A stretch of 61,401 bases of DNA, counting the filler, from Sanchytrium tribonematis (taxonomy: Eukaryota), in assembly GCA_018985235.1 (NCBI GenBank). It is 8 parts of 8 records of this genome, joined end to end, with 100 filler letters (N's around TTAATTAATTAA, not from the genome) between each part and the next. Parts side by side here need not be neighbours in the genome. Positions count along the whole stretch, not along the records: positions 1 to 21,530 come from JADGIG010000092.1; positions 21,631 to 24,587 come from JADGIG010000944.1; positions 24,688 to 27,641 come from JADGIG010000945.1; positions 27,742 to 30,681 come from JADGIG010000946.1; positions 30,782 to 33,717 come from JADGIG010000947.1; positions 33,818 to 55,342 come from JADGIG010000093.1; 2 more parts are not named here. One strand, given 5' to 3'. This document shows positions 1 to 61,401 of the stretch, piece by piece. How positions within the stretch are numbered: the stretch's first letter is position 1; each line of letters starts with the position of its first letter. Position numbers and translations under genes: made by a program. The notes beneath the pieces are model-generated. The model had not been told where the DNA came from. It did not search any database and saw only the letters and a program-made list of their open reading frames with translations.

Positions 1-464
1 AGTTTATTTAAGTTCACAGCAGCCGTTTTTTGAATCATAATTTTAATTTTTGACCGATAATCCAAGACTTGCTGAGAAGAACAAGCGATGGTATCATTTA
101 TATTATCAAGAAATGACAGCGCAAATAAATTTGCTGTCAAAAATTACTACTAAAATGAACACTTAAATTTACACATGAAAAATTAAATTGAAAAAAACAT
201 ATTGCACAGTCTCTAGAGAGATTGGGAAAACAAATCTCCTGTAATCTGTGCATTATCTAGTCGCTCTAAGTCCTATCAAAATTTATAAAAGTTTGTGAGG
301 ACTCAAGGGACTTCTTAGGTTGGAAGGGGAACAGTTTTTAATTTCCATATAAGTCGAGATTAGGAAGGAAATCTTTTTTTATCAATTAATATGCACATTG
401 AGGTCATAAATATAAATAATCACTTGTAGAAGCTGCTTGAGCCACAAAACATTTTATTTTTTGA

Positions 465-842
465 ATGGATAAAACTGCTGCAGAAAAAAACGAGCTACCT
501 GCTAATGTGGAAGATCAAAATGATACATGCTTGACTATATGCTGTTGCTGCTTGTGCTTCCCTATTGCGTTGGTAATGTGGATTTTTGGTGGAACAGGAT
601 TATTTCTTGCTCCGGCAATAGGTGGTGCAGCCGCTGCTGCAGATAAGTCAAGAAGGCAATCGTCTGCTGGTCCAAATAGTAATGAAATTATCAAGTCAGA
701 GTCGGAAGCCAATCTTGGCCCAGTTGAAATATCCAGAAGAATGTCGAGAAAAATGAGTAAAAAAGACTTTACTAGACAATCTTTAAATAGGCCCGCCACT
801 ATCAATAGACAAACAACCCTTAGTAGGCAAAGTGAGGTCTAA
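465..842 (+). CDS. Small Cys-rich membrane protein (CYSTM-like cluster followed by a hydrophobic helix)
   Basis: 125-aa ORF; CLTICCCCLCFP followed by a hydrophobic stretch; AATAAA overlaps the stop. Confidence 0.5.
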   Translation: MDKTAAEKNELPANVEDQNDTCLTICCCCLCFPIALVMWIFGGTGLFLAPAIGGAAAAADKSRRQSSAGPNSNEIIKSESEANLGPVEISRRMSRKMSKKDFTRQSLNRPATINRQTTLSRQSEV

Positions 843-851
843 TAAATCAAT

Positions 852-2190
852 TTAATCATTCATCTTCACCATTTGCATTGTTATTTCATCGAATTTAAAT
901 TTTTCCAAAACTGTTTGGTATGGCTTTGGAGTAATCTTGTAGCAAACATGAAGTGGAATATCCATTGATGTCATTTCGTCGTGATTTGACCTATATAAAG
1001 AAAAAATACCCAAGAAAATATGACAAGATTGTTCGCATCACCGCATTATGTGTTACAATCAAACAATCGCTTTGCATTCTTTCGAGCTCTATAATGACGG
1101 GCCTTAATCTTTCTATGACATCCAAATAGCTTTCGCCGCCAATATATCGATATCTCAATTTGTCTTTTTTTCTAGCCAACAACTCATCAGGAAACTTGGA
1201 ATATATTTCATCGTAAGTCATGTGCTCACATAAACCTGCATAGATTTCATTTAGGGTCTTTAGAGTTTTTATTTCAAACTTTTCAGGAAGATATTGACAT
1301 GTTTGAAAGGTCCTTTTCATTAACGAGGTCCAAACCAATAATTTGCCATTAGGATACTGATCTGCTATAAAAGCAGATACAGCCTTACCATAAGCTCTAC
1401 CTCTCATGGTCAGTTGAGGATCACCACCAATTCTGTTAGTAACATTGTATTCCGACTCACCATGTCTGGTAATCCAAATCGATCTTTCATGTATGTGGAT
1501 ATTCATTAAGTAGAATACTATTTGGGAAGGTGTGAAACCTTGAATATTGTGTGCAATAATTTTCCTGCCGACGTTAATGACTTTAACATAACTCAAATTA
1601 TTGTTTTCTTCATAATCCCCGATGGGCTGATATACCTTTTCATAATTTTCCATTCTCTGTTGGAAGTCTTTCATGGCAGCCTCTGGCTCCATGTTTATAT
1701 AATCTGGTGATCTTAATTTCATTTTCATATTCTGCTCCAAAACTTTCTTGTCTGTGCAAATTGATTCTAAAAACAAAACCGGCATCTCGTTATCATCCAA
1801 ATGCTCGAGAATCATTTTGCGCCTCTCTATTGTGGTATTAGTGGCATCGTGAATTCCCACCTTGTGTCCTGGTAGATTTAACCAATGTATCAGTTCATTT
1901 AGTGTCTCCATGGCAATTGCATCTCTTTGATTTTTGCCTTGGGAATTTGAATTGTCAAAAAAGGAAAAGTTGGAAGAAAGATTTGCATTCAATCTTCTTG
2001 TATTACCTGCATTAAAAACCTTACTGGTTGTGCCAATCCAATTTAGATAGTGCATCAATTTTTTGCTGATGTATGATTTGCCTCTTGCTGGTAGTCCACA
2101 CAAAATCACTATGAGTTTGACTTCTTCAGAGTTGATTTCTGATATGCTGTCTAGATCTGGACTTTGAAATAAATGAAGGTCCAGATTCAT
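852..2190 (-). CDS. 6-phosphofructo-2-kinase/fructose-2,6-bisphosphatase (2 exons: 2190-1010, 990-852)
   Basis: GLPARGKS, DATNTT, RHGES and GGESY motifs; splicing 991-1009 restores the conserved C-terminus (DIPLHVCYKITPKPY). Confidence 0.9.
991..1009 (-). other. 19-nt spliceosomal intron
   Basis: gtattttttctttatatag; removal gives YFLG-SNHDEM in frame. Confidence 0.9.
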
Positions 2191-2271
2191 TGTATCAAAA
2201 AATAAACAACAATGTTGTCTTCTAACAAAATCTTTTTATTAAGCCTGATTTGTATATGCCTTGAAGTAAGA

Positions 2272-2955
2272 TCAGAGTTGAATAATAAATGGATTGAAAT
2301 TAGTATGGGTATCGTAAAAGGAGATATCGTCGCGAGTCTTTAAGAATTCAGTAATATGATGAACAATTGGGCCCATTATGACAAGCCAGATAGATTTTAC
2401 ACAAAAACTAGTACAGGCTGTTAAGACAAGAGTATCGATTGGTATGGTATCAATATAAGCTATCGTATAAAACAAAAATGTGTCGAGCAATTCGCCAATG
2501 AAACTAGACACTAAAGATCTCTTCCAACCTCCTCTCCCATTCATCCATACTTTCATTTTTGCAATAATATATATATTGGCAAATTTTCCAATTAGAAACG
2601 ATAATAAAGCACCAAAAATAACTCGAATCGGTTGACTATATACATTTTCTAGCGAAATTTGATGAGGCCAGGTTTTTGCTGGAGGTAAAATTATTAAAAT
2701 ATAAGTCATTAGGTTTGTGAATAATAGCGCAAAAAATCCGTACCAGATAGCTCTTCTTCCTGCGGAATACCCATACACTTCTGTGAGAATGTCATCAAAA
2801 AAATATGACATTGGAAAAAATATTAATTTTCCTTCCATTTCAAAGGGCCCCAGTTGAATTTGCTTAGCTTCAGCTACAAAATCACTAGCAAGAAAAAGAA
2901 CAACAAAAGCAGTTATAAGAAACCGCTCGTATCGCAAGTCATTTTTAAATTTCAT
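2272..2955 (-). CDS. yhhQ: Queuosine-precursor transporter, VUT/YhhQ family
   Basis: FPMSYFFDDILTEVYGY..RRAIWYGF, RSLVSSFIGELLDTFLFY, C-terminal YDTHTNFNPF; multi-pass membrane protein. Confidence 0.88.
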   Translation of the reverse strand: MKFKNDLRYERFLITAFVVLFLASDFVAEAKQIQLGPFEMEGKLIFFPMSYFFDDILTEVYGYSAGRRAIWYGFFALLFTNLMTYILIILPPAKTWPHQISLENVYSQPIRVIFGALLSFLIGKFANIYIIAKMKVWMNGRGGWKRSLVSSFIGELLDTFLFYTIAYIDTIPIDTLVLTACTSFCVKSIWLVIMGPIVHHITEFLKTRDDISFYDTHTNFNPFIIQL

Positions 2956-3124
2956 CCGTACTCCTTTTCAAAATCGTTGTGTTCGATCTAAAATTATACT
3001 TGGTAAGAATGAAAATAAAAGAATGATACTGGATCTGGATTAATTCATTGAAATCACAGGCTGAAAAATTCAAGGAATTTCAACAAAAAGCCCCTCAGGT
3101 TTCATTTGATTTTAATTCTTATCA

Positions 3125-5363
3125 ATGAATATACCAGGAAAACCGCAAAAGCTTGACGAAAATGCTATCAAGTCTGTATTAAAAAAGAGGCCGGATCTTG
3201 TGGATTTAAAGTTGCCAACTTCTCAAGAGCTTGAAATTCTTGAAGTTTTGGGTAAAGGTAATTTTGGACAGGTTTTCAAAGCACGAGTCAAACCACCAAA
3301 TGTTCCAGAAGCTTCAATTTGTGCTATTAAAGTTGTCTTTTTAAAAGAAAGCGAATTGCGCGAGATTCTTTTGGAAGTTGATATTTTGAAGATGTGTCAG
3401 CATCCAAACATTACCCAATATTGTTGCCTATTCAGAAAAGAATTGGACTTATGGATTGCTATGGAATTGTGCGATGCTGGCGGTATGGATCATATATATC
3501 ATATTTACCCTAAACCCCTTGATGAGATACTTGTTGCAACCATTATCTACGAATCTCTTCAAGGCTTGGATTATCTGCACAGTCTATACCTAATTCACAG
3601 AGATATCAAAGCAGGAAATATTTTATTAAATACTCAAGGTCAAATAAAGCTTGCAGATTTTGGTGTCAGCGCAAAATGTAGCACTAATCACCTTGCTAAA
3701 TCGTTTATTGGAACCCCATATTGGATGGCTCCAGAGGTCATAGCTAGTGAGGAGGACCATTCTAATAAATACGGCCCAAAATGTGATGTTTGGAGTATTG
3801 GTATTACTGCCATGGAATTACTAGATAAGCAGCCTCCTTTTGCAGATATTCATCCTTTTACAGCACTAAAAATTATCTTGAAAAATGAACAACCTATCGT
3901 GCTTCAAAAGAAAAGAAGCAGACAGTGTCAAGACTTTATTAATTACTGCATTACACGAGACATCAAGCGGCGTCCAACTGCGAAAGAAGCGTTACTCCAC
4001 CCTTATATGGCTCAATGCACATCACAAGACAGAGGTGCAATCATACGAGATATGCTTAAGGCAGTTGGTAAAACAACCACTGTGCCACTCAAAAAAGACT
4101 CTTCTGAAGATGAGCTCCCAATACCAAATTTGGAACCTGTAATTTTTATTTATATAGAAGCAAGTCCATAAACCAGTGCCAACTATGCGCGTAAAAGGCG
4201 ACGTTGTCAATACAAAAGTTAGTTTTGTTGTTCAAGAAAGTGTCACTTGCGTTGATTTTTATGGTCCATATCTAATTATCGGAACAGAAACTGGTTTAAT
4301 TGTTGGTGATGCAATGGATCCTAATTTTGAATATTTCGGCTATGTCATTCCCAAGGTTGCATTTAAAGACTTATTTGTCTTGGAAGATTTTGGAGTCATG
4401 CTTGCAATTTGCGGACGAACTCAAAACGTAAGGCAATATAAATTGAGCACCTTAAAGAGACTTATACGGTACGGTATGACAGGAGACGAACAATACTTGA
4501 AAGCCAGTGACAGTCAACTCAATTTAGATCAATCATTCTTGAAAACTATGTTTACAAAATCATCTGATCAAGATTATTTTATAAAGATACCGAATAGTAG
4601 AGATACCACAATGATGCAACTAAGTAAAACAGCACAAAGCGCATTTGTTGGAATTACAAGCAAAAGTATGATAACTCTGTTAGAATGGGCCAAATCTCCT
4701 TACAATAGATTTATGAAAACAAAAAGCTTTTGGCTTCCTGAATCACCAAAATTTTTTCAGCTTATTAACAACGGCAAATATATATCTAAAATAATAATGG
4801 GATACACCAACGAAGCGAATTCGATTGACTACGAAACATCAAAAGTTACTGATATTAACGTCAATAGATCTGTATTGAAGAGTGCTAAAAAAGGGAAATG
4901 GGTCCATTACAATCAATTACCTTTTGATGATGAATTTTTCAACACTTTAAAAAAGAGAGCTCAAGAAAGTATGGAAGACAAAATTAGCGTAAAAATGCAG
5001 GCTGTTTTGAAAAGCAGTGGAGAAGGTGCTTTGAAAAGTGTGAATTGTATAGCGACTTTTGGTCAGTGTAGTTATTTTGCTAATGATAACGGGGAATTAT
5101 TAGAAAACAGCAATTTGTTTGAATGGCGAAGTGTACCGAACAAAATTGTGACTGTCAAGGACTTACTGGTAATCGGATATCTTGATGAGGGCATAGAGGT
5201 TTTTACTTGGTCTGGAAAGCCTCTTCAATTTTTTCCATTTTCAGATGACTGTAAATATAAAACAAGTTGTCAGAAAGGCAAATATCTTGTCGCGATTAGC
5301 CAGAGAAAGAAAAAGGAATGTTATATCGATTTGATCGGTGATGCAAGTAAACCACTAGCCTAA
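3125..5363 (+). CDS. STE20/germinal-centre (MAP4K-like) kinase with C-terminal CNH-like domain (exons 3125-4138, 4158-5363)
   Basis: GKGNFG, HRDIKAGN, DFG and GTPYWMAPE motifs; the second ORF resembles a CNH domain; one 19-nt intron joins them in frame. Confidence 0.85.
4139..4157 (+). other. 19-nt spliceosomal intron
   Basis: gtaatttttatttatatag; phase 0, joins NLEP to KQVHKPVPTM. Confidence 0.88.
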
Positions 5364-5415
5364 ATTATTTGAAATAAAATTGTTTTAAAGACTTTGTGGC
5401 TTGATACATTCAACA

Positions 5416-6060
5416 ATGTCCCGAAATTCAAGAAGTAGCTCAAATAATGGTAGTCAATCTATCGAAAATGATTTCCTTTTCTCTGTAGTGGCGGTTCGAA
5501 ATTACGCACCATCTTCGCCAATGGAATTAAGCCTGGAGGAAAAACAGGTTCTACATGTTCTTGAAGACAGAGACTTGTTTTATTTCTGTTATTCGCCCAC
5601 CACGAAGCAAAAAGGATTTGTGCCAAAGAATTACCTTCAAAAGAAAAAACCACTGACTGTAATTGCAGGACATTGTATTGTTGATTTTATGCCTTCATCT
5701 GAATTAGAAATGCTCTGCAAGGAAGGAGACAGGATTCTTGCGGTAGCAAAATGTGATTCAGATTATCTTTTGTGTAAAAACTTAACACGAGTCAGTAATT
5801 CAGGAAGGGTTCCTAGACTCTATCTCAATTTGGAGGGTGACCCAGATAACCTTTTACCTGTAGATGAATATAGAGATAGAAGTAGCTCAACCAACTATGA
5901 TTCACCTATACAAAGCAGATCCAGATCTAATACAAATCCATCATTGTCCAAACCAGCTTCGGAAAGAGAAGTGAAATCATTAGAAAGACTAATAAATAGA
6001 CCACGGGCTACAAGTGTTGGCAAGATGCTGCAGCTACTGTCTCCTCCCAAAGACTATTAA
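5416..6060 (+). CDS. Tandem SH3 protein (Bem1/Scd2-like N-terminus, no PX/PB1 seen)
   Basis: Two SH3-like units (AVRNY..ELSL..KGFVPKNY; IVDF..EM..GRVPRLY). Confidence 0.65.
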   Translation: MSRNSRSSSNNGSQSIENDFLFSVVAVRNYAPSSPMELSLEEKQVLHVLEDRDLFYFCYSPTTKQKGFVPKNYLQKKKPLTVIAGHCIVDFMPSSELEMLCKEGDRILAVAKCDSDYLLCKNLTRVSNSGRVPRLYLNLEGDPDNLLPVDEYRDRSSSTNYDSPIQSRSRSNTNPSLSKPASEREVKSLERLINRPRATSVGKMLQLLSPPKDY

Positions 6061-6110
6061 TAAACCTTTCAATTTCCCTTTTATTGATTTCTTTTTTTAA
6101 AACAGCTTAA

Positions 6111-7571
6111 TTGACTTTCATGGTGTGTGCTTCTGATCACTTTATTTCTTCCTTGAAGCACTTTGGAGGATATATTGATATCAAAAGAGGCAGTATGTAT
6201 TATTACCATGTACCACAATTGTCAAACAAGACTCTAATATGGACGAATGGCGGTCCGGGTTGCTCGGCACTCGAGGGAATGCTGCTCGAAAATGGGCCAT
6301 ACAAAATCAACAAAACTTCTGAGCATTATATTTTGGATAGAAACCCATTTTCTTGGGATCAATTTGCAAATATAATATATGTCGATCAGCCAATGAACAC
6401 TGGCTTCAGCAAGGGTGGCTTTGTTTCTAACCAAACTGAAGTTGCAACAGATATGGTCGAATTTGTCATTAATTTATTCAAAATATACCCTTTGTTAAAG
6501 GACAATGAATTATATATCGCTGGAGAATCATTTGCGGGACAATATATTCCATACATCACAAAGGCCCTTATAGAGAATAGCATACCTGTTAAAGGAATGA
6601 TCATTGGAAATGGTTGGATAGACCCAAGAACACAATATAGAGCTTACATTGATTTCGCAATACAGCGGAAGCTTTTAGATGGACCATACCTTAAGAATGC
6701 TGAAGACCAATACCAAACTTGTTTAAGATTATTAAACAAAATGGAAAAAATAGGGATTCCAGAATGCGAGCACATAGCCAACATTATATTTGATAATTCA
6801 CGGACTCGTACAGGGACCTGTCTAAACATGTACGACTCGAGACTTTCAGATGACAACTGCGGTGCCGATTGGCCTTATAACTTACCAAGACTTTATGAAT
6901 ACCTTCAAGATCCAAAAACAGTAGAATTGATACATGCAAATCCTGATCAAAAATGGGTGGAATGTCGAGCAGATACTGTGGGAGATCATCTAAAAGGAGA
7001 TTTAAGCAAACCATCATTTTATCTTCTTGAGGAGCTGCTTAAGAAAACAACTCTTTATTTATATTCAGGTGACATGGATTTCATATGCAATCATCTAGGT
7101 ACAGAATCATTGATTAGCAGATTGAATTGGAATGGTTACCAAGGATTTCAAAATGAGCCAGTTCCACTATATCTTGAGGAAAATGTTGTTGGTATTGTAC
7201 AAAATGAGAGAAACTTGGTATATCTCAAAATCAAAGATGGCTCGCACATGTTACCTGTCGATCAACCTGAAGTAAGCATGCATCTTATCAAGCATATCCT
7301 AGACAACTCGTTTTTAACAGGGACCTCGCATATGACAAATGTAAATACTATGAAGGATCATGTCCATGTTCATGAACACAGAGCTCCCAGCGTCTCTGGA
7401 CTAGTTGCTTTAGCTGTTATTATTGTTGGTATGAGTCTGTATCTTTTTATGAAATTTAGGGAAAAGAAAGCACAACAGTATGAATTGCAAGTAGATCCAT
7501 CAAATGAAGAAATTCCATTAGAAAACAAGGTTTTGTTCAAAACAGAGTATGAAGATCCGGAAGATGTGTAA
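6111..7571 (+). CDS. KEX1: Kex1-like serine carboxypeptidase (S10) with C-terminal TM; start uncertain (TTG 6111 or ATG 6120)
   Basis: WTNGGPGCS, GESFAG, GDMDFICN and GSHM motifs; TM helix and acidic tail. Confidence 0.85.
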   Translation: MTFMVCASDHFISSLKHFGGYIDIKRGSMYYYHVPQLSNKTLIWTNGGPGCSALEGMLLENGPYKINKTSEHYILDRNPFSWDQFANIIYVDQPMNTGFSKGGFVSNQTEVATDMVEFVINLFKIYPLLKDNELYIAGESFAGQYIPYITKALIENSIPVKGMIIGNGWIDPRTQYRAYIDFAIQRKLLDGPYLKNAEDQYQTCLRLLNKMEKIGIPECEHIANIIFDNSRTRTGTCLNMYDSRLSDDNCGADWPYNLPRLYEYLQDPKTVELIHANPDQKWVECRADTVGDHLKGDLSKPSFYLLEELLKKTTLYLYSGDMDFICNHLGTESLISRLNWNGYQGFQNEPVPLYLEENVVGIVQNERNLVYLKIKDGSHMLPVDQPEVSMHLIKHILDNSFLTGTSHMTNVNTMKDHVHVHEHRAPSVSGLVALAVIIVGMSLYLFMKFREKKAQQYELQVDPSNEEIPLENKVLFKTEYEDPEDV

Positions 7572-7638
7572 GAGGAATACCTTAAAAGTTAATAAAATCA
7601 ATCCATGTAGATTTTTCAAAACAAAGTCTCGAAAAACC

Positions 7639-8121
7639 ATGAGCGATATTTTGGAGGCTCAAAATCAATTAAACGGAGCAGCACAGCAAGATAGCTTGGA
7701 GTTATTTGAAATCGCTTTAAAAAGAAAAGCCAAGATCAATTACCAAGACGGTGTTGGCAATACCGCTCTTCATTATGCTTGTATGAGCGGAAGCATAGTC
7801 GTTTTGGAACAATTACTCAATAAAATGCCAGATAATCTGGTATACATTAAAAACATTCAAGGAAATACACCTTTGCATTGTCTAATGGATACCAAACACA
7901 GCCCTGAATTAATTGAGAAGATGACCACGCTTTTACTTAAACACAACCCTCTGATAATGTCGCGGAACAAGGACGGTATGACAGTTGTTGATTTGGCAAC
8001 TGGAGATATGAAAGAAAAGTTGCACAAAATTGCTTTGACAAAGCCAAAATCACCTGCAGGTAAGAAGAAAGGAAAAAGCACTATAGTAGATAAAAGAGAT
8101 TTGGAGTACGATAGCGAGTAA
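7639..8121 (+). CDS. Ankyrin-repeat protein
   Basis: GNTALHYA, GNTPLH and GMTVVDLA repeats; ATG 7639 preferred because it avoids overlap with KEX1. Confidence 0.75.
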   Translation: MSDILEAQNQLNGAAQQDSLELFEIALKRKAKINYQDGVGNTALHYACMSGSIVVLEQLLNKMPDNLVYIKNIQGNTPLHCLMDTKHSPELIEKMTTLLLKHNPLIMSRNKDGMTVVDLATGDMKEKLHKIALTKPKSPAGKKKGKSTIVDKRDLEYDSE

Positions 8122-8126
8122 ATGAT

Positions 8127-9251
8127 TTATATAGTCATGTAAATTTCTCCGATTAATTTAAGTGCTCGTGCTCTTCGTGCTAAAATAATTTCATCAATAT
8201 TTGGCTGATAGAGCACATTATCACATACTTGTCTCAAAACTTGCTGGACTTCGAGTCTTGAGCCTTTCCATATTGTGTCCATACTTTTTTGAGCCATTTC
8301 AGCTTGCAAAGTTCTTGCTTCTTCTTCTGAGCTGATTGCTGCTTCGCCTTTCTCAATTTGCTGAAGTTTCTGATGGCTTTTTTGCATATCAATCGCAGAT
8401 CGAACAACGCCAATAGTATCGCTAAAAACATTTGCCTTGTCCTTCAGATTAGACCATATTTTACCCAAAGCCATGCTACTTTTTTGGCTGGCTTTAACAT
8501 CATAAATATAACCAATTGCCATTAAAAGTTCTTTACCATAGTTTTCCTCTTTCAAATCTTGAGCTTCGATTAAAACAAGCTGTTTAAAAGTTTCTTCATT
8601 TGCAGGATCTTCCACAAAAATACTCAACTTTTTAAGAAGATTTTCGGTTAGCAGTTCAATGCGTTTCTTCATGGCAGCATGTTGTTCCTCTTCGGCAACC
8701 TTCTTCTGCTCTTCTGTCATATCTTGACCCATATTTTTAAATGCATTACCGATGCTTATCTCACCTATAATATTTTGGAATCTGTCACCTCCAAATTGTT
8801 GGCGAAAAAACTCACCAGGGTCCACCATTTGTTCAGATATTCCATCTTCACCGTGTTTGTCATATTTAGCTCGCATATCTGGATCGCTCAATACTTGATA
8901 AGCTTTGCTTAATAGCTTAAACTCCTCTTCTGCGATTGCTTTTTCCTCTGCAGGCAAATTTTGGGTTTTATCAGGATGGATTTTCAAACTTTTTTTATAG
9001 TACTCTTTTCTTATTGCCTCTGGTGGAGCATCTTTAGAAACTCCTAAAATTTCATAAAAGTCTCTCTTTTGTGTCTTCTGCAGTGCTTGATTTTGAGCTG
9101 AACTTGAATTTGATAACGGATTGTATACGTTCCCACAATGCCAGCATTTTACTGTATCTCCATTTTGAAGCTCCATTTTAAGCATTCCATTTGTGCTGCA
9201 CTTGGGACAATTTGTTAATTTCGGTTCGACAGAATTTATTAGTCGTGGCAT
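8127..9251 (-). CDS. DnaJ protein of the Djp1/Caj1 type (N-terminal CxxC..CxxC, J domain, DnaJ-X domain)
   Basis: HPD motif in J domain; FGGDRFQNIIGEI; RRARALKLIGEIY. Confidence 0.85.
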   Translation of the reverse strand: MPRLINSVEPKLTNCPKCSTNGMLKMELQNGDTVKCWHCGNVYNPLSNSSSAQNQALQKTQKRDFYEILGVSKDAPPEAIRKEYYKKSLKIHPDKTQNLPAEEKAIAEEEFKLLSKAYQVLSDPDMRAKYDKHGEDGISEQMVDPGEFFRQQFGGDRFQNIIGEISIGNAFKNMGQDMTEEQKKVAEEEQHAAMKKRIELLTENLLKKLSIFVEDPANEETFKQLVLIEAQDLKEENYGKELLMAIGYIYDVKASQKSSMALGKIWSNLKDKANVFSDTIGVVRSAIDMQKSHQKLQQIEKGEAAISSEEEARTLQAEMAQKSMDTIWKGSRLEVQQVLRQVCDNVLYQPNIDEIILARRARALKLIGEIYMTI

Positions 9252-9633
9252 GATGTCCCCTTTAATTTCACAAATTTTACAAATTTCTACAGTATCATAA
9301 GTAACTGCGATATTTTATTATAGTCTATTAGGCAGCTTTCTGGACCTCCTTTCCTTCATTTGCGAGCCAACTCATAGAGTAAATTAAATACTTCATCAGA
9401 ATTTCAATTTATGCAGTCAATACGCGCATTACTGGGCCTATAAGTTAAAATAATGAGGTTTCGAATCATTTTTTAAATTTATTGGCAATAAGTTTAACTT
9501 GAATCTGTCAAATTTTCAAAAAGGGGTTGCTTAATGATCGAATTTCCCCTGAAATGACTAAAATCTATTGGATTCTAGAAAGATCTCATGTGAATAAATA
9601 TCAATGACGCCTCCAAATTGAAGCCAAATTGTA

Positions 9634-9906
9634 ATGAGACCCACTGATTTAATAACATTGTCTATATTTAAATACCAGCAAGAGATAAACCAAATTGACT
9701 TGAAGAAAAGTGGAGGCCCTGATTTAAGGAAAAGGGTGATGATAAGAAGTATTCTGGACAATATGCTTAAGGAACATCCTGTCTGTTTTGCGACTAGTAT
9801 GTACGGTAAGGAAGACGCCAAAAGATTTTTAGAAGTTTTGATTAATAAGAAGATAGTAACAGAAGCCAAGGTGATCAAAGACTTCAGTTGTTCTGAATTT
9901 TTGTAG
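9634..9906 (+). CDS. Small hypothetical protein with SERTA/IER-like N-terminal helix pair
   Basis: 90-aa ORF in a wide intergenic gap; LITLSIFKYQQE..GGPDLRKRVMIRSILD. Confidence 0.45.
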   Translation: MRPTDLITLSIFKYQQEINQIDLKKSGGPDLRKRVMIRSILDNMLKEHPVCFATSMYGKEDAKRFLEVLINKKIVTEAKVIKDFSCSEFL

Positions 9907-10146
9907 ATTTTAAGACTAATTTTTCGCTTTATTAAATAAAATACATATTTATGAATTTTGCCATACAAATATACTTGTATTACGGATTGTTCTTGAATTC
10001 AAATTTTGAGGAGCATTGAATGTCGTTTATTTGAGTGTCATAGAATGCTAAATTGACTGATAATTGAATAGATGAATGATTCGCACAGAAATTTCTTGAA
10101 TTTTTGAATTTCTTGAATTTTTGAAGTTGAAAAATCACTCCTTCAA

Positions 10147-13100
10147 ATGTATACACTTGAACCTCATTGTAGGTTGCCAACGAAAGCAAAGCCAATCAAA
10201 TTAAGCCTTCCTTCCTTTAAAATTACACAAGATGTAGTAGATCACATACTAAAATACGACTATTCAGAAATTCCTATTCAGAAATTCCAAAATACCCAAT
10301 ACTTTCCCGATACCCCAGAAATCGCAAAAGAATTCAGCCAGACTATTTCCGAGGTATTTCATGAATGTCAATTTGCACAAGATAGCGACGTTCAGTCGTC
10401 ATGTCGAAAAATCAGACTTTCAAATATTTCTGAAACTTTTGAAAACACAATGCTATCACATTCATCAGACAATACAGAACCAGCCAGAAAGAGACAAAAA
10501 CTGATTGCTGTAGATCTATCATCCAAAAAATTGCTAATGGACCTTGAATCTAGGGATTTTGATTGGGATTCTCTGAATATCACTGAAATTAATGTAATAT
10601 GCCAAGAAATGATTCAAACAAACGCAGATGTTAAGGTTTTGTTGAAGGGAATGCTAAGGCTAATTGGAAATGTTAACCTGTCATGGTTTTATAAGTCTAA
10701 GACTAAATTGCCTCTGTATGTGTATGAGCAGCTTTTACCATTGGATGACAAGATATTGAATATTTTATTGGAGCACTATCCCAGAGAAACTGATAGCTGT
10801 ATTTATTATATACTTCAAAATGTTAAAGATCTACACCGCCAGCTCATGCTTCTGATTACATGTGTTAACGCTAACCAAGAAGCTGTTGCAGAAGTTGTGA
10901 AACAATTACTTCAAGATATAATTCTAAACAAAAACTTCATCGCGAATTTGATTTGTGAAGCCTATAAAAATTCTCATATTGTGGAATTGCCAAATTCGAA
11001 TTCCCTACTAAAGCAACTTTTACATGGTCTTTGTCTGTACTCTAAAAATATGAAAGACTTCAAAATTAAAAGCGCATGGACAGACATAGTGTTTAATGCT
11101 TTGTCTCCGATAACTCCTCAATATGGGCCAACTGAATTGAATATCGATGTGTTTCCAAAAAACACTCTTTCACTATGGGAATCAATTTTAGGCCCCGATT
11201 TTAAGTTTTCCGAGGCAGAAATGTCTTCCCAAAATCTCCCAGACTGTATTTTCCAAATTGTATTGCTGCCGTGTATTAAATTGTTGCTGAAACCGATTTT
11301 AGATATCAAAAGCTCAAACCAGATACAGTTGAGAACTAAAGCTACCAAATTGCTCAAATTGTGTTGCAAATTGCTTAAAGGCGATTTAAAAGACAAATTA
11401 ATCATGGTGTTAGTGAATATGACCAAAGACGCCAGCCCTTTAGTTCGTGATGTAGCATTAGAAGCCTGTTTGCACTACAGCCTCAATGAAAATATGACTA
11501 GACTTTGTTTAGAGAGACTGAATGACACAAGCCTGAAGGTTAGAAAAACAGCTATTAAATTTGCAAATGAACTGTATAACCAGAATGGAAACCCATTAGC
11601 TTGTGCTTTGATACTCAAGGCGGTATTAGATGATGATATTCAGCCGTTAATATTGAAAACAGTGAAAAATATGTTACTATTGCAAATACCTATTACCAAG
11701 TCCTACTTACAATTAAACGAGAAAGAAAAATCTCAAGTTATCAAAAAATCCTCACTTATAAGTGAGTGCCTAGTTTATTTGTATAAAAATAAGAATTCAG
11801 ATCCAACCATTTATCTTAAAACCTTTTATGAAAATGTTAAAGGAAATCAGGTAGATCTTTTTTTCCAACTAACTGTTGATTGTATGATGGATAAGGGAAT
11901 CGACTTAGTCTACTGCAATGTTTTAAGTAATATCAATCCCAAATGGTGTCTCGTATATAAAAATGAGCTTTTAAAGAGGCTTTTTGCCGATAATGATGAC
12001 CAAGGCGTAGTAATTTCGCTTCTTCAAATTCTTAGCAACCTTTTTGAATTTGATAGCAGCCTTGACAAAGAGTTTGAAAATCAAATGGTAACCGCTTTGC
12101 TGGATTTTATACAATATGGAAGCGCTCCTGTCATCGAACATGGATTAAAAATTACAAGTTGTATAATCTCCATTGTTGGAGAGCTTGAAGTTTCAAGAAT
12201 TCAAGGATTGTTGGAAATGTTTCTGACTAATGCACAGCATTCTTTTCAGATGAGAGATGCACTTGTGTCTGGACTAACAATGAGATATTCACAACTTGCT
12301 GAAATGCTTCCAATGAAGGAATCAGAAATGGCAAGTTTATTTGAGTCATGGATTCCAATAAACGAGCATATCGCAAGAAGAGCTCTTTGTGACCTTTGCC
12401 TTGGATTTCCAAAATATATGCTAGTTTTGGAATTGAATTGCGATACTGCCGTCAACTCAGAAATGTGCTTAAAATGCATATTAAATTTCTTTCAAAATGA
12501 AAAATCTAATGCGCTGCAAATCTTAACAGTCGATGAAATTGATAATGATGTGGTTATAATGCTAAATAAGTACTTCCCATTATTGAATCAAATAAGTCAA
12601 AATTTTATTTCTGAACTTCGGATTTTCGAATTGTTATCGCAAATATTGTTCATATGTATAAATCAAAGTATGATTCACCCCAAGCAGGTAATTTCTTTTC
12701 ACTCAGGCTTGTAATTTATTCTTTCAGATGCTGATCAACCATCCCATAAAATTTGCTCGTCACGATGCATTTAAAATAATGACTCAAAAATATCCTCAAA
12801 TGCTAGTTGTTGAGGTAAAACATACTAAATTAAAATTCGGATCTATAGCAATTAATGATGGTTTCAGTAGTGTTTTTCAACCATTTTACAATCAATTGAG
12901 CAAAAAACTTCAAAAAGTTTTCATGAAAACAATTATACAAATGCTCGAAAAAGTGGATGAATTAGTTTGGATTGAATCTTTAATTACGCTGGACATGGAC
13001 ACCGAGTTTGCTCTCTCTAATCTGGTAAAACAATCAAAACACATGCTGATTGAAAATCAACATTTTCATGACTGTATTCAATTTGTAATTGGAGCCATTA

Positions 13101-13219
13101 AAAAGAAAGGCTCTAACTCCAAATATATTGAAATGATTAGGAAATGGAAGAAAGAAAATACCTTTGAGGAAAAAATTAAAAATTACATTGTTGATTCCTC
13201 TCCAATAAAACAAAAATGA
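10147..13219 (+). CDS. SCC2: Cohesin loader Scc2/Nipped-B-like HEAT protein (exons 10147-12687, 12707-13219)
   Basis: LRTKATKLL..DASPLVRDVALE..RLNDTSLKVRKTAIK; MIHPKQ-ACNLF join after a 19-nt intron; strongly reduced. Confidence 0.7.
12688..12706 (+). other. 19-nt spliceosomal intron
   Basis: gtaatttcttttcactcag; phase 0, links the 855-aa and 163-aa ORFs. Confidence 0.85.
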
Positions 13220-13221
13220 AT

Positions 13222-13836
13222 TTATTGAAATAAATCGTGTATTATATGTAGAGATTCTGATAAATCTTGATGATGCTTGCCGTGTATATATAATTTGACT
13301 TGCTCTACTGCTTCTCTAATAATTTTTTTTTCTTTTTCATTTAAGTTTTGATTCAAGCCTTGTTGAATGCCAACTAATAATAAAGTCACTCCACGAATAA
13401 TTTTGGACTCATTTTCGTCCAAAATTAGAAATAAGCCTAATAAAATTCTTGCTTTTATACTTGTGTGTATCATTTTCATGAGTCTTGCATGTCCCATTAC
13501 AAATCTGCCTGATTCGATTTCAACTTTTGCTTTTGCAATTTCCAGTTCTACACCATCAGTTAATGCTTCTTCACTAGCATCAAGATAGAGAGACTCGCCA
13601 CTGCTGTAGTCCGGTAAATCTACTGCATGCATCTTCTCCCACTCGTCCTGCAAGGCTTGTACTAAATTTTCGTAGTCAGGAACACATAATTTACTCAATT
13701 TGACAAGCCACTGTTTTGCAGCTGTTTTTAGTTCACTTGAGTTTTCACAATCAGATAATTTGACAATCCAGGGTTGCTGTTTTTGCTGTAAAGATGATTT
13801 TATTTTAGAAAGTGATTTTGTGGAAGATTTTTTCAT
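13222..13836 (-). CDS. Hypothetical helical protein
   Basis: 204-aa ORF filling the gap; no recognised motif. Confidence 0.5.
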   Translation of the reverse strand: MKKSSTKSLSKIKSSLQQKQQPWIVKLSDCENSSELKTAAKQWLVKLSKLCVPDYENLVQALQDEWEKMHAVDLPDYSSGESLYLDASEEALTDGVELEIAKAKVEIESGRFVMGHARLMKMIHTSIKARILLGLFLILDENESKIIRGVTLLLVGIQQGLNQNLNEKEKKIIREAVEQVKLYIHGKHHQDLSESLHIIHDLFQ

Positions 13837-13854
13837 TTAGTTTCACAAAGAGAA

Positions 13855-15088
13855 TCACAACTTGGCTTTTTTTATTGCCTCTAACTTGTACTGCAGATCC
13901 TTTCTCAATTTCTCTTTTGGCTTCCATTCATTAAATGTTGTAATGAGATCAGACACCTCTTTTGCTAATTCAGCGTCTCGCTGTATTCGAGGATCAAAAA
14001 ATATTTCATGAAGTACTAAATAAGTTATAAATACTCCAGGGTAAGTGGTACATATTTAACTTTGTAGGTGCCTCGAAGGCATCAATTTTTAGATCCCTGG
14101 AGCCCAAAATTTCAGGACTATGTAAAAAGTCTATGGCCAATCTAAATACCGAGGATTCTTCGTATAAAGTGGAATGTCCTGTCCCCAAGAGTGCCCCTGC
14201 TATCAGATCACTAAGGTATACAAATAGATCTTTGTCGTTAATTTGCTTATTTCTCAATTTCACAGCAAAAAGGACTAATTTTAATAGAAAATCTTGATCA
14301 TCGTAGCCTTCATGATCGACATATAATGCTCTTAGAACATTTTTGTGATGCAAGCCACTAGCAAGAGACGAGTAAAGCGGCACAACCTGATCGAACCAAC
14401 TAGATACAAAAACGATTTTCACATTGGCATTCAAAACATCCTCAATGGCCTCGTAATATCTTTTTGATACAGGAGAATTTGGATTGTTAAAGTCAAACAA
14501 TTCTCTAGCGTTATCCTCCATTATTTTGGTATATGATTGTAAATATGGAAAAGGGCCATGACTTATTCCAGCCATAGCTAAGATACAGCATTTTTGATGA
14601 CTTATTATCCCAAGATGTATCAACTTGGCAATCAGCATCATTGATACTGGTGTTCCCTGAGAATGTGTAGCAATAAATATTTCGTCGGATTGCATAATGG
14701 TTTTTGCATGTAAGATAAGCTCATCAAAATGGCTTTCTACTCGAAATTCAATTTGACCTTGACACTCTAAAGTAATAGAAGTAATCTCAATTTCTTGTTT
14801 TTCATCTTTGCTCCATTCATTTAAAGATGAAGTCATCATCTCTGCGAATTTACTAGAAGTACCTGTTGGTTCTCCAAGAACTCTTTGCATGATAGAATTA
14901 GGAAACCATCCATGTATTCCAATAACAGTAATTTTTTTTAAAGTATTTGTTGAGGTTTCCTTCTTCTCATATGGTAGAAATAATTGAGTCCACTTGTGCA
15001 GATTAAAGTAATCAACGAGAGTTTGACGTCTTTGCTTGGGTATTTGTTTGACTCTTTTATAAATTGGCAAAACAAGATTTTTTGACAT
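13855..15088 (-). CDS. YML020W-like alpha/beta-hydrolase ending in PTS1-like AKL (exons 15088-14035, 14015-13855)
   Basis: IGIHGWFP, GEPTGTS, HSQGTPV, DQVVPLYS and GHSTLY motifs; spliced end reads PWILHEIFFDPRI..WKP..LQYKLEAIKKAKL. Confidence 0.75.
14016..14034 (-). other. 19-nt spliceosomal intron
   Basis: gtatttataacttatttag; restores a 53-codon terminal exon. Confidence 0.88.
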
Positions 15089-15243
15089 TTCAAATTTCTC
15101 CGTGTAAACTTGTTTACTTTTAAAGAAAATTTACATGTTTAGATAGGTCACATATTTTAAGATGCTAGATGCAATAGAATACAGCTTAATAGATTTGTTG
15201 GTTGACTTATCTACAATTCTCCTTGACACAAAGTTAGCAGAAA

Positions 15244-17236
15244 ATGACATTTTCCAAGCTTTATCAATTTGGAATAGTTTATGAACCAAATTTTTTGGAA
15301 CGGACCGAAAATTACAATTTACAAGAATTTAGAAGTATAAAACAGGAATACACAGATCGAATGAACGGTTACAAATTAGTTGTAAATGGGACGGCGAAGG
15401 AAAATATTGAATCTGATGTTGCTGATAAATCTTTTGTTTCTTTAAACAACGACACTCTGGACTTGCCTGATGTCAAGAGTAGTCCAACTCATCATCAATT
15501 TCAAAGCATTCAAGTTCAAACCTCGTTCATAAATGCAATGGAACCAAAATCTCCTATGCAATTTTTTAATCAATCTGATATATACCTAGAAGCCGAAGTC
15601 AGTGTATTGTTAGAAAAAGAAAAACAAGCTACCGATCTAGGACCAGGTATGGAAGACAATATTTTATCAGAGGGTGAAGATTTAATTACCGAATTGGAAA
15701 AAAGATCTGAAAGTTCATTTTCGCCTGCAAAAATAGAGCCAGATCTTGTCAGTGAACCAAAACAAACTGAAATTCAAAAGGAATCCAGATTTGGTGAGGT
15801 TCTTAATATCGAAAAAACACCCATTTCAGATAGAAAAGATAGCGCTTCTTCTATAGGTCCATTTAAGTCAGAAATTTTAAACAAAATCGCAATTAAATTA
15901 GATGCTGCGACTATAAAAAGTGGAATGACTTCTTCTCCTCCTAAATCTGAAGAAGCAAGTTTCGCAGATTCAATGAAAGACTATTTGTTCGAGCTTAAGA
16001 GGCTAGTAGAATTTAATCAAGATTTGATGAACAAGCCATATTCAAATATACATCCAGTCTCAACCCCTAAGATAGTGGAATATTCAACTAGCGATATTGA
16101 TGACATTGAGTCGCCCATTCCAAAGCGAAGACAGAAAAAGGTCACCCCGAAACAAAAGAAAAGAGTTGCACTTTCTCCTAAATCATCTACCAAAAAGCAA
16201 AAAGTAATACACCTGGAAGAAAATATAGCCCACAATACCCCACTACCAGATCCAGCTTTGGAGTTTTCAGACAGAAACAGTTTAGATGAGGAAATAGCGC
16301 AACTTTTAGAGGAACCCGACCAGATAAGTAATGTTGTTGCAAAAAGTTCAGCAAATGTTCCTGAAAAATCGGTCACTTTTCCCAATGAGGAGATAATACC
16401 CACACGCGAGTTTTCAGAAAACAAAATTTTGGTCAACCCGCAACTGGAATCTTTCCAAGCTGTTGATCCTATTGATGATTTTTTAGACAACCCACTAGCG
16501 GAATCATATCAAGATGCTAAGCCTATAGACGATTTTGATGAGTATCCAGAAAATGCTCAAATGAAAACTCCTCAATCGAAACGTGGAAAAAGCTTAACTA
16601 CGAAAAGGAGAAAAATTGCTAACAGGGAGCCTAATGAACCCTCCAAACATGGAACGAGGAATAGAAAGAAAAAACTTAGAAAATCATTTATAGATAACGA
16701 ATGGGTCGATGCAGACAATGTGACTCCTAAACAGATGAACGTGGTTCAAAATATGGGTGATGGTGAATATGTAGTGGTAGAAGAAATCGAGAAAACAATC
16801 AATGGGGTGTATAGGAATCAGCATTCTGCTCCTAAAAAACCAAGAAAATCATCTTTGCAAAAGAAAACCGCTGAAATAATACCATTTAAAGTAGCACCAG
16901 CAATTTGTAAAAAGCCCACGGCTTCTCAAGTAAAAGAGGCTGTCAAAAATTCCGAGATCCAAGTATTCATTGACTTAAAGGAGCAGGACAACTTTCATAT
17001 TGGGTACATCGGCTTAACCAAAGGCACGGAGTTCGAGGGTAAAGAGATCGGAAACGCTGCCTATATAGTGGCCAGTGGAAAAGTACATTTTAAAAGTGAA
17101 GAAACAGATATTCTTGCAAAACAAAAGGACTCTTTCATGGTACAAAAAGGTAATTTTGATTCATAAAGGAAAAGAGTTTTCAATGGTTTGTCATAGTCCA
17201 GTCTGCATTTTGCAGGTTCGGATAATTTATGATTAG
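15244..17236 (+). CDS. CENP-C/Mif2-like protein: long disordered region plus C-terminal cupin (exons 15244-17149, 17169-17236)
   Basis: Low-complexity basic/acidic body; cupin-like AYIVASGKV..SFMVQKG-KEFSMVC completed by splicing. Confidence 0.55.
17150..17168 (+). other. 19-nt spliceosomal intron
   Basis: gtaattttgattcataaag; completes the cupin domain. Confidence 0.8.
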
Positions 17237-17364
17237 TTCTTATGAATAAAAGTATTTGTTATATTTAAGACTAACGCCTAGCAAAAGTAGCCGGAGTGTA
17301 AATTTTTTATTATTATTCTTGCAACATTTTTTAAACGGCAAATATCAAACTCGCCCAATTAGCC

Positions 17365-19371
17365 ATGCTCTTATTTATCCTACTAACATTATGGGGCATT
17401 ATACATCTACTTCAAAGAAGCAAGCTTCATGCGGTTATAGATGTGAATCTATATCTAAAGATAATTTTAAATACAATGATATTTATCATGACAATAATTT
17501 TTACATTTGTTGACAATCAATTCGTGTTTGAGGCTATATTTCATTTATTGTTGTGTTTTATTATATACAAGGATCACCTTTACACAGAATGTAGTTCCTT
17601 TGTACTATTATATTTGCCAGTCAGGTTTTTGCTTATTGATTTTCATAATCTTTTGTTGTCGTTGATACCTTTACCATTTGTGATTTTAATTTGCATATTG
17701 GAGTACAAAAAGCATGTTAACCGAAGCAAGCCAATTATATATCAGAGTTTGATTTTTTTAGACGAAACATTCTCATTTAAATCCAGGTCGTTCAATCAAA
17801 ATTGGATGATAGAGGGAAGAGACCCTAGCCTTTTTTGCGCTCTATATTTTTCAATTGAAGGCACCATTAAGTGGACGCTATTCTCCAAGATCATTGAAAT
17901 TGTGAGTATCTTCACAATGTTAATTTGTTTTAAATATTTTCTGATGTATAGAAACTACTTTTATGTTTATTATAGCTCTATTCTTCTATTTCTTTTTACG
18001 TTTTCTTCAAAATGGGCTCGATCTTTCGAAGACAAATGTAATTTAGATATCTGGGGCTACGTTAGTCAAGCAATTTTACAAAAGTCTCTTGTTGTTAATC
18101 AAAAGTATTTTTACACCAAAGTTCATGTTCCTTGGTCTCAGCTAATTAGTCTTCTTAGCACCATTATGGCCACGATCATGTTAATACAGTTAGATCAATT
18201 GCATTTTTTTATTCTCCCGATCTTACTCTTATGTCTTATATATCCAGCATTTAAATTTATCACAGTATTTCAAAGTTTGCTTATAGCGCCATGGTGCCTT
18301 TATGTTGATAATCATATGTATATATCGATTCTTGTATTATTTGTTGCAATAATTGAATTAAACAGATTTCTCGAATTTGTTGCCTCGCTATCAGAATTTT
18401 ATAAATCGTGCAGAGATCTGAAGAATTTTCTAATGCTGCCTCCCGTTGCTCTCTCGATTGAATACACTACTCCAGTCAACCAAGATGAAATTGGTAGCGT
18501 TAGTTTGAATAATATTGTTATTCATAGAGGAACTGAAGTAAGTCTTATCAAAAAGAACTTGTCGAGCATCAAGGTAGGTGGCAAAATTGCTTTTCTCTCG
18601 AAAAAACCATTCATTGTAAACGCATCCGTCCGGAAAAACATCTTGTTTTTTCAATCTTTTGACAAGAGAAAATATTTTGAGGTCCTTTATTTTACTGGAC
18701 TTTATGAAGCACTAAAAGAAACCCGATATAAAGACCTGACTCTTGTCAATCCTTTAACAAATCTGAGCTTGCTGAAGAAAATACAGTTCGCGCGATTCTT
18801 TTACAGTCAACCCGATATTCAAGTGTTTGAGTCGTCTGAAGATTTTTTCAAGATCAAATTATTAAGCAGCCATTTCAACTGTTCTGGCGTAACAAGAATA
18901 GTGGTCCCTGATTGCAATAATTCCACGCCAATTTTCAGGAAAACCTCTGTTCAGCAGAATCAAACCATAGGAATCTCGATAGTATTTCAGTACATATTTA
19001 TCCTTTCTGGCTTATGTAACATTTTAAATCCTTTGTTATTTCTTATATATATACCAGTTGTTGCATTTGTCTGTAGCATATATTCAGCGATTAACTTTAC
19101 CCAAGTTGAAACCAACGAAGACCTTGATTCCTATTACAACCATGTAATCGATGGATTTTGGACAGTTAAGGCTTACTCCAAAGAAAACCACTTCATAGCA
19201 GAATTTGAAAAGCGTATTAATGACCATTTTAAGTCTTTCTTTAAACAATTAATGCACAAACAGAGACTTGAAACTGCACTGGAAGTGGCTGTGTCGATTT
19301 GTTTAGTATTGACCATAACTTGCTCTCCAGTTATTGCATGTGCCATAATTGTATTCAGTATCATTAAATAA
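17365..19371 (+). CDS. Highly degenerate ABCC/MRP-derived membrane protein
   Basis: Many TM segments; PFIVNASVRKNILF..FDKRKY..DLT and IDGFWTVKAY are ABCC hallmarks; Walker A/B and signature are lost. Confidence 0.6.
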   Translation: MLLFILLTLWGIIHLLQRSKLHAVIDVNLYLKIILNTMIFIMTIIFTFVDNQFVFEAIFHLLLCFIIYKDHLYTECSSFVLLYLPVRFLLIDFHNLLLSLIPLPFVILICILEYKKHVNRSKPIIYQSLIFLDETFSFKSRSFNQNWMIEGRDPSLFCALYFSIEGTIKWTLFSKIIEIVSIFTMLICFKYFLMYRNYFYVYYSSILLFLFTFSSKWARSFEDKCNLDIWGYVSQAILQKSLVVNQKYFYTKVHVPWSQLISLLSTIMATIMLIQLDQLHFFILPILLLCLIYPAFKFITVFQSLLIAPWCLYVDNHMYISILVLFVAIIELNRFLEFVASLSEFYKSCRDLKNFLMLPPVALSIEYTTPVNQDEIGSVSLNNIVIHRGTEVSLIKKNLSSIKVGGKIAFLSKKPFIVNASVRKNILFFQSFDKRKYFEVLYFTGLYEALKETRYKDLTLVNPLTNLSLLKKIQFARFFYSQPDIQVFESSEDFFKIKLLSSHFNCSGVTRIVVPDCNNSTPIFRKTSVQQNQTIGISIVFQYIFILSGLCNILNPLLFLIYIPVVAFVCSIYSAINFTQVETNEDLDSYYNHVIDGFWTVKAYSKENHFIAEFEKRINDHFKSFFKQLMHKQRLETALEVAVSICLVLTITCSPVIACAIIVFSIIK

Positions 19372-19398
19372 ATTGTTTTTTGAAACTTTTGCAACAAA

Positions 19399-21318
19399 AT
19401 GCGTCGTTTACAGAAAATTCTTATCGCAAATCGTGGTGAAATAGCGTGCCGTATTTCCAGAACCGCGAAACTTATGGGAATTGACACTTATTCCGTTTAT
19501 ACAGATCCTGATAAAAACTCACAGCATGTTATTAATAGTGACTTTGCAATCCCTTTGGCTAATACCACTGATTATTTGAATCAATCCCTAATAGTCGATA
19601 TTTGCAAGAAGTATAACATAGATGGAGTGCACCCAGGCTATGGTTTTTTAAGTGAAAATGCGAATTTCGCTAAAATGTTGACCGAAAACAAAATCAATTG
19701 GATAGGACCTCCATCGACTGCTATCGCTAAGATGGGCAATAAAGCAGTAGCAAAAGACATTATGCTGAAAGCTGGAGTACGATGCACGCCAGGTTATTTT
19801 GGGGATAATCAAGATAGTGAGTTTCTTTTGAAAGAAGCAAAAAAAATTAAATTTCCTGTTCTCATAAAACCTGTCAACGGTGGAGGTGGAAAAGGCATGA
19901 GAATAGTTGAAAAAGAAGGAGAATTTTTAGAATTACTTTCCAGTTGTCAAAGAGAAGCTAAGGCAAGTTTTGGAAATGATCAGGTTCTTCTCGAAAAATA
20001 CATCACCCAGCCAAGACATATAGAAGTTCAAGTCTTTGCCGATAAGCATGGCAATTGTGTACATTTATTCGAAAGAGATTGCAGTGTACAACGGAGACAC
20101 CAAAAAATTATTGAAGAAGCCCCTGCACCGCATTTGACTTGGAAAATTCGTGAAGAACTTGGTCAAACAGCGATTCGCGCAGCAAAAGCTGTCAACTATG
20201 TCGGAGCTGGAACGGTAGAATTTATTTTCGATACGGAGACAAATGAGTATTACTTTATGGAGATGAATTGCAGGTTGCAAGTTGAGCATTGTGTCACTGA
20301 AATGATTACTAAGCAAGATCTTGTGGAATGGCAATTTAGAATCGCAAATGGCGAAAAACTTCCATTGACACAAGATCAAATTAAAATACATGGACATGCA
20401 ATGGAATCTAGAATTTACGCTGAAAATACTTTTCAGAATTTCATGCCTGATTCCGGCAAAATAACTTATTTGCGACATCCAGAAAATGCCAGGGTTGAAT
20501 CACACGTAAAGCAGGGGGATGAAATCTCAATATTTTACGATCCAATGATTAGTAAGTTGATCGTGGAGGGCAAGAATAGAATGGAATGTATGCAAAATAT
20601 GAGCAATGCTTTGAAAAATTACCATATTGTTGGTGTCCACACAAATATAGAATTATTGAAGCAGCTTTGCAAATCTCCTGCATTTCAATCAGCTAAAGAA
20701 ATGGACACCAACTTTTTAGCCAAAAATCCAACAGTTCTCGAACCACCTTATACCAAAAGATCGGCTGAAGTCGCTGCTTTATCGCTCATTCTTAAGCAGC
20801 TTGACAAAAATGCTTATTATATAAGCAGAAATATTGACGTCAAACTACATTCCAAAACTCTCGACAAGACTCCAGAATTTAAATTATCTATTAAAATAGA
20901 GAACGGCCACAGTCGAGTCTCAGTTAATGGTCATGATTACGGACTTTGCGAAATTAAATCGATCCGAAATGATTTATTTGCTGTGAGTCACTCCACTGGT
21001 CTCGAAACTATTGAAATAGTTGGCAATAATGTTATCTTTAAGAACGGTGAGATTTATCAATTTGAATATCAGACAAATTATGAATCCGAAGATAATCAGG
21101 TCAAAGTCAATCTTGTCAAGGCCCCCATGCCAAGCAAGATTATCAAATTACTAGTTAAATCTGGGGATGAGGTAGATGTAGGACAATCACTGATCGTAAT
21201 TGAAGCTATGAAAATGGAGCATGTTATTAAAAGTACTTTGAAAGGCAGCATAAAGAAAGTGAATTGCGAGGTTGCTGAAATGGTGACTGACAAAAAGGTC
21301 TTGATCGAATTAGAATAA
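19399..21318 (+). CDS. MCCC1: 3-methylcrotonyl-CoA carboxylase alpha (biotin) subunit
   Basis: ILIANRGEIACR, HPGYGFLSEN, RDCSVQRRHQK and biotinyl EAMKM motifs. Confidence 0.88.
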   Translation: MRRLQKILIANRGEIACRISRTAKLMGIDTYSVYTDPDKNSQHVINSDFAIPLANTTDYLNQSLIVDICKKYNIDGVHPGYGFLSENANFAKMLTENKINWIGPPSTAIAKMGNKAVAKDIMLKAGVRCTPGYFGDNQDSEFLLKEAKKIKFPVLIKPVNGGGGKGMRIVEKEGEFLELLSSCQREAKASFGNDQVLLEKYITQPRHIEVQVFADKHGNCVHLFERDCSVQRRHQKIIEEAPAPHLTWKIREELGQTAIRAAKAVNYVGAGTVEFIFDTETNEYYFMEMNCRLQVEHCVTEMITKQDLVEWQFRIANGEKLPLTQDQIKIHGHAMESRIYAENTFQNFMPDSGKITYLRHPENARVESHVKQGDEISIFYDPMISKLIVEGKNRMECMQNMSNALKNYHIVGVHTNIELLKQLCKSPAFQSAKEMDTNFLAKNPTVLEPPYTKRSAEVAALSLILKQLDKNAYYISRNIDVKLHSKTLDKTPEFKLSIKIENGHSRVSVNGHDYGLCEIKSIRNDLFAVSHSTGLETIEIVGNNVIFKNGEIYQFEYQTNYESEDNQVKVNLVKAPMPSKIIKLLVKSGDEVDVGQSLIVIEAMKMEHVIKSTLKGSIKKVNCEVAEMVTDKKVLIELE

Positions 21319-21376
21319 ATTTTTACGCATCGAGAGTATTTTATGAAGTTTTACAATCTGAAACAAGCTTTCAAAA

Positions 21377-21530
21377 ATGCTAAGTCGACTTTTGAAAATT
21401 TCTCACAACACGATTCATCAATTACTATACAATATAGGGAGTAAGAATGAAGCTGAATGGTATTTAAATCACTTTAGTAGTGCGGATCAATTTGCGGTCA
21501 TTAAAGTTGGAGGAGGTGTTCTTGAGCAAA
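21377..21530 (+). CDS. ARG5,6: Acetylglutamate kinase Arg5,6, 5' part (cut by contig end)
   Basis: TIHQLLYNIGSKNEAEWYLNHFSS..QFAVIKVGG. Confidence 0.8.
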
Positions 21531-21630
21531 NNNNNNNNNNNNNNNNNNNNNNNNNNNNNNNNNNNNNNNNNNNNTTAATTAATTAANNNNNNNNNNNNNN
21601 NNNNNNNNNNNNNNNNNNNNNNNNNNNNNN
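21531..21630. other. Artificial contig linker
   Basis: N44-TTAATTAATTAA-N44, stops in all six frames. Confidence 0.98.
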
Positions 21631-21635
21631 AGATT

Positions 21636-22572
21636 ATGAGTTCTACAAAATTGAGCCAATTCACAGATTATCAGTCATATGCCAGTAATTTGATGTATAT
21701 ATGCGCATATTTGTGTATGAATGAGTGTGGTTCTTTATTTTCTTGTGAATTAATTTGCCAAATATTCATAAATAAGGAAAACCATCAATTTGACTTGGAT
21801 TCAAATAATTTACTTTCTAGATCTCATTTTATTGATGATTTACCAATGCAATTGCAGATGAGTGTATTGATGGGATGGCATCCAACTGAAAATGAGAGAT
21901 GGACTACAAATCAGATGCTGGAAGACATGAAATGCCAAATTATTTTAGATTATAAATCTGAGAAATTTCTAGAGAAATTTGGTGATTTTTATTCAAATAA
22001 GAGCATTTTAGTTAAGCATCCAAATATAGATGAGTTTGAGTCAGATATATTTGAATTATTGCAAGACTTAACTGACACATCACTTCAATTTGCGCATTAT
22101 TCAACATCTAAAAATAAGAGCCAAATCATCATAAAACCATGATTTGAAAGAGATGGTCAATCAAAAACAAATTAAATTTCAAAATAGATTGAAAAATGAG
22201 TTATCAAAGATCAATGGGGATTATTTGGGACCATTTTTGGACATAATTTACTACGCACTCAAAAAAGAATTGCATTTCTGTGCAACAAACATGGATTCTG
22301 ATTCTGATTCTGATTCTCAGAGTGATAATGGTGGTATTTATCCAGAATTCGATACAAAAAGGGTATTATACGAAAGAGTACTTCAAATGGTCTCTATAGA
22401 AATAGTTGAATATGTTACAAATGTATTCAATCAGTATAAATTTGATTTAGATGAACAGGTGCGTGCTGAAATTAGAATACCAGCAGCAAATCAATTAAGT
22501 ACTGGTGGACATTTTCATACGACTCTTTTGCTGATGGAGGATCCAAAGTACACGGCTAATTACTCAAAATAA
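21636..22572 (+). CDS. Hypothetical protein(s); two ORFs, possibly one frameshifted gene, probably 5'-truncated
   Basis: ORFs 21636-22142 and 22144-22572 abut out of frame at an A-run (ATAAAACC). Confidence 0.4.
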
Positions 22573-22609
22573 ATAACATGACATATCCAGCTTCAAACAT
22601 TGTTCGAAA

Positions 22610-23923
22610 ATGAACTCCAAAGGTATGACTCATGTTCATGTTTTCATCGATGGAACCACAAATGATCGCTCTAAACTCAAAAATAACAACAAAATCAAAA
22701 GAACCAACATATATAAATCATTTAATGACTTTATTTATGGCCGTAAAGTTGTCATTACACCAAAACATCTAAAGAATGGTTATGGCAGCCCACAAGCCAT
22801 CAAAATCAAAAATCAAACTGAAAATAGTGACTCTGATCAACATTATGCAATTTATATAAGTGGTGTTGGTACTTTTACAAGTAGTTTTAAATTAATGAAA
22901 ACATTGTGCAGAAAACATCAAGCAATGTCAGGAAGATCAATTGAGAAGTACTGTTATTCTTTAATGCAGGTACTGACTCAGACTAAAGATGGTGATGAAT
23001 TTATCTTTAAAAAAGACTCTAAAATTCATTTTTATGGATTTTCACGTGGTGCTTACCAATGTACATTAATGGCAAGATATTTACTGAAATGTAATTTATT
23101 TACTAACGAGAATGAATCCTTGAATTCTCAAAATACTTTTTTAGATCCCAAAAAAGTATTTTATGCAAAAATCAAAGAAATTATAGAAACGGACAAAGAA
23201 CACGATTTTGCAAGCGTAAGATTTGACGTTGCTGTCGCTACGGAAGATGATTATCCACAAATAGAGCAGTGGAAATCTAGAATGAATTTGTTTTTATTTG
23301 ACACAGTTGCCAAATGTATTAATTTAACAAGTCGAATTGGAACCTATGGCAAAGGTGTTTTAAATATGCCTTTTTTTATAGTAACTTGCTTTAATTGGGC
23401 GCCATTGCATACAACATTAGGCGAAAGAGAATATATTCACATTGATTTGTTGGATATCCCTGTTTTTCATAAAGTAGCCATATGCGAATATCGCGCCTCA
23501 TTTCATCATTGTTGCGTCATGGCTAAAAATCAAGAAGTACTCAAACCTCGCGGTCTTAATGACACTGTAGAAACATTCATTGGAAGCCATAGCGATGTGG
23601 GAAATGTCAGCGACAGATCTATCATTGTTTTACATCGAATGGCGGATCACATGGATGATTTTATTAAAAATATTCTACGGCAAAGTGATTGCTCAGAAGC
23701 AGAACCCTGTGAAGAATGTTTCAAAGCATTGTCCTGTCCACCTGTAGATTCATTGACCATGGAATTCAAAATCATTTATCATTTAAATGGGAAATTTATG
23801 AGGAGTTTAGAAACCTGTAATTCTCATGAATATTTGAAGCATCATTCTGTTCAGTCTTACTTTAAAACCAAGTCTTTAATGTTTCCAGATAATTATATAG
23901 ATCGCGCACATTATTTTGAATAA
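22610..23923 (+). CDS. DUF2235 / Tle1-like alpha/beta-hydrolase
   Basis: FIDGTTN, YISGVGT, GFSRGAY, FDTV, EYRASF and GSHSDVG motifs. Confidence 0.8.
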   Translation: MNSKGMTHVHVFIDGTTNDRSKLKNNNKIKRTNIYKSFNDFIYGRKVVITPKHLKNGYGSPQAIKIKNQTENSDSDQHYAIYISGVGTFTSSFKLMKTLCRKHQAMSGRSIEKYCYSLMQVLTQTKDGDEFIFKKDSKIHFYGFSRGAYQCTLMARYLLKCNLFTNENESLNSQNTFLDPKKVFYAKIKEIIETDKEHDFASVRFDVAVATEDDYPQIEQWKSRMNLFLFDTVAKCINLTSRIGTYGKGVLNMPFFIVTCFNWAPLHTTLGEREYIHIDLLDIPVFHKVAICEYRASFHHCCVMAKNQEVLKPRGLNDTVETFIGSHSDVGNVSDRSIIVLHRMADHMDDFIKNILRQSDCSEAEPCEECFKALSCPPVDSLTMEFKIIYHLNGKFMRSLETCNSHEYLKHHSVQSYFKTKSLMFPDNYIDRAHYFE

Positions 23924-23950
23924 ATGTAAAAAAGTTTTCATTTATTTGTT

Positions 23951-24481
23951 TCAAACAAGCATCAAGGTAGACAGTGTCAACACTGTAAATGAGGAAGTGG
24001 CAGCAGATGAAGTGTCATTTGAAGATGCGTCTGTTGTTGAATTGGTTGAATTGTTTGATTGGCCTGTAACAATTGAATTTTCAACTTTTGTGTCATTTGG
24101 ATATTTCGCAGCACAATCTCTCACCTGCTGCCCCTGTCCATGCAAATCTTCTGAATCTAAATTTTGCCACAACGGGTACTTTTTCGCAAAAAATTGAGAG
24201 CATTTGTTGGGGCATCCAATCGGATCAAACTTTGATTCACTAATTGTATCGCCCATACAATTAGTACCGTCTTCTTGATGACATTGTAAAGCAAACATTT
24301 TAACAGAAGTGTCTTTAAAGTCATTTGAATTGCATTTTGTGAAGTATGCTTCGGTGAAATTTCTACATTTGTCACATCGTTCTGATGGTTTTTGCGTCAT
24401 AACATTTTGCATACAATGCGAATTAGCAATAACAGCAGCTTGACATTTTGATGATAATAATGAAAATGATGATGATGACAT
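23951..24481 (-). CDS. Cys-rich, S/T-tailed putative GPI-anchored surface protein
   Basis: 10 Cys, S/T/N-rich stalk, hydrophobic C-terminus FTVLTLSTLMLV. Confidence 0.55.
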   Translation of the reverse strand: MSSSSFSLLSSKCQAAVIANSHCMQNVMTQKPSERCDKCRNFTEAYFTKCNSNDFKDTSVKMFALQCHQEDGTNCMGDTISESKFDPIGCPNKCSQFFAKKYPLWQNLDSEDLHGQGQQVRDCAAKYPNDTKVENSIVTGQSNNSTNSTTDASSNDTSSAATSSFTVLTLSTLMLV

Positions 24482-24587
24482 TTTCACAAAATATGCTTGA
24501 ATCTATGTGTAATTAAATTGACCACTCACAGATGCTGGTGAAAAACTGGCAAGGGTTTGCAAATTTCAATTGGCGAATCAATGATTT

Positions 24588-24687
24588 NNNNNNNNNNNNN
24601 NNNNNNNNNNNNNNNNNNNNNNNNNNNNNNNTTAATTAATTAANNNNNNNNNNNNNNNNNNNNNNNNNNNNNNNNNNNNNNNNNNNN
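24588..24687. other. Artificial contig linker
   Basis: N44-TTAATTAATTAA-N44. Confidence 0.98.
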
Positions 24688-26070
24688 TGCTCAAATATTA
24701 ATGTGGTTTCCATTTATTGGCCACGATCAAATGTCCCATCATTACATGGCACTATTGATTCCACAGTATTGCCATCTAAATTAAGACATATGGTGATTAC
24801 AGAACACAAATCTCATCTATTTGGTAAATTTCCAACTTTACCAAATTCTGTCATGTATTTTGAAGCAAGTAATAATAATTTAAATGGAATTATTCCTAGA
24901 TTACCCTCTAATATGTTGTATTTAATGGCAAATGGGAATAGAATGACGGGTGGACTCCCTGTTTTCCCCAAATCATTTGTATTTATTGATTTATTTAATA
25001 ATTTCATTAGTGGCACAGTTCAATTACAATCTCCAATGACTGTATTTGATGTGCCATTAAACAAATTAAGTGGTAAATTACCCACTTTACCAGATTCCAT
25101 GTCATTTTGTAACTTGGGTACCAATTTATTTACGGGCCAAATCCCTCCATTTAATGATCAACTCATTGAATATCATGCAGATTTAAATGCATTAAGTGGT
25201 ACAATTCCCACTGTTCCATCTTCAATGAAATATTTACGATTAAATGCTGCTAATTTAAATGGATCCCTAATTGGCAATATATCCCAATTAACATATTTAA
25301 AAGTGAATGATAATCAATTAAATGGTACCATATCACTAAATGCACCTTATTATGTGGAAATACAGCATAATTACTTTGATTCTGTGCAGATATTGAATTC
25401 AAGTGGATTGACTGTTTGTGATTTATCATTTAATGAGTTGAATTCAACTAATTTGAATGGATATTCTTTATGTAAGAGTACGCCACAGTTTATTTATGCT
25501 GCTAGTACAACTACAAATGCAGTAACGAGTGTAAGTCAAACTACAAAACAATCCTCAATTTCAAGTGATTTAACCAGTGCAATTACTAGCAGACAAATGA
25601 GTGATTCTTCTATTGTTTACGACACGCAATCAACTACAGAGCTGATTAGTGTATCAACTGAATCATCAAATATAAAAACAACTACAGCAAAAACTACAGA
25701 ATCAACTGAAACCACTGAAACAGAAATCAAACGACCAATTCGATATTTTAAATCTCGTACGGATTCATCTAATATATCTTCAAATACCACATTTGTATAT
25801 TCTACAACCACTGAATCTATTTTATTACCCATTTTGACATCCACTGAATCACTAGCATCCAAATCCGATATTATTTTAAATTCCAACACATTTCAAGTAG
25901 ATCCTTCATTAATATACGTTTTGACTGGGTCTATGGTGTTTATATTCATTGTATTGATTATAATGAAGATGATTTTGAAGAATCCACAAGTTAAATCAAA
26001 ATTTGGTAGAAAACATTCATTTGGGACATTAAATACTGTTACGACGTCAAATACGACTACTACTAAATAA
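24688..26070 (+). CDS. LRR receptor-like membrane protein (5'-truncated)
   Basis: LxxNxLxGxIPxLP repeats, S/T stalk, TM helix LIYVLTGSMVFIFIVLIIM, short basic tail. Confidence 0.85.
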   Translation, partial: CSNINVVSIYWPRSNVPSLHGTIDSTVLPSKLRHMVITEHKSHLFGKFPTLPNSVMYFEASNNNLNGIIPRLPSNMLYLMANGNRMTGGLPVFPKSFVFIDLFNNFISGTVQLQSPMTVFDVPLNKLSGKLPTLPDSMSFCNLGTNLFTGQIPPFNDQLIEYHADLNALSGTIPTVPSSMKYLRLNAANLNGSLIGNISQLTYLKVNDNQLNGTISLNAPYYVEIQHNYFDSVQILNSSGLTVCDLSFNELNSTNLNGYSLCKSTPQFIYAASTTTNAVTSVSQTTKQSSISSDLTSAITSRQMSDSSIVYDTQSTTELISVSTESSNIKTTTAKTTESTETTETEIKRPIRYFKSRTDSSNISSNTTFVYSTTTESILLPILTSTESLASKSDIILNSNTFQVDPSLIYVLTGSMVFIFIVLIIMKMILKNPQVKSKFGRKHSFGTLNTVTTSNTTTTK

Positions 26071-26191
26071 ATTTAATGGCTTCCTAAATAAACATTTATA
26101 AATACTGAAAATAACATGCTTCCGACGTATGGCGACGTATAGACATCAAAATAAAGACGCCTAGACATTTGAAACATTTTAAATTTCAATC

Positions 26192-27641
26192 ATGAATCAA
26201 CTATATCGATGTTATTTGTTGATCATGATATTTTATTTCATACCGAGTCCAGTTTATGGTGTGACAGACCCAGCTATCTCCACTGATTGCCCATCCGTCA
26301 TCAATCTAGCCCGTCAAATGAATATGCATCTTATTAATCCAACAGAATTCTACATCTTATCCAATGATTGTTGCTCATCTGCAAAAATATCTTGTTTATC
26401 ATCGGGTACCCAACAATTTGTGATTTCCATTAATTTCACATTTATGAATTTAAATGGTACATTTCCAAATAGTGCATCATGGCCATCTCAATTGAAATCA
26501 CTCAATATCTCTAATAATCAATTGATGGGTCGAATCTTCAACTTTCCTAATATTATATCCATTGACATATCTCAAAATCAATTTAATAGCAATTTACCAA
26601 TATTTCCAAGCAATATCAAGTATATCTATGCTTCCAATAACTCATTCGTCAATCTAATCCCGACTTTACCGCCTCAATTGATTGAATTAGACTTGTCATA
26701 TAATTATTTGACCAGTAATCCATTGAATATTGGAGGAGGCGCACAGACAATTCCAAATTCGTCTCCTTCTTTTCCAAGTACTTTGCAGTCACTAAAATTA
26801 AATGATAATCTGTTAATCGGTAAATTGGCAGCTATTCCATCAAATTTGACCACGCTATATTTACAAAATAATGCACTTGATCAAGGGATTCCTGATTTAT
26901 CAAATGTAGTTAATTTGAGATTAAATAACAATTTATTTATTGGGATGCTGACAATTAATAATCCAAATGAGTTATTTATTCAAGATACCGGAATTATATT
27001 GTACTATGCTGGATTGGGCAATTTTACTTGTAATATCACCAATTCACTCAGGGGCTATGTTCCATCCCAATGCCCAGTGACAGCACCTTCTACTCTTATT
27101 GAGGATTGTAAAAATATGGTCAATTTAGGGAAATCTCTCAATTTAACAATTCCAACAGATTGTTGCAATGGTTTTCCTGGTATTTATTGCTCAAATACAA
27201 ATATAGTTTCCATCTATTGGCCAAAAGCAGATGTCCCTCAACTATATGGCACCATTAATTCCACTTTGTTACCTTCCACATTGAGATATATGCTTATTAT
27301 AGACCATGGATCTCGTTTATTTGGAAGAATGCCCACATTACCAAATGGCGTAAAATATTTCCAAGGTACTAATAATGGATTCACTGGATCAATACCCAAA
27401 CTACCATCAAATCTGATGCGTCTATCGATTTTGGGAAATAAAATGACAGGTCCTCTCCCCGTTTTACCCAAAACATTGGTTTATTTCAATATTTACAACA
27501 ATATCATCAGTGGCAGCCTCCAATTAAAATCACCTTTAAGTTATATTGAAGCACCATTAAACAGATTTACTGGTAAATTACCCACTTTACCAGATTCCAT
27601 GTATTACTGCAATTTAGGAACCAATTTATTTACAGGTCAAA
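26192..27641 (+). CDS. LRR receptor-like protein, tandem paralog (3'-truncated)
   Basis: Signal peptide; two DC..CC..C caps each followed by LRRs; 27188-27641 aligns with 24688-25141. Confidence 0.85.
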
Positions 27642-27741
27642 NNNNNNNNNNNNNNNNNNNNNNNNNNNNNNNNNNNNNNNNNNNNTTAATTAATTAANNN
27701 NNNNNNNNNNNNNNNNNNNNNNNNNNNNNNNNNNNNNNNNN
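27642..27741. other. Artificial contig linker
   Basis: N44-TTAATTAATTAA-N44. Confidence 0.98.
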
Positions 27742-27946
27742 CATTTCAGCATTTGAATGTTTCGGTGGATACTATCAATGGCATACTCCAGTTGACAATT
27801 ATACTGCTCGTAATAACGTTACAATTCAGGTTCGTCATAAAAGTGATGTAACCATACAAAACTTCATATCCCAGAATGCTGGTGATTTAAGCCAGTTGAG
27901 CGTTCCCATGAGTCTTTTATTGATCGCAGCAGTTTTGGAAATTTAG
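27742..27946 (+). CDS. 3' end of a paralog of the 28229-28887 gene
   Basis: ISAFECFGGYYQWH..TIQVRHKSDVTIQNFISQNAGDLSQL matches 28702-28887. Confidence 0.7.
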
Positions 27947-27957
27947 ACAATAAATTC

Positions 27958-28161
27958 TTGAAACAAAAGGAAAGAATTCCACTCCAGCAGCTAAAAGAAG
28001 CTATGTTGCATTTGATGGGCTTGGATATGTACTTTGCAAATTTACTAGGTAAAACTGCTTTAGCAAATAGTGACGAAACAAAAGATTTGATAAAACTAAA
28101 TGAGCAGAACATGATGCATCATTGTGCACTGATTCGATTTCTTCAGGAGACAATTGGCCGC
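27958..28161 (+). pseudogene. Deleted remnant of the heme-thiolate peroxidase gene
   Basis: Near-identical to ~29268-29495 but lacks the 5' part with the PCP motif and has a 25-bp frameshifting deletion. Confidence 0.85.
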
Positions 28162-28228
28162 AATTTGATTTGATTCTGTTTTACATGTTGTTTATAGACG
28201 AATTACTGACGAGATCAAGCCACATAAA

Positions 28229-28887
28229 ATGACGCAACCAGCTGTCGAGAAAGCTAAGGCTGCCAAGAGATTATGGATAAAAATCGCGCTTGGTGTTACT
28301 GGAGTTCTGGGTGTTATAATATTTGTAGTCGTATACATCGTGACAACACCATACGAATGTGTAAAGACTACGCCTGCTACACCATCTTGGTTTTCTGGAA
28401 CAGAAATTACTGGATTTATAAGCGGAAATAAAACAGAGAAAGTCGTCTTTAAATCATCAATCGAATATGGTATTTATCAAAATGCAAGGTACCTAATTAC
28501 ATGTTTTCAACATCTATTCCATCAAGCAAGTTGATAAATAATACTATTTCTATCTATGCTGATGGTAATTTTTTATATCAAAGATCCTACAATTGCTCTC
28601 AGAAAGAAACTGATACAAATAGTACAGATTTTTACAAATATAGATGTGACCCTCGGCCCATTTTAAAAGACTGCATAGAAATTAGTGGAGATGAGAGAGC
28701 CGTTTCAGCCTTTGAATGTTTCAGTGGATACAGTCAATGGCATATACGCACTGATTATTCTAATGTGACAATACAGGTTCGTCATGAAAGTGATGTAACC
28801 ATACAAAACTTCATATCTCAGAATAATGGTGATCTGAGCCAATTGGGCATTCCCTTGATTGCTTTATTGATCGTAGCAGTTTTGTAA
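28229..28887 (+). CDS. Hypothetical membrane protein, split into two overlapping ORFs
   Basis: N-terminal TM in 28229-28534; Cys-rich part and C-terminal hydrophobic tail in 28501-28887; junction unresolved. Confidence 0.5.
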
Positions 28888-29001
28888 ATTTAGCCAATAA
28901 ATTTCTGAATCAAAGTTTGACTCAATTGCAAAATGACATACTTGTAATGTTGTCATATGACATCATACTTGATATAAAATGACAAATCGACCATTCGATG
29001 C

Positions 29002-29835
29002 ATGTTGTTTACATTTTTGGTTTTTGGCACATTTGAAGAATTTCTTGGCAGAGCTCATTTGATTCAAGAAGCCACAATTGAAAAAGTTAATGAACAACGA
29101 AGATTACATGACAAATATGGATACTCTAAATACTCCAATCTTGATGATCCTAAAGCGGGCGAAGCTGCATTGTTCGCACAGTTAAAAGAGTGTGATAGCG
29201 ACATTGAAAATACAGCTGATCTAGGCCCATGCCCATTTTTGGCGGCTCTTTATAAATGCAAATTTATCAAACAAAAGAAAGGCATTCCACTCCAACAGCT
29301 GAAAGAAGCTATGTTGCATTTGATGGGCTTGGATATGTACTTTGCAGATTTACTAGGAAAAACTGCTTTAGCAAATGGTGATGAAACAATAGATTTGATA
29401 AAACTAAATGAGCACAACACCATCGAAGACAAAGCAATTGAACATGATGCATCATTGTTCACTGACTCGATTTCTTCAGGGGACAATTGGTCGCCGGTAC
29501 AAAGTCTATTCGACAAGTTTTTGTCGATTGAAAGAAAATCTGAAAACTTTACGCTTCCGAATGTCATTTCATATCGAAAAATGCGTATTCAGGAAGCATT
29601 CGAGAACGGCAGTCAATTCACTTCAAGAGATTGGAATGCGATTCATGGTGAAACACTTTTCGCGACAAGGCTATTGGGTGGTAAATATGGAAAGGAATAC
29701 GAAATTAGCTCTCTGCATGTTGGAGACTTATTTTTGAAGCGAGTTTTTCCATTAGACTTTCAAATTCCTCTTCCGATGTCTAGAAAAGAGGCCGAGTTTG
29801 CTTTAGGATTTATCAGTGCTCAAACTAACTCATAA
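29002..29835 (+). CDS. Heme-thiolate peroxidase (chloroperoxidase/short unspecific peroxygenase family)
   Basis: Proximal GPCPFL motif and distal IEHDASL motif; short hydrophobic N-terminus. Confidence 0.8.
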   Translation: MLFTFLVFGTFEEFLGRAHLIQEATIEKVNEQRRLHDKYGYSKYSNLDDPKAGEAALFAQLKECDSDIENTADLGPCPFLAALYKCKFIKQKKGIPLQQLKEAMLHLMGLDMYFADLLGKTALANGDETIDLIKLNEHNTIEDKAIEHDASLFTDSISSGDNWSPVQSLFDKFLSIERKSENFTLPNVISYRKMRIQEAFENGSQFTSRDWNAIHGETLFATRLLGGKYGKEYEISSLHVGDLFLKRVFPLDFQIPLPMSRKEAEFALGFISAQTNS

Positions 29836-29920
29836 TAAAAAACCATTAGATTATAACCAGTCCTATACTTGGTTTCTAATGCAATAATTTTTGAATCTGA
29901 AGTTACTTAAATCCGGTCGG

Positions 29921-29933
29921 CTCCAGAACTTTC
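29921..29933. promoter_or_regulatory. Heat-shock-element-like site upstream of HSP78
   Basis: CTCcaGAActTTC, one mismatch from TTCnnGAAnnTTC, ~45 nt before the ATG of a ClpB chaperone. Confidence 0.45.
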
Positions 29934-29977
29934 TTTCGTGTTAAAAGCTCGGTGCAGCTAACGAAATTAGATTCTCC

Positions 29978-30681
29978 ATGTTACGATTTGCATCTCGAAT
30001 TATTCTACAACAACCAAACCCATACCTGAAGCAATTCAAGCCAGGTGAGGCACTGTCCCAATTTACTATTGATCTAACGAAACTAGCGGAAGACCAGAAA
30101 CTGGACCCCGTAATTGGAAGAGATGCAGAAATTAAAAGAGGCTGTCAGATTCTGAGTAGACGACAAAAGAATAACCCCGTATTGATTGGAAATGCTGGTG
30201 TAGGAAAGACAGCAATTGTTGAAGGACTAGCGCAGCAAATCATTAACAAACAGGTTCCAGAATCATTGCAAAACAAAAGACTTTTAAGTTTAGATCTCGG
30301 AACTTTGATTGCTGGTGCCAAGTTCAGAGGAGAATTTGAAGAAAGGCTGAAAGCACTACTGAAAGATGTTGATGAGTCTGTCATTTTGTTTATCGACGAG
30401 TTGCATACATTACTTGGACTTGGTAAGGCCGAAGGATCAATCGACGCAGCAAATTTGTTGAAGCCAGGATTGGCACGTGGGGAATTACATTTAGTAGGTG
30501 CTACCACATTAAAAGAATTTAAATTGATAGAAAAAGATGCTGCCTTGGCTAGAAGATTCCAGCCAATTATCGTGAGTGAGCCAACTGTTCAAGATACAAT
30601 TTCTATTCTGAGAGGTTTGAAACACAAGTATCAAACTCATCATGGTGTACAGATTACTGACAATGCCATTATCAGTGCAGC
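29978..30681 (+). CDS. HSP78: Mitochondrial ClpB disaggregase Hsp78 (3'-truncated)
   Basis: Presequence-like N-terminus without Clp N-domain; [16 protein letters not shown] and FIDELH motifs. Confidence 0.9.
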
Positions 30682-30781
30682 NNNNNNNNNNNNNNNNNNN
30701 NNNNNNNNNNNNNNNNNNNNNNNNNTTAATTAATTAANNNNNNNNNNNNNNNNNNNNNNNNNNNNNNNNNNNNNNNNNNNN
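30682..30781. other. Artificial contig linker
   Basis: N44-TTAATTAATTAA-N44. Confidence 0.98.
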
Positions 30782-31021
30782 TGTTTGAGAAATTGGAATT
30801 CACAAGTATGGTGTATGGCAACAGATTTGGATTTAAATGGGAGTCCTGTTTTTGATACGACTAAAGAATGGACAATGGTATCTACAGACAACTTTAAGGA
30901 TATTAAAACAATTCAGTTTGATGGAACACGTATTTGTGGAAACAAGGAAAAAGATGCTGCAAATTATTGTGTGGAAATTGAGGTGAATTTTGATCCAACA
31001 CAAGTATTTACGGATGCTTAA
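30782..31021 (+). CDS. 3' end of a paralog of the 31627-32337 gene
   Basis: QVWCMA..WT..DGTRICG..YCVEI..FDP motifs shared with the downstream gene. Confidence 0.7.
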   Translation, partial: CLRNWNSQVWCMATDLDLNGSPVFDTTKEWTMVSTDNFKDIKTIQFDGTRICGNKEKDAANYCVEIEVNFDPTQVFTDA

Positions 31022-31626
31022 TAAATCAATTTAACCAAGGGCCAAAATAAATTCTGATTCAGTGCCACCTAGTCAAGATCGAATTAATGAGTTTTGAAAT
31101 TAAAATATTACAGTGTTAGTAAGACGTGCATTTTCACTACAGATAATTTATTTAAGACTACTTTCTATTCATACCCTCTTGGATTTCAGGTGGATCTTCA
31201 CACGTGGTCCCAGCGTTGTACCACCCAGATCAAGCCCAGTGTCATCTACATGTGAATCAATTGGCGAATGTTGACTTGTCGATTTCGTCATCTCATCACC
31301 ACAGTTTTAAAATTAAATAACAAAGAACAACCTGAGCAGGCAAATTTCATATCAATTATCTCAGTTCTATGTGTCGTTTTGTTCCACATTAAATTTGATA
31401 TACTATCAGTATCGCTGAATAAATGATTGATTCAAATAATATGGAGTTACGTTAGCTACTGATAAACAATCTATCACCTTGCAAGGCAAATAATACTTGC
31501 TCAATTTGGCAAATTCTGTTATTGGCTGCGTGCAAATTGGTTATATTACAAAGTTCTGCGTATTTTCTGTTTAATAAAAGAGTTTAACAGATTTAAACAT
31601 AAATAGACAAGTTCCCCTCCTTTACA

Positions 31627-32337
31627 ATGATTTTTCAATTACCAATTACGGCATTGCCACCAACTCATACCGATCTTTACGAAACAGATGCCGATGGACT
31701 GTATTCAGTGACACATGATGCAAATATATGCAAATTCGGAGGTAACGAAGTACGTTGCAACTATGAGATGTTGTTTTCCACCATTTGGATACGCCCATTT
31801 GGAAATGATGTGGAGTATCCCTATCAGAACCCATTACAGGATGCCTTCATGTCAGCAGGTATATATCCGGATGGCTGGTATAAATTACCGAATTTTGAAT
31901 ACAGTACTCCGCGTCCAAATATAAAATCATTAGATTTTCAAGAATTGAATTTATGTTTGGTACTTGATGATGGAACAGTTGCATGTGGGGTTCGTGAAAG
32001 TGTCGATTCTGGATCAAGTACACTAACAATTATGAGTGGGAAGGATATTACAGATATTCGAATATCACAGACATATCCATACATGTGCCTGATTAATTCC
32101 AATTGGCAAGTATGGTGTATGGCATTAGGAAATGGTTCTATAGAGCAAGTCTTTTCGTCTTCAAATGAATGGACGCAAATAGAATCTTTGACAGATACTG
32201 ATGCGATCCGAATTGATGATACTCGAATTTGCGGGCATAAAAAGGACGATAGTATCCATACGTATTATTGCGTCGAAATTGGAACATCATTTGATCCAAA
32301 CAATGCATTTGCTGAAGCATCCGAAAAATCATTTTAA
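31627..32337 (+). CDS. Putative secreted Cys-containing beta-repeat (tectonin-like) protein
   Basis: Repeats of the type IxxIxhxxxxhChhxxxxxhxC separated by Trp-containing linkers. Confidence 0.5.
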   Translation: MIFQLPITALPPTHTDLYETDADGLYSVTHDANICKFGGNEVRCNYEMLFSTIWIRPFGNDVEYPYQNPLQDAFMSAGIYPDGWYKLPNFEYSTPRPNIKSLDFQELNLCLVLDDGTVACGVRESVDSGSSTLTIMSGKDITDIRISQTYPYMCLINSNWQVWCMALGNGSIEQVFSSSNEWTQIESLTDTDAIRIDDTRICGHKKDDSIHTYYCVEIGTSFDPNNAFAEASEKSF

Positions 32338-32367
32338 ATAAAACGCGTTTACTTTTTAATTCGTGAC

Positions 32368-33585
32368 ATGTTGCAGACTACAAGCCACTTTATGAATTGG
32401 ATTTCATTTCTAGTCATTGAGATTCTAACATTGGTTTGGATTACGGGATGGGTTTACGCGTCATGGTACTACAGAGAATCAGCAATTATAGCCAAAAGAG
32501 GATTCTACAATATTCTCATCTTTTCAATTGCGACATTCTTTTGTTTTTCAGAAAATTTAACGCTGCCATTTATTTATTTTGATATTTACTTGTCTGTCCC
32601 ATGTTATCCTCATGAATACATCAATTATGTCTTTTTTGGATTATTCATGTTCACATATATCGTGAGAGGATTCAGTTTGTTATTTCAAAAGCATTCTGGA
32701 CTCATTCAAGCGTGTCAAGTGAAAGAAATTGAATTGTATTTTAGTAAATTGACGCCATTTGAACGATTTGTGATTCGATCCAAGACATTAAGTAGAAAAT
32801 TAAAAGAATCAAAGCAAGTAGAAGAGATTATTAGTGACCATTTTCTACAAACTCAATTCTTCAAGCCACGCTTTTTGTTAAAATGTTCTACTGGTTTCAT
32901 TATTTTGGGGATTTTAGTAGCTACCTTGGAATTGTTATTGAATCCGATTAAATTCACTGAAGCATATTGCACATTTGAGTCATATCTCCCTATTTATGCA
33001 TTCATTCTGTGCTTTTTGTTAGGTTCTTTTTATTTATCGTATTTATTAAGAAATACGTCAGATCCCTATTTTCTAAAATATGAATTCACCATATTCATGT
33101 GCTTGGTAGTGCCCATCTTATACATTGTCGGATTAACTCTAAGATTCTTAGGCTACTTTGACTGGCCAATTTGCATCTTAATCATGGTTTTAACAGGTCA
33201 TTTACTCAGTGTAGTCATTCCAAATGCCATAGCCATCAAATTACACTTTTTAAAAGTATCTCATTCAGATGCCATGACTATGGAATCCATAGAAATCAAT
33301 GATTTACGTAAAAAAGCAGCAGAAAGATTCTGTTTAGAATTAGTCATGTTTAGAGAAGATTATGAGTTGTTACATCAAATGAAAGATGTAGATTTACTCA
33401 TTAAACATGCAGATGAGATGTATTTAGCATATATTGAATTGGGAAGTCCATTTGAAATCAATATTAATGGCGTTTTACGGAGACAAGCCCAAATAGCTTA
33501 TAAATCTACCAAAGACTATAAAGTATATGATGCGATTAACAAGGAAGTCAAATCTATGTTGTATGCTAATTTGGGAGTTCAATAA
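32368..33585 (+). CDS. 7TM-RGS protein (GPCR-like membrane domain fused to RGS box)
   Basis: About 7 hydrophobic segments, then AAERFCLELVMF..YIELGSPFEININ..VYDAINKEVKSMLYAN. Confidence 0.8.
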   Translation: MLQTTSHFMNWISFLVIEILTLVWITGWVYASWYYRESAIIAKRGFYNILIFSIATFFCFSENLTLPFIYFDIYLSVPCYPHEYINYVFFGLFMFTYIVRGFSLLFQKHSGLIQACQVKEIELYFSKLTPFERFVIRSKTLSRKLKESKQVEEIISDHFLQTQFFKPRFLLKCSTGFIILGILVATLELLLNPIKFTEAYCTFESYLPIYAFILCFLLGSFYLSYLLRNTSDPYFLKYEFTIFMCLVVPILYIVGLTLRFLGYFDWPICILIMVLTGHLLSVVIPNAIAIKLHFLKVSHSDAMTMESIEINDLRKKAAERFCLELVMFREDYELLHQMKDVDLLIKHADEMYLAYIELGSPFEININGVLRRQAQIAYKSTKDYKVYDAINKEVKSMLYANLGVQ

Positions 33586-33717
33586 ATTCTACTCAATTCT
33601 CAAACCAACTAGGTCATCAAATGTTTCAATTTAAAAAAGAAGCACGTCTTTTATTAGGCCATCCATGTTTTTAACTTTGATCTATGGAGCCATCTATATT
33701 AGTAGATTACAAAGTAG

Positions 33718-33817
33718 NNNNNNNNNNNNNNNNNNNNNNNNNNNNNNNNNNNNNNNNNNNNTTAATTAATTAANNNNNNNNNNNNNNNNNNNNNNNNNNN
33801 NNNNNNNNNNNNNNNNN
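33718..33817. other. Artificial contig linker
   Basis: N44-TTAATTAATTAA-N44. Confidence 0.98.
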
Positions 33818-34922
33818 CTCCTCGATGACGAATGCTTGTTGCCAATTCTACCAGATCCGAAAAAAATACTTTTACACTTGCGGCTTGAATATCTGCCATT
33901 TCTAAAGTTGTTTGTAACAAATTTGCAGCAATCGTTAAGTTTCTCCAAGAAAAAGACAAAACCAACTGACTTACATCAGATCCATCATCGTGAATATAAT
34001 CAAAGTCGTTCCCTTCCGGGCATGTACTCGCAACAATAGGTAATGTTTGTTTCATTATTTTTTGGAAGATTGGATAAAATTCTTCAAAACTTAGCTTAAA
34101 TCGATTTGATTTAACATTTTCGGTGATGTACCAAATCAATCCTTCCATATTATTATACCTCGAACAATCAAATATATTTTCTTCAAGTAACTCAACGCAC
34201 AATAGAAGTTTTGAATACATTATTTCGTTAATTTCTTTAGGAATCTTTAAATAACTATATAAAAGCATGTATGTCGCACCGCTTAATGCTTCGTTAGATC
34301 TTTGTCGATTTATCAGCCTTTCTGCATCTCTCCACATTGTTTCCTTAAAGGTGTCGAGTCTATCCAAAAAGTGCTTTTTCAATAGCTCAAAACATTGCAT
34401 ACGCACCTTCTCAAATGAGGATTTTATAGTTTCCAGTAAATTCAACAATAGTTCTTCAGTATACAAAAAGTTCATCTCAAATGGAAATTCTGGCTTTTTA
34501 CAATATTTAGCATCAAAACCAACAGGCATTCTACATTCACGAGTACCAAATTGCTCAATCATGATTGTCAAAAGATCTAGATAAAGCTGCAACCTAGTAA
34601 TATTTGTCCCAGGAAAAATTCCGAAAGAAAATTCCTGCATAAGTGAGGCTAAGAAAGACTTGGTTTCCATAATCTGCTGCCAAATGATTGGATTTTGATT
34701 GTATTTGTATAGCTTAAACTGCGAGTAAGTGCTTGATTTGAGTCTTTCCATAAATAATCGAAAGCCAAAGCGAATATCATTTCCTAAGGTTGACTCATAT
34801 TGCTTACAATTTTTAACAATAAAGTTGAGGCAATAATTCTTGGCGTCGATACTTACTGGAGATGATTTTTTATTCGACAAACAAATACTGTTAAAATTTT
34901 CCATTATTGGATTCGTTGTCAT
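33818..34922 (-). CDS. THADA/Trm732-like protein (DUF2428), 3'-truncated
   Basis: CPEGN..LVLSFSWRNL..IRHRG motifs. Confidence 0.7.
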
Positions 34923-34948
34923 CTTTGAAATCTACAATCCCCTTTAAA

Positions 34949-35818
34949 ATGAAATTTAAAAAGGAGCCCATTCATTCGATATCAACGTACGAAAATTGGG
35001 AAGTGATTATTAAAGAATATTCTGTGGAGCTGGTAGACAATTTCGATGAAACAGTTTGGTGTATATCTTTTGAAGAAGAGATTTTGAAAGAAGTTGTGAT
35101 CAAAGATATCCTGATTCTTTCATTTGATCATGAAATTATTCAATATAATCTTAGAACCAGGAAACAAGAAGTTGCAATTGAAACTGATCAGGAAATAAGA
35201 GATATTATGATGGATAAAAATGGAAAATTGTATATCTGTTTCGCAAATTGCATTGGATATATTAGCCCAGATGGAGTCATTATATACTCTGGTGTTGAAA
35301 AAACCAAAAATTATTCTGCAATGACTGAATTTGAAAGTGGTCTGGTAGTTGTGGATTTTTATTCAGTTTTGACATTTTATGACAAAAAATTGGATATTCT
35401 TAAAAGCATCGATTACTCTGACGCCTTAGATATAGCCAGTGAAAACCCACCATTTCCTGTTGTTTTAAAGCCTAGTCCAGACAGTTCTGTGTTGTTTTTG
35501 GGCTTGTTGAATGGTATAGTTTTGTTAATAACTCGTAATTCATTAGATATGGTTCATGAGCCTACACTCCTCGAAGGATTCTCTATTTATGCAATGGACT
35601 ACCATTCATTTGTAATAAGTGATATTATATTCCACGGCTCAAATATGTTTATTTCTTCAAACGACAGAGCTATCTCGCATTACCGCTTAGACATCAAAAA
35701 GATAGAATTTATAAAAAAATACAACTTAAAAATGCGAGCCGAATCGCTCATACCCTTCAATGACAAAGTTATAGCAGTTGGAATAGATAGCCCATTTATA
35801 GAAACCATAGTATTGTAA
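34949..35818 (+). CDS. Degenerate WD40/beta-propeller protein
   Basis: Beta-strand repeats (ISDIIFHGSNMFISSNDRAISHY); ATG 34949 follows CCCCTT. Confidence 0.55.
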   Translation: MKFKKEPIHSISTYENWEVIIKEYSVELVDNFDETVWCISFEEEILKEVVIKDILILSFDHEIIQYNLRTRKQEVAIETDQEIRDIMMDKNGKLYICFANCIGYISPDGVIIYSGVEKTKNYSAMTEFESGLVVVDFYSVLTFYDKKLDILKSIDYSDALDIASENPPFPVVLKPSPDSSVLFLGLLNGIVLLITRNSLDMVHEPTLLEGFSIYAMDYHSFVISDIIFHGSNMFISSNDRAISHYRLDIKKIEFIKKYNLKMRAESLIPFNDKVIAVGIDSPFIETIVL

Positions 35819-35823
35819 TAAAT

Positions 35824-38010
35824 TTATTCCTTTTCGCCATGAATGTCATGTTTTCCTTGAATATAATCTTCAAATGTCTTTCCTTGTTCAAACGGTCGTT
35901 TTCCTAGAAGCTCCAACATGACATCTCGTCCTAGTACTTCTTTTTCCAATAAAACTTGAGCGACCTTTTCGACTTCTTCTCTCTTATCTTCTAAAAGTGT
36001 TTTGGTGCGTTGGTAGGCAGCATCGATAATATTTCTCACTTCTTCGTCTATGAGTTTCGAGGTAGATTCAGAAAAAGGCTTTTGAAACTGCTGAGTTCGG
36101 TCATCGTTGTTTGTATAAAAGGAAACATTTCCAACCTTGCTATTCATTCCAAATGATGTAACTAAAGAGTAAGCTAATTTTGTAACCTTGGTGAGATCAT
36201 CTTGGGCCCCAGTAGTGATAGACTGAAAAAATATTTCCTCAGAAGCTCTACCACCCAAAGTCATGCACATTCTATCTTGCAACTGTTCCGTGCTATACAA
36301 ATACTGATCTTTTGGCAAATATTGAGCAAAACCAAGTGCTCCAGATCCTCTCGGAATAATTGAAACCTTTAAAAGAGGGTCAGCGTGCTCTAAAAACCAA
36401 CCAGCTACTGCATGTCCTGCCTCATGATAAGCAACAATTTTTTTCTCTTCAGGTGACAAAATTTTGTTTTTCTTTTCTAAACCAGCAATAACTCTATCAA
36501 TAGCGGCTTCAAAGTGATCCATCACAACAGATTTTGCTTCCTTTCTTGCTGCAATCAGAGCAGATTCGTTGCAAACATTTGCAATGTCTGCACCGCTAAA
36601 GCCAGGAGTCATGGCTGCAAGTTTGCGAGCAACCTCTACTTTAGATGTATCCTCTGACGTTTTAATAGGTTTCAGATGTACGTTAAATATTTCTTCTCTC
36701 CCTTTGATGTCTGGCTTATCAATGCTGATTTGCCTATCAAACCTACCAGGTCGCATAAGAGCAGCGTCCAAAACGTCTGGTCTGTTGGTTCCAGCAAGCA
36801 CAACGATTTGTTCTCTGGCCTCAAATCCATCCATTTCTACAAGCAATTGATTTAAAGTACTTTCTCTTTCATCATTACCACCAAATTGCGCATTTCTACC
36901 TCTGGCCTTTCCGATAGCATCGATTTCGTCTAAGAATATAATACAAGGAGTATTTTTCCTAGCATTTTCAAATAAATCTCTAACTCTTGCGCTTCCAACT
37001 CCAACAAACATTTCTACAAATTCTGAACCACTGACGGAAAAAAAAGCCACTTTTGCTTCTCCAGCTGTAGCCTTTGCTAATAAAGTTTTACCAGTTCCTG
37101 GAGGACCTGACAATATGGCGCCCCTTGGAATTTTTGCACCCAATTTTTCAAACCTTTCTGGCTCCCTTAAAAATTTAACAAATTCCATGATTTCTTCCTT
37201 AGCCTCGTCACAACCAGCCACGTCTTTAAAAGAAACCTTCACATTATTTTCCTGATTAAATAATTTTGCCTTTGACTTACCAATCGAAAATATGTTCCCT
37301 GGACCACCTGCACCACTTTGACCCCCAGTAGCTCTTCTCGAAAGCCAGTATATACCACCAATTAGTAAAGCAGTAGGTGCCAACGAGAGCAATATGCTGC
37401 TCCAATTTATTTGGCTCTTGTAGGAAATTGGAATTTGTGGTAATTGTAATTCTTTAAGTGTTTGCTGTAAATTAAATTCAAAAGAGTCAACGGATCCAAT
37501 ATTGAAGTAAAATGAAGGTAATGGACTATTATCTAAGTATACTAAAACTATATTCCTATTTACAATCACTAATTTGGATACTTGAGTATTCGGCAATATT
37601 ACAGTTTTAAACTGAAGCCATGTGGTTTCCTTCGTACTAGAAGCCTCTAAATTTGAAAAAATTATAAAACTTATTATCAATACTGGAATTAGCCAATTAT
37701 TATTTCTTTTCGGATTGTTATCCCCGCCAGGTTTGGAGCCTAATGAAAATTTAAACACCTTAGCGTCCTTGAATCTTTGCTGAAATTCCTTCTCAAAATC
37801 TCCGAACGATGAGCTCTCTTCTTTTTTTGGAATTTTGTCGTTATTTTCTTTATATCTTGATTTTTTCTCGGAAGCATTTTTGAAGCCTCTTTGCCACAAA
37901 ATGCGGTCAGAGAGAGATTTCCAAATTTTTGACCCGGAATTATACTTAGTCTGCGTGTTAGAAAACACAAATCTGCTCAACATTGGCAATAATAATTGTT
38001 TTGCAAACAT
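35824..38010 (-). CDS. AFG3: Mitochondrial m-AAA protease (Afg3/Yta12, FtsH family)
   Basis: GPPGTGKT, DEID, RPGRFDR and HEAGH motifs; two TMs. Confidence 0.92.
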   Translation of the reverse strand: MFAKQLLLPMLSRFVFSNTQTKYNSGSKIWKSLSDRILWQRGFKNASEKKSRYKENNDKIPKKEESSSFGDFEKEFQQRFKDAKVFKFSLGSKPGGDNNPKRNNNWLIPVLIISFIIFSNLEASSTKETTWLQFKTVILPNTQVSKLVIVNRNIVLVYLDNSPLPSFYFNIGSVDSFEFNLQQTLKELQLPQIPISYKSQINWSSILLSLAPTALLIGGIYWLSRRATGGQSGAGGPGNIFSIGKSKAKLFNQENNVKVSFKDVAGCDEAKEEIMEFVKFLREPERFEKLGAKIPRGAILSGPPGTGKTLLAKATAGEAKVAFFSVSGSEFVEMFVGVGSARVRDLFENARKNTPCIIFLDEIDAIGKARGRNAQFGGNDERESTLNQLLVEMDGFEAREQIVVLAGTNRPDVLDAALMRPGRFDRQISIDKPDIKGREEIFNVHLKPIKTSEDTSKVEVARKLAAMTPGFSGADIANVCNESALIAARKEAKSVVMDHFEAAIDRVIAGLEKKNKILSPEEKKIVAYHEAGHAVAGWFLEHADPLLKVSIIPRGSGALGFAQYLPKDQYLYSTEQLQDRMCMTLGGRASEEIFFQSITTGAQDDLTKVTKLAYSLVTSFGMNSKVGNVSFYTNNDDRTQQFQKPFSESTSKLIDEEVRNIIDAAYQRTKTLLEDKREEVEKVAQVLLEKEVLGRDVMLELLGKRPFEQGKTFEDYIQGKHDIHGEKE

Positions 38011-38037
38011 TTGACAACGGAGCCGGTTTCAAAAAAT

Positions 38038-39208
38038 TTATTTTAATATTTTAGGCAACAAACTAGCAAATTTTAACACATGACCCAAATAAATACTTTG
38101 ACCCATATGCCCTACTCTAAAATATGGATCAATTTCTTTAAGCAGACCACCTGCAATAGAAAAACCATTTTTGCGAGAATTCTGAATAGTTGCAGGTACT
38201 TGAGGACTGTAAACTGCTGTCAAGGTATTCGAAGCAATGTTTTCCGACTCTGCGACAAGCTTTAATCCACAGTCCTTGATAACCTTCCTAAAAGAAGTCG
38301 CGCAATTTTCATGATCTCTCCAGCGTTTTTCTAAGACTACTCTTGCTTGTACAATACTTGGAAGTTCATCACTTCTCTGCAATTTGAATAAAACTCTCAA
38401 TGCAGACTCCAGAGAAATAATTGTGTTTACAGCTGGTGTGCAGAAGTAAGATGGCTTACCTTGCTCATATGCGTTATGGATGGGAAGCCATTTTTTTAAA
38501 TTGCAATAATATGACGGTATTTTAGACTTTTTATCAAGCAATTTCTTAATTAATCAAATATACCATAGCCCTTGGTGAAGTCCAGCAGATGCTTAACCCA
38601 GCTAATGCACCAATAGCTTTTTGGCTGCCAGTCATCACGAAATCAATGTCAAGCTTTTCAAGATCCAATCTTTCACCGCCAACTGAACAAACACCATCGA
38701 CTGCAATCAAAATTTCCGGAAATTTACTTCTCAATGGGATGACATAATCTTCTAAATTGCATCTAACTCCTGTTGAAGTATCGACATGGGTGAATGTAAC
38801 CGCCTCACAATTCAATTTCTCGACTTCTCTCAACACGTCATCAACAGATGGTATTTTTCCATAACCGGAAAATAAATACTCGTGCGGTAAATCTGAAGCT
38901 TCAAACACTTCTTTGAAAGATCTTCCAAAGTATCCCTGGGAGACAATCAACGTTTTTTGATTGCTTATAAAGTTGTTGGTGAATATTTCCCAGCCCAGAG
39001 ATCCAGACGCTGTAATAACAAAGGGCTGCATCTCTTGATTCAAGACAAGTAATCTCAACATTTTAATTGCATTGCCAAATTTTTCGATAAATCTGCTATC
39101 CACATGAGAGACTGCCGACTCGTTAACAAGAACACTGGGGTCAACTTCTATAGGGCCTGGAATCAACAGAATGTTGGCTGTGGATGAAGCCTGGTCTAAA
39201 GAATCCAT
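38038..39208 (-). CDS. AGX1: Alanine-glyoxylate aminotransferase, class V (exons 39208-38564, 38544-38038)
   Basis: LLIPGP, HVDTSTGV, DGVCS, TGSQKA and FRVGHMG motifs; in-frame 19-nt intron join. Confidence 0.88.
38545..38563 (-). other. 19-nt spliceosomal intron
   Basis: gtatatttgattaattaag; SPRAM-KLLDKK. Confidence 0.9.
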
Positions 39209-39274
39209 GTTGCAAAAGGAGTTTAATTCCTTTAATATATCAACCCCCGAATTTTAAAACACTTATTGAAAATT

Positions 39275-41558
39275 ATGAGTTTAATTGTTGCTTCGCATAA
39301 ATTACCGATTGAGTATCACAACGGCGATTATAGAGAACAGCCTCGACACAAGGCTTTTTACTCCGGGATTGCATCTCTGAAAGCGCAAGATATTACATAT
39401 GTTGGTTGCTACAGCGATAACAATGATGTTTTACGCAAACCCACCAAGCAGCTTCCAAATAACATGATGCATATCGATGTTGATCCATCTGTTCATTCGG
39501 ATTTCTATCATGGGTATTGCAAACAGGTCTTGTGGCAAATTTTACATTATCAGCCATATTCTCCACAAATTAAGGAAAATTCATTTTTTGAGGCCTACTG
39601 TAAGGTGAATAGAATGTATGCCGAGGAAATAATTAAAGTTTATAAGAAAAATGATATGGTATTTGTGAACGATTATCATTTATTTTTAGTTCCCTTTTAT
39701 TTGCGGCAAAAAATTCCAAATGCCAAGATTGGGTTTTTTTTACATTCTCCTTTTCCTTCTTCTGAACTGTTTAGATGCCTCCCTCAACGAACTGCACTAT
39801 TAAAAGGTGTATTAGGATCGCATTTAATAGGATTTCAAAACTATTCATACGCCAGACATTTTTTGTCTAGTTGTACGAGAGTTTTGGGTTTAGAGTCTAG
39901 CCCAGGTGGAATTGATCACGATCATCATGTTTCGATCGGTATTTTTCAAATTGGCATCAACGTTGCTCTGACAGAAAAATTGTGTTCTCACCCACTTGTA
40001 GAAGATAAGCTGAAAAAATTACGCGAGGTTTACAAAAATAAGATCGTTATTGTGGGACGGGAGCGCCTTGAGGCCCACAAGGGCGTAGTTCAGAAACTGA
40101 AAGCTTACGAAAGATTTTTGGAACTTTATCCTGAATATCAAGAAAAAGTGGTTTTAATTCAGATGACGAATTCGGGCGACAGAAAATTGGAGACAAAAGT
40201 TAATGATCTGGTTATGAAAATTAACGGGAAGTACGGTTCTGTATCCTTTAGTCCGGTTCTTCACATCCACAAGATGTTGCCTTACGATGACTATCATGCT
40301 CTATTAAGGTTAGCAAATGTTGGTTTGTTCACCCCTGTTAGGGATGGGATGAATATTGCATCACATGAATTTATTGTTTGTCAAAATGACAACCACGCAC
40401 CACTTGTTTTATCTGAATTCACTGGTACTGCTGGTTCTTTACCGGGGGCCTTGCTTGTAAACCCTTGGGATTTTAATGGCGTAGCTAAATCAATCCACAC
40501 TGCTATAAATATGTCGCTTGAAGAAAGAAAAACCAAACATCTTTTTATGCTTGATCATGTTTCTAGATTCAATTGCGACAAATGGGCTCAAAATTTTGTA
40601 AGCGAAATGCTATTCACTTCTGAAAATAACGGAAGCACAAGTGGAACTACCCAGAAGCTTGTCATTGACGATATAGTTGAAGTTTATAAGAAGTCAAACA
40701 AAAGGCTCTTGTTATTGGATTACGATGGGACTTTGACAAAAATTGTCAATAATCCACAATCTGCTCTTCCCACTGCGAAATTGCTAAAAGCTTTAGAAAA
40801 ATTGTGTAGCAGACCAGATACTGTAGTTTACATTATTAGTGGGAGAGATCAAGAATTTTTAGAAAGCCACCTTGGCCATATAAAAAATATCGGATTGAGT
40901 GCAGAGCACGGAAGTTTTGTAAAACATCATAACACCAAGAAATGGATAAATTTAATTGAAAAGATAGACATGGGCTGGCAGAACGAAGTCAGAGAAATTT
41001 TTGAATATTACACAGAACGAACTCAGGGATCTTTTATTGAACAGAAAAGATGTGCACTTACATGGCATTATCGTCTTGCTGATCCAGAGTTTGGACAGTT
41101 TCAGGCCAAAGAATGCCAAAACCACCTCGAAAATAGCATAAGTGGAAAGCTTCCTGTTGAAATTTTAATAGGAAAGAAAAATTTAGAAGTTCGACCAGTA
41201 TCAATTAATAAGGTAGCTAATTTTAATGAAGGGAGAAATGGTGAAACGTATATTAGGAATACAAGTTGATTGTGATTTTATTTTTTGCGCTGGTGATGAT
41301 AAGACTGACGAGGACATGTTTAAAAGTCTTGGTCACATTATTAACCCTTCGCCCCGCACGTCAAGGTCTGCATCTTATAGCACTTCTCCACAATTTCCAG
41401 AAGCTAGAAAAAGTCCAACCTTGCCAATTGAGAACCTTAATGCCAAAAATGTTTATACTGTGGCAGTTAGCTCATCTCCAAGGTTTACCCATGCATCATG
41501 GCGTTTGGACACTTCAGACGATGTTGTAAATCTGCTTTCTTTAATTTCTTCAGAATAA
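39275..41558 (+). CDS. TPS2: Trehalose-6-phosphate synthase/phosphatase (exons 39275-41212, 41232-41558)
   Basis: GT20 domain plus HAD DYDGT, SAEHG and GDDKTDEDMF motifs; INK-GEMVKRIL after splicing. Confidence 0.9.
41213..41231 (+). other. 19-nt spliceosomal intron
   Basis: gtagctaattttaatgaag; restores the conserved NKGE motif. Confidence 0.92.
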
Positions 41559-41718
41559 AGATTGATTTTGCAATTTTCAAACCCTTCCCTGATAAATTGA
41601 ACTCTTTGAAACTTTCAAAGCTCAATAACGTGATTAAAAATATAAACATTTGCGGCTAAAAAGAGCACGATAGACACATAATTTAAATTTTTGTAAAATA
41701 TGCAATTATTTTTGGAAC

Positions 41719-42204
41719 ATGGAAAATCCAAAGTATCTTGAATGGAGAAATCCAATTTTTGTAAATCAAAATGGAATCTCGAAAGATAATTGCATCGACT
41801 ACATAAGTGAAGCCGAGCATATTTGGGATGCAAATTCTTCAAATGCTGTATACAATTTTCAGATTAGACAGCTAGATATCAAGACCTCTCTAGAAGATTA
41901 TTTGAAAAAAACACCAGGAACTCAATTCAATTTAAAGCATTATCACGAAGATTTATTTGTAATCCAAAAAGACAATAGAGAAGATGAAAATATAAAATAT
42001 CCTTTAAATGTTTGTTATATATCGGAATCAAACGTCTATGCCAGTCCGTCTTGTGCAGATATCATAAGGATGCGATCGTTTCATTCAATGTTTAAGCTGG
42101 ACCACGCTTTCCAGTCTATCGATGATGAAGTTCATTTCCATCCATCGAGAGGCTATTCATTTAAGAAAGCGGATGAAATATCGAATCAGGGTAATGAGAT
42201 TTAG
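41719..42204 (+). CDS. MED6: Mediator subunit Med6
   Basis: EWRNP..NCIDY..DANSSN..LFVIQK..VYASP..FHPSRGY. Confidence 0.75.
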   Translation: MENPKYLEWRNPIFVNQNGISKDNCIDYISEAEHIWDANSSNAVYNFQIRQLDIKTSLEDYLKKTPGTQFNLKHYHEDLFVIQKDNREDENIKYPLNVCYISESNVYASPSCADIIRMRSFHSMFKLDHAFQSIDDEVHFHPSRGYSFKKADEISNQGNEI

Positions 42205-42311
42205 ACTATTTGTACTGGTACTTAGAGATGGTTCAATTTTAATAAATTTCTAAGTGTTACAAAATCCAGAAATCCTCCTCAAACTTTGATTCGCGATTGT
42301 GATTTGAAATA

Positions 42312-42446
42312 ATGCAACGCAGACTGTATCGCCGATTAAACACCACCACCACTGTCAGCAATAAGTTTTACATACGTTGTGGAGCTGTAGGTTTTGTATT
42401 AGGGATTATATTTGAGGGGATGTGGCAGCACATGCCCAAATATTAA
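42312..42446 (+). CDS. Candidate 44-aa single-TM microprotein (below ORF-track cutoff)
   Basis: MQRRLYRRLNTTTTVSNKFYIRCGAVGFVLGIIFEGMWQHMPKY; occupies the MED6-YTM1 gap. Confidence 0.45.
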   Translation: MQRRLYRRLNTTTTVSNKFYIRCGAVGFVLGIIFEGMWQHMPKY

Positions 42447-42456
42447 TTTAGTAAAT

Positions 42457-43632
42457 TTATTTAGGAGCATTTATCAAATATATATCAGAGCATTGGCCTG
42501 CTACAGCAATAGTATTATTTTTCCATTCCATATCAAATAATTTTTTACCCTTGGAAACTTGAACAGAGTAAAGTACAGAGTTTGTATTACGAATATCAAA
42601 AAATCGGAGACTTCCATCGTAGCATGAACTACCAATGATGTTATCGACTATTTGAACGCAGCTAATTTGGTTTGGCTGTTTGACAAAAGATTGAACTAGT
42701 TCGTTGGTTTTGCTATCTAGCAATCTAACAGTGCCATCAGAGTGACCAGACACCAAAAAATCATGATTTGAGTGTAATGAATTAACAACACTGTCAAATT
42801 TGGTTGTCTCTAGAAGGTTAAATTCAGAATCGTATTTACGGATACAGTGGTCCCAACTACCGGTAAACAATGCTGAATTTGTGTATCTTATGGCAGAAAT
42901 AGCGCTTTCTTGATGTTTCAGAACCAAACTAGGCTGGAGACCCTTAATTGATTCTAACTTTCGCTTCTTTGATCCTCTCGATTCATCCATGTCTAAGTTT
43001 TCGAATTTTGTAGGAATTTTAAATATCAAAAGACGACCTTCCCAGTTTCCAGCGGCAACAAATTCGTTATTGGTAGCAACTGATTCGATAGACGACTGGG
43101 ATCCAACTCCCGTTCCTAGCAATTTTTCTAACTCTATATTCCAAAATCTAACTTCTCCATTTTGACCTCCGGTAATTACCATGTTTTTATTACTACAAAT
43201 TTGATTTATATTTGAATCTTCATGTGTTGCAATTACCTTTGAATCAAATTCATGAGACCTTAACACCCCATCAAAACTACCGCTTAGTAAAATGTCATTA
43301 TAGAAATGTATTGATTTGATCCACTCTTCAGTTCCATACTTTTTAATCAATGAAGGTTTTTTAACAGATATAATGTATTCAACTTGAAGAAGCTGCTCAG
43401 CACTAGTGTTGCTTTGCTGTAAATATTCTGCTAACGAGCACCGTAAAAATTGTCCATTTACAATAAAATCAAATTCCTCAGATAATTTTAAGAGATGGTT
43501 TACCATTTCGCTTAAATTTGACTTGTTAAACTCTGTAGGAACTCTCATTGGAAGACCTTTACCGTCCTTTAGTAGATTCTGTGGCAAACTGTAATCCTGC
43601 TCTTTTGTAAATAATTGTAATCCGACCTCCAT
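42457..43632 (-). CDS. YTM1: Ribosome biogenesis protein Ytm1/WDR12
   Basis: NLE domain (LSEMVNHLL..FDFIVNGQFLRCSL) plus WD40 repeats (GSWDHCIR). Confidence 0.85.
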   Translation of the reverse strand: MEVGLQLFTKEQDYSLPQNLLKDGKGLPMRVPTEFNKSNLSEMVNHLLKLSEEFDFIVNGQFLRCSLAEYLQQSNTSAEQLLQVEYIISVKKPSLIKKYGTEEWIKSIHFYNDILLSGSFDGVLRSHEFDSKVIATHEDSNINQICSNKNMVITGGQNGEVRFWNIELEKLLGTGVGSQSSIESVATNNEFVAAGNWEGRLLIFKIPTKFENLDMDESRGSKKRKLESIKGLQPSLVLKHQESAISAIRYTNSALFTGSWDHCIRKYDSEFNLLETTKFDSVVNSLHSNHDFLVSGHSDGTVRLLDSKTNELVQSFVKQPNQISCVQIVDNIIGSSCYDGSLRFFDIRNTNSVLYSVQVSKGKKLFDMEWKNNTIAVAGQCSDIYLINAPK

Positions 43633-43781
43633 TGTACAATGATTGTTTTAAGGAGCCATTGGTTAATTTAAAAAAATGCAAATTGCCGTATAAGATTGTT
43701 CATGTTTAGTATAAACCAAACATTTTCGACGATCACATCTGCCGAATTTTATTCAGCACCGTAGACCCGTGTAACAAAATC

Positions 43782-44219
43782 ATGGAATATAAACTTTTCG
43801 TAGGAAAATTAAAATACTTCTTCATATCTGGTAATAGAATATTGCGGAAGAAATTCGAAGAAGCAGAATTGCAAGATATTTGTGCGAATTTAATAAATGG
43901 CTACGAGAAAGATGGCAAAATAGAGGACTTATTTGAAGAACTTTTTCGAAATCCTTTAAAATTTTCAATCGACAATTCAGTGGCTGTTGTAGAACTAGAG
44001 ATTGGAGAGTTTGAGATATTACTTAGTAGCGAAATTAATATAATTCCTAAATTACTGGATCATATTGTCCAAATTGAAAATGATAACTATATTTTAAGGA
44101 TGAAGGCTGAGAAGTACGAATATATTCTTAGGGATCAAAATTTGCTTAGCAAAAAATACAAACCAGAATCGATTAGTGGCTTTGATTTGAATGAACTTTT
44201 AGACACTATCGATAATTAA
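43782..44219 (+). CDS. Hypothetical protein (head plus coiled coil; weak XLF/XRCC4-like resemblance)
   Basis: 145-aa ORF with stop-linked AATAAA; family assignment is tentative. Confidence 0.45.
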   Translation: MEYKLFVGKLKYFFISGNRILRKKFEEAELQDICANLINGYEKDGKIEDLFEELFRNPLKFSIDNSVAVVELEIGEFEILLSSEINIIPKLLDHIVQIENDNYILRMKAEKYEYILRDQNLLSKKYKPESISGFDLNELLDTIDN

Positions 44220-44254
44220 ATAATAAAACAAATTTAAACATTTTTTTATTGAAA

Positions 44255-44545
44255 TTAATTGTTATCTGATTTTTTGGGATAATTAGCCCCTAAAGCTATT
44301 ATTTGGTCGCATTGGCGTTTAGTATCTAAACAGAGATACCAGTCGCCGTAATTGCATTTAACTTTTGAGGATTCACAAGGGCATTCAACAGGTTTGTCAA
44401 CGCAACTTTTAGTTCCAGGGCATGTGTATCTATCACATCTTTGTTGTTGCCCTTCGAATCCTCCAAATTGAAAACTAGATCCACCACCAAAAAAGTCGCC
44501 ACCTTGAAAGAAAAACTGAGCAAATGAAATTGAGTAAAATATCAT
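44255..44545 (-). CDS. LCL2: Long chronological lifespan protein 2
   Basis: Signal-like start, QFF..GG, CDRYTCPGTKSCVDKPVECPC..KC..C. Confidence 0.8.
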   Translation of the reverse strand: MIFYSISFAQFFFQGGDFFGGGSSFQFGGFEGQQQRCDRYTCPGTKSCVDKPVECPCESSKVKCNYGDWYLCLDTKRQCDQIIALGANYPKKSDNN

Positions 44546-44578
44546 GTTTCAGTTATGTTTGTAATGTTCATTTAAATT

Positions 44579-44983
44579 TTATTGAATCAATTCACGCACT
44601 GGCCAATCTTCATACTCTCCGTTTGGAAGATACCTTCTAATAATTAGTGGAATCACTTTTTCCAGAAGCTCCTTCTCAGCGATTCGTAATGGATCAGTTT
44701 CGCCAGCTGTATCGACCAATACTGGAGCATTCATACTAATTTGCAAAGCGCGAGTTCCTAGAATTCTAGCTCTCTCATATTTAGTCATATAAGGTGTAGT
44801 GGTTTTTTCTTTTGGAATTTCAATTGTATCATCGTCAGCGGATTTTACTAAATTTAAAATGTTAGATAAGTTAGTTCCTTCGAACTCTAAAGGGACTGTG
44901 GGTTCTGGAGCAACAAGAACAGTCTCTTCTACCGGGGCTTCCATCATGTTATAATCAACTTCATCATTGGACACTTCACTCAT
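44579..44983 (-). CDS. RPB6: RNA polymerase I/II/III subunit Rpb6
   Basis: [34 protein letters not shown]; true start probably 44983. Confidence 0.92.
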
Positions 44984-45005
44984 CCCTGTACTATCTCTCC
45001 TTGTT

Positions 45006-45251
45006 ATGAATAAACAATCTGAATTTCTTAAACCGACCAAATTATTTCTATGGACAAGCACTGGCATTGTCTCAACAATATTTGCTAATGGTATGAGAGG
45101 AAAGCCCGTACTTTCTGGGCCTATGCAATATTTATTCGGAATATCGAGTTGCCTTGCTTTTGGATTTATTTTCGAGTCAGTGGTAGAGAAAGTCACTCAG
45201 AAGCAGAAATTATACGTTGAAGAATTTAGAAAAAATAACATACAACAATAA
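45006..45251 (+). CDS. Complex I 14-kDa (NDUFC2/B14.5b-like) subunit
   Basis: [20 protein letters not shown] two-TM pattern typical of the fungal subunit. Confidence 0.6.
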
Positions 45252-45271
45252 ATATCTTCTCCTTGAGCTCA

Positions 45272-48068
45272 ATGCCACTCGTATCTCCAAACGAAATCAT
45301 CAAATTACAACAAGTGACTAATAATATAAGAAACATATCTTTGTTTGCTCATGTAGATCATGGCAAAAGTAGTTTGGCGGATCACCTTATAGCTTCAAAT
45401 GGAGTATTTCATTCTAAAATGGCTAGCAAAATGCGATACCTTGACTTCAGAGAAGATGAAGTTGAAAAAGGCATTACCATGAAGTCCGCAGGCATATCTC
45501 TTATTTATGATTATATTAGTAATGAAAATAACCTTGAACGATACGTTTTTCATTTAATTGACAATCCTGGGCATTTAGATTTTATTCAAGAAACATTTTT
45601 AACTGCTTATTTGGCTGACGGTGCTGTTTTCTTAGTGGACGTTGTGGAAGGACTCACTTTATCTGCAAGAGGAATGCTCATGAAAATCTTGGATAACGGG
45701 ATTCCTCTTGTATTGGTTTTCAACAAAATGGATAGATTGATAATTGAGAAAAAGCTAACTCCAAATGAGGCATATGAAGTTCTATTGGCTCACCTTTCAA
45801 AAATCAACGACGCAGTTCTTGAATGGTATAAAGTGAATTCATTTGGTGCGGCCGATCCATTAGAAACTGATTGGTTTTCGGATTTTTTTCACCCTTTGAA
45901 GGGAAATGTTGTTTTTGCATCGGCATCCGATGGCTGGGCTTTTAGACCGTCAAATTTTGCGAAGCTTTATAGCCAATTATGGAATATTCCATACTCAAAA
46001 TTGCACAACATGTTGTGGGGAGCATTTTATCCAAATAAAGATGCGGAAGAAAAGGCTTCTCAGCTAAGCAAGTTGCCTCCCACTCTTTTAAGAAAAGCAA
46101 GAGAAGGAAAGTTATCATACTGTTCTGTGGAATGGATGTTTAAACCAATATGGATGATTTACTCTTCAGCTGGATCTGATGTCTTACCTGAAATGTCAAT
46201 TTCTTTAGAATCAATTTTAGCAAAGTTAAATATAAACCTTAACGGTAGAGATAAGACTCAGGTTTTTGGAAACAACAAAAATGTTTCGGTTAAGGATCGT
46301 GTCAATACTATATTTCGATATTGGTTACCACTAAGTAGATGCATTCTAGACACATCTGTAGAATGTTTTCCTGATCCAAACTTGTCATCTCGCTATCGAT
46401 TGCACAAGGTAATCGACAAAGGTAGTAAGTTTTCGAATTTATGGTTTGGTTGGAAATGGGGTTTATTAATTTATCCATCGAAAAGATTTGGGGGGCCAAT
46501 GCAAAATCTTACTCAAAAGTGGTCTTCTTCTCCTCCTTGGTGCAGCAGTTATAAAGGCGGATGGCAGAACTATGTATTTCATTCGATAATAGAAGAAGAT
46601 CAGGTGTTAGCATTTTGCTGCAAATTGATAACTTGCGATGAGAAGGACCTGATTCGTCCTGAGATTAATCTGCAATTATTAGAAGCAGAAATGGCCTTGA
46701 ACGAAAACAGCACAAATTCTACCAACTCTATCATTTTGGGAATTGTCCGGATGTATTCAGGTTACTTAAAACAAAATTCAGAAGCTTTTGTTACATTGTC
46801 AAAATCCAACATCGTACACAAAGTCAAAATCAAGAGCGTTTTTATCTTGATGGGTAGAGGCTATGCTCAAGTGCCTTTGCTTTATCCTGGTTCAATTGGG
46901 GCCATAGAATTTGAACCTGTTGAATCAATTGGTATGCAAATGTTTAAAATTTTCACACTCTCAAATTTGAAATCGGTTCCAAATTTAAGCTGTCATTCAG
47001 AAGAAGAAGAAAATGCATTGATTAAGGTTGCGTTAGAGCCAGAGGATCCTCGTCGCTATGAGGAATTTCAAAAGTCTCTAGAATGGCTCAACACAATTGA
47101 CCCAGCCATCGAAATAGAGCATTTGAATAGCGGAGAACATGTTTTAGTCTGTGCTGGAGAACTCCATCTTGAGAGATGTTTACATGACCTCAAATCATAT
47201 TCCAAAATGGGTATACAAACTTCAGAACCACTTGTACCATTTCGAGAATGCATTTTATCATCAAGTTCTTTTAAATGGACCACAGACGCTTTTGTCATAA
47301 CTATTGAATGTTTTCCTATTACAGATATTTCGTGGAAAGATGATGTTCCTTTCAAAACAGAGCAGAGTCTGAAGATTTTGACTCAGAGTTCTAAAAAGAT
47401 GGACACGTTTCTTTTGAGCGATTTAGATTTTGATTGCGGCTTCTTATCTGAATTAAAAATGGGGTTTCAACTCGCTGCGGCTAATGGACCACTCTGCGCC
47501 GAACCTTTAATGGGTGCAGCGTTTTTGGTAAAAGAAATTATAACGACTGCCTTAATCGATAATTACTCGAAGTATGTCACTTCATTCAAGGAAATGTTTT
47601 TGAAAGCTGTATTAAATTCTAGTCCTAGAATTGCCCTAGCTGTCTACGAAGTAGATATTGAAACCCTTCCAGAAAGTATTGGAAAGGTATATCAAGTCGT
47701 GTCCAAAAGAAAAGGTTGGGTATTGTCGGAGAAAATGATGGATGGATCTAATTATTTTACAATTAAAGCAGTGATTCCAGTTATTGAAAGTATTGGAGTT
47801 TCTGATGGTATTTCATTTTAATGTAGAAATCAGGAAGAAAACTTCCGGGGCTGCACATCCTCAATTATTTTTCACTGGGTTTCACCTATTAGAAGAGGAT
47901 CCGTTTTGGAAGCCAACCACTGCGGAAGAACTAGAGGACTTTGGAGATACATCAGATAAAGAGAATATGGCTCTCAAATATATTAATAGGGTCCGGAAAA
48001 GGAAGGGTCTTGACAAGGAACGTGATATAACAGACGGAGAAAAGTTATCTGGATCAAAAAGACAATGA
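45272..48068 (+). CDS. EFL1: Ribosome maturation GTPase Efl1/Ria1 (exons 45272-47807, 47827-48068)
   Basis: AHVDHGKS, RYLDFREDE, NKMDRL, GELHLERCL; SDE-IRKKTSGAAHPQL..EDPFW after splicing. Confidence 0.9.
47808..47826 (+). other. 19-nt spliceosomal intron
   Basis: gtatttcattttaatgtag; restores EIRKKTSG. Confidence 0.92.
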
Positions 48069-48352
48069 TAAAGACTTCAAAACGATCACTCAAGTTAGTT
48101 AGCGAGCAAGCAAAGTCATTTTATGATCATATTGTCATGGGATCAGCACAAAATCTTGGATCTTTTCAGCTCAGATCAAAGGAAGACGAGAAGCAGCAGA
48201 ATGATCTGTTGAAAAAAAGATATGAGGTAATGAAAAATGCCATGGATTTATTAGAAACCAATTTTCCTTGGCATTACAAAGAAGCAATGAAGTCAAAACC
48301 GAGGGAAGACTTAATTTTTCCAAAAACGCTACGTGCACCTTTTGAGGACTAG
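48065..48352 (+). CDS. Probable mitoribosomal protein mL40 (yeast Mrpl28-like), reduced
   Basis: LKKRYEVMKNAMDLL..YKEAM..FPKTLRAP pattern. Confidence 0.55.
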   Translation: MIKTSKRSLKLVSEQAKSFYDHIVMGSAQNLGSFQLRSKEDEKQQNDLLKKRYEVMKNAMDLLETNFPWHYKEAMKSKPREDLIFPKTLRAPFED

Positions 48353-48456
48353 AGAAATAAAATATGATAATTGCTCCCTGAATTCATAAGGATATTAAAT
48401 TTTATTAATCTTTCGAATTTAATCGCTAAATATCAAGCTTCGAGTTGAAACGATCC

Positions 48457-50265
48457 ATGTCTTTTTTGTTTAAGAGTTGGTCGACACAGGTAGGCGAAAA
48501 GATATCATCTTGTGGTACTCTAGACCTTCATAGATACAAGGATGGATATATTTTTGTTCCACAAAACAAAGAATTTATAGATAATATAATTAAACGAATT
48601 AAAACTCTAAAAATACCTGGTATTTTAAATTGCAAAGTCGAAAATGATCAAATTTTAGTATCTGAACTGACTCCATTGAGTAAGATGCATCTTTCTCAAG
48701 AACTTTTAATTTTAGGAGTTCATCAATTATACAAAACTTTGAGATTTTTACATACTCAGAATCTAGTACATGGAAACTTATCAGAAGATTCTATATTTGT
48801 TGTGAATGGAGAATTTAAACTTTTTGGGCTAGACCTATGTTCTCCAATATCAAGCAATTTGTTATACAAGTCGAATTTGCTAAAAATTTCCACAATATAT
48901 CCTGCAAATCCAGACCCATCTTCGATAGATGCGATATTGCTTTATAAGCTTTGTGCACAATTGGGATTAGAGTCACTTGTAACCCAACAAACATTAATGA
49001 GGTGGCCGGAGATTCTATTTGATCATTGGTTAATAAGTTTGAGTGAAGGTCTCTCTAATTTTACTATCCTCAATCCTCTGGAAAGACAAAAGGTCTTGGA
49101 AGTTATATCGAGAAACAAAAACAACCTTCCAAAAGATCTGACTTTAAAAATAGTCGCAGACCTTATAAATGCGTACTTATTTGCGAATGGAGGAAAACAT
49201 GTTCTAATGATTATGATCTCAATTTTGCCAAATCTTAGTCCAACAAACACGTTGAATGACCGGGTATTTGATTTGTTTTCAGCCAAAGATGTTGATGATC
49301 GAATCATTGTTTTAGAACATATAGGCGAATTTAAAGTATTTCTAAATGAACAGTTGTGCGAAAAAATTTTGAAAATTTTTAGTGCTGATATTAACAATGG
49401 CAATCCAAAATATAGAGAATTTAGCATGAGATCTCTGGTAACCATCAGCGAATTTGTATCTCAGAAATTGAGAGACAACGAATTAATAAGATTGGTCACT
49501 CAATATCAACTAGACCCAGAACCTATAATTCGGACCAATAGTGCAATAGGACTTGGGAAAATCGCGCCGAATTTGAGTTCAGATGTAAGAAAAAGAATAG
49601 TACCTGTTAGTATTATGCGGGGGCTGAGAGATCCATTTCCTCCATGTAGAGCTGCAAACTTGACTGCTCTATCCGCCTTATCCGTGGATATGTCTGAGGA
49701 ATTGTGCGCAACGCAATTACTACCTATTGTAGCCCCTCAGACTGTAGATAAAGATAGATTAGTTAGAGATCAAGCTCTCAAGTGTCTTGATTCGTTAGTA
49801 AAGAGAATTAAAGAATTTAATCCTCCATCTCCAGACGAAAAACCTTACTTGCCAGAAGAGTCCACGTCTTGGGGGTTTTCAATTTCTAAATATGTAGGCT
49901 CTTCTACAACAGCTAAACCAACTAATACACCTCTGGCAGAAAACTTGGTGGCACAGGAAACTCAACTTACACCTGCTTCTAAACCAATTAAAAGTGAGTC
50001 ATTGCAAACAATTCGCCCCAATAATTCAAATTCGATGAAATTGGACGTAAAGCCTTCTATCAATGACTGGAATCTGGACTGGGAAGATGAATCTGAGTCT
50101 ACAAAGCCTTTAAAAATCGATAATCTAACATTTTCACAAGCTTCAGAGTGGCAGAACACGTCATGGGATGATAATGTACTTGAATCTGTTCCAGTACAAC
50201 AGCCGCCGACAGCCATGAGATTGAATGACGCTGCTCCAAAAACTGATTGGGATGCAGATTGGTAA
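48457..50265 (+). CDS. SCY1-like pseudokinase (Cex1/SCYL1)
   Basis: IKTLKIPGIL, VHGNL..SIFV, HEAT repeats (IRTNSAIGLGKIA, LRDPFPPCR), DW-rich tail. Confidence 0.8.
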   Translation: MSFLFKSWSTQVGEKISSCGTLDLHRYKDGYIFVPQNKEFIDNIIKRIKTLKIPGILNCKVENDQILVSELTPLSKMHLSQELLILGVHQLYKTLRFLHTQNLVHGNLSEDSIFVVNGEFKLFGLDLCSPISSNLLYKSNLLKISTIYPANPDPSSIDAILLYKLCAQLGLESLVTQQTLMRWPEILFDHWLISLSEGLSNFTILNPLERQKVLEVISRNKNNLPKDLTLKIVADLINAYLFANGGKHVLMIMISILPNLSPTNTLNDRVFDLFSAKDVDDRIIVLEHIGEFKVFLNEQLCEKILKIFSADINNGNPKYREFSMRSLVTISEFVSQKLRDNELIRLVTQYQLDPEPIIRTNSAIGLGKIAPNLSSDVRKRIVPVSIMRGLRDPFPPCRAANLTALSALSVDMSEELCATQLLPIVAPQTVDKDRLVRDQALKCLDSLVKRIKEFNPPSPDEKPYLPEESTSWGFSISKYVGSSTTAKPTNTPLAENLVAQETQLTPASKPIKSESLQTIRPNNSNSMKLDVKPSINDWNLDWEDESESTKPLKIDNLTFSQASEWQNTSWDDNVLESVPVQQPPTAMRLNDAAPKTDWDADW

Positions 50266-50486
50266 TAGTGGCTTTGATGAATAGCGATGATGAGTATCTT
50301 TTTCTTCTTCAAAGTGTCATCATAAAACAACAAATATTGCGTGTGATAATAGAGATTGATGAAAGTTAATAAATTTCGTTATCATTTAAGTCCAGATGAA
50401 CGATCAAAACTGGCTTTGGTTCAAAGTTAATTCTTAGATCAAAAATTTCGAGGCTCGATATGAGAAATCAGCGAGAACTTATAAAT

Positions 50487-50798
50487 TTATTGAATTGTCA
50501 ATTGTTGTCCATGTGATTGACCGACCAAATCTGAGGCAGCTTGTGATGCGTGACTTGAAGACGACAAGCTGGTAAATAATTTCTGCAAAAGCATCATCTT
50601 TAGCAGAGATTGAAATAACTTAGAGACATCTGGGCGATGCGGTGCATGAGATGCAGATTGTACGTGATGCTCTTCACCACAAGGCATACTTTCTTCACTT
50701 TCCTTTTGTGGTCTTACGACTCCAAATTTGATGACTCTGACTCTCAAGAATACTGGAGCTGCGTTTGCAAAAGCGAAAAGTAAGACTAGAAATTTCAT
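50487..50798 (-). CDS. Small secreted hypothetical protein
   Basis: Signal peptide MKFLVLLFAFANA-AP; start-proximal motif present. Confidence 0.55.
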   Translation of the reverse strand: MKFLVLLFAFANAAPVFLRVRVIKFGVVRPQKESEESMPCGEEHHVQSASHAPHRPDVSKLFQSLLKMMLLQKLFTSLSSSSHASQAASDLVGQSHGQQLTIQ

Positions 50799-50882
50799 GG
50801 ATATCCCCTCGGGTGAATCGTTCCTTTAAAAAAAAATTTCTCTGTTGGCCAATCAAAGTTTCTAAAAATCCTGCAATAGATT

Positions 50883-51727
50883 TTATTCATCATGATTCAA
50901 TTTCTTTCTCTTTTTAGACGGCCGGGAAACTTTTTCACCTGAATCCTCAGATGCTGCATCGCTCACCTGCTTCTTATCTTCGTCTGAATCTGAAAAAGCA
51001 TGTGAGACTTTTTGAAGCATTTTATCGAAGGTTTGCAAAAAAGAAGTTTTCAATGAATTTCCAAAGTTCTCAATGACGTGACTAAATTCTTCTACTTGTA
51101 GCTGCTTCTCTTTGAAAAAAGAGACATTAAGTTCTTGTCTTGAGGCACCACGCTTCATATTTCTTTTGATATATTCATCATAATCTCTTACAATTCGAGA
51201 GATAAGATCAGATGTACTGACACCTTCATTATGAAATAATACCTTCGGTCCGTTGCGTGGGTAAAAATTTTCCTAATTTTTTGAGATGTCCGTAGACGTC
51301 GTCAACTCCAGCAGAATTGTAAGGGATGTCATCGTGGGCTACCAAATCGATTTTATGCTTAGCTAGAAATGCATCGTTAATTATCCAAGGCCCGATTACG
51401 ACCTCGTCTACCCATTTACAATGCCGCACTGCTACATGAATAATTTTGACCTTCCAAACGTTCGTCCTCATTCATAACCGTTTTGCCTTTATGCTCATGG
51501 GTATCTTTATCACTACATACTCCGACTATAAGGGTTGTATTCGGAAAGGCTTTCTTAACCTGTTCCAATTGCCTGGCATGTCCAAGATGGAACAAATCGT
51601 AGACGCCATCAGAATAAATTCGTACTGGTCTATCCTCTGGAATTTCAATAAGTTTATATAATGGCGAGGGCTTGATTTTCGGAACTGGTGGGAACTTCAC
51701 TTTGCCATTGGATGTTTTTGTTGACAT
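50883..51727 (-). CDS. PCT1: Choline-phosphate cytidylyltransferase (exons 51727-51451, 51431-51243, 51223-50883)
   Basis: [18 protein letters not shown]; spliced [13 protein letters not shown] and [20 protein letters not shown]. Confidence 0.92.
51224..51242 (-). other. 19-nt spliceosomal intron
   Basis: gtattatttcataatgaag; restores RTEGVSTS. Confidence 0.93.
51432..51450 (-). other. 19-nt spliceosomal intron
   Basis: gtcaaaattattcatgtag; restores [10 protein letters not shown]. Confidence 0.93.
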
Positions 51728-51907
51728 TAGAAGGGGAATTGAATTAGTTTTTCAGATTGCAATAGACTTTAACATCTGCAAGTCTAATCTTAATTTTTCA
51801 TTGTACAAAAGCATATGTCAATCAAAAACTCAAGCTAAGCTCTCTTCTCACACAATTTTTAGGTCTCCAATTTTTTTGCAGACAAAGGCATTGTGAAGAT
51901 TAATTTT

Positions 51908-52870
51908 TTATTCATACTGAATTAATGAACTAAAGATTTCGCCTAACTCATCAACACAAACAATGCCACAGAAATTTTCAACTTGCAAATCACCAACACA
52001 ATCTAAATTTTTCATTTCTTGGCTGCTGACTTGCATTCGAGTTGCATCAACAGTATATTCTTTGGAACCTTTTGTCACAAGAAATGAGCCCGAAGATGGT
52101 ATACTTGTGTCAAAGGAGTAGTAAATACCCTTGTCAGATAAACAATGGATGGTCGGGAATGTTACAACTAATGAAGTAATTGCTTCATTTTCCAAATTCG
52201 TATTGATGCTCTCGACTAAAGAATATTGGGAATTTTTCTTAATAATCAATATTCTTCCTTGCTTATTAGAGAGATAAACTTGATCGCCATAAATGTCAAG
52301 AGCCAGAATGTCACTATCCAAGGGTACTAACTCTAATTGAAAACCCAGAAGAGAAACCTTTCCAATGTAGCCTGCAATTGTGGCAAAATACAGATAGCCC
52401 TCAGAGTATTTAAAGGTTCGCTTTACAATAGAGCTCGGAAGAATAATAAACGACTTAAATTCAAAGCCCTTAGATTCAAATCCAAAAAAGTGGATGGAAG
52501 CATCAGAGCAACCTATGCAGAGAATGCTCGATTCAAAAAGCATGGTAATGACGTGTGGAGGTCTTGATTTCTCGTCTGTATGAACATTAATTTCTGCAAC
52601 AAAGTTGAGCTGAGTGGCATCATAAATTAGTACCCGTTTTTTCAGACCTAGAAATACGAAATCTGAACTGTATAGTAACGAGTATACTTTTTCGGGTATT
52701 TCTATAGCATCAGTGTATATCAAATCTGAATTTTCTGATATCACGGATGAATATTTGTTAATTATGGAAAATTCCTTAAGTTGTTGGGTAAGTTTTGATT
52801 TACAAACTAAGAGATTACACCGATTGTTATTGTGGGGCGGCAATTGAAAACAGCAGATATTTGTGGCCAT
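51908..52870 (-). CDS. Degenerate WD40/beta-propeller protein
   Basis: ITMLFESSILCIGCSDASIHFF-type repeats. Confidence 0.5.
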   Translation of the reverse strand: MATNICCFQLPPHNNNRCNLLVCKSKLTQQLKEFSIINKYSSVISENSDLIYTDAIEIPEKVYSLLYSSDFVFLGLKKRVLIYDATQLNFVAEINVHTDEKSRPPHVITMLFESSILCIGCSDASIHFFGFESKGFEFKSFIILPSSIVKRTFKYSEGYLYFATIAGYIGKVSLLGFQLELVPLDSDILALDIYGDQVYLSNKQGRILIIKKNSQYSLVESINTNLENEAITSLVVTFPTIHCLSDKGIYYSFDTSIPSSGSFLVTKGSKEYTVDATRMQVSSQEMKNLDCVGDLQVENFCGIVCVDELGEIFSSLIQYE

Positions 52871-52889
52871 TTGATTTCAAGGAGATTAT

Positions 52890-54099
52890 TTATTCTGAGT
52901 ATTCTGATCCAGACAGCAGATCATTAATAATATCTAAATTAAACTTAAATGTTTTGGAATTGTTTTGTACATCCAAATCAGGATTTTCGTCGTCCGAATT
53001 TGGGATTGGCGATTGCTTTAAAATTTTAAGCAAATCTGAAACATCAGCCTTGGGCTTCGGTTTTTCTACTCTAATTTTTGGCATTGATTTTGAATCCGCC
53101 AATTCTTGCGTGCCTTTTAGTATGCTCATTAAGCTTTTTTGATGTGCAACTGGAACGTCTTTCTTTTGAATATTTTCTTTTGATTTTTTTGCAATCGAGG
53201 TCTGGTCATCTAACATTAATTCTGTATAATCGTAATATGGTTTCAGTACTTCTTCCTCGGGCTTATGCTTTAACAAAGATAAAATTGTGGCAGCTGCGTC
53301 TTCTTCAAATCTTTCTTGCTCCTCTTCTGGCTCAAGCGTGCTTACAATATCTTGCGTAGGTACATTTGCGGACTTTTTAAGTTTGTTTATAAATCTTCTG
53401 ACTTGAGGCATAAATGGTACAACATTGAAATATCGAGTCCTGTCAGGATGTTTTTTGTGGTCGGTCGTAAAGCCGGGAATCGATTTGAGAGGTCTCCATT
53501 CAATTTTCTAAATGAGATTATAGTACTGAAATTTCTTTTCTGGTTTTGGTTTCGAAGGGATAATTCTCTGGCACATTTCCGGCATAGTACAGTCGAATAA
53601 CTTGATGCTGAACTCTTACTTCGACAAATTTAGCTTCTTTCTTTTTGGTATATATTAAATAAGGATACATATCAAAGCCAGTCTCTTCTTCAACTTCCCG
53701 GATAGCGCAGTCAACTGGTTTTTCTTCCGAATTGATTTTCCCACGAGGAAAAGACCAAGTGTTGCCTTTCCAACCACGAACTAGCAAGACTTTGTCTAGC
53801 GAGTCATTTAGAATAATTCCTCCGCAAACTGGCACTCGCAACTTGTATTTTATAAATTCTTTAAAGGCTCGCTCATGTTGCTGTGCCCAGTTATGTAAAA
53901 ATGGTAGATGCTCAAAAAATAACGATACAAATTCTTTTAAACTAAATTTTGGCAAACCAGCCTGTTGTTCCCGTACAAAATCTTCATAAAACCAGTGAGC
54001 TTGCTCAAGCTGGAAGCATAGTCTTTCAACTTTGGTTATTTCTGATTCAGGGAGATTAATTATAAATCTAGCACTTAAATCATCCAAGATTTGTTCCAT
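52890..54099 (-). CDS. DCP2: mRNA decapping enzyme Dcp2 (exons 54099-53527, 53507-52890)
   Basis: Box A LDDLSARFIIN..EQAHWFYEDF; Nudix GK..CAIREVEEETG; TRKEIS-KIEW after splicing. Confidence 0.92.
53508..53526 (-). other. 19-nt spliceosomal intron
   Basis: gtactataatctcatttag; restores KEISKIEW. Confidence 0.93.
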
Positions 54100-54141
54100 A
54101 CTGAAACCCCTTTATTGCTATAATTAATTTATTTCTCTTAT

Positions 54142-54660
54142 TCATTCTGACACGAACACCAAATAAATCGCTGGTAGCTCTAATTCAAAAGCTATGCCGT
54201 TTTCTTTAGCAGTAAGATCCAAATCCAGATATCTATTTGCGTATTTGACTGCCAATCTTGAAAGATCATATTCTTTCAAAATAAATTTGACAGTGTGTTC
54301 ATCAGCAATTAGTTTGACTTCTGACTGACCACTTAGAGTATTTAAAACCTTGATATATCTTTCTGATTTTGAAATAGCACCGATTGGCTCGATTTTAGTC
54401 CACCATTTTTCCTCTAGATTGTATGCAGGCAATGGCACTCCATCTATCATTTCAGTAAGAACTCCATTGTATGGGTTGTAATGCTGTTTTAACTCTCCAT
54501 TTCTGTTAAACAGGTGTGAGCAGTCTTTCCCTAAATATTTTCTCATTACCATGCCAAGAATTGGGCATCGAAATTTATCCTTTACATCATAGACTTTATT
54601 GTTCCAGACAATTAAATCATCTTTTGAATTTTCCATACTTGAAATCGTGTAAAACATCAA
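54142..54660 (-). CDS. CYB5D1: Cytochrome b5 domain-containing protein 1-like (ciliary radial-spoke associated)
   Basis: KVYDV..GKDCSHLF..NPYNG..WW..IG.ISKSERYIKVLNTL..LDLDLTAKENGI..PAIYL. Confidence 0.7.
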   Translation of the reverse strand: MMFYTISSMENSKDDLIVWNNKVYDVKDKFRCPILGMVMRKYLGKDCSHLFNRNGELKQHYNPYNGVLTEMIDGVPLPAYNLEEKWWTKIEPIGAISKSERYIKVLNTLSGQSEVKLIADEHTVKFILKEYDLSRLAVKYANRYLDLDLTAKENGIAFELELPAIYLVFVSE

Positions 54661-54680
54661 TGGCCAAATCTAAAGAAATT

Positions 54681-55342
54681 TTATTCCTGAACGTCCAAAA
54701 CCGAATGAATAACTAATTTAGCAAGAAAAACCTGTCCTACACATAGGGCATTTTTGTTGCTGCTTGGAAAGCAATTCACCGCAGTCTACGCATGTGCATA
54801 AATGTCGACATGGTAACACTATCGAGCTTCTTGGAGCTGCCATGCAAATGACACAATCATCTAATTCTCCTTCACCATTTTCTACACCATAAATGTCATT
54901 CATGTATATCCAGATTCCATCAAAATTGACTTTTTGATAAACATTGTTGAAGGAACCATCTATTAAATTGACGCTAAAGAGTGACATCTGAGAATTTGCA
55001 TGGAAGGGGGCCTTGTCTTCATCTATACTTGCCAATATATGAACGTAAATGGCATCTGACTTATCAAGATTAGAGATATCAATTTTGCAATCAAATTGTT
55101 TCTCGATATTTCGACTGGTTATGATAAAAGTTGAACTGTTACATTTTGGACTTATCTTTTGCGAGTCTTTTATAATTAAATTAGAAATTATAACTGATAT
55201 GTGTATGGAATCATAAGTTGATAATATTTCTGCATTAATTTCTACTTGATTTTGGTTTTTTATTAGTTTAAATTTATTATTTAAACAGAGATCTACATTT
55301 AATTGAACAATTCCAGTTGAATAGACATCATGATTAGATAAT
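54681..55342 (-). CDS. RING-HC E3 ligase, MGRN1/RNF157-like (5'-truncated; exons >55342-54732, 54712-54681)
   Basis: DIYG..CVICM..LPCRHLC.C..C..KCPMCRT-VIHSVLDVQE; frame open to the contig end. Confidence 0.8.
54713..54731 (-). other. 19-nt spliceosomal intron
   Basis: gtttttcttgctaaattag; gives a typical post-RING tail. Confidence 0.75.
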
Positions 55343-55442
55343 NNNNNNNNNNNNNNNNNNNNNNNNNNNNNNNNNNNNNNNNNNNNTTAATTAATTAANN
55401 NNNNNNNNNNNNNNNNNNNNNNNNNNNNNNNNNNNNNNNNNN
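55343..55442. other. Artificial contig linker
   Basis: N44-TTAATTAATTAA-N44. Confidence 0.98.
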
Positions 55443-55678
55443 GAAAAATGATAATGCTATAAAGTTGAAAAGATAGAGTCAAGCACGAAAGAACTAATTT
55501 TAAACTGTAGCTATAATAAACCAACATCGTGAGCAAGCCACACAGAGTCTTTGTTATTTATTTCCTAGTATCGTTCATACCCCCTTATTTTGCACCTTTA
55601 ACAATTATCCTAGTCGGAATTTTGTTTCGCCTAGATTCACGTGTTTTTTAACTTGCGAAAGATTTGAATTTTCAAATT

Positions 55679-56377
55679 ATGGCTTTCAAATCGAAGCAAT
55701 CAAGAATTCTTGCTGTGGGTGTACCTCTACGCTCCAGATCGATGAGAATCCGAAAGAAAGGTCTTTACAAAAGAAAACCAGTTGGTAAGACACCTGCTAA
55801 AAAAGCAGAGGAAATGACCAAAACTAAAACTTTTGGCAAAGGAAAGCGTGAAGTAGCATTATTCTCTGTTCCAACTTACAAATTTGAGGAAGTTCCAACC
55901 AAAAAGCTCGTAAGAAAAGCTCAACGTCAATCAAAGCTTAGATCTTCCATTTCTCCAGGTAGAATTGCTATTGTCTTGGCTGGACGCTACAAAGGAAAGA
56001 GAGTGGTAATACTTGGACAACTAGACAGTGGATTGGTTCTTGTAACGGGACCTTTCAAGTTGAATGGGCATCCATTGAGAAGAATTCCACAGACTTATTT
56101 ACTCGCGACCAGCACCAAAGTTGAAATTTCTGTTGACATTTCCAAAGTAAAAGATACTCTGTTTAAAAAGCCGGTCACTAAAAAGCAAACTAATGAGGCA
56201 GCTTTTTTCGAAGATAAAGTCTCTGAAATCAAACTTAATGAAGAGTATGTGAAATTGACAAAAGAAATTGATATCAAAGTCACTGAGGCCATTAAAAAAA
56301 TCCCTAGTTTGGCTAGTTATCTGAAGACCCACTTTTCGCTTGGCAAAAAAGACTTCCCTCATAGAATGAAGTTTTAA
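55679..56377 (+). CDS. RPL6: 60S ribosomal protein eL6
   Basis: LRSSISPG..GRYKGKRVV..VTGPFKLNG.PLRR..PHRMKF; intronless. Confidence 0.92.
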   Translation: MAFKSKQSRILAVGVPLRSRSMRIRKKGLYKRKPVGKTPAKKAEEMTKTKTFGKGKREVALFSVPTYKFEEVPTKKLVRKAQRQSKLRSSISPGRIAIVLAGRYKGKRVVILGQLDSGLVLVTGPFKLNGHPLRRIPQTYLLATSTKVEISVDISKVKDTLFKKPVTKKQTNEAAFFEDKVSEIKLNEEYVKLTKEIDIKVTEAIKKIPSLASYLKTHFSLGKKDFPHRMKF

Positions 56378-56444
56378 ATAAACCAACTTATATGTGATTT
56401 CCCTTTTTTCCCAAGGTATTTGTTGCATTTTGATAGGAGTGTAC

Positions 56445-57467
56445 ATGGAGTTTTTAAGAAATTCAGCAGGCAAAATACCACAGAACGTAGAATTGCTGAT
56501 CAATCAATGGATATTATCGTCTAGTAAGACACAATTAAGATCAGACTATCTCAGGCTTCAAAATTCTAAAGAAAACCCTAATGAATTCATTCAATATGGA
56601 GACCGAGAAACACTAGCGTACCTTGCAGGTTATTTTCCATCTATCTATAATCAAAACATGTCAGTATTCAAGCAATTAGCTACTTTCGATGCGAAATATG
56701 ATTCTGTGTTAGACTTTGGAAGTGGGCCCGGCACTAGCTTAATTTCATTAGTGAATTCCGGATTCAACTTTAAATCTATGACAGCTCTTGACTTGTCAGA
56801 ATCCATGTTAGATAAATGTCAAGAAATTGGAAAAGCATTGAACCTTGAAATTAAATTGACAAAGAACATCGGCCTTGGCGCATTTGATTTGGTAACAGCA
56901 TCACATTTACTTTCGAATATACTTCCTACTCTACGGAAGTCCTTACTGGAGATATTATGGCAAAAAACTAATGGCACCTTAGTTTTGATAGACAGAGGCA
57001 ATCCATCCATGTTCCAGCTATTCGCAGATTTTCGTCAAAATATATTGGACAAAAAGGAAGGCCAGGTACTCGCACCTTGTACACACAACGGAATTTGTCC
57101 ATTGCACAATATTTTGCCAAATGAAAGGAAGTCTTGGTGTCACTTTGCGCAGAGAACGGTCAGACCAGAATTTACCAAGTTAACAAAGCATTCAATTCAC
57201 GACTGCGAAGATACAAAGTTTACATACTTGATTATAAGTAAATTTGTTCAGCCGCAGTTAAATAAGTCGAGAATTATTCAGCCCCCGTTGAAAAAAGGCG
57301 GACACGTCTTACTAGATATATGCGAGGATTCTAGTTTAAAAAGAGTAAGTGTTCCTAAATCGCTTGGCAAAGATTATTATTATAGTGCGAGAAAATCTAG
57401 GTGGGGCGACTTGTGGAATTATCCTTATAAATCAGTTGTAAAATATTTTAATAAAAATGTGGCTTGA
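56445..57467 (+). CDS. RSM22: Rsm22/METTL17 mitoribosome assembly factor
   Basis: VLDFGSGPGT, APCTHNGICP, CHFAQR, GHVLLDIC and ARKSRWGDLW motifs. Confidence 0.88.
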   Translation: MEFLRNSAGKIPQNVELLINQWILSSSKTQLRSDYLRLQNSKENPNEFIQYGDRETLAYLAGYFPSIYNQNMSVFKQLATFDAKYDSVLDFGSGPGTSLISLVNSGFNFKSMTALDLSESMLDKCQEIGKALNLEIKLTKNIGLGAFDLVTASHLLSNILPTLRKSLLEILWQKTNGTLVLIDRGNPSMFQLFADFRQNILDKKEGQVLAPCTHNGICPLHNILPNERKSWCHFAQRTVRPEFTKLTKHSIHDCEDTKFTYLIISKFVQPQLNKSRIIQPPLKKGGHVLLDICEDSSLKRVSVPKSLGKDYYYSARKSRWGDLWNYPYKSVVKYFNKNVA

Positions 57468-58280
57468 ATGGAAACAGAAATTTTATTAATTCCTCAAGGA
57501 GTAAGAAATATTGGTACCAAGTCAGTAACATTGAGAGAAAATATTGAGAAAATCATTGGGAGAGCTGGCAATAAGGTTGATATCAGTTATAATTCTAAAG
57601 TGATTAGCAGGAAACATGCCGTGTTTTTATTTAAAAATGAGAAGATATACATCCAAGATTGTGGTAGTAGCAGCGGCACTTTTGTTAATATGAAAAGAAT
57701 TTCACCAATTGGACAGCCTAGCGACTTATACGAAATAAAAGATGAGGATATCTTACAATTCGGGGAAACCTATCAGCAAAACGATGTTATTCATCAATGT
57801 GTTCAAGTCAAATTTTACTCTAAATTAACAAACGAAGAGTCATTAAGCCAAGATGTGATAGAGAAAATCAATAATGAATACAAGCTCAACTGCAAAGTGT
57901 TAGATGACAAATCTGATCTTAAAGGAATTTTCTTCAATAGAAGCTCTAATAAGAAGAACGGTTCCCTTCGCAAAGTAACAACAGATGAATTTCGAAATCT
58001 TCAGGTGAAATATACTCTGGATCCACTAATCAATGATACTGACATGGCACTTTTTATGATTGCGGAAGACCTACTTACTGGCTATCCAGATGTGCAAAAA
58101 TCTGTAATTGATAAGATTAAGAACTCTCCACATAATACAAAGGATCCTTCTACCGGTTTCTTTCGGCGAAAGAGTGAGATAAACTCGTTCGGCCAAAGTA
58201 ACACAATTCAGCGAAAAGAAAAACCTGAAAAGATTGTTGAGCAACAAAGTGGAAATCTTAATCTTAGTCCGATTTTTTAA
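57468..58280 (+). CDS. FHA-domain protein
   Basis: IIGR..SKVISRKHA..DCGSSSGTFVN..DILQFG. Confidence 0.8.
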   Translation: METEILLIPQGVRNIGTKSVTLRENIEKIIGRAGNKVDISYNSKVISRKHAVFLFKNEKIYIQDCGSSSGTFVNMKRISPIGQPSDLYEIKDEDILQFGETYQQNDVIHQCVQVKFYSKLTNEESLSQDVIEKINNEYKLNCKVLDDKSDLKGIFFNRSSNKKNGSLRKVTTDEFRNLQVKYTLDPLINDTDMALFMIAEDLLTGYPDVQKSVIDKIKNSPHNTKDPSTGFFRRKSEINSFGQSNTIQRKEKPEKIVEQQSGNLNLSPIF

Positions 58281-58375
58281 TAAACATTTGACAAAATATG
58301 TAGAATAGTTCAACCAAAAAATCTAAATGATCTTTTTTCTATACCATTCATTAATATCCTAAACATTTCCCAGGA

Positions 58376-58475
58376 NNNNNNNNNNNNNNNNNNNNNNNNN
58401 NNNNNNNNNNNNNNNNNNNTTAATTAATTAANNNNNNNNNNNNNNNNNNNNNNNNNNNNNNNNNNNNNNNNNNNN
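58376..58475. other. Artificial contig linker
   Basis: N44-TTAATTAATTAA-N44. Confidence 0.98.
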
Positions 58476-58757
58476 AAATCACCCGGTATTTGTTTATGGC
58501 AGGGCTGCGGATATCAGTCTATTGGATGCAATAATATGGGAAATCATGTTCGTAAGCATTTTGAGTTGACAGAGGGTATTTGTGTGGTTTGTCGTAAAAA
58601 ATTCAAATGGAAATTTGATCTGAAAAAGCATCTCAAGTCATTTCATGCTAAAGACAATATGCACACATTATTATTAGATGCAGAAGGGGAAGTGATCATC
58701 ATTGCTGAAGAAAAAAAGCAGCCACAACCCGGATCTATCGAATTCTTACTCAACTAG
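58476..58757 (+). CDS. C2H2 zinc-finger protein (5'-truncated)
   Basis: CLWQGC..HVRKH and CVVC..F..L..HLKSFH fingers; SIEFLLN tail. Confidence 0.75.
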   Translation, partial: KSPGICLWQGCGYQSIGCNNMGNHVRKHFELTEGICVVCRKKFKWKFDLKKHLKSFHAKDNMHTLLLDAEGEVIIIAEEKKQPQPGSIEFLLN

Positions 58758-59228
58758 ATTTATCAATTTGTGAATAAATAAGTTGTTTGCATCTTTATTG
58801 AAAAAATACTAGCAAACTAAGGTAGAGCGCACTTAAAGTTACTTTATTTTTGATTCAGAAATCTAGTTTGAGTGATTTTGAGGCCAGTAAGGTGGACTGA
58901 TAATTTACAATCTCACTGGTCAATTTATGGATGCCTTACTGTGTTTATAATCTCCACACATAAAATATATGGTCTATTTTGTATCTACTGGCTATACTAT
59001 GGTTCATCTATTGCCATAATCTATACTAAAAACCAACTTTCCAAATTTCAGATCCACTTTAAGACACGGAAAATTCTGGAAATACTCATTTCATCATTAT
59101 TCGTCCCATCTAGCCCCAAATACCATCAATTAATGCCTATTTTCAACTGTTATCCTACCAGCTTCTCAAACAAGCAGGCTCCGCATTTGTTTCAAAAAAT
59201 ATTAAAAACTCCATATTTTATTATTAAA

Positions 59229-60086
59229 TCACAAAACAGTCCCAAATACATGATCCCACAATGTACTTGTAATCCCAAATCCCATATCTGGTGATTTATA
59301 ATGATGTTTCAAATGCAATTGTTTCATCTTCCCCACATGTCCCACGCCCGCGTAATGATGCAGCGCATAATGAAATACATCATAACACACATATCCCATC
59401 TTCGTACCCGCATATAATCCATATAAAAGTGGTTCTGGAATAATCAAACTCGCCAATCCCAATAAAATACCAGTATAAATTAATGCTAAAATGGGAGGCA
59501 TTACCAATCTATACGGGTCCATGGGTGACAAATGATGAATACCATGTAACAAATAATGGGTTAAAATTGCATATGGATGGTCAATTAAAGATTCATCCGA
59601 GTGAAATACAAATCTGTGTAAACAATATTCGATAAATGACCATAAAAACAGCCCAATTCCAAATAAAATACTTGTAAAATAAATGGAATATGGACTATGA
59701 ACAAGTGCATATAAAATACATGGCATCCAGATGATAGGAATCGCATACCATTTGGTTTTACCAAATATTTCTAAAAATGGATTCCCAAATAAAATGACGG
59801 GTTTGGTGGTATGTGATGGATGATGGATTAAATACAAGTATTCGGATTTGTTTAATGTTAATAATTGGGCTAATAATGGTTTGTTTAAATCAATTTTATC
59901 ATGAGATAATTTATCATCTATTTGGAGCATTGAATTCAACATTAATTGGGCATTTTCAGAGTGAAATTCATGAAAAATAGATTTAATATCTTTATTTTCA
60001 TATTCATAAAGATATTCTGGACCACCTGGATGAATATTGATGAAATCATCAATCAAAATGGGTTTGCCATCATAAAACAATTTCAT
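59229..60086 (-). CDS. SCS7: Sphingolipid fatty-acid 2-hydroxylase with cytochrome b5 domain
   Basis: HPGG; His boxes HRFVFH, HGIHH, HYALHH, HLKHH; FGITS.LWD.VFGT; start set at ATG 60086. Confidence 0.9.
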   Translation of the reverse strand: MKLFYDGKPILIDDFINIHPGGPEYLYEYENKDIKSIFHEFHSENAQLMLNSMLQIDDKLSHDKIDLNKPLLAQLLTLNKSEYLYLIHHPSHTTKPVILFGNPFLEIFGKTKWYAIPIIWMPCILYALVHSPYSIYFTSILFGIGLFLWSFIEYCLHRFVFHSDESLIDHPYAILTHYLLHGIHHLSPMDPYRLVMPPILALIYTGILLGLASLIIPEPLLYGLYAGTKMGYVCYDVFHYALHHYAGVGHVGKMKQLHLKHHYKSPDMGFGITSTLWDHVFGTVL

Positions 60087-60355
60087 GTTTGAAAGGGGCA
60101 AATATTTTTTGACTCGGATGATCAAGGCGATTGATGGACGTGTAGACGGGATGCCATCTATCTCGCCATATCTAAAGTGGATTGAGATGTCATGGCAATT
60201 GGAAAAGACTAAAATCAGCAATTAATAATATCATTTGTTTTATTTGAAATAATTAAAGTTACGAATTGATACAAATAAAATCTCCATATTCTCGATATTA
60301 TCAATATATTTTCTATTTTAATCAATAAATATTCATTGAAATTACCCATCTTCAA

Positions 60356-61401
60356 ATGCACGCGCTACTTTTTACATTATTTGGGGCAGCGTCTTTAGAT
60401 TGCCCAGTCGTCGTCCAGCTATCAATAGATTTCGAAATCAAATATAGTTATCCTGATTATCACCAGCAATATGAACAAGATTGTTGTTTGGGAAGAGGAG
60501 TCAAATGTGAAAATGACCGAGTTGTAGAATTACATTGGTCATTTGCTTACAACAACAATGTAAATCTGTATCCAGTCATCACATTACCACCTAAATTACG
60601 CGTATTGGACTTGGTTTCATGTCAAAAAACCATAAAGATTCAAAATTTACCAGATTCTCTAAAAGTATTAGATTTGGGATATATGTATGATACTAAGCTA
60701 GAAATAAGTGCTTTTCCAAATCTGACTTATTTTAGATGGACGTATAGCAATATGTCTAGTCTCCCACGGTTGCCAGATTCTCTTGAAAATATTCAACTTT
60801 ATTACAGTTTTGACTACAAAATGCCACTTGACGTAAGCAATTTGAAGAATTTATATAATGCAAATGGTTTTTCTACAGATAAACGGCCATTTCCTACTCT
60901 GCCAGAGACAATTGAATATTTAGATTTGTCGAATTGTGATTTGTATGGTCCCATCTCCTTGGATTTTAAAAGCATTCGATCTTTGACCTTGTATATGAAC
61001 AAGCTGACAGGCAATCTCACTATATCATCGCCAAACATCACCACTTTGGAAATTTATAGAAATGATTTTGATAGATTATTTATCTCGCATTATGAGAAAA
61101 TTACTTATTGTAGAACCGAGCAAGTTTACTTTGACCCAGATAATCAAAGCGAGTTAGTAAATTTACAATCAAAAGGCTGCTCTATAAGCGTCAGATCGGC
61201 TCCTTCACAAGATTGTCCAAATTTGATTTTGTTTTTCAAACAATTAAATGTTGATTCAGCAAAACCGGAATACTATGATTATATTTCTAACCAAGTGAAT
61301 TGTTGTGATGATAAATATCAATATACAATATGCTACGGTAATCGAGTGAGTGATATTGAAATGTCTTATTTTCATTTGAATGGCACACTTAATAGCACGC
61401 T
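60356..61401 (+). CDS. LRR receptor-like protein, same family (runs off the window; absent from ORF track)
   Basis: MHALLFTLFGAASLDCPVVVQL..DCC..C..RVVEL, LPxxLxxLDL repeats, second DCPNL..NCC..LNGTLNST cap; no stop seen to the window end. Confidence 0.8.
   Translation, partial: MHALLFTLFGAASLDCPVVVQLSIDFEIKYSYPDYHQQYEQDCCLGRGVKCENDRVVELHWSFAYNNNVNLYPVITLPPKLRVLDLVSCQKTIKIQNLPDSLKVLDLGYMYDTKLEISAFPNLTYFRWTYSNMSSLPRLPDSLENIQLYYSFDYKMPLDVSNLKNLYNANGFSTDKRPFPTLPETIEYLDLSNCDLYGPISLDFKSIRSLTLYMNKLTGNLTISSPNITTLEIYRNDFDRLFISHYEKITYCRTEQVYFDPDNQSELVNLQSKGCSISVRSAPSQDCPNLILFFKQLNVDSAKPEYYDYISNQVNCCDDKYQYTICYGNRVSDIEMSYFHLNGTLNST

What the first reader, a model, noticed from the sequence alone, without database searches (positions are those of the whole stretch)
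991..54731. Fixed-length 19-nt spliceosomal introns in a fungal-like genome
Seen: every split conserved gene is repaired by one GT..AG intron of exactly 19 nt, 12 of 12. They are 991-1009, 4139-4157, 12688-12706, 14016-14034, 17150-17168, 38545-38563, 41213-41231, 47808-47826, 51224-51242, 51432-51450, 53508-53526 and 54713-54731. Several restore highly conserved motifs (EAVRHCKW, RTEGVSTS, NKGE, KEISKIEW, EIRKKTSG). Known: introns this small are established for chlorarachniophyte nucleomorphs (~18-21 nt) and Stentor (15-16 nt); typical fungal introns are far longer. Inference: a ruler-like, remodelled spliceosome that gene predictors would miss, splitting genes. I am not aware of this being described for a fungus.
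Basis: partly seen in the sequence, partly recalled or inferred. Interest (0 to 1): 0.92.

Follow-up and report, generated by a model that had tools for sequence, protein, structure and literature searches.

The report
Nineteen-base introns in sanchytrid fungi
An algae-parasitic fungus of the little-known sanchytrid group has genes interrupted by segments exactly 19 bases long that are very likely spliced out as introns, shorter than any fungal intron I found described, and the public protein sets leave them in, so these genes appear cut short.

Summary
Confirmed. All 12 segments are 19 nt with GT…AG ends, and removing each restores the reading frame. For 7 of 12, homologues fix the junction to the residue. 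Length-blind scans find no second length. The window is a sanchytrid fungus (nearest named relative Amoeboradix gromovi, 79–87% protein identity). The DCP2 intron sits where other eukaryotes have 47–270-nt introns, so it is a shrunken ancestral intron. Across the group the length is not fixed: orthologous introns in relatives are inferred at 19, 20, 22 and 22 nt, always with A at −6. The constant is the branch-to-AG distance. A. gromovi keeps most core splicing factors; Slu7 and Prp18 are missing from its annotation (a lead only). The sanchytrid genome paper called genes with an ORF finder and does not discuss introns. Splicing is not shown by RNA. The kind is known (Stentor, Mikrocytos, nucleomorphs), but I found no report for this phylum. 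The scan had no earlier sanchytrid note; it noted 26–29-nt introns in Rozella.

The parts
991..1009 (-). 19-nt intron, phase 2, in 6-phosphofructo-2-kinase/FBPase-2 (gene 852-2190; 439 aa spliced, 399 unspliced)
   Evidence: Best of all variants against an HMM of 117 homologues, 639.5 bits vs 593.1 unspliced. The A. gromovi orthologue lacks it and is collinear; unnamed P0125 stops at the same site.
4139..4157 (+). 19-nt intron, phase 0, joining kinase and CNH domains of a MAP4K (gene 3125-5363)
   Evidence: Pfam domains on either side; frame and TNA motif. Exact ends not tested by homology; a 22-nt alternative from the same donor lacks the motif.
12688..12706 (+). 19-nt intron, phase 0, in a HEAT-repeat gene (SCC2-like; name recalled) (10147-13219)
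   Evidence: Frame and motif; no PDB match to test the junction.
14016..14034 (-). 19-nt intron, phase 1, in a YML020W/YMC020W-like hydrolase gene (13855-15088)
   Evidence: Family from Atlas, score 0.96; found by the length-blind gene finder in all four settings; motif.
17150..17168 (+). 19-nt intron, phase 1, near the 3' end of a gene resembling CENP-C/Mif2 (name recalled, no Pfam support) (15244-17236)
   Evidence: Frame and motif only; adds 17 aa.
38545..38563 (-). 19-nt intron, phase 0, in alanine-glyoxylate aminotransferase (38038-39208)
   Evidence: By my reading of the printed alignments, exon 1 runs to residue 207 of PDB 3zrp_A and exon 2 starts at 208.
41213..41231 (+). 19-nt intron, phase 0, in TPS2 trehalose-6-phosphate phosphatase (39275-41558)
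   Evidence: Exon 1 aligns to residue 190 and exon 2 from 191 of PDB 5dx9_A. A. gromovi is intronless and collinear here; an unnamed relative has a 22-nt intron at the same site.
47808..47826 (+). 19-nt intron, phase 1, in EFL1/RIA1 GTPase (45272-48068)
   Evidence: By my reading of the printed alignments, exon 1 ends at residue 1038 and exon 2 starts at 1039 of PDB 5anb_K.
51224..51242 (-). 19-nt intron 2, phase 1, in PCT1 choline-phosphate cytidylyltransferase (50883-51727)
   Evidence: Best of 7 variants by 41 bits against an HMM of 93 homologues; 20 nt at the same site in an unnamed relative.
51432..51450 (-). 19-nt intron 1, phase 1, in PCT1
   Evidence: Best of 26 variants, 354.5 vs 345.1 bits for a 22-nt alternative; absent and collinear in relative P0251.
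53508..53526 (-). 19-nt intron, phase 0, in DCP2 decapping enzyme (52890-54099)
   Evidence: Best variant, 358.4 vs 325.5 bits unspliced. The same site holds 47-270-nt introns in 14 of 47 distinct metagenomic contexts; 19 nt in A. gromovi and 22 nt in P0122.
54713..54731 (-). 19-nt intron, phase 1, at the end of a C3HC4 RING gene (5' end cut by the contig end; stop at 54681)
   Evidence: Pfam zf-C3HC4_3 match stops at position 44 of 49 at the donor; frame and motif. Weakest case: adds only 6 aa.

Best explanation
These 12 segments are 19-nt GT…AG inserts in genes of a sanchytrid fungus, each with T eight and A six bases from its end, and they are very likely ordinary major-spliceosome (U2-type) introns shrunk close to the smallest size the machinery can likely handle. 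Shown: length, ends, motif, frame restoration, exact junctions in 7 of 12, and an ancient intron position in DCP2. Inferred: the A at -6 is the branch nucleotide of a degenerate yUnAy motif, so the lariat loop would be 14 nt. There is no room for a separate polypyrimidine tract, and the first AG after the branch A is always the acceptor (12 of 12). The 3' splice site would therefore be set by distance from the branch point. Total length is set by how far the donor-to-branch stretch has eroded: 19 nt here, 19-22 nt in relatives. Inferred cause: deletion bias in a compact parasite genome running into a lower limit for splicing. Lead only: loss of the second-step factors Slu7/Prp18, which yeast can spare when branch and AG are 9 nt or less apart, may lock the branch-to-AG distance.
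For: GT..AG and 19 nt in 12 of 12. T-8 and A-6 in 12 of 12 vs 11% background; pyrimidine at -5 in 11 of 12; A at +3 in 10 of 12; G at exon -1 in 9 of 12. Length-blind scans peak only at 19. Exact homology junctions for DCP2, PFK2, PCT1 (two), TPS2, EFL1 and AGX1. Intronless orthologues in relatives are collinear at three sites. Four distinct orthologous introns in relatives, read from their read-through tails, all force A at -6. The DCP2 site is a phase-0 intron of 47-270 nt in 14 of 47 other contexts. DNA contigs of run X1 show no indel over 1-18000 or 37500-55342, which hold all 12 (X1 may be the source, so not independent). The sister species has the core spliceosome. The layout matches Stentor, whose branch A is at position 10 of 15 (PMC9505925, passages). 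Slu7 is unnecessary at a branch-to-3'SS distance of 9 nt or less (PMC10158995, passage).
Against: Splicing and branch use are not shown by RNA. Only 12 introns from 60.7 kb; the 95% lower bound on the share of 19-nt introns among detectable ones is about 78% (0.05 to the power 1/12, by hand). Five junctions lack a homology test. The length-blind gene finder recovered only 5-6 of 12 and made many other calls. Lengths in relatives come from back-translating peptide tails, not from DNA. Two of them (DCP2: 19 and 22 nt) rest on only 2 exon-2 codons; TPS2 (9 of 12 codons) and PCT1 (7 of 7) are firmer. The Slu7/Prp18 absence comes from an annotation covering about half the proteins of a genome about 92% complete. 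One recalled identifier for Prp16 also returned 0 although Prp16 was found by another. C. merolae lacks Slu7/Prp18 yet has long branch-to-AG distances (PMC10158995, passages).
Confidence: 0.88

Rival explanations
1. Real introns, but 19 nt is only the peak of a narrow range (about 18-22 nt, as in chlorarachniophyte nucleomorphs), and this window happened to sample one length.
For: Relatives show 19, 20, 22 and 22 nt; one unnamed relative appears to have 20 and 22 on the same 76,843-bp contig. n is only 12. One weak 17-nt candidate at 8118-8134.
Against: 12 of 12 at one length; no high-scoring sense-strand pair at 18, 20 or 21 nt; no AT-rich TNA candidate at 20, 22 or 23 nt that lengthens an ORF.
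Confidence: 0.3
2. A remodelled spliceosome measures total intron length from the 5' splice site, and each sanchytrid species has its own set length.
For: Donor-to-branch distance is also constant in the window (14 nt in 12 of 12), and the one measured A. gromovi intron is 19 nt too. Slu7, Prp18, U1C and Prp39 identifiers gave 0 hits in the A. gromovi annotation.
Against: One relative appears to splice both 20- and 22-nt introns with the same branch position. Most core factors are present, including U1-70K, U2AF and SF1.
Confidence: 0.2
3. The breaks are assembly or amplification errors, or pseudogenes.
For: Sanchytrid genomes in print come from whole-genome amplification (PMC8371127, passage); the window is a join of 8 contigs.
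Against: Errors would not give GT..AG, one length and an invariant TNA. Contigs of X1 show no indels there. Relatives break at the same sites with different sequence. The DCP2 site is an ancient intron position.
Confidence: 0.01
4. The segments stay in the mRNA and are bypassed by +1 ribosomal frameshifting, or are removed by a non-spliceosomal route (Ire1-type cleavage, DNA excision).
For: All 12 shift the frame by +1. Ire1-spliced HAC1 introns of about 19-20 nt exist in fungi (recalled).
Against: Homologues need the whole 19 nt gone, since exons abut with no extra residues. Ends and branch motif are spliceosomal. The genes are unrelated housekeeping genes, not bZIP factors. No joined form appears in the DNA contigs.
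Confidence: 0.02

Closest known systems
15-16-nt introns of heterotrich ciliates (Stentor coeruleus; PMC9505925, passages)
   Same: GT..AG, AT-rich, GTA start, branch A six bases from the 3' end (position 10 of 15, 11 of 16), near-uniform length, largely complete spliceosome.
   Different: Here 19 nt with a 14-nt loop rather than 10, plus an invariant T at -8. Independent origin, in a fungus. RNA support exists for Stentor, not here.
16-17-nt introns of mikrocytids (Mikrocytos mackini; PMC10245619, section 7 read)
   Same: Parasite with uniform ultra-short introns (217 of 224 are 16 bp) in housekeeping genes.
   Different: Mikrocytids have a strongly reduced spliceosome (17-19 proteins), highly conserved intron sequence and no introns in metabolic genes. 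Here interiors vary (median 12 of 19 positions alike) and metabolic genes (TPS2, PCT1, AGX1, PFK2) carry introns.
18-21-nt introns of chlorarachniophyte nucleomorphs (Bigelowiella natans; PMC6009652, passages)
   Same: Closest in length; GT..AG.
   Different: Nucleomorph introns span four lengths, are dense (3.1 per gene) and have no discernible branch A. Here there is one length, about one intron per 4-5 genes and a clear branch motif.
Microsporidian short introns (Encephalitozoon cuniculi about 25 nt; Rozella about 30 nt; PMC6349667, passages)
   Same: Short GT..AG introns in reduced parasites on the fungal side of the tree.
   Different: Longer, very few (16 plus 20 in E. cuniculi), mostly in ribosomal protein genes right after the start codon. 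Here they are shorter and lie towards the 3' end of genes (mean relative position 0.73).
Myxozoan and dicyemid short introns (median 22-27 bp; PMC13644364, parts 1-2 of 3 read)
   Same: Parasite-associated shrinkage, donor reduced to GTa, U2AF retained.
   Different: Broader lengths. There the putative branch A moves away from the AG as introns lengthen; here it stays at -6 for 19, 20 and 22 nt.

Membership tests
U2-type (major) spliceosomal introns | GT at the 5' end and AG at the 3' end | tested here: met
   12 of 12; last three bases TAG 7, AAG 4, CAG 1.
U2-type (major) spliceosomal introns | Branch-point motif (yUnAy core; consensus recalled) upstream of the AG | tested here: met
   T-8 and A-6 in 12 of 12, pyrimidine at -5 in 11 of 12; background 11%. 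A-6 forced in 4 of 4 distinct relative introns whose length could be read.
U2-type (major) spliceosomal introns | Removal restores the conserved protein | tested here: met
   Exact for 7 of 12; frame only for the other 5.
U2-type (major) spliceosomal introns | Position shared with ordinary introns of other eukaryotes | tested here: met
   Tested on DNA for DCP2 only: 14 of 47 contexts with a 47-270-nt intron at the same site, 23 continuous, 10 unresolved.
U2-type (major) spliceosomal introns | Major spliceosome proteins encoded in the genome | tested here: inconclusive
   No genome is held for the window. Present in the sister species' published annotation.
U2-type (major) spliceosomal introns | U1, U2, U4, U5 and U6 snRNAs able to pair with the sites | not testable with these tools
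   No Rfam match in the window; the rest of the genome is not available.
U2-type (major) spliceosomal introns | Removed from mRNA through a lariat | not testable with these tools
   Needs RNA data of this organism.
Ultra-short uniform-length introns (Stentor/Mikrocytos kind) | One or two lengths under about 21 nt make up nearly all introns genome-wide | tested here: inconclusive
   12 of 12 in 60.7 kb and no other length found; genome-wide not testable; relatives 19-22 nt.
U12-type (minor) introns | Long conserved 5' splice site and branch sequence (consensus recalled) | tested here: not met
   Positions 4-11 vary freely.
Introner elements (recently transposed introns) | Near-identical copies at new positions | tested here: not met
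   Pairwise identity 9-17, median 12 of 19, including six fixed positions; the DCP2 site is ancient.

The most novel reading that the evidence does not exclude
Sanchytriomycota are an independent origin of fixed-geometry minimal introns, the shortest in Fungi. Nearly all introns of this species are 19 nt, the branch A is locked at -6 because Slu7 and Prp18 were lost, and sister species form a natural 19/20/22-nt series in which only the donor-to-branch stretch changes. About a fifth of the genes in the public sanchytrid proteomes would then be truncated or split.
Probability: 0.3. Interest if true: 0.8.

Novelty: new member of a known kind. Interest (0 to 1): 0.62.

Why it matters
What sets the smallest spliceable intron is an open question. 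The known cases under 21 nt (heterotrich ciliates, mikrocytids, nucleomorphs) are far from yeast and human. A fungus with 19-nt introns and a mostly intact spliceosome can be compared directly with yeast structures and genetics. Its relatives vary the 5' part while the branch-to-AG distance stays fixed, which separates the two constraints. In practice, 11 of roughly 50 genes in this window are cut in the ORF-only public proteins. Gene counts and gene-loss inferences for this phylum may need redoing with a minimum intron length under 19 nt.

Tried and rejected
No whole genome is held, so no genome-wide histogram or snRNA search was possible. Sequencing runs: one DNA holder, X1, possibly the source; no RNA holder listed. 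The metagenome scan with DCP2 gave 80 loci, none close (best segments 61% identity or less); they served only for the intron-position test. Rfam on the window: 0 matches. PDB search for the SCC2-like exon: 0 hits. Pfam on eight exon pieces gave no support for the SCC2-like, CENP-C-like or YML020W-like junctions. Candidates rejected: 43218-43236 (19 nt, inside an intact WD40 ORF, no T-8); 9927-9944 (18 nt; by my hand reading it joins no ATG to an ORF, and it lies beside a plus-strand ORF); 41198-41216 (alternative at TPS2, contradicted by the PDB alignment); 28-nt alternative at PCT1 (lower HMM score); 28-nt alternative at the RING gene (would cut into the Pfam-matched RING end). ORF handovers near 22135 and 28453 show no matching intron. 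One relative tail (P0121, DCP2) stops inside the intron, so its length could not be read. Literature searches: 'Sanchytrium/Amoeboradix/intron' (22 papers, listing seen); 'sanchytrid + intron' (2 papers; in both, the word occurs only in the reference list); 'Sanchytriomycota + spliceosom' (0 papers); general searches showed no report of 19-nt fungal introns in the listings. The library lacks most subscription journals. Two supplements of PMC8371127 (MOESM1 PDF, MOESM4) were too large to read and could mention introns.
Full report
Observation. All 12 segments are 19 nt and read GT…AG on the coding strand. Removing each gives one continuous ORF; left in, each causes a stop 2-18 codons after the donor. 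The window is a join of eight contigs separated by spacers, with 60,701 real bases, G+C 34.5% and very dense genes. The 12 introns lie in 11 of roughly 50 genes, on the two longest contigs.

New anatomy. This is the core of the eukaryotic branch-point motif (consensus recalled). Only 35 of 322 19-nt GT..AG pairs in the window have both bases, and shuffling the interiors gave an invariant A column in 2 of 200,000 trials. The donor is mostly GTA (10 of 12) after an exon G (9 of 12), and the acceptor is always the first AG after the A. Interiors otherwise differ (median 12 of 19 alike), so they are not copies of one element.

Is 19 the only length? Three scans were given no length preference. A gene finder with a flat 12-90 nt prior peaked only at 19 (5-7 of 15-23 calls in four settings), though it recovered only 5-6 of the 12 and made scattered other calls. 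An ORF-lengthening scan over 13-40 nt found 12 AT-rich TNA candidates at 19 and 0-2 at any other length, many of them alternatives at the same breaks. A splice-end score passed 11 of 171 sense pairs at 19 and none at 18, 20 or 21, which argues against hidden in-frame introns. That score and the TNA filter derive from the 12 themselves. Twelve of twelve puts the 95% lower bound near 78%; it does not show strict uniformity genome-wide.

Are the ends right? Every break has other frame-restoring GT..AG pairs, so I tested junctions by homology. The 19-nt choice scored best for DCP2 and PFK2 against HMMs of 117 homologues each and for both PCT1 introns against 93 homologues. Exons abut without a gap on solved structures: TPS2 at 190|191 of 5dx9_A, EFL1 at 1038|1039 of 5anb_K and AGX1 at 207|208 of 3zrp_A (the last two read off the printed alignments). 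Five junctions rest on frame and motif only. Contigs of DNA run X1 show no insertion, deletion or joined form over the two stretches that hold all 12; X1 may be the window's source.

What organism? The nearest named relative is Amoeboradix gromovi: 87% for DCP2 and 80% for PFK2, and 79% for a TPS2 hit from the same source with the same contig-name style, whose species I did not look up (I treat it as A. gromovi). Other named fungi follow at 68% or less, with Blastocladiomycota next for DCP2 and PFK2. A. gromovi belongs to Sanchytriomycota, parasites of algae. I place the window in that phylum and do not assign it further.

Relatives. Public proteins of sanchytrids were called by ORF finders on DNA, so they read into their introns, and the tails give intron lengths (the method returned 19 for the window's TPS2 control with 12 of 12 codons). 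DCP2: 19 nt in A. gromovi and 22 nt in unnamed P0122, each on 2 codons only. TPS2: 22 nt in unnamed P0400 (9 of 12 codons). PCT1 intron 2: 20 nt in unnamed P0251/P0519 (7 of 7). In all four the tail forces A at -6, and T at -8 is forced or allowed. P0400 and P0519 both report a longest contig of 76,843 bp, so one organism probably has both 20 and 22. Relatives lack the window's PFK2, TPS2 or first PCT1 intron and are collinear there, which confirms those junctions. A. gromovi breaks at two other sites instead. At the DCP2 site, 14 of 47 distinct metagenomic contexts carry a phase-0 intron of 47-270 nt, 23 are continuous and 10 unresolved. That intron is therefore ancient and has shrunk.

Machinery. 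No genome of the window's organism is held. The published eggNOG table for A. gromovi (supplement of PMC8371127; the stored copy is cut, but its last part appears to be already in a second sheet) lists U1-70K, U1A, Luc7, U2AF1, U2AF2, SF1, SF3B1, Prp8, Brr2, U5-40K, Snu13, Prp2, Prp16, Prp17, Prp22, Cwc25 and Isy1. Slu7 and Prp18 gave 0 hits by name, KEGG and KOG identifier; U1C and Prp39 gave 0 by KOG identifier. Identifiers were recalled, one Prp16 identifier failed although Prp16 is present, and only about half the proteins are annotated. In yeast, Slu7 is unnecessary when branch and 3' splice site are 9 nt or less apart (PMC10158995, passage). Its loss would fit a branch locked at -6, but this is a lead only, and the same review notes that C. 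merolae lacks these factors despite long distances.

Mechanism. Most likely these are conventional U2-type introns eroded to near the minimum. A short GTA donor and a TNA branch motif would be read by the usual machinery, giving a 14-nt lariat loop, with the acceptor set by a fixed six-base distance. The sequence facts are shown; branch use, the role of deletion bias and the Slu7/Prp18 link are inferred. A deletion bias meeting a functional floor is the explanation proposed for mikrocytids (PMC10245619, section 7).

Comparison and novelty. Uniform ultra-short introns are known from Stentor (15-16 nt, branch A also six from the end; PMC9505925), mikrocytids (16-17 nt) and chlorarachniophyte nucleomorphs (18-21 nt, no visible branch A; PMC6009652). 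Myxozoans reach a median of 22 (PMC13644364) and microsporidia about 25 (PMC6349667). A survey of 644 fungal genomes gives Allomyces 1.30 introns per kb (PMC8476143, passages); this window has roughly 0.25 by my estimate. The sanchytrid genome paper predicted proteins with TransDecoder on contigs; 'intron' occurs only in its references and 'splic' not at all in its main text. Searches found no description of sanchytrid introns; two supplements and most subscription journals could not be seen. All 17 window ORFs looked up were in the public protein set exactly as the unspliced DNA reads. Verdict: a real feature, a new and independent member of a known kind, and to my search the shortest introns reported for a fungus. 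Interest 0.62.

Noticed in passing
the 12 introns: They lie towards the 3' end of their genes: mean relative position 0.73, 7 of 12 beyond 0.8, p about 0.003 against uniform (0.008 without the 5'-cut RING gene). Intron-poor microsporidia show the opposite, 5' bias.
   Followed up: partly
window 997 (inside intron 991-1009): Run X1 shows two alleles at about equal depth. The variant inside this intron falls on the free N between the invariant T-8 and A-6. Paired alleles elsewhere suggest two haplotypes.
   Followed up: no
P0124 and P0401 (PFK2 and TPS2 of the nearest relative): Both lack the window's intron but break 10 and about 20 codons further on, likely at introns the window lacks: intron positions differ between sanchytrids.
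   Followed up: partly
21531-21630, 24588-24687, 27642-27741, 30682-30781, 33718-33817, 55343-55442, 58376-58475: The window is eight contigs joined by 100-base spacers (N runs around a 12-base all-frame stop), so neighbours across them are not real.
   Followed up: yes
P0121, P0400, P0519: DCP2, TPS2 and PCT1 of an unnamed relative all report a 76,843-bp longest contig, which suggests the same gene neighbourhood as window 39275-54099.
   Followed up: no
22577-23920 (+): ORF with a Tle1-like phospholipase catalytic domain, Pfam PF09994, E 2e-17; its origin was not examined.
   Followed up: no
2275-2967 (-): Vut_1 transporter (PF02592, E 3e-36), a family I recall as mostly prokaryotic; possible horizontal transfer, untested.
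   Followed up: no
27742-28170 (+): Degenerate partial copy of the end of ORF 28453-28884 and of part of the peroxidase ORF 28978-29832; a decayed duplication or an amplification chimera.
   Followed up: no
24688-27640 (+) and 60329-61399 (+): Three leucine-rich-repeat-like ORFs, two in tandem with Pfam support for one of them, apparently intronless where seen.
   Followed up: no
8118-8134 (+): Weak 17-nt GT..AG candidate with the TNA motif over the stop of the ankyrin gene. It would add 5 aa and overlaps the opposite-strand DnaJ stop, so it is probably chance.
   Followed up: partly
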